Below, in pieces: positions 1 through 64,000 of a stretch of 64,000 nt of DNA. The number at the start of each line of letters is the position of its first letter. Position 1 is the stretch's first letter. Origin of the DNA: Stegostoma tigrinum (lineage: Eukaryota); contig NC_081396.1 of the NCBI RefSeq assembly GCF_030684315.1, positions 1,674,001 through 1,738,000 on the forward strand. Direction: 5' to 3'. The position numbers were made by a program, and so were the translations under genes. The notes beneath the pieces were generated by a model. It worked only from the letters and a program-made list of their open reading frames with translations. It did not search any database and was not told the origin of the DNA.

Positions 1-1099
1 TATTTTTTATTATCACAAAACCTTATTTGGTGAGTTCTGACTTCAAAAATTCATTCTAATTCTCCTGTAACATAATTCTTATTTTGTCACTCAGGCTTTT
101 AGTATTCCATACACTTTCTGGTGAAGTCTTCCAAGGAATATCCACACCTGTCCATTCATATTATTGCCTTTAATTACACCGTTCATTATCTTTTCACTAT
201 TGTAAAGTCATCAGCACGATTACCTGCTATCTTCGCATCAGTAAAGAATGGAACCCAAGCCTACTAACGTTTAGAATTTCTAAACTTTAGCATCATTCCC
301 AAGCATTGTTTTTCCTTTGTATTGTGTGCCCCTTTAGTTTCCTAAGAAGGAAGAGAACAGAAGTGCACTAAATAACCCAAGTGTGTTTAAATTCAGTTTG
401 GATACTTGAATAAAAAAGTACTAATTTTCACAAATTTGTAACTCCAGTGGCTTAAGCAAGAACCTAATTGAAGTTTCAATTGTGACCAAGGATGACAATC
501 ACCCAGAATAAAAAGAGGAGGAGAGACATGCTGCAGTTTCTCTGGTGTATCAGCGATATTTTTGTGTCTCAGAAAACTACAGGCAAGAAAAGTCTGATTG
601 CATTGGCTTAATTTTATCTGAAGTTTCTTCCTGCGGATCATGGAGCGTGATTATATGTATTTGACGGTCGGATGGTATTGATAACCATAATTCAGAGAAG
701 TGAAACATGAATTGTGCACTCTGTCGACTTATGAAAAGATAGTTAAAAAGAGGGAGTTTGTCCTGACAGGCAATCTGATCGCTCACTGAGTTTAGAATCA
801 ACTTGATATGTAAACGATAGGAGATACCGATTAATCTCCCCTTGGCCTTACAGATAACTTGATCTGGAAATGACCTCCAGCATCGGCAGTTCCTACTATC
901 TCTGAAAGAAAATAAGAACTTAACAGTTTAATGGCCTCCGCGGAGTAGTTTGAGTGAAAGAAATAATGTTTATCTTTGCGCTGGAGTCAAAGAGATGTAC
1001 AACATGAAAGTTGATACTCTGGTCCAACTCTTCTATGCCGAATATCTGTTCTAAATGAAACAACGACAGTTGCCAGCAATTGTTCCACATCCCTCTAAA

Positions 1100-1930
1100 T
1101 TCTTTCACTTTATATCCCCAATTTAGATGCTTTTATAGTATTGTAATTGTACCAAAATTCACCACATGCTCTGGTTGCTCTTTCAATTTAAGATCGAGCT
1201 TCTACATGAAAAAGTTACCGTTAATGTTCCTTCTAATATTTCCCCCTCACCTTAAATATGTGCCCTCTAATGTTGGACTCTGCTTTCCTGGGTTAAATAT
1301 CTTGAATATTCAAGCTATCTTTGCCCGTCTTGACTTTATAAACTCCTATCAGATCACCTCGAGTCTCCAAAGTTCCTGAGAAAATAATTTGAGCCTATAC
1401 AGACTCTGGCCATATCTCAAACCGTCCAAACCTGACAATTTTTTTCTGAATATTTTCTGAACGTTTTCAAGTTTCACAGTACATTTCCTATTGCAGGGAA
1501 ACCAGAATTGAAGTCAGTGCTCCAAAAGTGGACGAACACATGTCCTCTGCAGCCATAACATGATCTCCCAACTCCTTTTATCAATGTACTTTCGAATAAA
1601 GGCAGGCGTGCCAAATTCCTTCTTCATTAAGCTATCTACTTGCAACTGTACTTTCAGACAACTAGGAACTTCGAACCCAAAGTGTCTTTGGTCACCAAGA
1701 ACTTAACCATTATGTGTATACTCCTGCCTGATTTGTACGACCAATGTGTTGAGCCTAACATCTTTCTAGATTAATCTCCACCTGCCATGCCACAGTTTAT
1801 GTGCCCATCTGATCAAGGTTCCATTGGTCCCTGAGGTAATCCTCTTCGTTGCCTATTACACCACCAATTTTGTTGTCGTCTGCTAACTTTATTAACCATA
1901 CCTCCTGTTTTCAAGTCCATAATTTGAATG
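1100..1930 (-). mobile_element. Old, degenerate CR1-like LINE fragment (RT 3' half)
   Basis: Resembles the 25.2-26.2 kb CR1 in the same orientation (e.g. 'tgtcgtctgctaacttt' = KLADDN vs KFADDT). Many stops; boundaries approximate. Confidence 0.6.
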
Positions 1931-4924
1931 TTGTTATTCCAACTGTTCTCCCTGTTCGTGTTGCAATTCTGCAGCATATCGATGCTGAACACAAACGTCT
2001 CAATGGATAACTTATCTGATTGCAGATAAGAAAAACGTACGTCATTTCCTCCCTGGATTGAGTGAAATTCGCACTTTTTTTCGGGATCATAGGTGGGGTG
2101 GAGTATTTGGTCCGAAGGGCCTGTTTCCATGTTTCATGAAAGCTTGACGCAAAGTTGCCTCAGTGTCCAGAAGCCAAGATGAAGTTTGGATTCCTGACAC
2201 ACATGAACAACAATATTTTCAATGTTTCACATCAGTTAATGTCAAAAATCTGTCAACCAAGCAATTAAAAATAAGACAGGAAACCCAATCTCCAGCTTTG
2301 GAATGTTCAGAATCTATTTGGAAATCAAATATTGAACGATTAACTGTCTACATAAGTAGTGAAGACACCTTTCCCAGATTCAAGACGCTGGTCTTTGACT
2401 TTGATGTACACAGACTCATTATCCTTTGCTCTACTGACCCATCTCTGTTGAACACCAACATGGCTGGGAATTATAGTGTTAACAGGAGCTGGAGCAGAAT
2501 TGGGAACATACACAAAGTGAACAATCAGCAAAGACTTTCAATTCAATGCTGTCTACTGTAATAAGCATTGAATTTTCACGAACATAAGAAATACATTCGG
2601 TTTCAGAAGACTGCTTCATGACCACATCGTCCTCAGATCAAGTTTCCTTCGTTCTGTGCACTATTGATCCACCTTGTTATGACCCACTCCAGTGAATTTG
2701 GAGGTCCTTCCCTTGATGTATGTTCTCTTCTACTCAATCCTGGCTGATCTGATAATAATCAACATGCACATTCCTGTTTTTTATCATTACACTTGAGGGC
2801 CTTGCTAATTAAAATTCTATATATTGCATACATGTGTATGCTTTTATGATTCAGCCCCACAGTCCTCTGCAGCAAAGAATTCCACAGATTATTTACTCTC
2901 AGAAAGAAAAAAAAAGGCTGCCTATTCTTTATCTTAAATGGTAACTCTTGATCTGGGATTATGCCTTCTCATGTAAAACTGGCCCAGAATAGGCAACAAT
3001 ATTTATGCATTTAAACAGTTAAAGCCTGCAAACGACCCCACCCACCCACTCAAAAAATCTTGTGCGTTTCAAATGCGGTGTGGGGTTTCTGTAGTACTGC
3101 GTTGAGTCGTGGTTAGAAACACTTAATTACTCAGGAGCAGACGAATATGTGATTTGTTCTGGACCCACGTACAATGCTTTCATTTATGATATAACACCCT
3201 CTGTAAATCTGGCAAAACTTACACGTTTGCTGCTGTCACTGTGGGGAATTCCTAGTCATTTTAATTGTTTACACAAGAAAAATAAATAATCCTTAAAAAA
3301 GAACAGCTGATGTTGTAAATTCAGGAAAATAAAAACAGAACTTGCTGGAAAAGTTCAGCAGGTCTGGCATCATCTGTGAAGAAAAATCAGAGTTAACATT
3401 TCTGTCTGTTGACCCTTCCTTACAAATCTGGCGATCTTCCCTGACTGGGAATGTTTTTGAAGGGGATCTTCAAATACACGTGTGGCAAATGTTTTCTTGA
3501 AGACAGTATCTGTTTAAAATGCAATATTGAGATTATTAATTGATGTTCTCACTTTTTTTATTAACTGAGGATATAAAATATGATATGAGTTTTCCCGGTG
3601 ACTTGGGCTCTGCTCCTTCTGAGAACATTAGACTTCACTTTCCTTCCTGGTAGTTTTAAATCTTCTCACACCGTCTACGTGATGGGGTATGTGATAATGG
3701 ATATTATCACAGTACTGCACATTTTTCCATTGCCAAAGATTTGTGGGTTTTTTTCCCATTAGTGAACAGATTTCAAGAACAGAGTAAGGGAGATGCAAGT
3801 CTTGCGGAGGCTAAGCCTTTGAAACCAGAATAACTCCATACTTATGATCATCACTGGAACGCGCAATATTAGAGCACAATTTAAAGTCAGCAAGTCTTGC
3901 TGTCGTTGTTCCTGAAATACATCTGCTGAAATTACGTAATACACATTGCTAGTTTAAGTATGCAATGGGAAATTAAGTTAAATTTTGATGAGAAAATAAA
4001 TTTAAAACGTTTAATTTGAAAGAAGACCAATATTGAAGGTGATGTGGTTTTGATTTAAATAAGGAAAAATGTGATAATTTGTTTGACAATAAATTAATTG
4101 GCCATGAATAATACCTGTCAGCCCAACAGCAGTGCTACAGCTGTACACTAAAGAAACATGTTCCATCCATCAAAAATGTAGTGAGTATAACATGATAAAA
4201 GTGTACGTAATGTTGTGTAAGAAAGACTAAACAAGCAAAGTTGGTAATGATTGTAACGATTCAGTCATAATATTTGTTTGCTCTTTGACAGCTATTGCAA
4301 AGGCATTCTTCTTCTTGTTTACGCTGGAAATGAAGGTTTCTCCAGAGTTCTTGAATCGGCTAAAATGGAAATTAATGAGGGGCATAAAAGAATAACAAAG
4401 AAGGAAGAGTGATACAGAGTCAGTTGGAAATCGGAATGACACCCCTTCAGTGCAGTCAATGAAATCAAAGTGCAGTTAGAGTTAGATAATTAATATTTGA
4501 TCCTGGAGATAATTTTGCACCTGTTTGTGCATTGTTTCAAAAAGAGCGAAATTAGTTGCTGTGGTTACCACCCGCAGCACAAGACCATTCGAAAAGAATA
4601 TCCCAGTACATTCCATCGACATTTAATGTTTCAAACGATCAGTGAAATCTGGATAGTCTGTCTAGTTTTGGAACTTCATTCTGACTTGGTAGCAAGTGAG
4701 AAAATGGAATGGCTTGCTAGGCAACTTCAGAAAGTAGTTAAAAATCAACGAAATTACTGTGAGTCTGGAGTCACATGCCGTCCATCTCAGGTACTATTTC
4801 ATTTCCTGAATGACATTTGTGAGCCAGATGGATTTTTCCAACAGTTGACAATGATGTCAAGATAACAAAGTGTGAAGCTGGATGAACACAGCAGGCCAAG
4901 CAGCATCTCAGGAGCACAAAAGCT

Positions 4925-4952
4925 GACGTTTCGGGCCTAGACCCTTCATCAG
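4925..4952 (-). ncRNA. Minimal hammerhead ribozyme (minus-strand copy)
   Basis: Reverse complement reads CTGATGA-AGGGTCTAGGCCC-GAAA-CGTC. Confidence 0.7.
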
Positions 4953-4974
4953 AGAGGTCGCTGATCATCTCTCT

Positions 4975-5002
4975 CTGATGAAGGGTCTAGGCCCGAAACG
5001 TC
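4975..5002 (+). ncRNA. Minimal hammerhead ribozyme (Penelope-type)
   Basis: CTGATGA core, stem II GGG..CCC, GAAA, very short stem III, GTC cleavage triplet. Confidence 0.7.
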
Positions 5003-5584
5003 AGCTTTTGTGTTCCTGAGATGCTGTTTGGCTTGCTGTGTTCACCCAGCTCCACACTTAGTTATCTTGGATTCTCCAGCATCTGCAGTTCCCATTATCA
5101 CTGACAATGATGTCAGTTGGTTCCCACTTCCTTTTTTTAAAGTGAATCTAAACTCCACCATCTGCCGTGATATGGTTTGAACCCATACCCCAGAACATTA
5201 CGTCCAAGTCGTATTCCATCCTATAAAGAGGATGACCAGGGTGCAGAATTAAGAGTTTCTGCATTTGACATCAAGCCAATATTGAAGGTCATCAAAGGTA
5301 TCTTGTCAAATTGAAGTCAATGTGAATCATGGGGTAACCTTTCGTTGGATCCATGTCATGATAAACACAAAAGGAAACAATTATTTGAGATAATTAATCG
5401 AAACTCCAACAAAACACAAAATAGAATATTGGTTGTTACATGCTCAACATTCTTCAGTTTACCAGAAGTGTGGTCAACAGTTGTCAGTCTCACAGCACAG
5501 CAAGCCGATGCAAAGAAGTGAGGTTATTTCATTAAATAGATATCCTCAAATATCTGACTCTCCTGCTGGAGAGCCGCGGAATCA

Positions 5585-6000
5585 ATGCAACTTCTTTGGC
5601 GTCTGTGATGTGTGAGTGTCACTTGTGATTCATAATTGGAGATCAAACTTCTCACGTTTTCCCCTCATTTCTAAGTCATGGTTTTATGCTCAAAATCCGT
5701 TGCTCAATCAGCTCTTGTTTTTCTCTTTTATTCAGAATCCAGTTATAGAGATTCTGTCATTTGGCTACTGTCCTCCGATGGTGGAAGAGGCGGTTAAACC
5801 ATGACTTGTACTTGTACACACGAAACTCCATTCAGGAGCTAAGTAATACACTGGTACAGACTCTATTTGAATGTACACCACAAGTTTATTTCATCGGGGA
5901 GTTCCTGGTATTCTGAAAATAAAGCATACTTGTCAAGAAACAAAGTCAATTCTCTGTATTTGTCAAACTCAGAGAGATGAAAACCAGCTTGAACATTGTC
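5585..6000 (+). pseudogene. TCR alpha/delta V pseudogene, 3' truncated
   Basis: Leader relic ATG at 5585 (MQLLWRL*). Acceptor ttcag|5736, then SSYRDSVIWLLSS..G*TMTCTCTHETPFRS*VIHWYRLY..KFI..SENKAY (V FR1-Cys, WYR, CDR2). In-frame stops; no YYC or RSS. Confidence 0.7.
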
Positions 6001-7097
6001 TAAAAACGGAATTTGAATTGTAGTTGGAAGTTTCTGTCTATTTGGGGTTTGATTGAGAATCACGGGCTGATGCAGCAACAGTGTGCAAGCGCTGAATTCG
6101 ACGTCATTATGGATCTAAATGAACTTCGGATGAATCTGCCAGCCGACTCTTTACAGGAGAGATCAATTTGCCGAACTGTGAAACAGATAGAAACAGAACC
6201 GAATTAGGTTTGAAGGCAGCAGTTCTACACCGCACCCTTAATCACACTCTCTCCAGTGATTGGACAGTGATATTCAAGTTTTCAGTCTTTGTAAACATTT
6301 TAAAGTGGATTGACTGGGCCGGTCATGCCTCAGTTACAGACAAGGTTGGGAATAAATGTCTGCTCAGTTACTTAGCGACTCTGCAGACTCTTCTCACAAA
6401 ATTCGCTCTTCATCCCGATGTAACAATTAGGGGAGTGATATGAACCATGTCTCATCATCGAGCTCTATGGTCGGGCAATACCCAGTGAATGCAACTGTCC
6501 TGAGAGAGACCACCGTGTACCTCCCATTGCCAGTGGAATGAGCTCAGTCATCACATTCGCAATTTCTCTGCAGCAGATCAACATTAGATAATTTACTGCT
6601 GGGGAAATTTTAGACGGATATTTGACCATTCCTTTATTTATTAATTAATATCATTTCCAAAATTCCAAATAATCCCCAATATTTGTTTTAGTTGCTACAG
6701 GATTAGTTTAATGCAACTCTCTGCTTCTGTCGCCTCGTTGTTATATTGGCTTTGCTATTGCCGTTCATGTGTCTGTTTCTCTGCCAATATTTCAGTCATT
6801 TTGGTAATTCTGTCTCTCCCACATTTGCTATTCTTCTCCATTTTCCTTCCACATTTGTTTTGTTTCTCACTGTTAGTGTTAGCTTGGATCATTCTGAGAA
6901 TTAATCAAAATGTGGTTCCTAAAACTCCCCTGGGCGCGTAGGAGTGGGCAAAACTAATCTCTAGCGTACTACAAAGTTCATATAGGACTCCACAGCGAAA
7001 TGAAATGTGGATAAGTTCACCGCCTTCTTTCATGAAATGAACGATATCAACTTTTTGGAAAATGGCGAGCCAGAAAATCACATGGCTCAAATCTTAA

Positions 7098-7324
7098 CAC
7101 AGACAATGGGAACTGCAGAAGCTGGAGAATCCAAGATAATAAAATGTGAAGCTGGATGAACACAGCAGGCCAAGCAGCATCTCATCAGCACAAAAGCTGA
7201 CGTTTCAGGCCTAGACCCTTCATCAGAAGCCCTGATGAAGGGTCTAGGCCCGAAACGTCAGCTTTTGTGCTCCTGAGATGCTGCTTGGCCTGCTGTGTTC
7301 ATCCAGCTTCACACTTTATTATCT
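7098..7324. mobile_element. Penelope-derived palindromic insertion with ~15-bp TSD
   Basis: Same family as 4860-5101. TSD TGGCTCAAAT(C/T)TTAA at 7083-7097 and 7325-7339. Hammerhead motifs at 7199-7226 (-) and 7232-7259 (+). Confidence 0.85.
7232..7259 (+). ncRNA. Minimal hammerhead ribozyme
   Basis: CTGATGAAGGGTCTAGGCCCGAAACGTC, identical to 4975-5002. Confidence 0.7.
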
Positions 7325-9059
7325 TGGCTCAAATTTTAAATTGGCGCCACCAGGTTCTGCGACTGTGTGAGTAGAATATGAAAACTGTCCTCCGTGTTTG
7401 AGCACATTGATGAACTCTGGAAAGCTTTTACTCAAAAAAATGCAGTTGGTCTCCTTTAAATTGCCATGTACAACCAGTACATTTGGAGCATTACTCCAGC
7501 ACCAATGTGGAAAGAAATAACAAGTATTAAAAAAAACGCCTGGTAACAGGTTGATGCGCTGGAGTACAAGATAATTGAATGTCATGATTCTGTTCCCGCA
7601 CTACGGCCCACCAATGCCCCAAGATCCACCTAACTGGTTGAATATATACATTTGCTTATCACTGACTTGGACCATATCAATATTATGAATCGTGGCGCTG
7701 AAGAAGCTCCCATTTACTTCTCAGCAATTTCCATTTATATTCTGTTGTATCTTATTCCATTACCTTATTATATGTATTACTGAATCAGACCATGTCATTT
7801 TTGGCAGAAGTATGCATTGCCTCTGTTAATCCAACACTTTATCCTGCTTACATTTGTGTTATATATAAGGAACTGTCTCCTGTATTTGTCAATTGGTCCA
7901 TACTTCAGTTTTTATATTTCAAGACTACTTCATACATGTATGAGCAATAAGAAAACTGAAATACCATAGAAGCTGAAGATCAAAATTGAGAATGGAATGT
8001 GTGACAGAAACTCAGGATTTCGAATGGCTTTGGCGGGGAGAAAATAGGTCAAATAGACAAGTACTCCGACAGAGAGGCATACTACAAATTGTGGTATAAA
8101 GTGTGGGAATAGAAGTTCTTATATTACCAAAAGCCAACACTGGATGGAGACAATCTCTAATTGATGTGCTGTTATCTTATTCAAATTAGTGTTAACCACA
8201 TGTTATGAACATTCTATTAATCTCTCAAATAAGTACTAAAACTGAAACACAGAACTAAAAGGAAATTATGAGCCACGTGATTTTGAAATACTTTGTAGTT
8301 TTATGGTGAAGTTTTCAATTTTCCTTTGTCTTCAACGTTCTAAAACCCCTATATTCAGCATTTATGATATGGTATACTGCATACGTATACAAATATGGTC
8401 ACATACGTAACCCTGAGGAGAAAGCACATCAGTCTTGAAAAGAAAATAAATCATGTAGGAAAGTATTCAGCTGCAGCAGAGCAAAGAGTCAGTTAATATT
8501 TCAGATCCATGCTTTACAAAATAATTTATTTGCACACATTTATGTGGTATATGTTATATCTTTCTGCCATCGTATCCAATTTAATACTTCATAATTGTTG
8601 TGATGCTTCAATGCATGGAGGGCAGTCTTCACGAACGAGATGCCCAGACAAAACAATCACATCAGAGAAGTAAGGATTGGTTTTAACGACGTCACCCTGA
8701 GATCACTGTTGACTCGGGAACTGGCAATATTTCCTGCTTTTCTGCTTGACAAATAAACCACAAGGCGATTTCTGCTTCATTGCAGATTTCAGATGCACTC
8801 ACCTCAGATCAACATCTCATCCATGAAGGTGGAATGACCGTGAGTGCAACATTTTTTTTTCCCCACACAAGGAACTGGGGACTATTCACCCGGAATGAGA
8901 TGCATTTCATCTTTGGATAGAAACACATACCCAAGGCTTAATGAATCGACTGTGAGAATTAAAATACCATGCAATGAATCGCTGGACAGAAGAGAAACAA
9001 TGGATAAAGAAGTGGCAAACACATCTTAGAAGGAAAGACGCATATGTTTTATTGTTCTT

Positions 9060-10911
9060 TCACCTATGAAAGCAACCAATGATTGTGATAAAGGGATACA
9101 TCACTAGATATTTTAATTCCTCTCGGAACTTGGTCTGAGTCACTGCATAGATAAAAATATTAGTGCAGGAGCTGAGCAGCTGGAGCATGTTGGTAGTCTC
9201 TTGAAAAATGTATTGTGGGTCGTTGAAATCCAGGCCAGTAAAGTAGGCCTCACCCGTAATTTGCACATAGAAGAAATGCCCAACATAAGTGACCCACAGA
9301 AGGAGGAAGCTAAATGAGATGGCAAACAGCAAGACAATAGACTTCTTACGGTTCACCATCTCGGGATCTCCATGTTTCTGGTCACCCCGCAGCCTCTTAC
9401 GAGCTCTACTTGCCACTAAAATATGCCTTACTGTCAAGGCATTTAGCAACATAATGAAGAAAAATGGGAGAAAAGGTGTTAAGATGCGATCTAGCCACAG
9501 ATAGGTCTGCCAGAAGGGAGAGATATAGAAGGAGGCTATGATGTCGCAGAACCAGGGAACGTTTTCAATAATATACAAAGGCTGATAGGTGAAGAAGAAC
9601 GGCACATTCTTGAGAAAACTCAGGGCACAAACAACAACAATGATCTGCAAAGCTGTTTTCTCATTGCAGTATCTGGTCTTCAGTCTCTGGCAGCAAATAG
9701 CCACAAAACGGTCAATAGTGAAGGCTACAGTTAGCCAGACTGAGCCATCTCGAGTCGCATAAACCAGCACACTGCTGACTGTGCAACCAGGGGTCGTAGA
9801 TAAGACACTGTACCTGAAGTAGATGCCGCCTATCCGGTTGAGGATGACGGCAGTGATGATGACAAGGAAATCGGTCACTGCTATTGCCAAGAGGTAGTAG
9901 CTGATGCAAAGAGAAAGACCACAACGGCCTCTTGATAGGATTACAATTGCCACCGAATTGGCTGTAAGAGAGACAACAAGAGAAAATGTGTCCGTTAACA
10001 TCATCCTTGTTTCAAAATTAAGGCACATTGATAAAATGTTAAAAGAATAGGAATACACCACAATCCACCTGTGCTGCACGAAAAGCATTAAAATTTTTGC
10101 CATCATCGACAAAATAAAAAAGGGAAATTCGCCAAGAATTCATAGGCAACATGTTCAAAATCCAGGACAACTACCATTGAGAAAGACAAGAGGGGATGAT
10201 ATGTGGAAACAACGCCATTTTCAATTTCACCTCAAAGCCACTTACTCTCCCAGACGTGAAAATATATTTCTGTTTGTTTCAAAATCACTGATTCAAAATC
10301 GTGAATTCCCTTCCTAATCGCAATGTAGATTGACACACAGCACATGGACTTCAGTCGTTCAAGAAGGCAGCTCAATACCACCTTTTTAACGGAAACTATG
10401 TTTGGGCAATAAATGCTGGAACAGCCAGTGCTGAGTTTATCTAATGATCGAATAAAAGAAACAATGGGTTGGTTTTTGCGTTAAAGTTGGATCAAAGCAT
10501 TAAAATGCCCAGGTATAACTCGCAGAGTCACAACGTGAGATATGCAATCGACGCTGAGCTTTTCAGACACAGCCACATCCGGACATTAATTGATAGAGAG
10601 AATTGCAAAAGAAAAAAAATGAAACACATAATGGCATACCGCAAAAGTTTATATCTATAAATCCTACAAAAACTTTATTTAAGCTACAACATTGGTGGCT
10701 GGCTTTAAATTAACTTTGAAACTGCATTAAGATAATGCAAATGCAGATTAATGAAATAACTGATTATGTTCTGTGTTTCAAAGCTTCGAGTATGATCAAT
10801 CCAAGCTAAAGTATAGGAATCAATTTGGATAAATTACTTACCTGGGACACCAACAGCAGCGAGGACAGGATAGTAGATTGCATAGAAGGGGCCATTTGCT
10901 GGCCCATGCAT
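9060..10911 (-). CDS. Orphan class A GPCR, GPR139/GPR142-like, two exons (exon 1 10911-10842, exon 2 9961-9060), 323 aa
   Basis: Exon 1 MHGPANGPFYAIYYPVLAAVGVP ends CCAG|gtaagt. Exon 2 starts ttacag|CC (phase 1) ANSVAIVILSRGRCGLS. Seven hydrophobic segments; LAIAVTD (TM2), SVWLTVAFTIDRFVAIC (TM3), PWFC (ECL2), LLSSCTNIFIY..KFR (TM7/H8). 70+902 nt gives an uninterrupted frame. Confidence 0.9.
10140..10460 (+). mobile_element. L2-like LINE 3' fragment in the GPCR intron
   Basis: 'ttcaagaaggcagctca..gggcaataaatgctgg..cagccagtg..aataaaa' tail, also seen on SINE tails elsewhere in the window. Confidence 0.5.
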
Positions 10912-13861
10912 CGTCTTTCTGAAGCTAAGTCAATTCTCCAAGCTGTGCAACTTATGGCTGTGTTACATTCTAAACGTGCATCATTTATTCTATTGAAGAA
11001 TCTCCAGAGGATAAAATGCATGAATGGGTACATCTTAGCTCGCTGGTGCATGTTAAGTCACAGTCATATGTCTTCTATTTTTAACAATGTGAATCATTGT
11101 TTATCCTTTAGGCAAAGTGCTGACTGTAAATTCTGCTGCCCTCCCCACCCACCAACACACACCAAAATCATGCATCTTTTCTTCTATTAATCAGAGGCCC
11201 TTATTATTATGAATGAGCTCGCATTGTATCAATGTCCTAAAACACTCTATTCCAAACTATGTTATGATTCTGTTTATTTCATGCTTTCGAGTTTCAGTTC
11301 CTTTGTGTGCTTGGTTTCAATGGACATGTTGCAAAATGTCATGTTTCAATTTTCAATCTTCTATTCAGTATTGCAACTCAATGCTTTTTTTTCTTAAGTT
11401 GTCTATTATCAAGTGAGGGCACCTAAGATGTGAGATGCACTGTCGGCAAAATCTGCAACACTAGTGAACTACAGGACAGTTAATATATCCTGAAAAACAA
11501 TGTATGTAGTAACTGCCTCCAGATGCACGTTTTTGTTTCTGAAGGAACAATTTCCTCCGATACTATTATAATAAATCAGAGAAGTAGCCAGGGGAAGTAA
11601 TTGATGACTCATGGTTTAGAAAGCTTAGGTCTAACCATTAGTAATGGTGGCTTGCTCAGGGCAATTAGGAAATTTACGGGCTGTATTGCAATCGTGTCCG
11701 AGACAGCTGAGAATGATGCAAGTCATGTAATTTGATGGAAACGTGCAGTAACTAATGAGTTAAATCCTACTAAAGCATAATCCCAAACATAACCAAGTTC
11801 AATCATTGTTGTATAATTGAGTCGAGTCGGATCTGATGCGACAGAAGTAGAAAAATGTTCAAGCAAAGTAATTGTTGAGGTATGGTTTTACAATATGTTG
11901 TCAAGTTCCACTAACACACTAATGGAAAATGAAGTTACTGTCCAATGAAAAATGCTGTAACGTTGTGTAAAGACAGAAAATGTCTTGTTTAAAAACAAAT
12001 CATTGAGCAGAACTTAGAGGTTTCTTTTTCTTCTCTCTCTAGTGCAACACATAAAATGCCAGAGACAACTGAAATGTAAACAGTGACATGGTTCAGTAAA
12101 ATGTTCACTGGCGGAGAGTCTGGTGTTCTGGATAAAGAAACACATGGGCTCCAATGTGACAACTGAGAATAAGTTCAGTTTAATAGAAATAGATAATACA
12201 CAGTGCAGCATTAATTGAGAGAAGTCGATTATACTGAAAAAAAATCAATCGAGATTGAGGGGTTAAAGTACAATAATTACTGGGAAAGAATTCTAACAAA
12301 ATGCCAGAGAAGACTTAGCTGACACAGCATGCCTGGTGAATTATTGCCAGAAACAAAAGTTGTTGGAAAAGTTCAGCATTTCTGGAAGGATCTGTGAAGA
12401 AAGAAAAGACAGTTAACATTTCGGGTCTGGTGACCATTCCTGAGAATACCAGTTCGTACTCACCTGTGGAGAATCGGGTTTCTTACAATGAATCTGCCGT
12501 GTGTCATAGGATCTCATATGTTTTAACCAATTTACTTCTCACTCTTATTGTTTCCAATAAATACATTACAAGTATTTTTCAGTTTCATTTTTTTCCCGCT
12601 AGGGTTACTAATTATTGTCTGTACATTCGCCATGAAGCCCAGTAATTCATGCACTAGTACACCCCTATATGACTGTATATGGGAACTCGGATCATGCATT
12701 GTTCCTCTGCATGACCTGAATGCAAAATATTCACTTCACAGAAGGTAGCATCCTCGTAATCATTACAGCAATGGCTTACAACGGTTTAATTTCTGGGTGG
12801 GGGGCACCTCAGCCTCTGGCGAGGAAAAGATTTCCGAAGACTCACTGCCCTCCACAAGAAGGGTAGAGTTTATATGTCTACACAATTTATGCTAAAGCCT
12901 GCATGTGGGTACATCACATCAGGATAATATTTATAAATGATTCAGTAGACAATTCTTTGGTTATAAACCACTGTCCTGTGATCGGTTTCAGAAAACTGCG
13001 CAGTGAGACCTAAAGATAAGATAGAAAGACATCTTCAAGTTCTATGACTCTGAAGACCCTTCTTCGAACAGAATCATGTCATTTCAATTCAACTGCTCTC
13101 AATCTATGAATTATTTCTGCACTAAGGCAGCTTTCTAAGTTTCAGCCTTCCACTGCTGAGATGTAGGATTGTCTGTATGGTACACTCACTTTTCAGGAAG
13201 CCATGTGAGCCAGGAGGTATTGGTGACTTATTTCATTTCACAGTGACCTAAATGACTGGAGGATTCATACTGGTCTTAATCTTTTTTTAAATGGTAGAAC
13301 AGGCTTGAGGTGCTAACCCCATCTTCTCACACATATGTTTACGGGATGTTAATGAACAGTGAGAATGAACGCATAAACTATGTTCTAGGTACTGACAGTA
13401 CGCCTGGAGTATATCAAACACGAACAAAAATATTGAAGTCTGGACAGATTCTGATGCACTCTTCACCCAATTAGTGTTTGAAGTGAAATCTTTTCAATAG
13501 ATTGGGAAGTGCTAATGACTCCCTTGCAGGGGCTTATGAGATGTGGAATCTTCCCATTGGTCTGGAGTAGCCTTTCATCCTTCAAGAATACCATCAAGGA
13601 AACCACATGAATGAAACTATAATTTATCCCGTTGGATGCCTGTGGGAAAGCAGCTTCTTTTGACAGAATAGGTTCCAGTTCCGACTCTTTTTACACCAGG
13701 CTAATGTGGGCAGAGATTTCACATTCGGCTCAAGGGCACTGTCTTCCACAAATCAGCTTGGAATTTCTGCAACGTTTCAATATATCGCTGAAATTTCATC
13801 TGTTGGACCAGCTTCCAACTCCCTGTCCATATAAACATCTGTCACATCACGCAGCATCACA

Positions 13862-14325
13862 ATGGTTATCCTAATTCTCCTCACTCTGTGTGTCTGTTTA
13901 CCTCGTGAGTACCCATCAAGTAACCTAATATTGTGTTCATTTAATATAATGCTCCCTGAGTCCATGAAATAGCAGGCTCTGCCTCTGGTTTAGCCTTACC
14001 AGGTCGTTAGTATTTACAGACCATTCATGTCTTCCTGCTTGATTTGCAAAATCATTCTATCAGTTAATAGTATAGACCCCGGCAGCAGAGAACAGGGAAG
14101 AGTGTCAGTTTCTCACCATCAGCTGCATTTTCTAGGGTAACTTCTTTGCTCATCATCGAGAGGGAGATTTTCTTCAGACAAACACATCAAGAAGGGAATC
14201 GGAGAGAATTTCTGCAGGAGGGAGATTTGTTCTGAGGAAAAATGAAGCATAAAATATATTTTCATTGGAAATTCAGGACGTTAAAGTTGAAGATGCTGCC
14301 ACCTATTATCACCAAAGCTGGTTAA
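13862..14325 (+). pseudogene. NAR-TCR-type V pseudogene (orphan)
   Basis: Leader 13862-13904 MVILILLTLCVCLP+C|gtgagt. V relic ~14050-14325: LTISCIF..FRQT..ERISAGGRFVLRKNEA*NIFSLEIQDVKVEDAATYY-KA, an IgNAR/NAR-TCR-like FR3 with no conventional CDR2. Stops and frameshifts; no RSS found. Confidence 0.8.
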
Positions 14326-16559
14326 AGTTAAAAAGACAATGGGAAATTTACAGTGAATGAGAATGAAATAATTGCCTTGTGAAGTGAAAATATATCTTCT
14401 GCAGACCTATATTGTCGAAAGTTTTCAGTGATGTCCGGGCTCCAAATTAATTTAGTTGTATTTCCTCATACTGTTATGATTATATTATGTTTTGTTTCAA
14501 TTTCTTCAAATAAACTAACTTCAGCACATGTTGCGACATCTGCCTCAGATTTCAGAATGTAATGAACAAAATTTTGAGTTTGTGTGGTCTGTACATCTTG
14601 AAATCAGAATTATTGGTCTAAACGTCCCGACTAGCAAAGCAGGGCTGATGATCTGATGACATTTGCCCAACTGATTGTAAGACAGTTGTTTTTATATTAG
14701 GGCGACTGTGAATTGTGCCATTGTTTTGGAGGGCTGATACTTTGGATGGATGCAGGATGGTGGTGATGATCTAATTGGTAAGTAACTCCAAATCCCATTA
14801 ACAACTGACCAGGCAACTGTTGACTTTTTTAAAAAAAATATAGTCTGCATCTCTTCAGCTCCATTTAATCTAATCTAAAATGTTTTCTAAATACGATGTT
14901 AAATGCAATTTTCAATTTGAGAGCAGAATATGAAACTGGATTTTGGTCCGCATGAAATCTGATAGAAGAGAAGGGAAAACCCTTGAAAGTAGATTCAGTT
15001 GATCCCATTTGGATGGCCATTGATTAAAAGGCTAAAATGCAAATACACCGGCATTAGACTTTCTCATTTTTGTTCAATCTGTATTTTTTAATTAAACTCA
15101 GACTATCGAAATTTTAAATCCCACCTGGGTGTTAACTGCAGCATTCCTGTGAACACAGGAGTGTATTGAAGAAGTTGTCATTTGAAATAAAAGGTTTCTG
15201 ATTCTGAAATGTGAATGAAACACCAGAGAGGAACATGCAGTGATTGGTATGAGACCTGTAGCAGTAGAAATTCTGTAGAATGACACAGCAGGCTTCGTGG
15301 GCGACACATCCTTATTAAGTCCCGGTGGAGTTGCTTCATTGACTGAATGTACCTTTATTGTTTTTGGTGTTTCTTTCAGTTGTCTTAATGAAATTAATAA
15401 TTTTCCTTATTTTCCATTCTTTGATCGAGATGTAGAACTGCAGATATTCAGCAATGGCGAATTTTGCTTTTAGAGAAATATGTTAATGACAGTCTAGAAC
15501 ATGTAAAAGAGATTCAATGGATTGGAGTTTTTTTTTAAAATGTGAAAGTAAATGTTAAACTCCGATCGTCGTGAATTGTGCAAAGGTATTGAAATGAAGA
15601 CCTCTTCCGTTCTGAATTCACACGAATCTGCATCTTGAGATTATAAGTATTTACAATGCTGTGTGAAGAAATTGGGAAGGCAGGACATCAGTTGGAATAT
15701 TTGAACAGCCTGGGCCTATTTTCTCTCAAAATTCGAGCAGTACGAAGATGTTTCATAGAAATATTCTGCATCACGCTAAAATCTCAGTGGGATGCATATG
15801 GTTCCACGTGTGTGTCTGGAACAAAACCCAACTAAAATATGCAAAACTAGAAAACAAATGGAAATAGTCAAAGAGGTACATCTACAAAGAAATACACCAA
15901 AATGTGACGATGGCTGCCAGGTGGACTGGTTGGGAAAATTGTTTTAATGATGATGAGTTAGTTTCAAAATAGAAAGGAGAGAGAGGTATAACACGATTCA
16001 GATCTCAGGTATAAATATGCTAGTTAGTGTTCACGAGGGAGGAGGATATGTAAACTGCAAGAATGGACACAAGCAGTGGGGAAAAATATTCTGTTTCTGA
16101 TCTGCAGATTCTATAGGATGCAAACTTCAGAGAGCCTTTTGCCAGAAAATACGAGGAACAGTCAGTGCACATGGTGAGTTATTGAAATTTTCAGACATTC
16201 TGAAAATCAGCTTTCCAGTGACAGTAAGATCAACGTGAAAATTTCACTGACAGCTCACATTCACCAACGGAGCCACATTGGGTCCAATTTACATAAAATG
16301 TAAAAGTCAGAAGAACATGACAGATTTTATCGTTAAAATGAAATAATTTAGAGTTTGTCCTATAAAATGAAAGTTACTCAGTTGAAAGAAATGGACAAAT
16401 ATGTGGAAGTACTCTCTGAAGTTACCGTGTTTTTGAAATATAGCGCCATGTTGACATCAGTGCATAAAGTAACGTGAGAGGAAGAAGAGCCTGCAAAATA
16501 AAACATAAAGCGTCCTGGGTTTCACTTTAAAAAGGCGGGGGTTGGGGGAGTGCAAGATG

Positions 16560-17270
16560 TACGAAAACAAATAAGTTATGCCGAATATATAGGTTGGCGA
16601 GTTTCGAAACAACTGAAATCTGCAAGAAGTTCTGGATACTGTACCGTTTTATAAATGTGAAGGCATGTCAGAGAATGAAGAAAGAAGTATAAGAATGATT
16701 GCAGAGAACAAGGAGTTCAATGATGGAGTGAAAATGGGAACTCTCCAGCAGATGCTGGAGAGTCCAAGATAACAAAGTGTGGAGCTGGATGAACACTGCA
16801 GGCCAAGCAGCATCTCAGGAGCACAAAAGCTGACGTTTCGGGTCTAGACCCTCAATGATGGAGTCAGGTTAATGAGAATGGGACTATTTTACTCACAGAA
16901 GAGAACGTTGAGAAAAGACAGAATAGAGAGATTCAAAGTAATGAGGATTCTGGAAAGAAAAGGCAGATAGTACGCCTTTCCATTCGAAAAAAAAGAGTCA
17001 ACTGAAGTAGACAGATCAGAGTAATAAAGAAATGAGTCGAAGGCTATCTGGAGAGATAAATGTTGACAACGAGTGGATATGATCTGGAATATGCTTCCTG
17101 AGATTGCAGTTGAGGCAGATTACATTGAAACATACTAGAGGGAATTGGGTTATTATACAAGGATGAAGAATATGCAGGATTGCAGGGAGAATGTGCGGAA
17201 TAACAATCGTTGAATTCCTTCTTTCGAGGGGCAGCATACACACGTCAGGCCGAATGGCTTCCCTCTATGC
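16560..17270 (+). mobile_element. Degenerate CR1 3' fragment
   Basis: CR1-like 3' end ('gagggaattgggttatt..caggccgaatggcttccctctatgct'), interrupted by the 16730-16851 insertion. Confidence 0.55.
16730..16851 (-). mobile_element. Half copy of the Penelope-derived element, 13-bp TSD
   Basis: One arm of the 4860/7098 family. TSD TCAATGATGGAGT at 16717-16729 and 16852-16864. Confidence 0.8.
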
Positions 17271-17439
17271 TTAAATGTTTATTGATTTTATTCTCTTAAA
17301 ATTAATCAGGCAGATACTTGTAGTAGGGCTGGATGGTCGAAGTTCATAAATTGTACGATATTCTGTTGAATCTTACCCCAGGCAGTGATGTAACACAATG
17401 TGGGCTTTACTCAGACACACAATTCTGGAAAGTGATCAT

Positions 17440-17755
17440 ACAATTGCTACTGTGTGGCAGGATGCCATTAAGCGCATCGATTCTACACCAACCATCCAAA
17501 GAGTATCCCATTCCTATCCTATCCATGTAAACCCCCATTGCTGATATGCAATCGACTTAACTTGGACATCCTGGGACACCATAGGTGATTTCCCATGGCT
17601 AGTCCACCGAATTGCACATCTCTGAACTATGAGAGGAAGCCCACGCAGCATCAAAAGAATGTGTAAACTCCAAACAGACAGTCAACTGAGGCTGGAATGG
17701 AACCCAGGTCTCTGACAGGTTGAAGCAGCAGTGTTACCCATTGAGCTAATAAGCC
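17440..17755 (-). mobile_element. tRNA-derived SINE (HE1-like), degenerate
   Basis: 'tgtgtaaactccaaacagacagtcaactgaggctggaatggaacccaggtctctg..gcagcagtgttaccca' matches the pattern of the 47060-47401 copy. Confidence 0.6.
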
Positions 17756-20700
17756 TCTGAAGTTGACTTATACGTAGCAGAACGAGTAATTTAAATATTT
17801 ATCCGGATGAGCATTTCACCAAAAATATAGAAGCTGATATTTAATGAAAAAAGCATGGCAAGTGGCAGTAATTTGGCATTAGAATATACCCAACATAGGC
17901 ACAGATTCCTCAAAATTCCGTCAACTTTATTCAAATTTATCTTACTCTTGCTTGTTCTTCGGAAATAATTCTGTTTTTTTTTACAATTTAAGAAGTGTTC
18001 AGATTAATATTGAAATACCATAGTGTAAAAGGTTTTTGGCTAACGTGGTGCAAATAGGGTTAGAAAAAGTAGATGTTTGATGACTTGCGTGGAAGGGAAG
18101 GATTTTTTTAAAATTGATGTAAGAAGTTCTTTTACTCCATAGCAGAAGAGAAATAATTTTAGGTCAAATCTAATGATGGGTCCTTGGACATGAAATTACA
18201 TTACTTAGCCAAGTCGCCCACGATCAACAGCATGAGTGTTCCAATTGACCAGAAATTGAAATGAAAAATCACCATGGAAATACTAAGATTTCAAGACCAG
18301 GTTAGAAGCTACAAACTCTAGAGGGAGTATCCTACCTCTTGACTCCCCAAACACGTTGAGTTGTCTCCAATTCATAAATGTATGAGTATTCTTCACTTTG
18401 GTGGAAAGCTCACAGAGCACACTTCAAATTTAGACATCATCCAGAACAAAGCATATCGTTTAATTGATGTCACATTCAAAATCATTCTCGATGTCTTCCC
18501 ACGATGCACAGAAGCATTAGTATCTGAAGAATAGACACGGTGGATTCTAAATGTTAAAACATTTCCTCTCTACAGATCCTGCAAGGCCTGCTGAGTTTTT
18601 CCAGCAGTGCTTGTTTCCTTTCAGATGTCCACCGTCTACAAAGTGCACTTCAGAAACTCAACAGGTCTCATCCAACATCGCTTTCCAAGCCAAATATCAT
18701 TTCCAACCACCAGGAGAAGGCAGTAGATACATGGGAACTGTCAGTACTCCTCCAAAACACTTACCATCCTGAATCTGAAATATTTCGACCTTCCTTCATT
18801 TTTGCTGAGTGGAATTCTTGAAACTCTCTCCGTAAGAACTTTGGCAGAGCAACAACATTAAATTTATTGCTATGTTTCATCATCGTCTTCTCACTGACGG
18901 AATGATGATGGACAATAAATGTTAGTTTAGACAGTGACACGAATGCCCTGTGGACCAAGCCTCTCTCCCAGATATTACTGCCCAATATAACTATGTTTTA
19001 ATTTTACAGTGGCTGTGATTCTTCTCACTGCACTTGACGATATTATACCACAATCATGTCTCAGTAGGCACTCCCATGTGGGGAACTGATTGAGTTGTGT
19101 TCTTTTTTTATGCTACAGCAGGACATCTCTCCATTGTAGCTACACTAGGAACGTTGGCTTCATTCTCCAAACGTTCCCGTGCAATTTCTGCACACGTGTT
19201 TTGTTTGGAGAGACAAAGTGTTCAACATTTTTCTCCTCCTGTGGGAATGGCTGCATTGGGCTTATTGTATTCCAACTACCACGTTGACATACTCTGATAC
19301 ACAATTATCTAAAGGGAAATATCACTTATAAGGTAATGTACCAATAACGAGATAAATGAATTAAACTAATTCCTTGATGTATGGAATAATTCAGTACCTG
19401 ATTGAAATGATGAGAACAGACATTATTAGATTAGTAATTGGACCTCCAGTCAGCATTTGCTATCAGATGCTCCAATTGATAGATTACATAATGAATAAAT
19501 TTGGAAGAAAAACCTCAAAAATCGCTGCCAGAAGCCCATTTATAAAAATAATGAGGATACTCATTTGTCAGTGTTGCAAATGAAAGGTGCAAAACTGTGT
19601 ATTAATCTATTCATTGAGCTGTAACTGAGCTGCATGATGCAATTTAGCTTCTCCTCTGAACATCCTACTTAGAATGAATGAGGGCCACTTTGAATGTTTT
19701 GGCTCATTTAACAGCGTTTCAAGAAATTTTCAAGAAATCAATTCGTGTCTAAGGGACCATGCACGGCCAGTGACAGTATGCTTTGATGCCTTTAGCTACC
19801 CCATTGTCGCTACCTGCTGCCCCACGTAAGAAATATATCACACCTGAAGTTTGTATTTATTTGAAAATCTCCAGAAATCTTACCCATTCCCTCTGCAAAA
19901 CGAAATGCGACTTTTTAAAAATAAAAATTCAACCATCTCTAAATGGGAATGGACACAGACGAGGATATATAGTTGGTACTATTATAAACTTTCTATATCT
20001 TATCCTATGCTGTTATACAGCATTAGGTGAATCATAGTGTATTTCTTGCACTTACATTGATGAGGAACGCAAGATTATTTTCGGTGCACTCCGTTGCTTA
20101 ATTCTACAACGTCAATTTACGAGATTAGGATAATATGAATTGTAATGCATAACAATGCCTGAGCTGTCACATTTTATATTGTTTATTATTAGATATATTT
20201 TCTAAAGTGGAGTAACATAGAAACATGCTGTAGCAATTTACTAAAGTACACTTTCCTACACTGATTTATCTGTGTTAACATGGGCTGAGAGGATCATTCA
20301 CAAACAAGGGAAGCAAGATAAAACTGCCAATTGCACTACTACCGTTCTTATGAACGGCAGCAACACAGTGATCGTGTTGGATGCCATGTTTTACCAAATA
20401 GTGTGTAGCAATTGTCGAAATCTGTAATGCGACTTTGCAGTTATAGTGTCTTGAGTTGCCAATAGTCTTAAGAATTAATTATTTACAAGTTTGACTAAGG
20501 CGAATGATTAGATTTAGATTTGTCAGTAAATTGTCCCGTGATGTTACCTTCAGAGCATTGGGCATTTGTTTAGATTAATTGTATTATCCATTCATCCACA
20601 AGGATATGGCAGTTACTGTCCAGATCAGCATCTCCTTTTCGTTTCATTTGTGCACCTGAAAAGGAGGAATTGGTCTTATTTCTTGAGGATCTGCAATATG

Positions 20701-21465
20701 AATTATGGGGAAACTTTACTGGAGATTTTGCAAACAGCGTTGACACGGTATTTCACCAGAGACTATACGACGGGAATCGACGCAAAAAAATACAGAGATG
20801 TAGGAGCAAACAGGGAAGGTCACAATCAAAATTACTTGAAGACAAATAATGCCCTGAAGAAAGGCTTGAGCCTGAGCAATTGAGTGAGGCAATGAAAACT
20901 AAAGACATACCTCCCAATAGCCAGAGTGATTAATATCAGACAGAAACAAAGCAGCAGGGTTACAGTTACTTTGATTTTTGATGATAACAGGATGTGGGTT
21001 GCTGATCTATGTGATATTTAGCAAATTAAACAATAAGGTTATTAATGATGCAAAATTACCAACTCTGTACTGATTCAATACAGCAAGCATAGGCTTCCAA
21101 AAAGAATTCACCTTAGTAAAAGAGAGAGACATGTTTAAAATGGTTTAGTTATATAATACCTTGGATAGCTAGCCACTGGAATTGAGCCAGTGACTGGGAA
21201 GCAGCGTTGAGGAAACTGGCGCTGGCTGAAATGTACTTGATATTGGCAAATCTTTAATCCAGCATTAAATGTTGAACAATGACTAATGAATTTAGACAAT
21301 GACATTGCACATGATGGGATCAAGAAGGTTTTCGTTTCAGATTGGCTGAGGCAGATGTTGATGTGTGAAGTCAATTTTGTAACATCTGCTGGATAAAACT
21401 TCGCGTAAAGTAAAATATAATCGTTACAATGTCTGATTACCCATTCAATTTCCTGTTTCTTACAG

Positions 21466-22715
21466 CCAAATTGTTGGAAATTATGAAGCAATCCTGAGGA
21501 CGGTGTAGAGTCTCTAGGTGTGTAACCAACTACCTATTGACAATAGCTGTGTCCGATTTTTCTTTTTTCCAACAGCATTGGGTGTATCTTCAACCGAATC
21601 AGCTGCATCTTTTTTTTAATTATTGTGTACTATCCACCAGCTTCATATGCAGGCTGAGCACAATCATGATCTGTTGCAGGCCGGGGAGCTCCATTTGGCT
21701 GGCTGCAGCATTCACCATTGACCGTTTTGCGTGAATTTGATACCAAAACCAGAAGATCTGATCCTGCACCAAGAAAAAAAAATGCATCACTGGTCTTACA
21801 ATCTTCCTGAGTTGTGCCAGAAGCTTCCCTTTCTATCACAGCTAGAATCTAATTTATGTACTGAACGGTGCTCCCTGTTTGTATGTCATTAAATAACCCT
21901 TTGGCGAGGCAAGGCCTTCGTGGTATTACCATTAATCGTTAATAATATAGAGTCCTATATGTGTTGTGTGTACCAATTCAAATCCCGCCACTGCAAATGG
22001 TGAAATTTGAATCCGAATAAATATCTGCAATTAAGAATCTAATGACTCTCTTTTTTTCAGAAAAAAAACACGCCTCTGTTTCTCTAATTTTATTTCGGGA
22101 CGGAAACTGACATCCTCACCCAGTCTGGTCTAAATATGACTCCAGAGCACTGCAATGCGCTCGATTATGAACAATCCCCTGACTAGTTATGGATGGGTAA
22201 TAAATATTGCCTAGCCAGTGATGCCTTTATCCCATTAATGAAAAAAAAAAATCATTTCCACTATATTCTCCAGTCAGGCCTACGATTGGATGGAAAATAT
22301 ATTACACCACTTTCTCCCATTTGTCCTCATTGTTTCCTGAATTTCCTGGTTGAAAGACATTTATTGGAAGCCAGCAGAGGTAGCAAGAAAATTAAACCCC
22401 GTTCGTGTGTTAGAAACCCAGAGATGGAAAATCACAAGAGAACTATCATCCTGCTCTTCACATTCCAGTCAACTTCCTGCTGCTGTGGGTAACCAAAGTT
22501 GACATTTCTTCTACAGAGGGATTAAAGATGACACAGACTTCAACAACCTGGATTTCCAAAACGTACACTACATCCTGAAAGAGTAGACCAAAATATTTCA
22601 GCTACTCAGTTACTGCAATAACACACTCATCTATGCAGTAACATTGAACAGGTTCTGGAAGATGCTCAAGAAGGGTATAATGTGTTCTTTTGTCATATTC
22701 ACAGTAAAATACTGA
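21466..22715 (+). pseudogene. GPR139-like GPCR pseudogene (exon 2 equivalent)
   Basis: Same acceptor ttacag|CC. Translated pieces GRCRVSRCVTNYLLTIAVSDF, SSIWLAAAFTIDRFA, NPEMENHKRTIILLF, FQLLSYCNNTLIYAVTLNRF align with the intact gene. Stops, frameshifts and a SINE insertion. Confidence 0.85.
21905..22250 (+). mobile_element. tRNA-headed SINE with L2-like tail, inside the GPCR pseudogene
   Basis: B-box-like 'ttcaaatccc', tail 'gggtaataaatattgcctagccagtgatgcc', A-rich end. Related copies at ~48770-49010, 53970-54310 and 60315-60650. Confidence 0.65.
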
Positions 22716-24739
22716 AAAAATATCCTCAAACTGCTCTGTTCCCATTTCTGTTTCCAATCATGCAGCCGTTGCTCTTCAATCAGGAAATTATCTTTTTTTC
22801 TGACAACTTAGGTTGTAGTTCCCTTGAATTAACAATATCTAACCTTGTTCAATCTTGTTCAAGTCATCCATGTGTTCATCGTTTGGTAATAGAGAGTACA
22901 CGTGTCCTCCTTTTGAAACACAAAACATCCATTTGTGCAACTTAGATAAAGATACAAACTTGCCTGGTTTCATTAAAAAAATACATACTCTATCATATGA
23001 GCAAAGGCAAACACAAATTAAGTAGTAAAAATGCAAGAATTTTACTAAAGCGATGAGGTCTACCGAATTACAGGCAACATCTGTTAGATCAATTTCAGAG
23101 ACACGATCTAATATGTAAAATGGAAACTCATTACTTCATTCAAAACCGAGCTAGAGACTCACAGTACTTGAAAAGACACACACTAAACTACAGCAAATAA
23201 CTGAAACTGTATCACGCATGAATACAGCAAAAGCAAAACCTTGCCCAACACCAAATGAGAGCAGATGAGTAAGGACATTCATAATATTGTTTAGTTAAGC
23301 TGACAAAAACCCCTGAAAATTGTAAGAATCCAAAGGATTTTGAGATGACTTTAATTCGGTGCCAATATGTAGAGTGACATTCAGTCCTAAAATGTTTCAC
23401 ATATCTCGTCATCTTGTCCTGGCATGCTGACAACGCCATTTCATTGCAAACCTTATTCGTATTCTTCTTCATACTTGGCACTGTCTTGTATCACGAAAAA
23501 CAATGATCCACTGAGCACACCAAGTCAATATTGTAATATCCCTTACAATTTATATCAAAGTCTTTATCCTCTATGTACCATTATATGAAATAAACTGTCA
23601 TGGCATGATGAATCAGATTTTCCAAGGACTGTCAATCTCACACATCTTCCCACTCCGACCTCTTTCTTTTTCAATAAAAAAGCGATTTTCCAAGGTATTA
23701 CTATTAAGAAATTACACCCAGAGCTCTATCAGAACTGCAGAGCTGTATTTCAAAATCATTCGGGACCCCTTTTCAGGGCAGGCAGCTGCAAATTTCTGAA
23801 ATGTACAGGTCCTGACAACCACCTTGACAACTCATCCCACAGCACAAGCACATAACTAAAGTGTGAGAAGGCTGTTGAGATGGCTTCCCTCACTCTAACC
23901 TAAAATGACACAGCTTCAAGTCTGAGATGCTTCAGGAGGTCCTACTCTAGAGGTTTGGAATAACCTCTCTGAACAGGATGATTCAAGAAAGTGTCTATAA
24001 ATAGCGAAAAAAGTATTGGAAATTATGCATGAAGATGACATTCTGGAACCAATTGCAATCTGTAGATACAGCCAAAGAACAGCGTGGATTTAGATATCAC
24101 AATTATCTGACATAAAGAAGGCACAAGTCTCTACAGTTGCTTTACAAGGAAAAACATCAAGATCGGCGTCAACTCAGACAAAGCACTTTTCCTTGAGAAA
24201 CACCCCATTCTCGACCTCCAACATTTACTCCCTCAACATAGTGGTAGCCGTGTGCATTACTGACCTAATACATTACAGGAATTCAAGAAGCCCTGCCTCT
24301 ACATAATCTCCCGTACCTGGGCCTCAACTTACTCGACAGATAAGGCTTGTGGCAGAAACATGGGAAGATGACATCATTGCCAATTCCCCTTGACTATCAT
24401 TTCTTGGAGCAATATCATTAGTGCACGCTCGCTGAGACAATGTTAGTCAAGGTGCTTAAATTATGATATTACTCATGACGCGCTCATTATGTGACTGAAT
24501 AAAGGAAACAATTATTTGTGTTGTTTCGTTTAGTTATGAGATTTAATTAATGAGCAATTATATGCTTTGGATAAATGCATGTCCATTAGTCTCAAACATT
24601 TGTATACGGCGCAGATTTGTTCACCTTTCATTTAACTAGTTCATATCTTAAAATTACTTTCCAGTTTCAGGCACTTATTGTGTTTAATTGTATTTACCCC
24701 AGGCAGCTCTGATTTGCCTGAGCTTGTACTTCCCTACAT

Positions 24740-25010
24740 GTACTATTCACTTTCGTTACCCTATGTTGTGACTGGTCTATGGCTTCTGGTGACGCCATGT
24801 AGACAGCCTCTCAGTTTATAATCTATATGTGGTACTTAATACTAATTTCATCATGTTGAAGTTCCAGAGACTGCTTTCCCGGAGCTGATTTGGCAATCAA
24901 GCTATGAGGAAAAAAGTTAATGATTTCTTCTGAAGGAGTTAGTTTAACGACAAGATGAATTTCGTGATGAATCTTCTGGAACTCTATATTCTGCAGTGTG
25001 TGCTCTCTGC
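24740..25010 (+). pseudogene. Possible highly decayed TCR V relic
   Basis: Only fragments: TASQFIIYMWY and 'ctggaactctatattctgcagtgtgtgctctc' (LEL.DSAV..CAL-like). No RSS. Confidence 0.25.
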
Positions 25011-25192
25011 CAGTCCTGGAAGCAGTTCTGTGTCAGATTGATTAGACGTTAATTTGGTTTCATCTCGACCCTGTCGTTCAACCCTTCACAGCGTATTTCA
25101 TTTAATTAGTTGCATTTATTTTTCTGAATCTACTAATATTGTTAAATCGCAAAATTCTCGTGAGGAATAAAACTGACGGTAAGGCAATATTT

Positions 25193-28100
25193 CATAGAAC
25201 ATAGAATATTACAGCACAGTACAGGCCCTCCGGCCCTCGATGTTGTGCCGACCTGTCATAACGATTTCAAGCCCATTTAACCTACACTATTCCATGTACG
25301 TCCATATGCTTGTCCAATGACGACTTAAATGTAACTAAAGTTGGCGAATCTACTACCGTTGCAGGCAAAGCGTTCCATTCCCTTACTACTCTCTGAGTAA
25401 AGAAAAGTACTCTGACATCTGTCCTATATCTTTCACCCCTCAATTTAAAGCTATGCCCCCTCGTGCTCGCCGTCACCATCCTAGGAAAAAGGCTCTCCCT
25501 ATCCACCCAATCTAACAATCTGATTATTTTATATGTTTAAATTAAGTCACCTCTCAACCTTCTTCTCTCTAATGAAAACTGCCTCAAGTCCCTCAGCCTT
25601 TCCTCGTAAGACCTTCCCTCCATACCATTCAACATCCTAGTAAATCTCCTCTGCACCCATTCCAAAGCTTCCACATCCTTCTTATAATGCGGTGACCAGA
25701 GCTGTCCACAATACTCCAAGTGCGGCCGCACCAGAGTTTTGTACAGCTTCACCATAACCTCTTGGTTCCGGAAGTCGATCCCTCTATTAATAAAAGCTAA
25801 AACACTGTACGCCTTCTTAACAGCCCTGTCAACTTGGGTGGCAACTTTCAAGGATCTGTGTACATGGACACCGAGATCTCTCTGCACATCTACACTACCA
25901 AGAATCTTACCATTAGCCCTGTACTTTGTCTTCCAGTTACTCCTACCAAAATACATCACCTCACCCTCGTCTGCATTAAACTCAATTTGCCACCTCTCAG
26001 CCCAGCTCTGCAGGTTATCTATGTCTCTCTGCAACCTACAGCATCCTTCGTCACTATCCACAACTCCACCGACCTTAGTGTCGTCTGCAAATTTACTAAC
26101 CCATCCTTCTACGCCCTCATCCAGATCATTTATAAAAATGACAAACAGCAGTGGACCCAACACCGACCCTTGCGGTACACCACTAGTTACTGGTCTCCAG
26201 GATGAACATTTCCCATCAACTACCACCCTCTGTCTTCTTTCAGCAAGCCAATTTCCGATCCAAACTGATATATCTCCCACAATTCCATTTCTCCGCATTT
26301 TGTACAATAGCCTATTGTGGGGAACCTTATCGAACGCCTTGCTGAAATCCATATACACCACATCAACAGGTTTACTCTCATCTACTTGTTTGGTCACCTT
26401 GTCAAAGAACTCAATAAGGTTTGTGAGGCACGACCTTCCCTTCACAAAACCGTGCTGACTATCCCTAATCAATTTATCCTTTTCCAGATGATTATAAATC
26501 CTATCTCTTATAACAATTTCCAACACTTTACCAACAAGTGAGGTAAGGCTCACTGGTCTATAATTACCAGGGTTGTCTCGACTCCCCTTCTTGAACAGGG
26601 GAACCACATTTGCTATCTTCCAGTCATCTGGCACTATTCCTGTAGACAATGACGAGTTAAAGATCAATGCCAAAGGCTCGGCAATCTCCTCCCTGGCTTC
26701 CCAGAGGATCCAAGGATAAATCCCATCCGGCCCAGGGGACTTATCTATCTTCACCTTCAGAAGGATTTTTAATACCTCTTCTGTGTGAACCTCAATCCCA
26801 CCTAGTCTAGTAGCCTGTATCTCAGTATTCTCGTCGACAACATTGTCGTTTTCTAGAATGAATACAGTTGAAAACTATTCATTTAGCGCTTCCCCTATCT
26901 CATCTGACTCCATACACAACTTACCACTACTATCCTTGATTGGGCCTTATCTTACTTTCGTCATTCTTTTATTCCTTAAATACCTATAGAAAGCCTTAGG
27001 GTTTACTCTGATCCTATCCCCCAACAACTTCTCATGTCTCCTCCTGGCTCTTCTGAGCTCTCTCTTTAGGTTTTTTTTGGCTACATCGTAGCCCTCAAGT
27101 GCCCTAAATGAGCCTTCACATCTCATCCTAACATAAGCCTTCTTCTTCCTCTTGACCAGAGATTCCACCTCCTTCATAAACCACGGCTCCCGCACTCTAC
27201 ACCTTCCTCCCTGCCTGACAGGTACATACTTATCTAGGACACACAGGAGCTTTTCCTTGAATAAGCTCCACATTTCTAATGTGCCCATCCCCTGCAGTTT
27301 CCTTCCCCATTCTATGCTCCCTGACTCTTGCCTAATCTCATCGTAATTGCCTTTCCCCCAGTTATAACTCTTGCCCAGTAGTATACACCTATCCCTTTCC
27401 ATCACTAAAGTAAACATAACAGAATTGTGATCGCTATCACCAAAGTGCTCACCTACTTCCAAATCTAACACCTGGCCGGGCTCATTACCCAGTACCAAAT
27501 CTAACGTGGCTTCGCCCCTTGTTGGTCTATCTGCATACTGTGTCTGGAAGCCCTCCTGCTCACTCTGGACAAAAGCTGACCCATCTATAGTACTCGAACT
27601 ATAGTGTTCCCAGTTAATATCTGGAAAGTTGAAGTCCCCCATGACAACTACCCTGTCTCTCTCACCCCTTCGAGAATCATCTTTGCTATCCTTTCCTCTA
27701 CATCTCTGGAACTATTCGGAGGCCTATAGAAAATTCCCAACAGGGTGACCTCTCCTTTCCTGTTTCTAACCTCAGCCCATACTACCTCAGTTGACGAGTC
27801 CCCAAACATCCTTTCTGCAACTGTAATGCTGTCCTTGACCAACAATGCCACGCCTCCACCCCTTTTACCACCTTCTCTGTTCTTACTGAAACATCTAAAT
27901 CCTGGAAGCTGCAACAACCATTCCTGTCCCTGCTCTGTCCATGTCTCTGAAATGGCCACAACATCGAAGTCCCAGGTTCCAACCCATGCTGCAAGTTCAC
28001 CCACCTTATTCCGGACGCCCCTGGCAATGAAGTAGACACACTTCCATCCAACTTCTTGCTTGCCAGTGCCATCTTGCTTCCATGAAACTTTATTTCGGAC

Positions 28101-28453
28101 CACCCGACTCTCAACATTTTCTACAGTCGAACTACAATTTTGGTGCCCATCCCCCTGCTGAATTAGTTTAAACCCACCCGAGCATCCTTAACAAATTCCC
28201 CCCCCCCCCCCCGAGGATATCGGTACCCCTTTGGTTCAATTGAAGACCATCTCGCTTGTAGAGGTCCCACCTACCCCAGAACGAGCCCCAGTTATCCACG
28301 AATCCAAAACCCTCCGTCCTGCACCATCCCTGTAGCAGCATGTTCAACTCCTCTCTCTCCCTATTCCTCGCCTCACTAGCACGTGGTATGGGCAACAAAC
28401 CAGAGACAACAACTCTGTTCGTCCTAGCTCTCAGCTTCCATCCTAGCTCGCTG
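25193..28453 (-). mobile_element. CR1 LINE, 5'-truncated, relatively young
   Basis: ORF1 C-terminal esterase-like region (28168-28467), APE endonuclease (GGGVALLVK, YRPP, MGDFN), RT (KSPGPDG, YRPVSLTS, DFSKAFDKV, GVPQGSVLGP, FADD) and a TTCTATG-type 3' tail. ORF2 is broken into several ORFs. Confidence 0.95.
25537..26754 (-). pseudogene. CR1 ORF2 reverse transcriptase domain fragment
   Basis: 405-aa ORF carrying the non-LTR RT motifs. Confidence 0.9.
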
Positions 28454-29200
28454 TTATTATAGGTCAAGCATATTCACTATCAGTGAGTAATGGCGTAAGA
28501 CATACTCATCTTGATTCATCACAAATTTTGAAACACTTAGAAATAGTGGCTAATTTCGTATTTTAGGTTTAATATTCCAAAAGTATGACCTTACACACTC
28601 GAAGGCTCATTTAAATCTAGCTCTCAGTCAGATTTGTTCCTATTTTTGTGCCGTCAGTGAATATACAAAAAATAATAGTTTGGCCTTCTCATTCAAATAT
28701 GTTAATAGATTTTGTATAACTGGGGGAACACTTCTAATTGTTTGCTTGACATGTATGTGCTGAAAAAAAATTGCCTCCCTGCACTTTATCCTACATCGAT
28801 TATTGCCTTGATAGTTAACTCATCAGATACGTGTTTCATTTTTAATAATGCATTGGTGTAGACTTGAAGTCCTCTTCTCTTGACAATCGTGCACATGAGC
28901 AACATTTGAGTCAACCAGTTCGTCTAACAATTAGAGAATGGATTAGCATGTGTCACACACCACCAAGAAAAGATGCAGTATTTGCACTTGTGACACTTTT
29001 CCATCCAATCCGACTCGATCTCACCTTCATATGATAATAAATTGCTGCGGCTATAAATCTAATTTCCTGATTGGTTTACTTTGACATGTCATTTTGAATT
29101 TAAAAGGATTCCAGAGCCTTGATCAAGTACTCAACAAATGAGCTTATCAGGTATCAAATCAACCTGGAGAGACATTCTGAATCTGGGATTGTCGCAGAAA

Positions 29201-29665
29201 ATGCTCTTCAAATTCAGCCTTTTAACTGCTCTCATCTACATGACATTCGGTAATATCTGTGTTTGTTTTATTAAAAAAACGTTTAAGAAACAGGTTTCTG
29301 AGAAATTCGTCGTTATGATCTGAATTATGCTTTTAATCTTTCAAATAGATTTGTCTCAGGAAGATACCGTGTCTCAGGCTTGGTCAGAAACAGCCTTGAA
29401 AGCAGGTCAAACCTTCACAACGCAATGCAGCTATTCAACAACACTAGACCGGTATGATCTGTACTGGTACCGAAAGTCTCCTGATGCTGCCCTGGAGATG
29501 GTAGTGTGGAGTAGTGCGAGTGGCAGTCGGGGAAAAGCAGAAAATATTGGGAATCGCTTCTCTTCCGAGTTAAACACAGCAACAAAAACATCTGTTTTAA
29601 TGATCACTGCTCTTCAGTTGAGCGATTCAGCATTGTATATTTGTGGCTTCGCTCAATCAGTTTGA
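29201..29665 (+). CDS. TCR alpha/delta V segment (leader 29201-29249, V exon 29349-29665)
   Basis: MLFKFSLLTALIYMTF|gt..99 nt..ag|DLSQEDTVSQ..QCSYSTT..LYWYRK..RFSSEL..LQLSDSALYICGF. Both canonical Cys and Trp present; followed by an RSS. Confidence 0.9.
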
Positions 29666-29704
29666 CACTGTGGTGTAACCCAGTACTGCTCTCATACAAA
29701 AACT
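29666..29704 (+). other. 23-RSS
   Basis: CACTGTG + 23 nt + ACAAAAACT. Confidence 0.92.
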
Positions 29705-29959
29705 GGCTGAGATCTGTTTTCACAGAGGTTGAATGACTTTGTAGTAGATTGTGTTTTCAGGTCAAAATTAAAATCCTGTGAACTAATCACATTTTCAGAC
29801 ATCGTAGAAGAAGGCAATGTCATCAGTGAAAATCTTTTAAAGGACTGGATAGCACGTCCGCTGCACAGTGAATTACCCAGTAATTAAGTTTCCAATTAAA
29901 TGGCTTCTGTAGGCTACCTTTCAGATTACTTATACTACCACCTCTGGCAGAGCATTACA

Positions 29960-30760
29960 TTTCACATCAATCTACGCTTTACACAAAAAAACCTTTCCTT
30001 TCCTTCGATGCTCATCCCATTCATCTTCTGCATTCCTGACCATTGCAGCTCCTTGGGAGTTTCAGGGCATATTGTAGGTTATTGTCACTCCAAGGCACTT
30101 GACACTTTCGACACTCTCCACTTCATTTCCGTTAACATCATTCGTTCTTCCTGAAATTATTTTGTTTCGTTGTCATTAAGAGTGAAGCTATTATCATTGT
30201 ATCATGACACCAAGCAATCTATTTTCTTTCTGTATTTTGACTCATTGCTGTTTTATATCTGTCATTCCACAGTGGTGTCGTCAGCAAACGTGCTGATGGC
30301 GTTTTTTTATAGAATTTAGCTGGATAGCCGTTGGTGTACAGGGAGTGCAGTAGGATGCTGAAACAATGCCTTTGCGGGGAGCCAGTGTTAAGGAATATTG
30401 TACAGGAGGTGCTCTTGTTTATCTTTGCTGGTTGTGGTCTGTGCGTCAGGAAGCTAAGGATCCAGTTGCAGAGAGTAGACCCGAGACCTAGATTGTGAAA
30501 TTTTGAAATTAGTCTGGCAGGAATTATAATGTTGAATGCGCACCTGTAGTTGATGAGTAGGAGCCTGATGTAAGTGTCATTGTTATTCAGATTTTCTAGG
30601 GATGGGAGTATGGCCAGGGAAAGGACTTCAGTAAGCTATGAGGGTTTCTCGTTAGAAAGGTTGAGAGGTAATGTATTTCAGCTATATTCAATTGCCAGGT
30701 GGTCTTTTAGGGTAGGGGTTGTGAATGCTAGGATATTTGATAACTTGTTTTTGATAATAT
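29960..30760 (-). mobile_element. Rex1/Babar-like LINE RT fragment, degenerate
   Basis: Minus strand reads LNTGSPQ..LLHSLYT..FADDTTV..NNESKYRKKIDCLVS, typical of this clade. Confidence 0.65.
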
Positions 30761-31950
30761 ATGAATCAGTGATTTTTTTTGTTTGTTTCTTGGACTACGT
30801 AGGATAGTTGCACAATTTAGATGATTATCAACGATCGTACTAAATTTGGAAAAAGATTTGAAAGTTCGATTGACCTCCCATGCTCACAGTTTTCATGTTT
30901 GTTTGAGATCAACTCTGACATCTTAACTACCTGAAATATAGGTGATCAGTTGCAAAAATACCGATATGAAATGTTTGAACTGGCATGGACTCTTTTTTCA
31001 TAGACACATGGAAACAAGTGGCGACTTCATAGAAATATTTCCAGTTACTAACTGACTCCATGAGCTGGATGTGGAGACATTTTCTTTCGAGCATGAGTCT
31101 AAAGTGAAATCACTCGCAGTGCAGAGCATAGGAGGAAGAGTATTTTTCTGGAAAGAAATGGAACTCATTGAGATGTGGAGTGAATGAAGGAGAAGCATGT
31201 TGAAGGAAGAAAGGAGTAGATACATAACCCTGAAGCCAATAGTTCACTGTAAATAGATTGGATCTAGTGGAATGGAAACATGTCTTTCCAAGTTAGAGAC
31301 CGCTAAGTATCCCAAATCCGAAAATTGGTTTTAATATGAAATTCAGTCAAATATACGGTCAGTTAACACAGGAGACAATTAGCCGATGGGTTCCAGGCAA
31401 CTAAATTTTTTCAGACATGCGGAACAGGCAGTTCCCAGCGAGTAACAGTAAAACCACAGGGGAAGCTGCACAATCGGGACAGATGTGAACCGTTAAGATA
31501 TGTTCCCACAATGATCACACCACAAGCAATGCAAAGTAAGTGTTGCAATAAAATTAAACTTCATATGAAAATTGAAATGAATATAAAATCAAAAAATGAC
31601 AAGGAAAGGGTCAAATAGAATGAAGGATAAGTAAGAGTTCCCGTGATGTCTAAAACTGACATAAAAGTTTTACAATGTATATTTGGTGTCTCTAACCCTA
31701 TAATTTCTATTTGATTTTCTCTATGGACAGAGATTGTTTACCCTCAGAAATGCGTTTTTTTCTGAAACTTTGGTGTCCCTTGTTGATGTTAGAAATCTTA
31801 TTTAGCTTTATCTTTCTACAAAGAAAGTAGACATATAAATTTCTAATCATAGAATCGGGCAACACGGGGGAGTTTTGTTGCACAAGTTCCCACTTCTGGA
31901 AGGCATTAGTTTGCTGCTTGCCCATAAATTCACATACTTTACGTGCTCAG

Positions 31951-32130
31951 AGATAATAGGAACTGCAGATGCTGGAGAATCCGACATAACAAGGGTGGAG
32001 TTGGATGAACACAGCAGGCCAAGCAGCATCTTAAGAGCAGGAAGGCGGCTGTTTCTGGCCTAGTCTTTTCTGATGAAACGTCAGGCCTGAAATGTCAACC
32101 TTTCTGCTCCTAAGCTGCCGCTTGGCTCCT
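31951..32130. mobile_element. Older copy of the Penelope-derived palindrome
   Basis: 'gataataggaactgcagatgctggagaatcc..ggatgaacacagcaggccaagcagcatc..ctgatgaa..gaaatgtc'. Confidence 0.7.
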
Positions 32131-32475
32131 TTACTTGACGTGTCGCATTGTTTATCAAACGAAAGACTGAAATTTGTTGTTGAATCCACATACACCTATG
32201 TAAAATGTAACAGACTGCATCCCTCACTGAATCATGTTACAATAACGAGGTTGTAAATTGCAAGTTGGGTCAATCAGTAAGGTTACTGAAATAATCTTGA
32301 GGTGAATGCGTTCCCTCCATAAAATGTGAACAGACAATTTCAGGAAGAAAATGTACATTCAGTTTGCTAGTGCCCCAGAGTCCACCAATCCAAAACTTTA
32401 TAGTCAGGCTTTGTACTCCCTTTTGAGCTCTCTCCAGGCTCTATATGAACGTATCTGTAATCCTCACCATGTACA

Positions 32476-32514
32476 AGTGTTTGTACAGATACGTCCATGC
32501 TCCGTATCACTGTG
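32476..32514 (-). other. 23-RSS of the supporting V-delta pseudogene
   Basis: Minus strand CACAGTG + 23 nt (atacggagcatggacgtatctgt) + ACAAACACT. Confidence 0.9.
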
Positions 32515-32820
32515 TGTACTGAACTCAACTCGGCGCACAGTAACTCACGGCAGAGTCAATCTGCTGTAGTTTATACCTCCTTAACTCGCTGATTTTTGCA
32601 ACAGGATCGATGGATGCAGACAACCTTACTTTGACATCACATTCATTATTCTCCTTTGCTGAAGTGTACTTCTGAAGCAGGTATTCAGAGTCTGATCTGG
32701 CGACTGACTGTACCTCTAAAGATCACACTGACAGAACCCTGAATATTCGCAGGTTAAGTTACATTTCAGTGACACTGGAGATCTTAAAAGCTGGACTCTG
32801 TGACACCTTGGAACAAGAAT
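32515..32820 (-). pseudogene. NAR-TCR supporting V-delta (STCR-delta V) pseudogene
   Basis: Acceptor cccacag|. DSCSKVSQSPAFK..LTCEYSGFCQ (extra CDR1 Cys)..SQSPDQT..YLLQKYTSAKENN..RLSASIDPVAKISEL..DSAVSYCA. No leader found upstream; frameshifts and stops. Confidence 0.85.
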
Positions 32821-33679
32821 CTGTGGGATAAAAAGAAATCTGTTTAGCAATGTCATATCTAGAAAACTTGTCATTGGTGTAAACGGCTGTCATTTTAAGG
32901 CATATCTCCTCATTTAGAGCAGGTTTCAAATATCTTCTGTAGAAGCAAGAAAAAAAAAACAACGTGGAGATGTTGGGATTTTTTTTTCTCTCTGTGAAAA
33001 GAGAAAGCAAATTACTCTGTTCAGGATCAAATGCCAGAATAGACTGTGGAAGAAGATGACCGAAGAGTATTTCTCAATTGGAAATTGAGAGCATGTTATG
33101 AAACTTTAAATATTATGGGATTAGGTGAAAATGAAATTTTAAAAAGCGTTCTCAATTTTAAAATACCTTGGGTAACCCATGGGTAATATCTGTTGAATAT
33201 CTGCAAACGTATTGCTTTGTAAAACACACATATTGGAAATATTTGAACAATTAATTCTCTTTCACTGAGATAATCCATTCCAGAATTAGTTGATGGAGAG
33301 AAACACCGTTGCATGTGCATATGTCTTTATTCATTTTGGAGATCTAGACACCACTGTGCAAATGTGCGCTCATTGCCCATACCTAGTTTCCCTTCAATGC
33401 GTGATGGTGAGTTGTTTACTTTAACTAATGCTGTTCATTTTGTGCTAGTCCGTCCGAAGTGCCGTTAGACAGTCATTCCCAGGATTTGATTCCGTGTCAA
33501 TGGAAGTAAGGGTCATACTTCATGTCAGGATGGTGGCCTCCTTGGAGAGGAACTTGCACTTAGTAGTTCTCCCATGTATACACTACATTTATTGTATCAC
33601 AGCCCTCATAAAGATTCAACTGAGTGAAAATTGATTCAAGGTGACAGAGGTCAAACATTCATGGAATAGAATAATAGAA

Positions 33680-34000
33680 AGATCACTGAGCAGAAGTCAA
33701 GAAGATCCGCCATCTATGTGCTGACTCTCTGAAGGAGTAAGTCACCGTTGTGGACTAACCAAAGCCTTGTACAGTTCCAAAGTAACCTCCCAACTTTTAT
33801 AAACTATTTCAAGATTAATTAAAACAAGTGTATTGTATGCTTTCTTAACCAAACTTTTAATTGATCTTTCTGCCCTTAGGGACCTGTAAACAAGCATCCC
33901 AAGATACCGATGTTCCTCTCAACTCCTTAGCGTCCTGCTATTCTTGCAGATTCCATTGTCTTGTTACTTCTTCTAAACTGCATCACCTTACGTTAAAAAC
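33680..34000 (-). mobile_element. Degenerate CR1 fragment
   Basis: 'ttgtacagttccaaagtaacctcccaactttt..gtattgtatgctttcttaacc' resembles the CR1 RT C-terminal region. Confidence 0.5.
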
Positions 34001-34601
34001 AAAATCGCGGAATGTGGGTGCTGCTGAAAAAAAATATTTCGAGTCCATAACTATTTGCCCAAATTCCAGAAAAGAGACAAACACATTCCTCTGTGCCCGG
34101 AGTCACAAGTGGACTAGACCATGTTAGGATGGCATATTCTGCTCCCTTAAATAGCATTATCAGTTTTAGACTCCATCTGCCACTGATCTGCCGATTTGAC
34201 TGAGTCGTCGATATTTTCCTGTACCTTAAGGCCTTCTGCCTCTCTACGAGTGACCCAGGCACTAATAACTGTGGTGAGTTACTGGACACCTGCTTTGACT
34301 CACACAGATAATCTCCTATTACCACATTCCGTCTGTTACCAAACAAACAAGGATCCAAGTAGACAAGCTACCCCGGATGCCATGTGCTTTCTCTGTCTTT
34401 GTCAGTCTACCGTGTTGGAGTCAGGTTTCCTTTGATTTCCTCGCACATTTGCCATTGAAGATTGGAATTCAACTCAGCCATTCCTTAAATTTCCTCCTTG
34501 ACGTCCCACAACAAGATTGAAATGACACAGGTCTCAAAAATATACTGACAGTGAATATTAATTGAGAACATCTGAAAAATGGAGCATTTGGAGTCATTCA
34601 T

Positions 34602-34688
34602 CTGTCGTGACAGACGCCAGGATCCCAGGTCCATCCACAATATCATATTACAAACGCCGTGACACTGCTCTCAGTCACCACAGACACG
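34602..34688 (-). pseudogene. NAR-TCR J pseudogene (34602-34660) with degenerate 12-RSS (34661-34688)
   Basis: YDIVDGPGILASVTT followed by a dead donor (at instead of gt). + strand GACACTG + 12 nt + ACAGACACG. Lies between the D and the supporting V. Confidence 0.55.
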
Positions 34689-35034
34689 AACTACTGGTAG
34701 TTTAATCTGCTAGACATATGTTACAAAACATTTGGTTCTGCTTGTAATTATTGGGAGGATTTCTAACAATTAAGAACATTCAAATTTTCTCAGATTCTTT
34801 TGGTTCAAACTGTTATTTATGAGACTCTGAAATAGTAACAAATGGGCACAGGAAATCAGTTGATGAGCACTTCACGGAAAGGTGCAGAAATATCATAGAG
34901 CGGTAACAGGAATAAAAGGGAATTGAGGGAAAATGTACCAAGTACATAGAAAATAATGAATACATTTTACATTCCGGGATGGCGACCAGTATTTTTATTT
35001 TCAGTTCCACTGTGGTATTTATTCAGAACCCAAC

Positions 35035-35086
35035 CACTGTGGAATCCCGAAAATTAAACACAGTGTTTCAAATTAACAGTAAAATC
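35035..35086 (-). other. D segment (core 35042-35058) between two perfect heptamers
   Basis: + strand CACTGTG-gaatcccgaaaattaaa-CACAGTG + 12 nt + AGTAAAATC. The J-side nonamer is degenerate. Confidence 0.75.
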
Positions 35087-35405
35087 TCAGATACTAGTGA
35101 GCTATATAGACAATAATTATACCATGTAGATCATGTCTTCATGTCCTGGCCCTGAGAATTGGGTCCCAATTGGTCTTCCGAACTCCTAATTGTGTTCATC
35201 ATTCCCAACCTTTACAGGCTCCAGTTACAAAAAAAAAGCATCAACAAACTTAACATGTTTGAAATTTTAGATGTTAACACCAATAATAACGTATCTTTGG
35301 AAATTGTAATTTGAAGGAAGGTATGTTGAGATGCATAACTAAGCGTTTTGTAATGATTGAAATAATTGTACTTCTCTGATTCATTCTGTAAAAATCTGCA
35401 GCGTT

Positions 35406-35913
35406 AGGTTCTGTTTTGCACAATGTATTGGCCCATCACTTTGGCTGCTGTAGTGTTAATATGCTTTACAGTAATACATGGTGGTGCCTTCAATTATTAG
35501 TCCCCACATCTGCAGTGAAACTGTCTTTTCTTTTTATTCTTCCTCACAACAAATCTCCCTCCACTGGAAATCTGTTCGCTATCTGTCAAAATCGAGACCT
35601 GTCTGAGGAGATATGCATCTTGCAAATAATGGCCCAGTTGTGACCATAATAAACACAGGAGATGATGACAGACTGACACACTGTCCTGGTCACCATTGTC
35701 GGTGTTTTTGTTACTCACTGAAATTAAACACAGGGAGTTTAATATACTGTCAGAGCAACAGCACAAAATCAAACAGTGTTAGCCCAGTGCCTATGTTCAC
35801 AAATGGCATGGTGGTGGGCAACATTTCATTGAATCAAAGCAATGTCCGTTTATTCTGTTGGTACTCACGGGGTATCCGGATGCCCAGGGTGAAAATAGCA
35901 AAAAAAATCCCAT
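35406..35913 (-). pseudogene. NAR-TCR V pseudogene (leader 35913-35869, V 35717-35444, degenerate RSS 35443-35406)
   Basis: Leader ATG..CCC|gtgagt, frameshifted in a T-run. V: VTKTPTMVTRTVCQSVIISCVY..EQISSGGRFVVRKNK..TVSLQMWGLIIEGTTMYYCKA. RSS CAAAGTG + 22 nt + ACAGAACCT. Confidence 0.82.
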
Positions 35914-36789
35914 CCTTCTGCAGCCTAGAGCTGAGAGATAATATGACGGGCAGCTGGGGACCTCTCTGAGTGACTGTACCTCAGAACTAGACTGAAATAT
36001 TCAAAATGGTCGAGTTGGTCTCTAAGGGCAGCTAATGTTAGATCATTAATGGGGGTCACATTCTAGTATCCCAGGCTTAGAGTATGTGAACATGGATGGG
36101 TTTAAAGAGCGGTCTTGCAGCTTCCTGTCCAATCATATGAACAATGATCCCGATCAAAATATTCCTTCCCATGGTAGTCAGATGTTCAGGGAATGGGTAA
36201 AAGCTTTGCTTCATCAGTGAAGGCCACCGCCTTAATTTTCAACACAGGCATCAGGCAGGATATCAATACTGGCACTTTTATTGAGTGGGGCATATCCACG
36301 GGGCGGCCCCGCCGCTCAGCTATTGTTCAAACTATTGGCAAAAGGAAACAAAATGCATTAAGCCTAAAATCTCTGTAATTTTAGTCAATGTTTCCTGCAT
36401 CATTCTCCAAAGCAAATGGCATTCAACACACTGGTGGTAATTGACACGTATTTTCCAACGAGAAATGATTGACTTCAACATTCCAATCACACAGCTGCAA
36501 TGACTGGGAACAAAGTGGAATCCCGAAAGACATTGGATATTTGGATCAGTTTTTTAAAAAAATTATTAACTCTTTGTGTTAGACTCAGCTCTCCCTGAGC
36601 TATGATAGCTATGAGCTCATATTATGTTATTGATCTACGTCTATTAAAGCTGAACTTGGCACCTTACCACAAATGGTTATTTTAGAAGACTGTACCTCAG
36701 TTTGCATTTCACCATTGGCCTTGCTACAAGGACATTAGGCTATGCCTTTGCTGGTATTAAACGAGATACCAGACATTGCCCTTGATTAC

Positions 36790-39700
36790 TGTGACAATTC
36801 TATGAGTTTTTCTTAATGAAAGGTTTTAAGACAGGGGTGCTGAGGTGTCTTATGAAAATTCGTAAAGAGCTTTTGAGGCCTAATGTATTTTTTTTAAGTT
36901 GGAACATCAGAATTATCCCAAATGGCTGTTGTCAAACTCACATAGAATCAAGATGTTTAGTTTCGTAGTTTTACAGTAAACGTTGCTGCTGTGGTCTTGA
37001 TGCAGTTGAAAATACTTGTTTTTTTCCATCTCTCAGTGACCTTTAAAAGGTGGATGGTACCTTCCTGCCACTGAAGTTGCATTTGAGACTGTATTCTTTC
37101 TGCATTTGCATTTTGCCAAGGTTGTGTTCATAGGATATTGTTACTTTAGAAGTTAATTGTTAGTTGTTAATAATTTAATATTCTGTTCAGTTTTCCAATA
37201 GAGTTAAGTTATTCATTTTTTTCCTTTCCTTTGCTGTTCTGTAACCAGAGAAGATGAACAAAGAGTGTTTATCCACAAAACAAAAAGTTTGACCAAGCCA
37301 TTTGCATCTGGAATGGAGCGTCAGGCAATTGCCTTTTTTAAAAAAATGAAAAAGCCCAGGTCTAGTCTTTACTTAATTTATTTTAAAGGGCTCCAGTCTG
37401 GCCCAAAACAAGTTGGGTGTTCTTGTCAGGATCAAATCTTTAATTCCAGGTTGGTTTCAGAATTATTGGACGTAAAGGTAGCATGTGGCTATTATTTCAG
37501 AAGTTGAATGTGGTTGGTTTAAACTGAATATGTCTTTTATACTAATGGTTCTTTCAGTCACTAAGAGTTCTCTGGCCGTGGAAAAGGATGCTTGGGGTTT
37601 GTTGCAGAACGTAGGCAAAACCAAGCTTTCAGAAAATGTAATCAAACTGGACTTGGCGTTGCCTGTGTCTGTGACTTAAAATAGAAACAGCTGTGGCAAT
37701 CGATCAATATGTACAATTGCCCGGAATGCCATTGGAATCTTTGAAAGCGGAAAATATTCAGTTGAAACTGAAGCAGCTTGAACATGAATAGGAAAATTAT
37801 CAGTTTACATTACGATTAAAAGCAGATTGTAAAGATTGGGGACGAAGGTCCAGCAAGAATAAAAAGAGAAAGAGAGGGGAGAAAGAGAGAAACAGGGAGA
37901 TTTTGAACTTCAGAGTTCAGAATGGAGAACTCAATGCCGATTTCAAACAGTGAAGACAAATATGCAAAGTAAGACCAGTTGTGTAGACAATGATGGAACG
38001 CAAACCCATTGAAGCCAAAGCTCCAGTTGGGATTTGATCAGGTATGTACAAGCTCAGCGAGAAGGATTTAAAAGTGTTTTTCTTTTCACTTCGTTTGAAA
38101 AATTGGCTAAAAAATGAAATGGCCAGTGGCTCTGTGGTTAATGTTGATGCAAACAAAGTTGGCCAGTTTTGGTAGGTAGTGAGGAATTTGCATCACTATC
38201 GGTTGAAGTACCTGGAGAGTATTATGTGGTTAAAATGCCATTTTAGATACATATGAATAGCAGAAGCTTACAGACAATGTTTCAGGAATATAAGGAGTCA
38301 ACATGGTCGAAAGTGCATTGAATTTGAAAAGATCACACAAAGTTATTTTCATCGATGGATAAGGACTTTGAAAATCAATCAAACGTATGACACTCTTAGA
38401 TTATTGTAGAGGCATTCAAAATTCACTTTCTGAAGTGTTGCGGCCTCGTGTGGAAGAGAAGGGAGTTAACACTGCAAGTTTAGCAGCGGATATGGTGGTG
38501 TTCTTGACTTGCTCATAAATTGAATTTTGACTTCTGACATCAGTTACAAATGTGAAGGATAGAAACTGGAGGAAAGATAAATCATCAGGTGGTGAGGAAA
38601 ATCAGATCTTGTTGAAGATATCAATGATAGTTTATCACTATATAAATTGGAACCCCATGAGGAGAAATCATAAATAACAATGCTTCGGTGTTTGCTTTGA
38701 TAAGGACCACCTTAAGTCGCGTTTTTTTAGAAAAATAAATTTGAAGACGGCTGTGGGAAAACATAATAAGCCAGTGCATATTTTTGTAGGGATGAAAGCA
38801 AGAGAAGATAGAAAGCTACAAAATAATGTCGAGCCTGGGCAGTGGTTGCTTGAAAACGAATTGCCACATTTTAAAAAAAATAATAATTTAGTTGTGAGTT
38901 TAGTGTTTACTCTTTTATACCAAGAGAAGAAGGTAAAGCAAATGAAACTTTCTGATAAAAGGGAGCAAGTCAATTTTTGATGGTGAGTTGTAAGGGTGTA
39001 TGTAACTCAGAAAGAGTATTGACAAAAATGATGGTAAGTTGTGTAAAAAGATGTTGAGAAGAATGGTGTTCCATGATATAAAGTGAGGTTACAAGACTTG
39101 TGCATCTGAGTTGAAAGACCACGTTGAGAAAGCATAACTAAGACTATCCAGAAAATTGTGATAAAAGAATTCGATTTGAATGTTTTTGTGAGATTAGTAA
39201 AGAACCATTTTAGTTTAAAAAATTCAATCCATTTGAATTAGTTTATGAACATCAGGTGGGAGGACAACTGAAATGATTTAAGGGAAAAAATGGTTCATCA
39301 AACTTCAAAAATCACACATTGAGAGTGTGTGTTAAGTTTTATGGAGTGATTAGGTGGAGTAGGTGAGTTGGCTTGACAACATTTTAAAGTATAACAGCTT
39401 ATGATGAAAACAGAAGCAAAGCAGAAATCAGAAGATTCACAATTTTGGTCGTAGAGATGAAGTTTTAATGTTACTTCCAATGTTCATCAAATCTTGACAA
39501 CCAAGGCTTAGTGGTCCTTCTCAAATATAAAGGAAATTGAGTGAGGTGAACTTTTTTATGAGAACGCCATATGTAAAGAAATCTAACAGATTGTGTCATG
39601 TGAATATGTTCAAGAAGTATTTTGATGTGGAATGAAAGCAAAAGGAGAATGTATTAATGGTTACAACACAGAGTGAAAAACCAAGTTCCGATGTTTCTAA

Positions 39701-41218
39701 ATTGGACATGCCTCATGTTAAATTAGGCAACAAGGATTTTTTTTCAAAAACTGGGACGAATTGCTGAGTCACTTTTCATCCAAAAAGCTGAAAACCGTTA
39801 CTGCAGTCACATGGCAGTGTGTGAGGGAAAAAGTCTGGTATTGATAATTTAATTATGCATGACGGAGAGAAAGGGAATATGTTTGAATTAAACAACATCC
39901 TTATAGACATAACCCTACAAAGTTGGGAGAGGTCCAAAAAGATATTGAGATCATATTCAAAGACAACATAATCGAAGTCACTTGCAGGAAATGAAGATCA
40001 CTATAACAATGGTGCCAAAACCGTCTAGTATCCAATAATTTTGTGTAGACTACCGCACATTCAATGCAGTTACAAAATCTGATTGATATCCCATTCCAAG
40101 TTTGGAAGATAACAAAGTGTGAAACTGGATGAACACAGCAGGCCAAGCAGCATCTTAGGAGCACAAAGCTGACGTTTAGGGCCTAGACCCTTCATCAGAG
40201 TGGGGGATGGGGAGAGGATTCTGAAATAAACAGGGAGAGAGAGGGAGGCGGACCAAAGATGTTTTTTTTCACTTTTTTTGAGAAGATGGGGCAAGTAACT
40301 TGCAGTTCTAAGTTGGACTACCTCGGAGGACATTTATTATCGTGAACATTCAATTTGAAAATTGTTCACTTGGCAAAATGGGATGATATAATTACTGATG
40401 AGTTATTATGACTGTACTGGAGGAAGAGGGATACTTTCAAAAGCAGGAAAAATGTATTGAAGTGGACTGTTGCAGTGAATATTTCCATGTTTAGCGTCAA
40501 TGTAATATATGTCTATTGCAGTGTACAAATAGCATTGGACTAAAGGGGTTTAAAATAAAGTCTTTTTAAAGTTCTTATTCATAACCACTGCCTTACTTTC
40601 TCTTTGTATTTAAAGGTGTGACAATACGATGAGTTTAAGTTGTATATTTTGTCCTTTTTGTTGTTCAGGGAATGGTTTTAAGACAGGTGGTGTCTATTGA
40701 AAACACATAAAGTAAACATATTGTGAGACCTTTTTTTCTAATGTTTGAAGGACAGAAACAACCTGATGAATATGGTCAACCTCTCACAGAACAAGAGTTT
40801 TTTTTTAGTTTCTTCTTCTTTTTTATACTGCGGAGGCCTTGAGTTTTCTTGATGACTGGTTTAAACTTTGGATTCTCTTTGTGCTTCTAGACTTGCATTT
40901 GAGACAATCCATTTTCCAAATTTCCTTTTTCCAATTGTGTGATTATGCTAAATTGGAAAAAGTTATTAGTCATAGCTAATAATCTAAAGTTCTAGTAACT
41001 TTTCCAATTCAGTTAAGTTGCTCAAATTTCTCCTCCCTTTTGTTTTATTGCAACTAATGTGGTTAAATAAAGTGTCCATTGCTTTAAATCAAATAGTTTT
41101 ACAAATTAACTTGAATCTGGAATGAAACGCCAACAATTGCCCTTAAAATAAGAAAAAAGTGTCAGCGTATGGGCTCTCAACTAAATAAATTTTCAGGTGT
41201 CTGCTCTGGTCCATAGCA
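36790..41218 (+). mobile_element. Gypsy (Gmr1-like) LTR retrotransposon remnant
   Basis: LTRs TGTGACAA..CA at 36790-37410 and 40617-41218; PBS-like sequence at 37411. Gag relic (FEKLAK..MKWP..EAYRQCFR), integrase C-terminus (PFELVY.HQV.G.L; SGP) near 39.2-39.6 kb, then RT start (IKQHPYR, VPKP, CVDYR, YPIP) at 39.9-40.1 kb. Confidence 0.8.
40107..40262 (-). mobile_element. Penelope-family terminal fragment nested in the Gypsy RT
   Basis: Same arm as 4860, continuing into 'gggggatggggagaggattctgaaataa'. Confidence 0.75.
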
Positions 41219-42830
41219 ATATGACTGAGATAATATTACACTCTTTGCGGTCTCAAACACTCAATCAAGAAATTTGCTTTATTTTCACACAACAGTTAAA
41301 ATACATGTGAAATAAAACAAAGGAAAAGTAATTAGCTTAAGTGTGGCTCTGTCGAAATGTTTACCAAAATGATATATAGTGTACTATAAACTAAATGTTA
41401 CAAAATTGTAAGATCCCATAAACACAACCATGGCAAAGGCAGGTTCATTACAATATATTGCCTAACCTTCATTTCTTGGAGAAAGGACAAGCTGTAACAG
41501 AGGGAGGAAGCTTCCATACTCAGCTTCAAGACCCCAGGAAGTGCAGAAAGCTAAAACGAACAACCTTGGCTCTTTGGGAGATTTACCACATCCATTCAGG
41601 CTGCTTCTATTGTTCTAACTTAAATAAAAAGAATCCAATGCCCCAAAAAGCTGTTGGAGCAGATAACTCTGCATGTCTGCCTCAGTCTTTTACATTAAAG
41701 AAAAAAAAACAACAAAATACACCACTTAAAGTCACTGTATCATTAGACTTATACTAAGTGGACTGCAGTGGTTCGAGAAGCCATATTGCCAAGCTCCTCT
41801 TTAAGGCAACTGGAGATGGGCAATATTGCTTCACCTATCGCATGCTGCATTGTGTCAGTGGTCAGAACAAGCGGGAGAACAGTGCGAGAGATTTGGAATT
41901 TAAGTCTGAATATCCAGAAGGAGTTGTCATTGGAAAGCCAAAAGCATGTAAACGATAAGTAATCCCAGCCAAGTTGTCACCTGATGCTGCTGAAAACCTG
42001 TTTTTTTTTATTTGCCCTCATAAGCTGTAAACTCTTGAAATATGTTAAAGTATTCAGCTCATTCCTAGCAGATAATGTTGCATCATTAATACCATTGTAT
42101 CAGTACAGCCACATTGACAGTTGGAAAACTATGAGCAAATTAGGATTATTGCTGTCCTCGCTGGCATGTGTTAAAATGTTTATTCTTCATTTTCTTCTGT
42201 ACTCCAACGGTTTTAACTCACTTCCTAACAAAAATCCACTGCAATAGAGAAATTAAATGAAATTGCTCGTAAATTGAAGATCCAGAGTGCCATTTCTTCA
42301 TCCTGTATTGCTCTCTGTTGTGTGGTTTTCCTTATGTTGCATTTCAGCCTTTTGCTTCCTGCTGTATTCACAAGAGACTATTCAGTTTGCTCTACTTTCT
42401 GATGAAAGATAATTAATTGCTGATAGTCAATGTATGTTAACTAGCCATACAATAGTTATTTATAGCACACACACCTTTCATAACTTGCCTACAGTTTTTG
42501 ACAAGTTTGTAAATTGGAAAATTTCAAAAGTATTCAACACACCCAGTGTATGGGAACAAAATAATGCCAAGATGTCATTCTTGCCCTTAAACTCAGTCAG
42601 TCATTTTAGCACAATTAAAATGCAAGTTTTATAACATAAACTTTTTCTCATAAGTGAGGTTTCGTGAAACATATGTTTCCTGGTGTCAGGAAGCAATGTT
42701 AAATGTAGATAAGCAGATGGATGGAATAGGCAATAAAATTTAATGGTGAACAGGTAATTGTATTGATTTAATTGTAAACTGCAGTGAAGTTTACATTTGA
42801 ATTCTTTAAAAAGTCAGTTTTATGATAATA

Positions 42831-42840
42831 CACACACGAG

Positions 42841-42911
<71 letters not shown>
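42831..42911. repeat. (CA)n microsatellite
   Basis: About 30 near-perfect CA units. Confidence 0.97.
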
Positions 42912-42913
<2 letters not shown>

Positions 42914-43283
42914 AATATATACGTTGAAATTATACAGTAAAAATCATTAGCCAGTTAATATAACGATGTAGCAATGTAGATACTTGGACACTGGATTTCT
43001 GGTTTGCAGATTGTAGTAATCTTGGAACATAGTATACAGTTAGGAGAATGGTGAACAATTTTTAGGAGGGCATAGACGTTACCTCGAATTTTGCAAGTGT
43101 GTGGGCCTCAGTTGCTTCAATGCCAAATTAGAAATGCCTGCATTTTGTTTTGTTCAGATATCCAAACATTCACAATGTTCTTTTTTTCTGCTTTAACTCT
43201 GCAGACTGTCGCTATCAACATCGGATGATACCAAGGTTCACCAAATTAACAGAGTAAAGAAACAACACGAGTTTCTCTTCCCC

Positions 43284-45542
43284 TCATCCTTCAAAACAAC
43301 TGTAGAGGGCAGTGAAGGCGTACGTCAGAACTTTCTTCAGCTGTTCAAGAAACATATTCCGAGGTTCGCATGGATGAAGGCAATGTGGAGGGAACAGAAT
43401 AGCTGAAAAGACTCTTGGATTGTGTAATGCAGATCGCTGAAGTTCATTCTTCCAAAGTAGCTCTCAGCTTTAGGCTGCAAGTAAATGAAATATCTGATAA
43501 AAGAGCCCGATGGGAGTAGAAAGCTAGGAGTGATTACGAACAGCGAGACAATTGACCTCACGCACCTGCCCATTTCTGTCTCTTGTTGCTTCTTGGTGCT
43601 CCAGAACATCCTGTGGGCCCTGTGGCCACTAGGATATGTTTTGTCTTCAGGACTTTGAAGAGTACCTGTAATTGTGCACGACTCTACAATTACCTGTGGC
43701 AGTTTGTTCCATACATTCACCACCATTGCCATGAAAAAAGTTGCCCTTCAGGTCACTTTTAAGCCCTCCCTACTCGGCCCATATTAAATCGATGCCTTCT
43801 AGTTTTTGGCTGCAGAGACCTGGGACATATACCTCGATTATTTGTTCTCCCCGTGGTCTTTATGAGCGGGCACCGCCTTGAGAATCGGAACGAGAGAAAA
43901 GAGTTAAATATCTGGACGAGCCAATCTTAAGCCTATAGGGCTGCTCAAATACAGGCGTTGGTTTTGATGTTTCAAAATTAGGGTACCCTGTCCAAGATGA
44001 ACAAAGACTGGAATACAAATAGAAAGTTAATCCATTATACAGCTCAGGCACAGACAGATCCTTTGACCATTGATGTAGCTTCCGTGGTGCAGCACCTTGT
44101 CTCAGCCTTTTGAAGAAAATGTTCATAAAATGATCGACCCTGAAGGTACCTGTCAGATGACCGAGCCATTCCAGCTAATGTAAGATAGCACGACGCTGAG
44201 AATATAGACAGTAATTTTGGACAGGACACTTTCTCGGAAGTGGAGGTGGCTGATTTGGTTGACATGATTACAGTGATGGTGACAAGGAAATCCTTGGCTG
44301 TGGCCGCCATTTGACAACCTGCAATACACAGGGGAAAGCCTCACTGTCCTCGAGATAGAATTAGAATCTCCACAATGTTGACAGAGATAAATAAAGATAC
44401 GTTGCTAAGATCAGTCTAAACACCAGTCACTGCCCCTCGCAGCCTGCTGATTAAGCTTTCTTGATTTAACAATTTGCCATTTCCAGTATCCGTCTATTTC
44501 AAAACAACTGGTGAGTATAAGATGTCTAATGAGGTATCAAGTGCCTTTGAATGCAATCAGTCCTCATCACAATCTCCGCTTGCCAGTCAGTAAGTGAATC
44601 CCAGTGGTTAACTGTCATTTTCGGTTTACTGGAAACATTTGGTGCTCATGGACTTATTCATTTTATGTTCCATCCATCCATCAACGCCATTATCATTAAC
44701 TGATGTTGGATCCTCATCAGCAACGTGTCACGTTTTACAATATCATTCTTCAAATATTCCAAAACTCGAGAAACTCTTCACTGCTGCTCCTATAACATAG
44801 TTCAACTGCATTGAATGTCATGCTTCCTTTGATTCTGCCTCTTGTTTTTCCTTCAATTCAATATGTCCAACTGTATCAATTATATTCAGTATTGTGATAA
44901 GAGAAAGAAACGCATCCATGCCTTCTAATAATTGCTAACTAACTTCTTTGGGCTAATTGTTAGGAATTAGGAATTATTAGGAAACATATGAATAACAGCT
45001 TAAAAATCTTGCATCCCAACTGACTTTATTTTTAGACCCTCCAGTCATGGATTCCTGAGATCCCATTACCATTTGTGCTGTACATTGGGATATTCATGTT
45101 TTAAACTATCCTTGCTGAGCTGTCACCGTGAATTTACGGAGTTTCTGAATGAATGCTTAGATTACAAAATATCTCATAATGCAACACCACAAAATAAACC
45201 AGCTGCAGATTTTGAAATTACACCTCTGCAGAACTGGCATTTCACTGCACTGTCTTGAGCCTATTCATCCCACTATGCACTAAGATGCTAAATTGCATTT
45301 TACTGAACTGGATTGGAATTTGAAACAGAATGCCTGATATTATTACAGCCTAATGTTCATGCAAAGTCATTCATTGCAATTTATAGTTCAGCATCTAATA
45401 GACAATTGTTGCAAAATTGTGATGTATGAAAATTGCAATGACATCTTGCCTTTCATAGTAATGAAGTAGCAAGTAGCGCAAAGTACTTACAGTGAATAGG
45501 GATCAACGAGGTGTGTGCAGATAAATCATTTGTATGGTGCAT
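43284..45542 (-). pseudogene. GPR139-like GPCR pseudogene (exon 1 relic 45542-45491; exon 2 ~44370-43284)
   Basis: ILSRGQ*GFPLCI..DFLVTITVI..FRESVLS and RAHR..QETEMGRCVRSIVSLFVIT.SFLL..ESYFGRMNFSDLHYTIQE align with the intact gene. Exon 1 relic ATGCAC..ACAAATG..|gtaagta. A CR1 scrap is inserted at ~43670-43830. Confidence 0.85.
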
Positions 45543-46852
45543 GAATTAAATGTGATCGAATGTAGAAAGAATCATTGTGCATGACTCCACAACAACGAGA
45601 CATCAATATGTAAGTTCACGAAAACACAGAGACTTGTCAAATATACGTATACAGGGACATATTATTATAGAATACAACAACTGATGCATGGAATGGGTAA
45701 CATGGGGAAGTGACAGGATGGACAAAATATCAGAAGGTTGTCGGGCCCCTTCATTAAATGTAGAGATATGACAGGCTAATGTGGAACAAACGCACTTGCT
45801 TTGTGAAGATGGACCAAACGTCCTATCCTTACTCTAAATATTACGCAATTCAGAGAAAAATAAGGGCGAAGAACATTTGAAACAATCAAACAATGGGTTG
45901 TCGGAAAGTGAAATTACCAGCGCTCTGTAGACGTTGTTCCCACTGCATAACAGTAAAACCAGAGTGGAACCTACACAAACTGAAGCTAATTGGCAACTGA
46001 TAGACTTTACTGAAACTCCCCATGAAGGGACAAACCATGAAGTATACAACATGAAAGTACATTAAAAATGAAACTAATTGAAAATTCAAAGTAATTTACA
46101 ATTAGAAATACGTCCCTTGATGGACGATATTGGATGGAAAATGTGAAAGGCTGACAGAAGATTCATTAAAATGTTTATATATCAACAATAATGGTCCTTA
46201 ATGGTCGATATTCAGTTTCAATAAACTTATGTCTTTTTTATATATTCTTGGGAAGAGTGATATATTACAACTCTGTCATTCCCAGAAACGTGGATTTGGA
46301 AAGTCAGTGTTTTACTGATATTGGAATTTTTGAAGCGTTTGTCTTCCCTTAAAAGAAAATGAAACTTTTGATCATGGAATCACTCTGTACAGAAGAGTAT
46401 TATTGCGCCAGCGGTGTACACCCTGTTCCATGAAAGTAGACATCAATTGACATTGAGACTGTTGACTTCCAAGTTGTGCACGCAAATTTCCAGTTCCATA
46501 ACTTATTCAAATAAAATTTGGAAGTTAATGATGAATCAGTTCATGGTACTGTCTCTTGTTTTAATAATAGCACACCATTTCATTCATTATTTAATCATCC
46601 CTTAAAAGTGTGTAAAGATGCAACAAGTGGTATCAGACGCTGGTTTACATGAGAGCCAGATTCTTTTCTGTGAATTGGAAGCTTCCTCCATAAATAGTGC
46701 AATGCCAGACTATAAATACCATTTAATTCCTCAGTTTCTGGTTATAAATTCTGCCACACAACCCCACTACAATACCAGGTTTGCACGCAGTGCTAAATAC
46801 CTCTGCACAGATTTTGTTTTTGACGGAACACCAACGCTTCGTCGGAGGCTAA

Positions 46853-46886
46853 CTGATGATGTTACATAGAATGGTGACGAAACGTC
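46853..46886 (+). ncRNA. Hammerhead ribozyme motif from a second Penelope-like family
   Basis: CTGATGA-T-GTTAC(atagaatg)GTGAC-GAAA-CGTC within a ~46820-46930 repeat. Degenerate sibling at ~49380-49505. Confidence 0.6.
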
Positions 46887-47059
46887 TGAAAACTAACCTT
46901 CCAGATCAGCGAGCAATCTCACATCCAGAATTTTGCTTTTATGGCTCTCTCTAACATCTGCATTACTGTAGGGTGATCTCCACCATGTCCACATTTTGTA
47001 AATCTCTCTCCATCTCTGTATCCCTATGTCTGTCATCATATATTCTGAGTTTTAGAATC

Positions 47060-47401
47060 ATAGAATTGCTACAGTGCGGAAGCAGGCCATTTGGACCAAA
47101 GAGTCACACTGACTCTCTGAAAATCATGTACTAATCAACCCCCACCACTCCCCCACACCAGCCGATCCCTGTAACCCTGCATTCTTCAGTGCTAATCCAC
47201 ATAAAGTATGGACTCATTCAAACCATGGGAAATTTAGCATGGCCAATATACTCAATCTGCACATCTTTGGACAGTGGGAAGAAGTCTGAACACACAAAGA
47301 AAACTGACACAGATGCGGGAAGAATGTTCCTCCGAGGATAGAATCGAGCTCAGGTCCCTGGAGCTGTGAGCAAGCGACGCTAAACAATAAGCCACCAAGC
47401 C
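47060..47401 (-). mobile_element. HE1-like tRNA-derived SINE
   Basis: 'gggaaatttagcatggccaat..ctgcacatctttggac..caggtccctggagctgtgag..gccacc' with a CR1-like tail. Confidence 0.7.
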
Positions 47402-47735
47402 ACTTTCTGTGCAGCGATCTCCGTGCTCTGTATTACTATGCCTGCTGCCCATCGACTCAATGAATTGTAATACACAACCAAGTTACACAGTTGTATTTGA
47501 GAGTTTATTAACTGACTGATATTCACCAACGGGTAGATGGAAAGAAAGATTTGTCCCCTGCTAACATTTTTTTTTATATTCAGCTCTCTTGAAGTGCATC
47601 TTTCAAACAGGTACTTCAGAGCCTGTCCTGCAGACTGACAGTACTAGCAAACAGTGTATTTGCTGAGCCCAGTATACTCAGTTTAAAGTGGTTACCACCA
47701 GCAGCAGAGAATTGTCGAGACAGCTTTGGGAGAAC
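47402..47735 (-). pseudogene. Second supporting V-delta pseudogene with degenerate 23-RSS (47402-47440)
   Basis: TLN.EYTGLSKYTV..YCQSAGQALKYLFERCTS..ISQL..VVYY..LSR. RSS CATAGTA + atacagagcacggagatcgctgc + ACAGAAAGT; the spacer resembles that at 32485-32507. Confidence 0.75.
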
Positions 47736-49290
47736 CAGGGAAAGAAATGTATCAGCGACAATGAACATTATTACTGTTCAACTACTTTTTACGAAGGGAA
47801 AATTGTAAATCATGGGAATTGTTCTATATTTTTGTGCTAATCAATTTCGTTGATAGTCAACTATCTACACTCTTGTATTGAAATATAAATTAATGAGGAG
47901 ATGAAGTGACTTTTTTTTCATATAGTCTTCTTAAAATGTTGAATGCAGTACCAAAACGGTTGGTGGGATCTGATTGAACAGCAACTTTCAACTGGATAAT
48001 GATTGCATCTGAAACAGGGAGAAAAATACAGGGCTATGGGGAGGCTTGAAGAACAGTGGGCCTAGTTACAACGTACACTGAAGAGGACAGTAGTTGAACA
48101 TGAGGGGCAAAATGCTATCCTGCGTAATTCTGTGATGGATACCAAATTTATATTTCTGCGTATTCTGATGAAAGGTAATGTCGAGGGAACGTCTGCAACT
48201 CATTGAGACAAATTGCAAAAAGAAAGTGTCAGAAGTAACCCAATTGCGTTACTATGCACAGCAAGATCAATAATAAATGAAGTGATTGATCAGCCAAGAC
48301 CAAGTCAATAATTTCTGCAGTTTAACTCTGTCAGGAGATTATACCCAATTTCTGATCTACTAGCTTGTTTTCCTTACCAGATCTGTTGTATCCCCTTCTT
48401 GTCTGCTCACCTCTAACGTCAAATATATCAATTTAGTTTATTTTTATTTTCTCACTTTCCTTTGCGTCTTTTACTTTTCTTGCAATCATGGCAACCCAAA
48501 GTCTCTCAGTTGAAGATTGGCTTCAGACAACATTGTTTCTCGTGTTGTTTCCCCTTCAGATCTCCCTCAACAGCAATGAATGTGTCGACTTATCGTCTCA
48601 TGAACACTGTGAGTGGAGATCCATTTAGCGTTGCATTAAATCTGAAGATGAGGAATAGGTCATTCGGCCCAACTAACTTTTGCAAGTGCATACACTCCAA
48701 AGCCTACGCCTGGTCAAAACTAATTGAAAGCGCTCATCCAGCAAGATGCGTTGGTGTATTCTGTCCTCCTTCCCGAATTCAAGAAAAAAATGGAATTAAG
48801 AATCTAATGATGGCCATGAATCTTTTGCCAATTGTTGGAAAAGTTCATCTGATTCACTGATGTCTTTGAGGGAAGGAAACGTCCGTCCTGACCTGATCCA
48901 GGCTACATGTGACCCCAGGCCCTCAGCAATGGTGTTGACTCTCAATTACCTTCTGAGTAATTAAGGATGGGCAATATATGCAACACCCTCAGCCTGTGAA
49001 TGAATAAAGGCGGGAAAGAACCTACTGTTCGCTGAGTGATGCTTCCAATTTTCTTGTGGGATAGATGGTTTGGACGAGCTTTTCCAATCTGTTACCTTTT
49101 TTATACCTTCAAGCGGTGGTGTGGACTTTTTGGGCCGAAGGGCCTGTTTCACACTGTAGGGATTCTAATCTAATCTAATCTAATACTGCCACAGGTGTAT
49201 TGATGCCAGCAATTCCAAATTAAGAGCCAGGTTTTATACATACATTCAGCTGAACAAACCAGGACCCAACTCCCATAATCTAACAATTCA

Positions 49291-49342
49291 GACACTGCAG
49301 CAGATTAATTTCGTTCTACAGTGATTGTATTAGTTACTTTAA
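49291..49342 (-). pseudogene. Possible decayed D segment of cassette 2
   Basis: + strand CACTGCA-17 nt-TACAGTG + 12 nt + A-rich run: the same geometry as the 35035 D, and it lies between the NAR V and the supporting V. Confidence 0.3.
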
Positions 49343-49769
49343 AAAAGATAGAAAGAACGAAAAGGGCTGAAAATGCACCACGGCTTCGTTGGAGATTGCA
49401 CTGATGATGTTACTCAGTAGTTATGAATCTTTTGCGGATCAACAAACCAGTTCGGCAAGCCAACCAACCTCAACATTCGCAACCTGAGCTACAAATCTGT
49501 CTCAAAACAATGGTTTATTTGCAAATAAACGTCACAATAATCAACTGAATGTTCAACCAACATAGTCTACAACACAATGGTGTACAGATTAACTTAAAAG
49601 CTGTGACAGTCGCCATCATTTTCGATCCTTCCATATATTTATTATCATGCAGTAATGCTCCTCTCAGTTCCACCTCTACAAGCAACACAGCATACTGATT
49701 GAAATAAGAAATAATCAGTTCGCTGCTTAAACAATGGAATTACTCAAAAGATGTCAATATAGAACCAAC

Positions 49770-49856
49770 ATGAGGATCAATGGTCGGCGCAACATTGTGG
49801 GCTGAAGGGCCTGTTCTGTGCTGTACTGTTCTATGTTCTATGTTCTATGTTCTATG
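49770..49856 (+). mobile_element. CR1 3' terminus with (TTCTATG)4 tail
   Basis: 'ggtcggcgcaacattgtgggctgaagggcctgttctgtgctgtac' followed by the tandem tail. Similar stubs at ~2090-2135 and ~49120-49185. Confidence 0.75.
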
Positions 49857-50124
49857 TAACATTGTATTTATCAATGTTTCCTTTGATACAAGCTAATCTC
49901 ACTTTTACCAAATAGCGGGGGAATATGGAAGGCAGATATTTACTTCATAGAAATGCAGAAACAGTTATCAAAAATTGATTGCTGGACACCTATATGCAAT
50001 TAGTCCAAATTCTGGAGAAGGGATCTTAAATTCGACAATTGGCTATTAGAGAATTAATATTTTATTTCTACAATGTAATTTACGCAGGCCTCTTTCATTG
50101 TGTCTTTTCTGACATTATGCTTTG

Positions 50125-50575
50125 ATGCTAGTTCTGAAACTTACAGTAATAGTTGGTGACCTCTTTTGCACTGACATCCAGAACATTCAGGGCAAATCTA
50201 TTTTGCAATCTATTCGTCGACACAAAAATCTCTGTAGAGAGACCCTCTTCCAATCCATTGAAGTCTACGCTTGATTGACAGAATCTTCACTTTTTATCAA
50301 GCTATAACCTTAACTATGCTGGTGATGAGAAGACTTTTATACTCGCTCTTGGTCTTGTAGGTCCTGTGTCACTCACTGATTGAAGAACCTGGAGATTAAA
50401 CAGAGAGAGTTTTATAAACCAGAAGGGAAACACAAAACAGGGTTATGCACCAAACTGTCGCTGTATTTCAGATAAACTCGGGCAGCGCAATGTTAAATCC
50501 ACACAATTTTGGTTTCTGTGATCAGTACTCACAGGCTAAATATACACAGAGAATGAAAACAAAGTGAGTTCCCAT
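50125..50575 (-). pseudogene. NAR-TCR V pseudogene 2 (leader 50575-50533, V 50388-~50125)
   Basis: Leader MGTHFVFILCVYLA+T|gtgagt (43 nt, like 13862). Acceptor 'ctgtttaatctccag' resembles the one at 35718-35737. Ends QNRFALNVLDVSAKEVTNYYCK. Confidence 0.75.
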
Positions 50576-51589
50576 CGTTCTTGCGCCTACATCTGATGGT
50601 TTGGATGAATGAGATGATGAAGCTGGAAACTGTTCTGGGAGACTGAGTCGTGAACTGGGCTGGGATGGTTTTGATTTGTTGGCAGATGTGCACATAATGT
50701 GACTGATGTGACAAATTGATTCAAGGTCTTTGGACGTGCGTTATCTAAATTGAAGGCAGGTTTAGGCAGAAATTTTACAGCTCTGTGTAACCACCAGCTC
50801 TGTCTGCTGGATATGAAACCATCTCCCACATTCGGCGAGTTCACAGGGTGGGGAGGGGCTGAATTTGGGATATGTTCTGACAGTGATGTGTGCACCCGCG
50901 TAAAGGGACAGGCTCATTTGTAAAGAGAAATAAATAGACGGCCTTATATCTGTCATTTCAGACAGGGATTCACACATATAGATACACATGAAGAGACTTA
51001 GGACAAACACAAATGAACACAAACGTACACAAACAGATGCAGTTAAATATGCACAAATATTATACACATAGCCACATATGAAGTTCTATACAACGTTTAC
51101 TCCTAATATATTGAATATTGCCACGTTAATATTATTGTTATTAGCGTTTAATAATTGTCACTATATTACAAATATTTGATTTTTGTTGCAAATTCTTCTC
51201 TTGTTGCAGAGTCCAGTATTTTGTTTCATAGTCCCGAATACGGTAGACTGAAAGCATGCTACCTGTGCAATAATCTCTGCTAACTGTCAGAGCGTCACTA
51301 TCTGGCAGACACAGGAAGAGGTCTTTCTGCCTCCAGGAATGTGCCCGGCTTTAAACTGAGTAATTTAGTTAATCCAACTCCCCTATTCTCTACACAAGCC
51401 CTGCATATATTGATATTTCAAAATGAGAGTGAAACTGTTCGACCCCGATGTGAAGCAGTTCATTTCAACTTAGAATTTTTTTTTGTTAAAGATAAACTGT
51501 GTGCATAAGCCCCAAATCTTTTGAAACATTCTGTTTGTAAGTAGCTGTAGACATGAGAATCTTTCAGCCTCAGAGTGGGAACAGCAGTT

Positions 51590-52070
51590 TGAAACATTTG
51601 TGCATCTAATTCTGTGATCCTGTCAGTTAGTGAGAGTGGTTTGAGAGTGATTTAATGCTTTTGGTGTCTGTGAATGAGAGAAAGCGTATGCTCATGTGTT
51701 CGAGAGTGTATGGCTGCATGTGTGACAGACTGAAAATGTCAGCTTTACAGTGTGTGAGAATGTGCATAGGTAAGAGTTGGATGAGTGTGAATATGGCTAT
51801 GTGAGTGTCTCTGATTCAGAGAGATGGGGTGATCGTGGGCTAATGTATGAGAGTGTGTTTTCTGAGTGACATTGTGTCTGAGAATAAACTTGGCAGCATG
51901 GCAGTGAATGTGTGAAACAGTATATGGTGTGAGAGAGTATGAGTGAAGGAGTGTTTGTCAAAGCAAGAGAGTGTGAGATTTTCTCAGAGTGAGTTTGACA
52001 GTGTGAGTGTCAGAGGCTATGTCGGTGTGTGAATGTGTAAGAGGGAAACAGTATGTGGATGAGAAGGTGC
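51590..52070. repeat. GT/GA-rich low-complexity region
   Basis: Degenerate tgtgagag/gtgtga runs. Confidence 0.6.
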
Positions 52071-53379
52071 ACACTAAAGTATTTCTGCCAGTATGAGTTG
52101 GTTCCCCACGACAAAGTAAAGGTATATGTTAAACACATGTTTTCCATTCAGCCTCAACATTTCCCAGGAGTAGTTGGAAGTTAGAACACATGTGACATGT
52201 TTCTTTAAAAAAAGCTCAAATTTGGAAAAGTCAAATAGATGAAGAGTTTGATATCAGGAAGTTGCATTTATTAAAAGCACATTTGCTGTCAACAGATATT
52301 GACCAAAAATTAAAATAACCAAGATATAGAACAAAGGTTTCGAAAATATCGGTGGTAATTAGCACTGGAAAGGGTCAGAGGTAGCTGTCATATTAAAATG
52401 ACACAATATGCAGCAGTGTTATGTTAACATCAGCAGAAGGCAAGGAAATCCTTTGATGATCTAAGTTCGAATCAGAGGGAATAGATGGGGAAAGAATTAT
52501 TTTAACAATGAGGCCAACTCCCATGTTAATGTGACGTAACGTAACGAGCTGTCAAAATCGCTCTTCTTAATGGCATGTTTCACGTAAGGAAAATAAATAT
52601 TCATGTTGCATCAATCTGAGGAAATATTTTCTGTTCTAATGAACGGTGACTGGGCACGAAACTTCAATTCTGATTTCTCTCCACGGAAGCTGCCGGACCC
52701 GCTGAGATTTTCGACGATTTTCGGCTTTTGTTTGTTTCAGATTTACAACATCTACAGTGCTTTCATTTTTTTTCTTCTTAATCTCAAGAAGTCCATGATT
52801 TGCAAGTACAAATCGAGATTTTCCGATTAGTGTTGGAGATTTCTTCACTTACACTGAGAGCGGCCTGAGTGTGGAATATGGCTTCAGCTACAATGTGGGA
52901 GGAAAATAACCTGATGCAGTTGAAGCTGAAAAGCACATTATCACTAGATCTCTGTTTTATATAGGGAAGGATGACATATCTATTGTCATTGAGGACGACA
53001 TTAATTCTTGGTGAAAAAAATTACCCAGCAATTACTTGTACACTACTCTAGAGTGCAGTGTTGACCTGTCATAACTATAGAATTTAAGACCTGGATGCGG
53101 ATTCGCATTAAGCAGAGTGGGCAGCGGTAAAAGTGAAATGATTGGCATGGAAAGACAAACACCAAGACTAAACTGCTTCGCAACATTAATACGAAGGCAA
53201 CTCTGAGTTGAACTGAAGAGGGCACTTCTCCATTTGTTAATTTCAAAATAAATTTGCTTATCTCCTTTTTCTAAACAGAGATTTGTGGAGAATTGCTTCA
53301 GTCCAAATTTTATCCAATCTGACTATGTTAAAAATTCACTGAGTCCTCTTAATTTTTTTTCGCATTTTGATCCGCACAG

Positions 53380-53687
53380 CGGCGATGGGAAAAGATAAAG
53401 TAACTAAACTTCCTCACTGATGATTGCTAGCAAAGCAGGTATCCTATCTGCGAACTGCACTTGTAATATGGTGTGTTGGCACAGACAGCTCCTAAATCAG
53501 TCAGAGCAATTTCTGGTGATACCAGTAACAGAGGTTTACCAACATGAGAGAATCACAGCTTCAATCAATGGAGATTACAAATTCAGCTCCCTGACTGTGC
53601 AAAAAGCCAGAATTACTGACACTGCTACCTATCTCTGTGCCACGCGGACACAGCATTACAAAGAGCTGGAGAATGCGTACAAATACC
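53380..53687 (+). pseudogene. TCR V pseudogene with 23-RSS (53649-53687)
   Basis: cacag|..AMGKDKVTK, frameshift, ..NCT..WHRQLLNQSEQF..ERITASINGDYKFSSLTVQKARITDTATYLCATR. RSS CACAGCA + 23 nt + ACAAATACC. Confidence 0.8.
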
Positions 53688-55344
53688 TCCACAAAGTTGG
53701 AGTTGAGCGATGTTAGTTTTGAGCATTAGTCTTATTAATTCACAGTTCTAAAACTGGAGTTTTTAAGGGAATTAGGTCAAAATACAACAGGAAATAAGGA
53801 AAGGCATAATTCGGCTGCAGTCTGAAATGAAGAAAATTCGAAACGTGGGCAGAGAGGAAGGAGCAGTATACATACAAGCTGGAAGAAAAAATAAAAAAGA
53901 AAGGAACTGGAGAAATGCGACAACAATATTCGCTGAGAATGGAATGGTGATAAACCATTGCAGGAGAAGGGAGGCAGGTGACAGCATTGTGGTATTATCG
54001 CTGGAATATTAATGGTGAGATAATTTCTGGGACCCCAGTTCAAATGTGAAAATAGTTGAAAAATTTTTTATATTTCTGGAATTAACCATTAATCTATCAC
54101 CGATTGCCAGGTGGAAAAACATCTAGTCAATGAACACTCTTTACCGAAAGAAACTACCATCCTTAAACATGGTTTGAGCTACACGTGCCTCCAGAACCAT
54201 CGCAATGTGATTGGCTCTTCACTGTCAATTATTATTGGGCGATAAATGCGATATAAACGCTATATAAAATCAGTCCTAGTAGCTTCATCCCATAATGGAC
54301 TTTTTTTTGAAGGACGCAAGTGAAATATAACAAACATAATGCATCAAGGATAAGGATCATGTTAAATTATGAATGAATGAAATGTAAAGGAAGTATAGTG
54401 TCATTTCCCGGAACATTGCTAGTATTTCATTAATGGGCTCTGTCAAATTGCCTTGAAAACAATTGCAAAAACATAAACTTTGATATTACCACATTGATAT
54501 ATTTACCATTTTCCAGTGATGCAAAATTCCAAGCAATCCCATAATGTGATCCTGAAGTCCTAGTCACAGAAAATACCAATATATTTCTCTTTCTGTCATC
54601 GTTTTGAGTCGGTATCACCACTTTCCTTACCACGGCATTGTGTCATCTGTAAACATGACAGTAGTGCATTTATTTCCGTTTAGGTTTGGATTAGCAACAC
54701 TGTGCGTCTCTACTCTTTCCCCATTCACAATCAGTATTGGAGCAAGACCGTAAAAACAAGTACTTTATTCCTTTAAAGTGCCAATTTATGTTTTATGGGC
54801 GCCCTTGGCATTCGTCTCTAATAGTCCTTCATGTTAAAACGCTTAATATGTACTTTAAATGCTATAGTGTATCTGGAATAGATAAAGGAATCATATTTAC
54901 TATGATGCCGAGTCAAGGTAAACGCATACTGTTTCTATGAACCTTACGAGGAATTAAAGCAAAAGAAAAATTCTATCTACTGTTTGAATCCTTGAAAATG
55001 TGATTGTATATTTTCCTCATCACATTAATCAATTCCCTCAGACACGTTGAATCTCTGCACCGGCAACACGGTGCCCTCATGGTTTGAGAGCAGTTTTTTT
55101 AAACAAGGGAACGCAGATCTGATACTGGAAAAACATAAACTGTTCACCTCCTCTGGATTTCATTGTTTAATGAAAATAAATGATAAATGTGAAAGTTTAG
55201 TTTATTCTCAGTTGAAAAGCCCTTTGGCAGCGAATTAATTCAGTTTGTTTCATTCTCTCCATGGCCATGATATGAAGTGGACCTCAGAGCTTGAAGTTGA
55301 TTGGTTGAATTGAAGAACAAAAGATCTTGAAGTGCATTGACTAT

Positions 55345-55360
55345 CACCTGACGTCTATTC
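55345..55360 (+). promoter_or_regulatory. Candidate CRE-like/E-box V promoter element (CACCTGACGTCT)
   Basis: About 130 bp upstream of the leader ATG; retained at ~61689-61700 in the duplicate. Confidence 0.3.
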
Positions 55361-55477
55361 TAACAAGTACCAATGAACAGAGATGCGGAAATTACTCAAC
55401 CTCTTCCCAAATCTTGACGAACATACTTGTAGCTTCACCCATATCTAATTTATATTCATCGTGATCTCTCTGCAAGC

Positions 55478-56326
55478 ATGGTGCCTGAAGATCTGTATTT
55501 ATTCCTCAATGCTGCAGTTCTTCTAACCGGTAGGTTCACAACTAGACTATTTTTTGTGCCTCAGTGCTTTACCAGGAATTACATTTACACCAGCAATTTG
55601 ATCAACTCAGAGGCAGCAAAATCCTTTAGACTGAAATTTGTCCCAAAATCGAGCACAGTCTGGGATAAATAAGCAGTTGATGACAGAAGTATAAGGTTTG
55701 AAATCCAGAGAGGACTGAAAATGAGATCATTCAACAGAGGAAGGAATCTTAAACTCCAGCGACCATTTCAATATTCAAGATTTTGAAAATGAAATGAAAA
55801 GTTATCTCATCAAAAGGTATGGCCTGCAAAGTAATAGAAGTTTGCTTCAACCTGCCGAGGCTCTTCCAGGTCAAAGTCACTGATTTGTATGAAATTAGCT
55901 GGTGTTTTAGCTTCCCTGACTTATTTCTCTGGCTATTGTTCAAAGTGAATGGAATAATTCCAGGCAGTAAGAATCTTGTAGTAACTTATGTTATGTCTTG
56001 TTATTCTTGGCTCTTACAGGACTTTGTCGAGGCGATTCTGTCTCACAAACGCCGTTTGTAATCACAGTGACTGAGAGAGATGATGTCCAGTTGTTTTGTA
56101 ATTACAATGCTACAACAAGCAACGATCCTAACCTGTTCTGGTACCGTCAGAAAGCCAATGGACCAATGGAGTATCTGTTACAGAGAAGCCAATATATCAG
56201 GAACACGGAAAGATTTCCAGGAGATCGGCTTTCCTCGGATTTTGACCACGTGAACCGTATTATCCAGCTGAAAGTGCTGAAAACAGAGCTGGCAGACTCG
56301 GCTTTGTATTACTGTGCTCTGAGACC
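55478..56326 (+). CDS. TCR alpha/delta V segment (leader 55478-55529, V exon 56020-56326)
   Basis: MVPEDLYLFLNAAVLLT|gtagg..ttacag|GLCRGDSVSQTP..LFCNY..LFWYRQ..ELADSALYYCALR; open frame. Confidence 0.92.
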
Positions 56327-56365
56327 CACAGAGACTCAGGACAAAAGTAACTGTGCACAAAAACG
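56327..56365 (+). other. 23-RSS
   Basis: CACAGAG + 23 nt + ACAAAAACG. Confidence 0.9.
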
Positions 56366-58098
56366 TCAGAATGTAACAGAACATGTAAATGAGTCAGGCA
56401 AGTAGTGAGATCAAAAATAGATCATAATACATGACGATATTCAATAGTTTTAATCGAAAATATAGCACTTTGTTATAAATATGTCATTGAAATGAACAAC
56501 TGTCAGTTTAGTGAGTGAAAAGTATATGTATAGATATTTAAAGGTGTCCCACATTCATGTATTTCACTTTGGCAGCAATGAGTTGGCGTAGAAATGCAGC
56601 AACCAGCTTGGTCCTGCAAAATCCTCCAATGAAACAGAGAATTTCAAAACTCAGAGGCAATGATTTGTCGTGGGTTTCTAATAATGAAACACTAGGACAA
56701 CCTGAATATGTCAAACAGAATGTATTTCATTGAGCAACTTATTTTCTTATATTTCTGATTTTGTAGGGAAAACACTGTTCTGCTGAACTTTTTAAAACCT
56801 ATTTCTTTCGTTACTACTCATGTAAATATGACCTTGTATCGCAGTATTTTGTACCTCTGATGTTGCCGTGGAGATATTGTACATTTTTGACTGTACTCGC
56901 CTTACCCTGTACTGGCGTACACCTGACAATAAAGGCTATATTTAAATGCTAAGAAGTCCAGTATAGCTGGTGATAGATTCACTGCTCCCAGGTAATGGAG
57001 ACTTGTTTTACAATATCAATTAGAAAGTTAATACTCACATTGAAAAATATGAACCAAGTGAAGAGGTTCAGTTGTGCATGCTTAATGGATGACAGCTGGC
57101 CGTGAAAGTTTCAGTCACGCGAATTTTGTGCTGATAGTAACAGAAACTCAGAAGCTTAGCTCTGGACACCAGCTTAAAGAGAAGAAAAATAGAAGTGGCT
57201 AAATGTTAAAGTAAACTGACAGTAAGTGTCACATCCATTCACCATGAAAATAAATTGAAATTCCAGCAGATAATAACGTATTATTTTCCTTATGCTGGCT
57301 CATGGCCTTGTTTGGAAAACCTGTGAAAATCTTCCCTCATTCTGTTGCCTCCTCTGATTGGATCAAATCAGTTTGCTGCTGGTTATATTGAAAAGATACT
57401 TTAGGCTTGGCTTCACTGTTGTCCTCTTTCTGTTATATTGATTCTGCGTCATTCTTTGCATCATGTTTTATTATTTTCATTACTTACCATGGACAGTTTT
57501 ATGTTTTCCCCCATGGCATACTAGGAAACTAATATCGCAACAAGATGTATTATTATCTGTAAATTTCCACAAATCAAATATTAGCCTAGATTTCAGTGTC
57601 AGCTGGAATTATTGCTCACGTATTTATTATTTCATAAAACATGTTAGTGACATTGCTATAATGTGGAGTTTATTTCAGATTGATGTGGACAGATATGTGG
57701 ATTTTCAGGGAAATCAGAGGCTGAGAGATAGCACAGGAAGGTGGTTGAGAGTTGGATCAGTATCATCGCATTCAGTGGAGGAGCAGGGTCGAACTGCCAT
57801 TCGGAGCCGTTCAACTTTTCCTTATTGTGATCTTGTGACCAGCTCTTTTACATTTTACATACTCTTTTGCATTGGGCACCACTTCCGGACAAAATGAATA
57901 TATGATTCAACAATGAAGCTAAAATAATTGAGCTTCAGTCAACTCAAAATAATTATTAGCTCTGAACTGTAACTAAAATAGTTTCTGCACTTATTTTATG
58001 TGCATAGATCATAATTTCTCTAAAGGACTAGTCATCACTTCCTTTTGGAGTTTTCGAGCTTTAGTGTTGCAGGCATAGAATTGTAATACAAAATTAGC

Positions 58099-59996
58099 AT
58101 GCTATTGTATTCCTTTGGATTCGTTGTTCTGGTGATCAGTAACATCTTGGTATAAATGATTTAATTGTGGACTGTTGTGATGTATAAACAGGCAATATAT
58201 TCCGATTAATCGTCGATTTTATCATCATTACTGTTCATAAGAAGTAAAAGGAATTAGCTGGACATAAAATGAAGATGGAATGAATTTAGCATCATTGGTA
58301 GATAGCGTCGATTCATCACTTTACAATTTCCAACATAAATCAGGAGGTTTAGTTTTGATTTACAGATTTGGCAGGAATTGAATCTCCACGAAGCTTTAAT
58401 AATTCATGACTGAAGGGGAGTCAGAAAGAATCAAGGACAGATGGAGATCAATTCCTTCCAAGAGATGACTGAAAAGCTGTTGGCTTTGAGACGACCAATC
58501 TTCGAGTGGGAACCTAACTAATACCTAATAACAATATTTTACAAGCGCTTGCTGACAACGTCACAAATTAGCCTCTTACACAATGAATAAAATGCAATGT
58601 TATTAGTTTTTGTTCTTTTCTCAACCACCGAGAGCACTAAACTTACCACTGAGACTCCGAAACTAGGAAGGATGTCTTAGCCTTGTTGCTAGATCTGCAT
58701 TGACCTGCCTTTTCATCTCTCGTGTAAGATTGGCTGAAGTGTAATGTTAACTGCCTGATGCCAATGCAGCCTGCTACTGACAAACACTTACAACGACTCC
58801 AACATTTATCAGCTCTCGTGAGCAAGGGATCCTAATGACAAGAAACAAAATTCTGTCCTTATGCCGCTCGAAGATGTTCAATGCCATTTCGATAAGAGAT
58901 ACTGCTGCCCAAGACATCGGCATGTCGTATAATGCAAAACAAATAGAGTATAAAAAAATGTGGTCACAACTGTACAATATCTTGCTGGCATCCTGTTCCT
59001 ACTTCTCCACTTTCCCCAAAGCTAGACCTTTATAAACTTTGGTAATCATCACAAATGTAAGTTTGCATAATTTTTAAAATCCATTTTGATAAGCATACAA
59101 TCTTTTGTCGGCCTTCCTACAAATACAATTTATAAATTATCATAGTATGGTGATACTATATGCATTGTATTTATCGTAAGAGTAACAAGAGATTGCATTC
59201 TTATCCAAAGTTTTATTTAAAATAAAACCAGAAATCAAAGTAGGGTTAGAATGAGATGCATTTTGATTGTTTATAAAAGGAACGTTTTGGTCAAGAGCTA
59301 TCTCATTCAATCCAAAAAAATAAAAACTAGTGAGCATTTTACTTACGTGGGAAGAACAGAATCGATGGGGCCAGGCTCCCATAGAACCAGGATTTTATTT
59401 TTAGGATTTGCAAGTTAACTTTAAATCTATCTGCCTGTTTACTAACTAAATCTAAAAGATGTGAATTACATCCGTCTCTGCCAGAATCACATGTGACAAA
59501 ATCTATTTTACTGAATTTTCCTTTACCAAGTGTGTTTTATCAAATGTTGCTATATTGGGACAGTTTCTGTTTCTTCGTTAGATAACCTTTGATATTGTGA
59601 AGTTTTTTTTTAACAGTGTTAAAGTTGTACCAATTCTTCTTTCCTCTTTTATAATTTAACCGGGGGTTAAAATAAAGTATGTTCCGCTTACTAATGAGCC
59701 GTGTGGCCTATTTATTTATGTCTATGACACACACCTTATGCTTACCTTCTGTTAGATAAAAGTTGGGGTTCAGGCTATCTCCGTGATATTTTTCAGGGGA
59801 GGGTCTTGGTTGTTTTGATCCGTGACATATGCGTAATTTTCTGTCCTTTTCTTGAGCAACGGGAGAAAGTCTCCAGAATTCAATGACAAATTTTGATAGA
59901 GACATGAAAAATGTAACTGTAGATATCACCAAGATACATTTCACTGCATTGACGCTCTCGCGAGTACACTAATACGGATGTAGTCTGTCTCTCATG
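58099..59996 (+). pseudogene. Possible fragmented V relic interrupted by insertions
   Basis: Leader-like MLLYSFGFVVLVI at 58099; tacag|DLAG..MTEGESERI at ~58366; FR3-like NFDRDMKNVTVDITKIHFT at ~59890; ends TGT(G)CTCTCATG just before the RSS. Confidence 0.35.
59148..59827 (+). mobile_element. Probable solo LTR related to the 36790/40617 LTRs
   Basis: 3' part ('gttaaagttgtaccaattcttctttcctc..ggttaaaataaagt..ttttcagg..gatccgtgaca') parallels 41010-41218. Start approximate. Confidence 0.5.
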
Positions 59997-60035
59997 CACA
60001 GAATTACAAAGAGCTGGAGAATCCGTACAAATAAC
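59997..60035 (+). other. 23-RSS (duplicate of 53649)
   Basis: CACAGAA + ttacaaagagctggagaatccgt + ACAAATAAC. Confidence 0.8.
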
Positions 60036-61820
60036 TCCACAAAGTTGGAGTTGAAGGTAGGTTTGAATATCACGGTTATTAATTCACAGCTCCAAAACCG
60101 GAGTTTTTAAGGGAATTAGGTGAAAATACAACGGGAAATAAGGAAAGGCATAATTCGAATGCAGTCTGAAATGAAGAAAATTCGAAATGTGGGCAGAGAG
60201 GAAGTAACAGTATACATATAAGCTGGAAGAAAAGATGAAAAGAAAGGAACTGGAGAAATGCCATAACAATATTCACTGAGGATGGAATGGTGATAAACCA
60301 TTGCAGGAGAAGGGAGACAGGTGACAGTCTTGTGGTATTATCGCTGGAATATTAATGCAGCAATATTTTCTTGGACCACAGTTCAACTGTGAAAGTAGTT
60401 GAAATTTTAAAAAAAGTCGGGAATTAACCATTAATGTATCACCGATTGCCAGGGGGAGAAACGTCTAGTCCACTAACACTCTTTATGGAAAGAAACTACA
60501 TTCCTTATTCATAGTTTGGGCTACATGTGTCACCAGGACCACCGCAATGTGGTGTTCTCATGACTGTCAATTACGATTGGGCCATAAATACTGTATAAAT
60601 GTTACATAAAATATGTCCAATTAGCTTCATTCCATAATAGACCTTTTTTTGAAGGAAGGAAGTGAAGAATAACAAGCATGATGCATCAAGGATAAGGATC
60701 AGGTTAAATTATGCATGACTGAAATATGAAGGAAGTATAGTGTAATTTCCCTGAACATCGCTAGTATTTCATTAATGGGCTCTGTCAAATTGTCTCGAAA
60801 ACAATTGCAAAAACATAAACTTTGATATTACCACATTGATATATTTATCATTTTCCAGTGATGCAAAGTTCCAAGCGATCACATAATGTGATCAGGAAGC
60901 CCTATTCACATAAAATGTCTGTATATTTCTCTTTCAGTCATCTTTGTGAGTCATTATCACCCACTTTCCTTACCATGGTATTGTGTCATCTGTAAACATG
61001 ACAGTAGTGTATTTATTTCCGTTTGGATTTGGAGTAGTAATACTGTGTCTCTCTACTCTTTCGCCATTCACAATCAGTATTGGAGCAAGACCGTAAAAAC
61101 AAGTACTTTATTCCTTTAAAGTACCAATTTATGCTTTATGGGCGCCCTTGGCATTCGTCTCTAATAGTTCTTCTTAATAAAACGGTTAATATGTACTTTA
61201 AACTCTATAATGCATCTGGAATGGATAAATGAGTCATATCTCCAATGATGCAGAGCAAAGGCAAACGCATTCTGTTGCTATGGCCTTTAAGAGGAATTGC
61301 AGCAAAAAAAAATCATATTTACTCTCTGATTCCTTGAGAATGGGATTGTGTATTTTCCTCATCACTTTAATCAAGTCCCTCAGACATGCTGAATCCTCGC
61401 AACGGCCACACAGTGCCCTCATGGTTCGAGAGCTGTTTGTTAATGAGGGAACTGCAATTCGGACACTGGAAAAACATGAACTGTTTACCTCCTTTGGATT
61501 CCATTGTTTAATGAAAATAAATGATAAATGTGAAAGTTTCGTTTATTCTCAGTTGAAAAGCCCTTTGGCAGCGAATTAATTCAGTTTGTTTCATTCTCCC
61601 CATGGCCTTGATATGAAGTGAACCTCAAAGGAGCTTGAAGTTGTTTGGTTGAATTGAAGAACAAAAGATCTTGAAGTACATTGACTATCACCTGACGTCT
61701 ATTCTAACACGTACCAATGAACAGAGATGCGGAAATTACACAACCTCTTCCCAACTCTTGATAAACATATTTGTAGCTTCACCCTATTCTGTTTACATTC
61801 GTCGTGATCTCTCTGCAAGC

Positions 61821-62684
61821 ATGTTGCCTGAAGCTCTATATTTATTCCTCAATGCTGCAGTTCTTTTAACCGGTAGGTTCACAACTTGTGTATATTTTTG
61901 TGCTTCAGTGCTTTACTAGGAATTACAGTCACACCAGCTGTTCGATCAACTCAGAGGCAGCAAAACCCTCCCAATCTAAATTCGTCCCGAAATCGAGCAC
62001 AGGTTGGGAAAAATAAGCAAACATCTCCGAGTGGGTGATGGCAGAAATATAAGGTGTGAAATCCAGCGAGGATTGAAACTGAGCTGATTCGGCAGAGGAT
62101 TGAATCTTAAACTCCAGTGATCAATTCAATATGCAAGATTTTAATGGTGAAATGGGAAATTATCTCATCAAAACGTATGGCCTGCAAATTAACAGACGTT
62201 TGCTTCAGTCTGTCGATGCTCTTCCAGGTCAAAGCCACTGATTTGTATGAAATTAACTGGTGTATAAGATTCCCTGACTTACTTCTCCGGCTATTGTTCA
62301 AAGTGAATGGATTAATTCCGGGCGGTAAGAATCTTAAAGTGACTTATTTTATGGCTTGTTATTCTTGGCTCTTACAGGACTTTGTCGAGGCGAATCTGTC
62401 TCACAAACACCGTTTGTAATCACCGTGACTGAGGGAGATGATGTCCAGTTGTTTTGTAATTACACTGCTACAGCAAGCGACGATCCCAACCTGTTCTGGT
62501 ACCGTCAGAAAACCAGCGGATCGATGGAGTATCTGTTACAGAGAAGCCGATATATCAGAAACATGGAAAGATTTCCAGGAGATCGGCTTTCCTCGGATTT
62601 TGACCATGCGAACCGCATTATCCAGCTGAAAGTGCTGAAAACAGAACTGACCGACTCTGCAGTGTATTACTGTGCTTTGAGACC
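61821..62684 (+). CDS. TCR alpha/delta V segment (leader 61821-61872, V exon 62378-62684), paralog of 55478
   Basis: MLPEALYLFLNAAVLLT|gtagg..ttacag|GLCRGESVSQTP..WYRQ..DSAVYYCALR; about 13 aa differ from its paralog in the V exon. Confidence 0.92.
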
Positions 62685-62723
62685 CACAGAGGCTCAGGAC
62701 AAAAGTAACGCTGTACAAAAAAT
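62685..62723 (+). other. 23-RSS
   Basis: CACAGAG + 23 nt + ACAAAAAAT. Confidence 0.88.
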
Positions 62724-64000
62724 GTCAGAACGTAACAGAACATGTAAATGTGTCAGGCAACCAGTGAGATCAGAAATAGATCAAAATACATGATGGTATT
62801 CAATAATTTTACTAGAAAATATAGCTTTTTGTTATAAAAATGTCATTTAAATGAACAACTGTCAGTTTAATGAATGAAACATATCGTGTTTTTTTTTGTT
62901 TTTAAGGAGTCCCAAAGTCACGTATTTCACTTTGGCAGCAATGAGTTGGCATAGAAATGCAGCAAATAACTTTGGTCCAGCAAAATCCTCCAGTGAAACA
63001 GAGAATTTCAAAACTCAGTTCAAGAGGCAATGATTTGTCGTAGTTTTCTAATAATGAAACACTAGGACAACCTGAATAAAGTCAAACACAATGTGTTTCA
63101 TTGAGCAACTTATTTTCTTATATTTCCGCTTTTGTAACGAAAACATTGTTGTGCTGAACTTTTTTAAACCTATTGCTAACATTTCTACTAACATAAATAC
63201 GAATTTGTTTCGAGGTATTTTGTACTTTTGATGTTTCTGTATGTGGTGATAATGTACATTTTTGACTCTACTCTTCTGGCCCTGTACTAGTGTACGCCTG
63301 ACAATAAAACCTAAATTTAAATGCTAACAAGCCCAGGAGAGCTGGTGATAGATTCACTGCTCCCAGGTAATGGACACATGTTTTATAATATCAGTAAGAA
63401 AGCTAGTACTCACATTGAAAAATACTAAACAAGTGAAAAGATTCAGTTGTATATGATTACTGGATGACAGCTGGCAGTGAAAGTTTCAGTCACACGAATT
63501 TTGTGCTGATAGTAACAGAAACTCAGTCGCTTAGTTTTGGTCACAAGTTGAAAGAAACAAGATAGCAGTGACCAAATATTAAACTAAAGTGACACTAAGT
63601 AAGAATCATATTCATTCACCGTGAAAATAAATTGAAATTCCTGCAGACAATAACTTTTTTTTTCTTTTGCTGTATTATGGCCTTGATTGGAAAAGCAAGA
63701 AAATCCTCCCTCATTCTGTTGCCTCCTCTGATTGGATAAAATCTGTTAGCTTCTGGCTCTATCGAAACCGTATTTTATGCTTAGCTGCCCTATTGCCCTC
63801 TTTCTTTCATATTGATTCTGCATCATTCTTTGTATCAAGTTTAATTATTTTCATTATTTACCCTGGACAGTTTTTTTTCCCATGTTATACTCGGAAACCT
63901 ATATGGAAACAAGATGTATTATTGTTTGTAAACTTCCACAAATCAAATATTAGCCTAGATTTCAGTGTCAAGCTGGAATTATTTCTCCGTTTGTTATGGT

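Follow-up and report, generated by a model that had tools for sequence, protein, structure and literature searches.

The locus raises the question of why G protein-coupled receptor (GPCR) genes lie among V segments in a shark antigen-receptor region, and whether they take part in T-cell diversification. The window, that is, the whole 64-kb stretch of zebra shark DNA analyzed here, holds ten V-type elements, three of them NAR-TCR V relics, that alternate with one intact GPCR gene and two decayed paralogues, placing non-immunoglobulin genes between V segments. The interleaving of GPCR genes with TCR V and NAR-TCR segments, claimed in a preliminary description, was borne out by gene anatomy and by profile and V-relic matches. 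The V context given there also stood, with an omitted caveat, namely that only one of the ten V-type elements is apparently intact while the other nine are defective; their orientations are mixed. The GPCRs are most likely passengers on an immune-gene chromosome and not part of T-cell diversification. The features of the window are as follows.

5585–5953, plus strand: decayed TCR V relic (weak), with a candidate leader and a broken V exon; no RSS found
9060–9961, minus strand: intact GPCR gene, exon 2, from the end of TM1 to the C-terminus
10842–10911, minus strand: intact GPCR gene, exon 1, 23 codons plus one base, GTAAGT donor
13862–14795, plus strand: NAR-TCR V relic A, comprising a leader, a broken V that has the A-B-loop Cys, and a degenerate D region
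19759–22715, plus strand: GPCR pseudogene A (exon 1, 19759–19825; exon 2, 21466–22715; repeat insert at about 21890–22245)
25537–28473, minus strand: LINE retroelement with a reverse-transcriptase frame (RVT_1, E 1.5e-30)
29201–29704, plus strand: sole apparently intact TCRα/δ-type V, with leader, GT/AG intron, open V exon and 23-RSS
32476–32820, minus strand: supporting TCRδ V of NAR-TCR unit C, broken, with CDR1 Cys and a well-kept 23-RSS
35014–35086, minus strand: D segment (35042–35058) of NAR-TCR unit C, with a 12-RSS on either side
35451–35913, minus strand: NAR-TCR V relic C
43284–45582, minus strand: GPCR pseudogene B (exon 2, 44394–43284, secure; repeat insert at about 43625–43888)
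47400–47750 (end approximate), minus strand: supporting TCRδ V of NAR-TCR unit B, broken
50030–50575, minus strand: NAR-TCR V relic B
53408–53687, plus strand: V relic, 5'-damaged, with 23-RSS
55889–56365, plus strand: TCRα/δ V whose exon is open and which has a 23-RSS, although its leader donor is GC (GCTATT)
62247–62723, plus strand: copy of the 55.9-kb V whose leader contains a stop

RSS matches were scored with the reversed window as the control, which also served for the profiles. The stricter score gave eight matches in the window vs none on the reversed window, and the looser score gave 20 vs five. In the apparently intact V, a TGA stands immediately 5' of the heptamer. The leftmost relic was recognized over 5711–5953 at 9.9 bits (control best, 1.3) and was matched by seven query proteins with a best E of 0.007. 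A 4-kb tandem duplicate in the window is 86% alike, and a match between 17.4 kb and 47.0 kb was rejected as a V for being SINE-like by eye. The motif scan of the window for J segments returned only two poor matches, both rejected, no C segment was found in it, and Rfam gave zero matches anywhere along its length. The best reading of the window is that it forms part of the dispersed TCRαδ/NAR-TCR V field of the zebra shark. Most of it is a V graveyard.

The three NAR-TCR units are about 57–60% alike and occur in both orientations, and all of their frames are broken. NAR V domains are described in the relevant passage of PMC1845163 as having a leader and an A-B-loop Cys and lacking the Trp of WYRK. 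An elephant-shark V of this kind could be aligned with relics A and C, both of which retain the A-B-loop Cys, and relic A (13862–14330) matches an elephant-shark protein at E 9e-11; leader and donor are retained in all three relics. Unit B carries a V homologous to the supporting V of unit C, the absence of a leader being judged by eye only; a supporting V was not found for unit A, nor a J motif between the NAR V and the supporting V in unit C. Units B and C have in common the V, the supporting V, and a 600-bp downstream block. Co-duplication of a GPCR and a NAR-TCR unit as one cassette was not borne out: a GPCR follows unit B only and not unit C, and the 600-bp block has no match to the region upstream of the intact GPCR.

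The intact gene proved to be as previously described, a two-exon GPCR at 9060–10911 with an open frame of 323 amino acids, a GT..AG phase-1 intron, and a single terminal stop. Exon 2 is 100% identical to zebra shark XP_048380813.1. A Pfam 7tm_1 match (E 4e-21) and a DRF at residues 107–109 place the protein in class A (rhodopsin-like), and the predicted structure has seven long helices (pLDDT 83). V relics on both sides of the gene had likewise been reported and were confirmed, the weak one at 5711–5953 on one side and the NAR-TCR V at 13862–14330 on the other. From the gene to the sole intact V downstream the distance is 18 kb. To the left of the gene, the window contains no RSS-bearing V.

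Both pseudogenes are well recognized by the family profile (pieces of up to 98 bits for A and 55 bits for B, against a best of 2.6 bits on the reversed window). For pseudogene A, exon 2 stood at 21466–22715 as first described, while its extent did not, the pseudogene being 1.7 kb longer through exon 1 at 19759. The region at 19565–19847, comprising this exon (ATG 19759, donor 19826) and its upstream sequence, matches the intact GPCR gene at E 4e-9. Across its aligned pieces the pseudogene has eight in-frame stops; it also shows frameshifts and an inserted repeat. In the family tree, which has long branches, is unrooted, and contains no true GPR139/142 row, it groups with epaulette shark P0112, apart from the intact gene, and a position as a recent copy or sister of the intact gene was rejected (p-AU 0.02). 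Pseudogene A is therefore taken as an old paralogue. Pseudogene B, first placed at 43284–45542, has a secure exon 2 with eight stops and an inserted repeat, and its exon 1 remains a candidate (ATG 45582 or 45542, donor 45490), lying outside the 14 best exon-1 profile matches and giving no nhmmer match. A sister position to the intact gene is allowed for pseudogene B by the same test (p-AU 0.83).

The receptors had been called GPR139-like. Among solved structures, GPR139/GPR142 do give the best sequence match (E 1e-12, 51 bits), and the NCBI name derives from them; by profile, GPR139 is not the closest bony-vertebrate relative. With profile A1, human GPR139 scored 76.6 bits vs 212.7 for a salamander gene and 186.7 for a coelacanth gene, and orthology to GPR139 was rejected on this ground. 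Four residues, F3.33, H5.43, W6.48, and N7.38, form the agonist site and are described in PMC5430874 as required for GPR139 activation. The shark receptor keeps W6.48 and N7.38, whereas F3.33 is Tyr and H5.43 is Asp, so that two of the four are identical, one is conservative, and one is changed, short of what an orthologue would show. A fold search ranked GPR139 only seventh without singling it out, with the neurotensin receptor as high or higher. As far as sequence can tell, "GPR139" is a loose label for the shark family. The nearest bony-vertebrate matches are coelacanth, silverside, anchovy, and salamander genes (32–33% identity in the two compared). These relatives are probably the GPR210 group, a lead drawn from the published range of that group, which the matches fit. 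According to a passage that names no shark genes, GPR210A/B are orphan genes related to GPR139/142 and occur in coelacanth, gar, and some fishes (Rinne et al., 2019, PMC6504862). Identity as an olfactory receptor was rejected, as the window protein gives only 7tm_1 at E up to 0.1; one skate paralogue of the 68 scanned has a sub-cutoff 7tm_4 score. Unlike GPR139, the shark receptors form a large array that is decaying. Sharks and rays have expanded the family greatly, with paralogue identities of 50–89% within the zebra shark and 56–73% within the whale shark. The earlier proposal of a GPCR family that has no kinship with olfactory receptors and turns over amid TCRαδ/NAR-TCR V segments is supported.

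A test for clustering of the family at antigen-receptor loci had also been proposed. Among 116 named members from the best 120 of 1654 matches, all those of the whale shark (10 of 10), basking shark (5 of 5), and white shark (3 of 3) lie on one contig each, as do 5 of 7 in the zebra shark, 7 of 11 in the brownbanded bamboo shark, and 9 of 14 in the horn shark. As only these best matches were listed, tandem duplication by itself would be expected to bring near paralogues together in this way. White shark members XP_041031385/387/402/519 are 27–161 accessions from UrIg2 XP_041031358, which is on chromosome 27, the published antigen-receptor complex. In the epaulette shark, members XP_0606773xx–0606780xx bracket UrIg2 XP_060677870, and two members are on a scaffold of 5,136,515 bp, while the TCRα-C scaffold carries V segments up to 5,118,634. 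From this accession adjacency and scaffold size, we infer that the white and epaulette shark members sit on the published TCRαδ/IgH chromosome, and co-location with TCRαδ/IgH thus looks conserved. The nearest family members probably cluster on the antigen-receptor chromosome of several sharks. Such clustering is supported by these proxies, one-contig concentration and UrIg2 adjacency, with exceptions in three species: whale shark XP_048475046 is far from its UrIg2 XP_048449493, catshark matches are on small scaffolds, and the closest orthologue in the brownbanded bamboo shark is on a 69.7 Mb contig while most paralogues are on a 76.2 Mb one. A protein search for TCR models returned mostly bony-vertebrate entries, and among them no contig with a family GPCR also carried a shark TCR model. 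In 68 gene models scanned, eight fuse family members to unrelated neighbors and none contains a V-set domain.

The family is probably a birth-and-death GPCR family carried as a passenger in a duplication-prone antigen-receptor region, its intact member being an ordinary receptor and its loss through V(D)J joining incidental. Gene decay, local duplications, unrelated neighbors elsewhere, mammalian precedents, and a pocket that is not extra variable support this explanation; long persistence inside the V field, which could reflect shared regulation, counts against it. The family may have settled on the antigen-receptor chromosome before the zebra, epaulette, and white sharks split, and would grow and decay through the unequal crossing-over, duplication, and inversion by which V segments are also multiplied and lost. 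The intact gene would act as an ordinary receptor under its own promoter. To judge from the relationship with GPR139 and the fair conservation of the pocket, its ligand is probably small, for example an amino acid, an amine, or a short peptide. Deletion or inversion of the GPCRs by V(D)J recombination in a T cell would be a by-product, which is also how trypsinogens in TRB and olfactory receptors at TRA are viewed.

A less probable explanation, to which we give a minor share of belief, is that the family is an unrecognized chemosensory repertoire of nose, taste, skin, or gut, functionally equivalent to the olfactory receptors that lie next to TRA in mammals, with its place in the V field incidental. 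The short N-terminus and compact gene, the many paralogues and pseudogenes, and the extracellular half of the helices, which is more variable than the intracellular half (p 1e-4), are consistent with it, as is the activation of GPR139 by Trp and Phe stated in PMC5430874. However, the predicted pocket is no more variable than other TM positions (1.12 vs 0.96 bits, p 0.33, in a set biased to near relatives), and the window protein lacks any olfactory-receptor Pfam match.

The preliminary description had gone further, suggesting that, through V(D)J recombination, T-cell clones could come to differ in their GPCR complement, or the genes could fall under TCR control. It is improbable that these are lymphocyte GPCRs in which deletion, inversion, or approach to a TCR enhancer yields clone-specific receptor sets. 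The interleaving is real, the conserved linkage to the antigen-receptor chromosome is probable, good RSSs survive on some broken V segments, and joining of the 29.2-kb V by deletion would retain the intact gene and shift it towards J-C, whose position is hypothetical. Against this, the window is mostly graveyard with mixed orientations, one intact V in ten and no J or C found; within it, no RSS-bearing V lies left of the intact gene, and unrelated genes also adjoin family members. Neither differing clonal sets nor TCR control is supported as a function. Lymphocyte expression likewise gained no support from single-cell data: among the rows listed as bamboo-shark cell-type markers, 11 contain "coupled receptor" but no family member, and "receptor 139" does not occur in the supplementary text covered, a weak test with listed markers all positive in at least 26% of cells. 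Passenger-gene deletion in mammalian loci is not known to have a function. It seems equally doubtful that the family is maintained throughout the whole TCRαδ/NAR-TCR/IgH complex because lymphocytes read it, RAG joining removing some members and setting others under the TCR enhancer, so that each clone has a V-linked set of chemical-sensing or homing receptors; if true, this would be a second, non-immunoglobulin layer of somatic diversity coupled to antigen-receptor choice, and expression that tracked V choice would newly link V(D)J recombination to non-immunoglobulin receptors.

Least probable is an orphan V graveyard unlinked to working D-J-C, with the GPCRs there by chance on a repeat-rich small chromosome. 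The defects of nine of ten V segments in mixed orientations and the scatter of white shark TCR V segments over 8.2–17.1 Mb between IgM clusters (PMC12227049, Table S1) fit it, but one V is intact with its RSS and the epaulette TCRα C scaffold has V segments in both orientations, probably with family members on the same scaffold. Except for the word chance, it is compatible with the passenger explanation.

As passengers, the shark genes represent a large shark-and-ray GPCR expansion hidden in databases as "probable GPR139", and raise the question of which tissue expresses the family. The chromosome on which it probably lies has now been put forward as the ancestral antigen-receptor complex, and the family would be a new synteny marker with which to locate and link TCRαδ/IgH scaffolds. 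No publication describing the expansion or its interleaving with V segments was found; "GPR139" is absent from the elephant-shark genome supplement, which is uninformative as "NAR-TCR" is absent too. In the elasmobranch antigen-receptor complex, a single chromosome has TCRαδ V and NAR-TCR V segments dispersed along it in either orientation (Flajnik et al., 2025, PMC12227049), and the window likewise shows both kinds in mixed orientations. The main text of that paper contains no "GPR", "GPCR", "G protein", or "zebra shark", and its Table S1 holds Ig-superfamily genes and psmb5 only.

Unrelated genes among V segments are known from mammals, with olfactory receptors at TRA/TRD, trypsinogens in TRB, and ADAM6 in IGH, according to the passages concerned in PMC2275272, PMC7696796, and PMC8945572. 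At mammalian TRA, only TRAV1 is described there as mixed with olfactory receptors, at the edge of the locus. In contrast, the shark window holds another gene family, whose members alternate with several V and NAR-TCR units and, unlike the edge-only mixing in mammals, appear to be spread along the V-bearing chromosome. The shark GPCRs would be an independent parallel to the olfactory receptors at mammalian TRA.

Three GPCR loci lie among ten V-type elements in the window, which confirms the preliminary description in that GPCR genes are interleaved with TCR V and NAR-TCR elements. The elements are as follows.

10911-10842, minus strand: exon 1 of the intact GPCR, followed by a GT..AG intron
9961-9060, minus strand: exon 2 of the intact GPCR, encoding 323 aa together with exon 1
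19759-22715, plus strand: GPCR pseudogene A, its exon 1 and upstream region recovered by DNA similarity (E 4e-9)
44394-43284, minus strand: secure exon 2 of GPCR pseudogene B, with a candidate exon 1
5.7 kb, plus strand: weak V relic
13.9 kb, plus strand: NAR-TCR V relic
29.2 kb: V with leader, splice sites, frame and 23-RSS intact
32.8 kb, minus strand: broken supporting Vδ
35042-35058: D segment with two 12-RSS
35.9 kb, minus strand: NAR-TCR V relic
47.7 kb, minus strand: broken supporting Vδ
50.6 kb, minus strand: NAR-TCR V relic
53.4 kb: damaged V
55.9 and 62.2 kb: V pair from duplication

Gene anatomy, a Pfam 7tm_1 match and a predicted seven-helix fold (pLDDT 83) agree on an intact two-exon receptor gene at 9060-10911, and over exon 2 it has 100% identity with zebra shark XP_048380813.1, located on a 16,414,262-bp sequence. 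The bamboo shark orthologue shares 85% identity with this receptor, whereas the DNA identity of pseudogenes A and B to the intact gene has decayed to about 60%, suggesting that the intact gene is maintained by selection. Both pseudogenes, likewise reported earlier, proved to be decayed paralogues with profile scores far exceeding the reversed-window control; each carries eight stops in the aligned pieces and one repeat insertion. Pseudogene A represents a different paralogue line from the intact gene (p-AU 0.02), and pseudogene B has no firm placement (p-AU 0.83). A weak GPCR-profile match at the right end (63773-63967; 6.2 bits against a control best of 2.6) may be a fourth relic or noise.

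Only the 29.2-kb V, one of the ten, is fully intact, and the intact GPCR lies upstream of it, with no RSS-bearing V to the left of the GPCR within the window. A TGA at 29663-29665 abuts the heptamer of this V and would require trimming at joining. A tandem 4-kb duplication (53619-57627 and 59966-63997, 86% identical) copied a V plus its RSS, and both copies are leader-defective, through a GC donor in one and a leader stop in the other. TCRα/δ Vs are the named relatives of the 62-kb V, and the NAR-TCR elements were identified by an elephant-shark protein match and by traits listed in PMC1845163. A motif search of the window found no J, and no C exon turned up there in the searches aimed at other elements. 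The 23-RSS at 32476-32514 is near-consensus despite the badly broken supporting V ahead of it.

Palindromic head-to-head repeats occur at 4858-5100 and 7102-7327, with partial copies at 16727-16872, 31947-32126 and 40106-40203, and their arms hold an inward-facing RSS-like motif (CACAGCA, a 22-bp spacer and ACAAAAGCT). Since the heptamers do not coincide with the ends of the elements, these motifs probably arose by chance within a common shark repeat, though they could be cryptic RAG targets. The window also contains a LINE at 25537-28473 with a 445-aa reverse-transcriptase frame, older LINE fragments (30144-30857, 33748-33992) and a further diverged repeat family whose copies are both direct and inverted (36790-37416, 40582-41774, 59278-59895).

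A protein search returned 1654 relatives of the intact GPCR among 2742 candidates, and 116 of the best 120 bear shark or ray names, the other four having no species name. A 45-sequence profile recovered 134 representatives at 50% clustering (E up to 1e-30); ten were looked up, comprising four bony-vertebrate proteins (salamander, coelacanth, silverside and anchovy), one from stingray and five without an informative name. The label "GPR139-like" holds for a position near GPR139/142 but not for orthology, because the family profile scores the salamander (213 bits) and coelacanth (187 bits) genes well above human GPR139 (77 bits), indicating a separate lineage; the coelacanth protein itself reaches only 70 bits against GPR139. 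Among bony vertebrates the closest relative found belongs to salamanders (proteins P0376, P0436 and P0439) and is likewise mis-named GPR139. An unrooted tree with long branches separates shark and ray genes from those of bony vertebrates. The 21 predicted pocket positions, which we take from class A numbering, show no excess of variation over 150 others in the helices (p 0.33). The family may correspond to the GPR210 group described in PMC6504862. Two of the four residues required for the GPR139 agonist response, as given in PMC5430874, are retained in the shark receptor. Family genes are already annotated in RefSeq, under names including GPR139, GPR142, GPR15-like, galanin, FMRFamide, sex-peptide, melatonin, CCR1 and vasopressin V2 receptor-like, and the family size is therefore hidden.

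Linkage beyond the window was read from two proxies rather than genome maps, namely accession adjacency and contig sharing of near paralogues, the latter counted from top matches and thus biased toward tandem copies. Near paralogues sit together on a single contig in whale shark (10/10), basking shark (5/5), white shark (3/3), Rhinoraja skate (3/3), zebra shark (5/7), cloudy catshark (3/4), brownbanded bamboo shark (7/11) and horn shark (9/14); they are dispersed in epaulette shark (17 matches, 10 contigs), sevengill shark (12, 8), smooth-hound (9, 7), whitespotted bamboo shark (8, 5) and small-spotted catshark (4, 4). PMC12227049 locates TCRαδ, NAR-TCR, IgH and UrIg2 on chromosome 27 of white shark and on chromosome 27 scaffolds of epaulette shark. 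In white shark, UrIg2 has the accession XP_041031358, and GPCRs XP_041031385, 387, 402 and 519 are on a 20.36-Mb contig; epaulette UrIg2 is XP_060677870, and the family accessions listed for that species all fall within XP_060677331-XP_060678062. The scaffold holding two of the epaulette members measures 5,136,515 bp, a length consistent with that of the TCRα-C scaffold, on which the last V listed in PMC12227049 ends at 5,118,634. However, a whale shark family accession is distant from whale shark UrIg2, and the brownbanded bamboo shark's nearest orthologue of the window gene is on a different contig. Among 68 family proteins that are long or partial, 8 are fused gene models (hemopexin, hexokinase, TRIM coiled-coil, sodium-channel, integrin, trypsin, Ig and uromodulin-like domains, two below the Pfam cut-off), with no V-set fusion among the 68. 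The only fusion traced to species is the trypsin-fused fragment P0394 (XP_055486826.1) of little skate; in mammals, trypsinogens are a marker of TRB, so the family may also lie close to TRB in skate. It follows that the family also resides elsewhere, the antigen-receptor chromosome probably being one of its main locations.

The preliminary interpretation is partly supported: a GPCR family turns over among V segments, both in the window changing through local duplication and inversion. It is very unlikely that V(D)J joining gives T-cell clones different GPCR sets or places the genes under TCR enhancer control. The intact GPCR would be lost only if Vs beyond the window, or the broken ones on the minus strand, were joined, and the J-C position would decide. 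In the bamboo shark cell-type marker sheet of PMC11372145, which uses RefSeq descriptions, none of the 11 "coupled receptor" rows listed belongs to the family; this is weakly negative, and clonally patchy expression would be missed because markers occur in at least a quarter of cells. A search covering mainly open-access literature found no description of an expanded GPR139-like family in sharks, nor of GPCRs lying between shark TCR segments, and GPCRs are absent from the main text of the 2025 antigen-receptor-complex paper (PMC12227049).

The GPCRs are more likely passengers carrying their own promoters. Passive loss of passenger genes at antigen-receptor loci is not known to have a function. 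The mammalian TRA, TRB and IGH loci, where olfactory receptors, trypsinogens and ADAM6, respectively, are passively lost according to PMC2275272, PMC7696796 and PMC8945572, offer a precedent for the shark GPCRs.

Follow-up and report, generated by a model that had tools for sequence, protein, structure and literature searches.

The NAR-TCR, a doubly rearranging TCR delta of cartilaginous fish, was reportedly described by Criscitiello et al. in 2006. A NAR-type V is also found in IgNAR clusters (V-D-D-D-J-C), which have three D segments and an Ig-type RSS order inside the V-D-J unit. The live NAR-TCR joins V1, D and J within its unit, and its supporting V is joined to D-delta/J-delta (PMC1845163, PMC5931798, PMC6795676, PMC12227049). 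PMC1845163 gives as marks of V1 a leader, an a-b loop Cys and the lack of the WYRK Trp, and as marks of the supporting V the lack of a leader and a conserved CDR1 Cys. For the great white shark, Table S1 of PMC12227049 lists several NARTCR models of about 4-5 kb that are scattered, in either orientation, between TCR alpha/delta V genes; one of them is flagged as possibly pseudo. The TCR mu of marsupials and monotremes, whose V domains are VH-related, is a convergent system. One supplement of the elephant shark genome paper PMC3964593 has no NAR-TCR text; its other supplements may describe NAR-TCR cassettes.

Here we describe positions 35913-32476, minus strand, of a 64-kb stretch of DNA, the whole of which we call the window. 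We are highly confident that this segment is a NAR-TCR cassette turned pseudogene, situated in the V region of a TCR alpha/delta locus of an elasmobranch. It is one more dead copy of an already described gene type, since NAR-TCR and apparently pseudogenic cassettes were known before. The cassette runs in the order leader, NAR-type V1, RSS, 12/12-flanked D, J with RSS, a 1.8-kb intron and supporting V-delta with RSS (Table 1). A preliminary description had put all parts in order on the minus strand within 3.4 kb, and each was located where it had been placed. Its anatomy, homology, lesions and the splice phase between J and supporting V are direct observations.

Table 1. Parts of the cassette and of two further NAR-TCR relics in the window
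Feature	Positions	Strand	Details
Leader exon of NAR-TCR V1	35869..35913	-	45 nt, frameshifted; donor GTGAGT intact
NAR-type V1 pseudo-exon	35444..35717	-	51/86 identity to first V of P0058
V1 RSS, 23 class	35406..35443	-	heptamer CAAAGTG (third base mutated), 22 spacer, nonamer ACAGAACCT; score 14 of 20.5
5' 12-RSS of D	35059..35086	-	exact heptamer; score 17.5
D segment	35042..35058	-	17 nt, between exact facing heptamers
3' 12-RSS of D	35014..35041	-	exact heptamer, nonamer ATAAATACC; score 18, best 12-RSS of the window
Tandem 12-class RSS directly behind 3' RSS of D	34988..35014	-	exact heptamer, 11 spacer; score 16
J RSS, 23 class	34655..34692	-	nonamer AGTTCGTGT, 22 spacer, heptamer CACGGCG (degenerate)
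NAR-TCR J pseudo-segment	34602..34654	-	YDIVDGPGILASVTT; in-frame stop 34650; splice donor GT changed to AT
High-copy repeat fragments, J-to-supporting-V intron	33450..34300	.	summed depth <=1858 vs 19.9
Leaderless supporting V-delta pseudo-exon	32515..32820	-	51/99 identity to second V of P0027
23-RSS of supporting V	32476..32514	-	exact heptamer, 23 spacer, nonamer ACAAACACT (2 mismatches); score 18
Decayed second RSS unit	32406..32453	-	61 nt behind first supporting-V RSS; 24/44 identity to unit 1
Relic B	50575-47400	-	second, more decayed NAR-TCR relic: leader, V1, J, supporting V
Relic B leader	at 50575	-	43 nt
Relic B V1		-	very decayed; 31/84 to P0031
Relic B J	near 49690-49600	-	RSS with 23 spacer
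Relic B supporting V	47750-47441	-	45/97 to P0027; degenerate 23-RSS
Relic C	13862-14790	+	third, more decayed NAR-TCR relic: leader, V1, J
Relic C leader	at 13862	+	43 nt, intact-looking
Relic C V1	14055-14312	+	stops present; 50/86 to P0007
Relic C J	near 14730-14780	+	23-spacer RSS, donor GTAAGT

The cassette is like the NAR-TCR of PMC1845163, PMC6795676 and PMC12227049 in its leader, its NAR-type V1, its own D and J, its leaderless second V and its position in a mixture of NAR-TCR units and TCR alpha/delta V of both orientations, and at 3.4 kb it is similar in size to the great white NARTCR models of Table S1 of PMC12227049 (3.8-5.1 kb). All the marks given in PMC1845163 are present. It differs from the described NAR-TCR in that all coding parts are disabled. 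A comparable annotation is that of great white LOC121270257 ('NARTCR NARV-TCRdV, pseudo??', Table S1 of PMC12227049), likewise on the minus strand and among TCR alpha/delta V. With TCR mu it shares the three-domain chain and the extra N-terminal V on a supporting V (PMC3457774).

RSS scoring used our own simple weighting of the RSS consensus. The two 12-RSS of the D, with 12-nt spacers, are two of the three 12-class sites that score 17 or more among 127,910 positions, and the facing pair of exact heptamers is the only one in 64 kb (3 of 200 shuffles yield one). A second D near 35230-35190 was considered and dropped, as no convincing heptamer is there. The V1 RSS position agrees with the read-through THSDG in P0002. 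The J near 34600 is the window's top J match with the frameshift-aware aligner (score 51, next 37). Its RSS, which alone falls below the scoring threshold, was read from the sequence and located by aligning it with the corresponding sites of relics B and C, where the spacers are 23 nt. The resulting order, 23 / 12-D-12 / 23 and then 23 at the supporting V, satisfies the 12/23 rule. The geometry had been called mostly 12/23-compatible, and the compatibility stands; what needed refining were the V1 and J sites, which have spacers of 22 and heptamers that are mutated (V1) or degenerate (J).

Since the D 12-RSS pair and the 23-RSS of the supporting V score near the top of all RSS in the window, the cassette might be proteinless yet a RAG substrate or decoy, in which the D and the supporting V could still be cut and joined. 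We think this rather unlikely: with three mismatches in their 35 bases, the heptamers are not evidently better preserved than the cassette in general, and this count therefore gives no sign of selection on the RSS.

For the V domains we assembled reference proteins. A search with P0007 residues 1-226 returned 71 proteins, almost all of them shark or ray models with two tandem V domains; domain profiles were made from 62 two-V proteins, and 13 were dropped (partial, single-V, triple-V or unrelated). These references bear the NAR-TCR label on the strength of their domain layout and of Table S1 of PMC12227049, none being source-labelled as NAR-TCR cDNA. P0028 (LOC121270138) is hand-annotated in that table as NARTCRdV, and the top single-domain PDB matches of the first domain of P0058 are VNARs. 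The models P0017 (great white LOC121270133) and P0004 have two consecutive NAR-type V and then a supporting V, and Table S1 of PMC12227049 labels P0017 V(gj)V(gi)V. Frameshift-aware identity alignments tried 19 references. The score comparisons included seven conventional V controls, with IgNAR V outside the set, and the trees had 40 rows, made up of 34 of the 62 references together with sequences from the window and controls, also without IgNAR V.

The frameshift-aware alignment gave best matches for both V to two-V shark proteins of NAR-TCR type, at the identities of Table 1, and bore out the reading of the layout as that of the cartilaginous fish NAR-TCR. V1 scored 100-254 against the first domains of all 62 references, 27-64 against the second domains, 31-49 against the conventional controls and at most 35 in 100 shuffles; its identity to P0060 was 49/87. 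It has an a-b loop Cys at 35678, where VCQS aligns with ECQS of the reference, and lacks the Trp of the WYR position, AYLLRQ being aligned with GYFLRQ. The motifs SGGRFVVRKN, YYCKA and CEYSGFC, reported earlier, were seen in the six-frame translation. In the tree, where the bootstrap is not fully settled, V1 falls in a starred clade of six (96/93) with carpet-shark proteins that include P0058 and P0060 and have the CDR1 YYGHNW in common. P0058 (XP_048380429.1, Stegostoma tigrinum) and P0060 (XP_048475027.1, Rhincodon typus) belong to the same V1 subfamily and are nearest in both trees; these two-V gene models are open reading frames, while the copy in the cassette is broken.

A NAR-type V followed by D and J could also be a decayed IgNAR V-D-J cluster that adjoins an unrelated V-delta by chance. 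The 23 / 12-D-12 / 23 order resembles that of Ig-heavy genes, and such an Ig-heavy-like pattern would suit an IgNAR cluster. The 41-aa open middle of V1 matched six PDB chains, all six VNARs (E 0.13-1.4), and the IgNAR and TCR alpha/delta loci are linked, according to PMC12227049. The same 41-aa fragment, however, reached at most 15.5 bits against VNAR and up to 37.9 bits against NAR-TCR-type V1, and V1 has the a-b loop Cys and lacks the Trp. The cassette has a single clear D, and a V-delta follows its J; the scan for constant exons used a TCR-delta C query. The J and the second V find their matches in the same set of two-V proteins, and the trees place both V near the same cassette lineage. 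We consider a chance neighbour of this kind very improbable. V1 appears to be of the NAR type and closest to NAR-TCR V1, as judged from sequence, with IgNAR compared over that one 41-aa fragment.

The supporting V was scored in the same way and reached 131-217 against the second domains of all 62 references, 24-38 against the first domains, 22-102 against the conventional controls and at most 41 in 100 shuffles. Its longest open piece (54 aa) found 11 proteins at E <=0.001 in an index-free search: eight with a supporting-type V, from sharks where named, one pufferfish V and two unrelated repeat proteins. When one frame of the supporting V was used in a word-indexed protein search, there were no matches among 70 and 2 candidates; the proteins came out in the index-free search. 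In the tree this V stands beside the second domains of P0058, P0060 and P0011 (93/67, not starred). Its phase-1 acceptor is intact, and the motif CEYSGFC carries the CDR1 Cys.

One might still take the second V for a conventional V-alpha/delta gene that has lost its leader, as genes of that kind are found close by and reach scores of up to 102 with it. We give this very little credence beside the score of 217 against a supporting V and the CDR1 Cys motif. The leader itself was sought upstream of 32820: of eight candidate exons in 34598-32822 none is both phase-1 and hydrophobic. The four phase-1 candidates have a hydrophobicity of at most 1.24, against 2.4-3.5 in genuine leaders; only the candidate at 34383 is hydrophobic, and it is in phase 2 and lies 1.5 kb away from the supporting V. 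The second V is thus leaderless in the window, as in the NAR-TCR.

Leader, V, J and supporting V had all been described as disabled, and stops, frameshifts and the loss of the J donor were found; the V1 heptamer is mutated as well. The leader has a 2-nt excess over the 43 nt (phase 1) of the paralogous leaders at 50575 and 13862; it is homologous to them and frameshifted by +2, so the leader mark of NAR-TCR is present. About 14-15 nt are lost from the 5' end of exon 2 of V1, and the spliced leader therefore runs into a TGA at 35717, the first exon-2 codon. V1 has a further stop at 35458 and frameshifts near 35633 and 35532. In the supporting V there are frameshifts near 32764 and 32688, a stop at 32527, and a stop at 32718 in place of the conserved Trp. 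Against the open frames of P0058 and P0060 we count at least 10 disabling changes. The cassette cannot make protein. It had been said to be mostly invisible in the ORF track, and this is because neither V reaches a Pfam family in any single frame (0 of 6 frames of V1 and supporting V). Nor were Ig-family matches obtained for the four broken V of this cassette and relic B together (Pfam, 0 of 12 single frames).

Contigs from three runs, X1, X3 and X4, which represent one study and at most two samples, span the cassette. They differ from it at 12 substituted positions and by a single base deleted in an intron, and no difference falls on a lesion; a second close copy of the coding parts was not seen in these contigs at 85% likeness. 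A bisulfite run, X5, contributed three reads only. Every lesion is kept in the contigs of another haplotype, which excludes assembly error. That the lesions are assembly or sequencing errors in a functional cassette is hardly credible, even though the leader frameshift lies within a T run and only 0.88 of the sampled words matched the best runs, given the unchanged lesions and the long tree end branches (0.67 for V1 and 0.72 for the supporting V, against medians of 0.12-0.14). These branch lengths argue for a long decay of the cassette.

The end of J and the start of the supporting V are both phase 1, and the G|AT junction gives an Asp that is present in homologs. In a functional cassette, V1 (23-RSS), D (12/12) and J (23-class RSS) would be assembled by RAG within the unit, and the leaderless supporting V (23-RSS) would be joined separately to a distant D-delta/J-delta. 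Splicing of leader to V1DJ to supporting V to C-delta would then produce a delta chain of three domains, two of them V, with an extra antibody-like tip. We infer the two rearrangements, the distant D, J and C-delta outside the window and the interdomain disulfide from the known NAR-TCR system. C-delta was not found in the 64-kb window by a frameshift-aware scan with a TCR-delta C query (best score 42). The repeat fragments in the intron before the supporting V gave no Pfam match in six frames.

The window holds three NAR-TCR relics and no intact cassette. A D was not detected in relic B by the RSS scan of the window; in relic C no D was found, and no supporting V was found downstream. At one and the same FR1 codon the cassette and relic B both have a TGA (at 35717 and at about 50374 on the minus strand). 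We rejected a duplication of the two after death as unsupported, because their V identity (66.8%) is not above that of the cassette and relic C (68.9%) and they are ungrouped in the trees.

The plus strand also carries conventional V-alpha/delta genes, at 29.2-29.7, 53.4, 56.0 and 62.4 kb, and V relics, at 5.7 and 59.9 kb; Table S1 of PMC12227049 shows the same mixture of NAR-TCR and conventional V for the great white shark. The gene at 29201-29704 (+), which faces the cassette, looks intact, with a phase-1 leader, an open V exon (Pfam V-set 2.4e-11) and a 23-RSS. The V at 53.4 kb is broken, that at 56.0 kb has an ambiguous leader donor, that at 62.4 kb has a stop in its likely leader, and the V at 59.9 kb is a remnant; 5750-5953 (+) is a decayed V-like remnant (16.8 bits against the local V profile). 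The segments 53649-57617 and 59997-63987 (+) form a 4-kb tandem duplication with 86% identity, in which each unit starts with a V RSS and holds a V gene. A dispersed repeat family occurs at 4858-5099, 7098-7327, 16727-16852, 31947-32126 and 40106-40203; it includes two inverted pairs (palindromes of about 200 bp, 4858-5069 and 7131-7327) and mimics a 22-spacer RSS.

The supporting-V RSS appears to be repeated in tandem, and similarly so in related sharks and rays. In the cassette one intact and one decayed unit are retained. The 24/44 identity at offset 61 was reached by 0.1% of 3000 random positions, and the match at that offset is 17/28 for the supporting V against 4-9/28 for six other V-type RSS tested. 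In the references we used read-through tails of shark and sawfish proteins (18 in total, of which six were too short and 12 were scored). The back-translated tail of P0009 has five near-perfect 23-RSS at offsets 19, 80, 141, 202 and 263, and that of P0065 has two at offsets 23 and 84. A heptamer with at most two mismatches fits at +61 in 11 of the 12 tails, and by a stricter site test nine have a second site between +58 and +63 (shuffle rates 0.05-0.27 per tail); for these counts back-translation is lenient, and five of the tails are paralogs from one species. In several tails the nonamers of the second units are poor or unseen. Tandem units of about 61 bp are seen behind the supporting V in the tails of P0009, P0065, P0046 and P0061 and are apparently common to sharks and sawfish. 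In P0011, P0040 and P0054, which look like rearranged chains, the junctions retain no RSS; it seems, then, that productive joints are made at the first unit.

No second unit was seen behind the supporting V of relic B, TRF did not detect a 61-bp repeat, and in metagenome contigs searched for related loci protein alignment confirmed 0 of 240 pattern matches, with the two-unit RSS pattern found in none. The accessible portions of PMC1845163, PMC6795676 and PMC12227049 do not mention tandem RSS behind D or supporting V. A search of titles and the starts of abstracts found no published mention of tandem or multiple RSS in shark TCR, but absence from print is not thereby established, because the primary NAR-TCR papers were outside its scope. 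It is a tentative and somewhat doubtful proposal that shark and batoid supporting V carry functional, undescribed tandem 23-RSS arrays of about 61 bp that are absent from ordinary V. Such an array might raise RAG capture at the supporting V or permit repeated joining, and the second rearrangement could then keep pace with the first.

The cassette is useful for locus annotation and for birth-and-death counts, and it shows cleanly how the RSS are ordered in the germline (23 / 12-D-12 / 23, then 23); otherwise it adds little. Should the tandem RSS behind the supporting V prove to be conserved and functional, it would have a bearing on the question of how two V(D)J events are coordinated on one allele.
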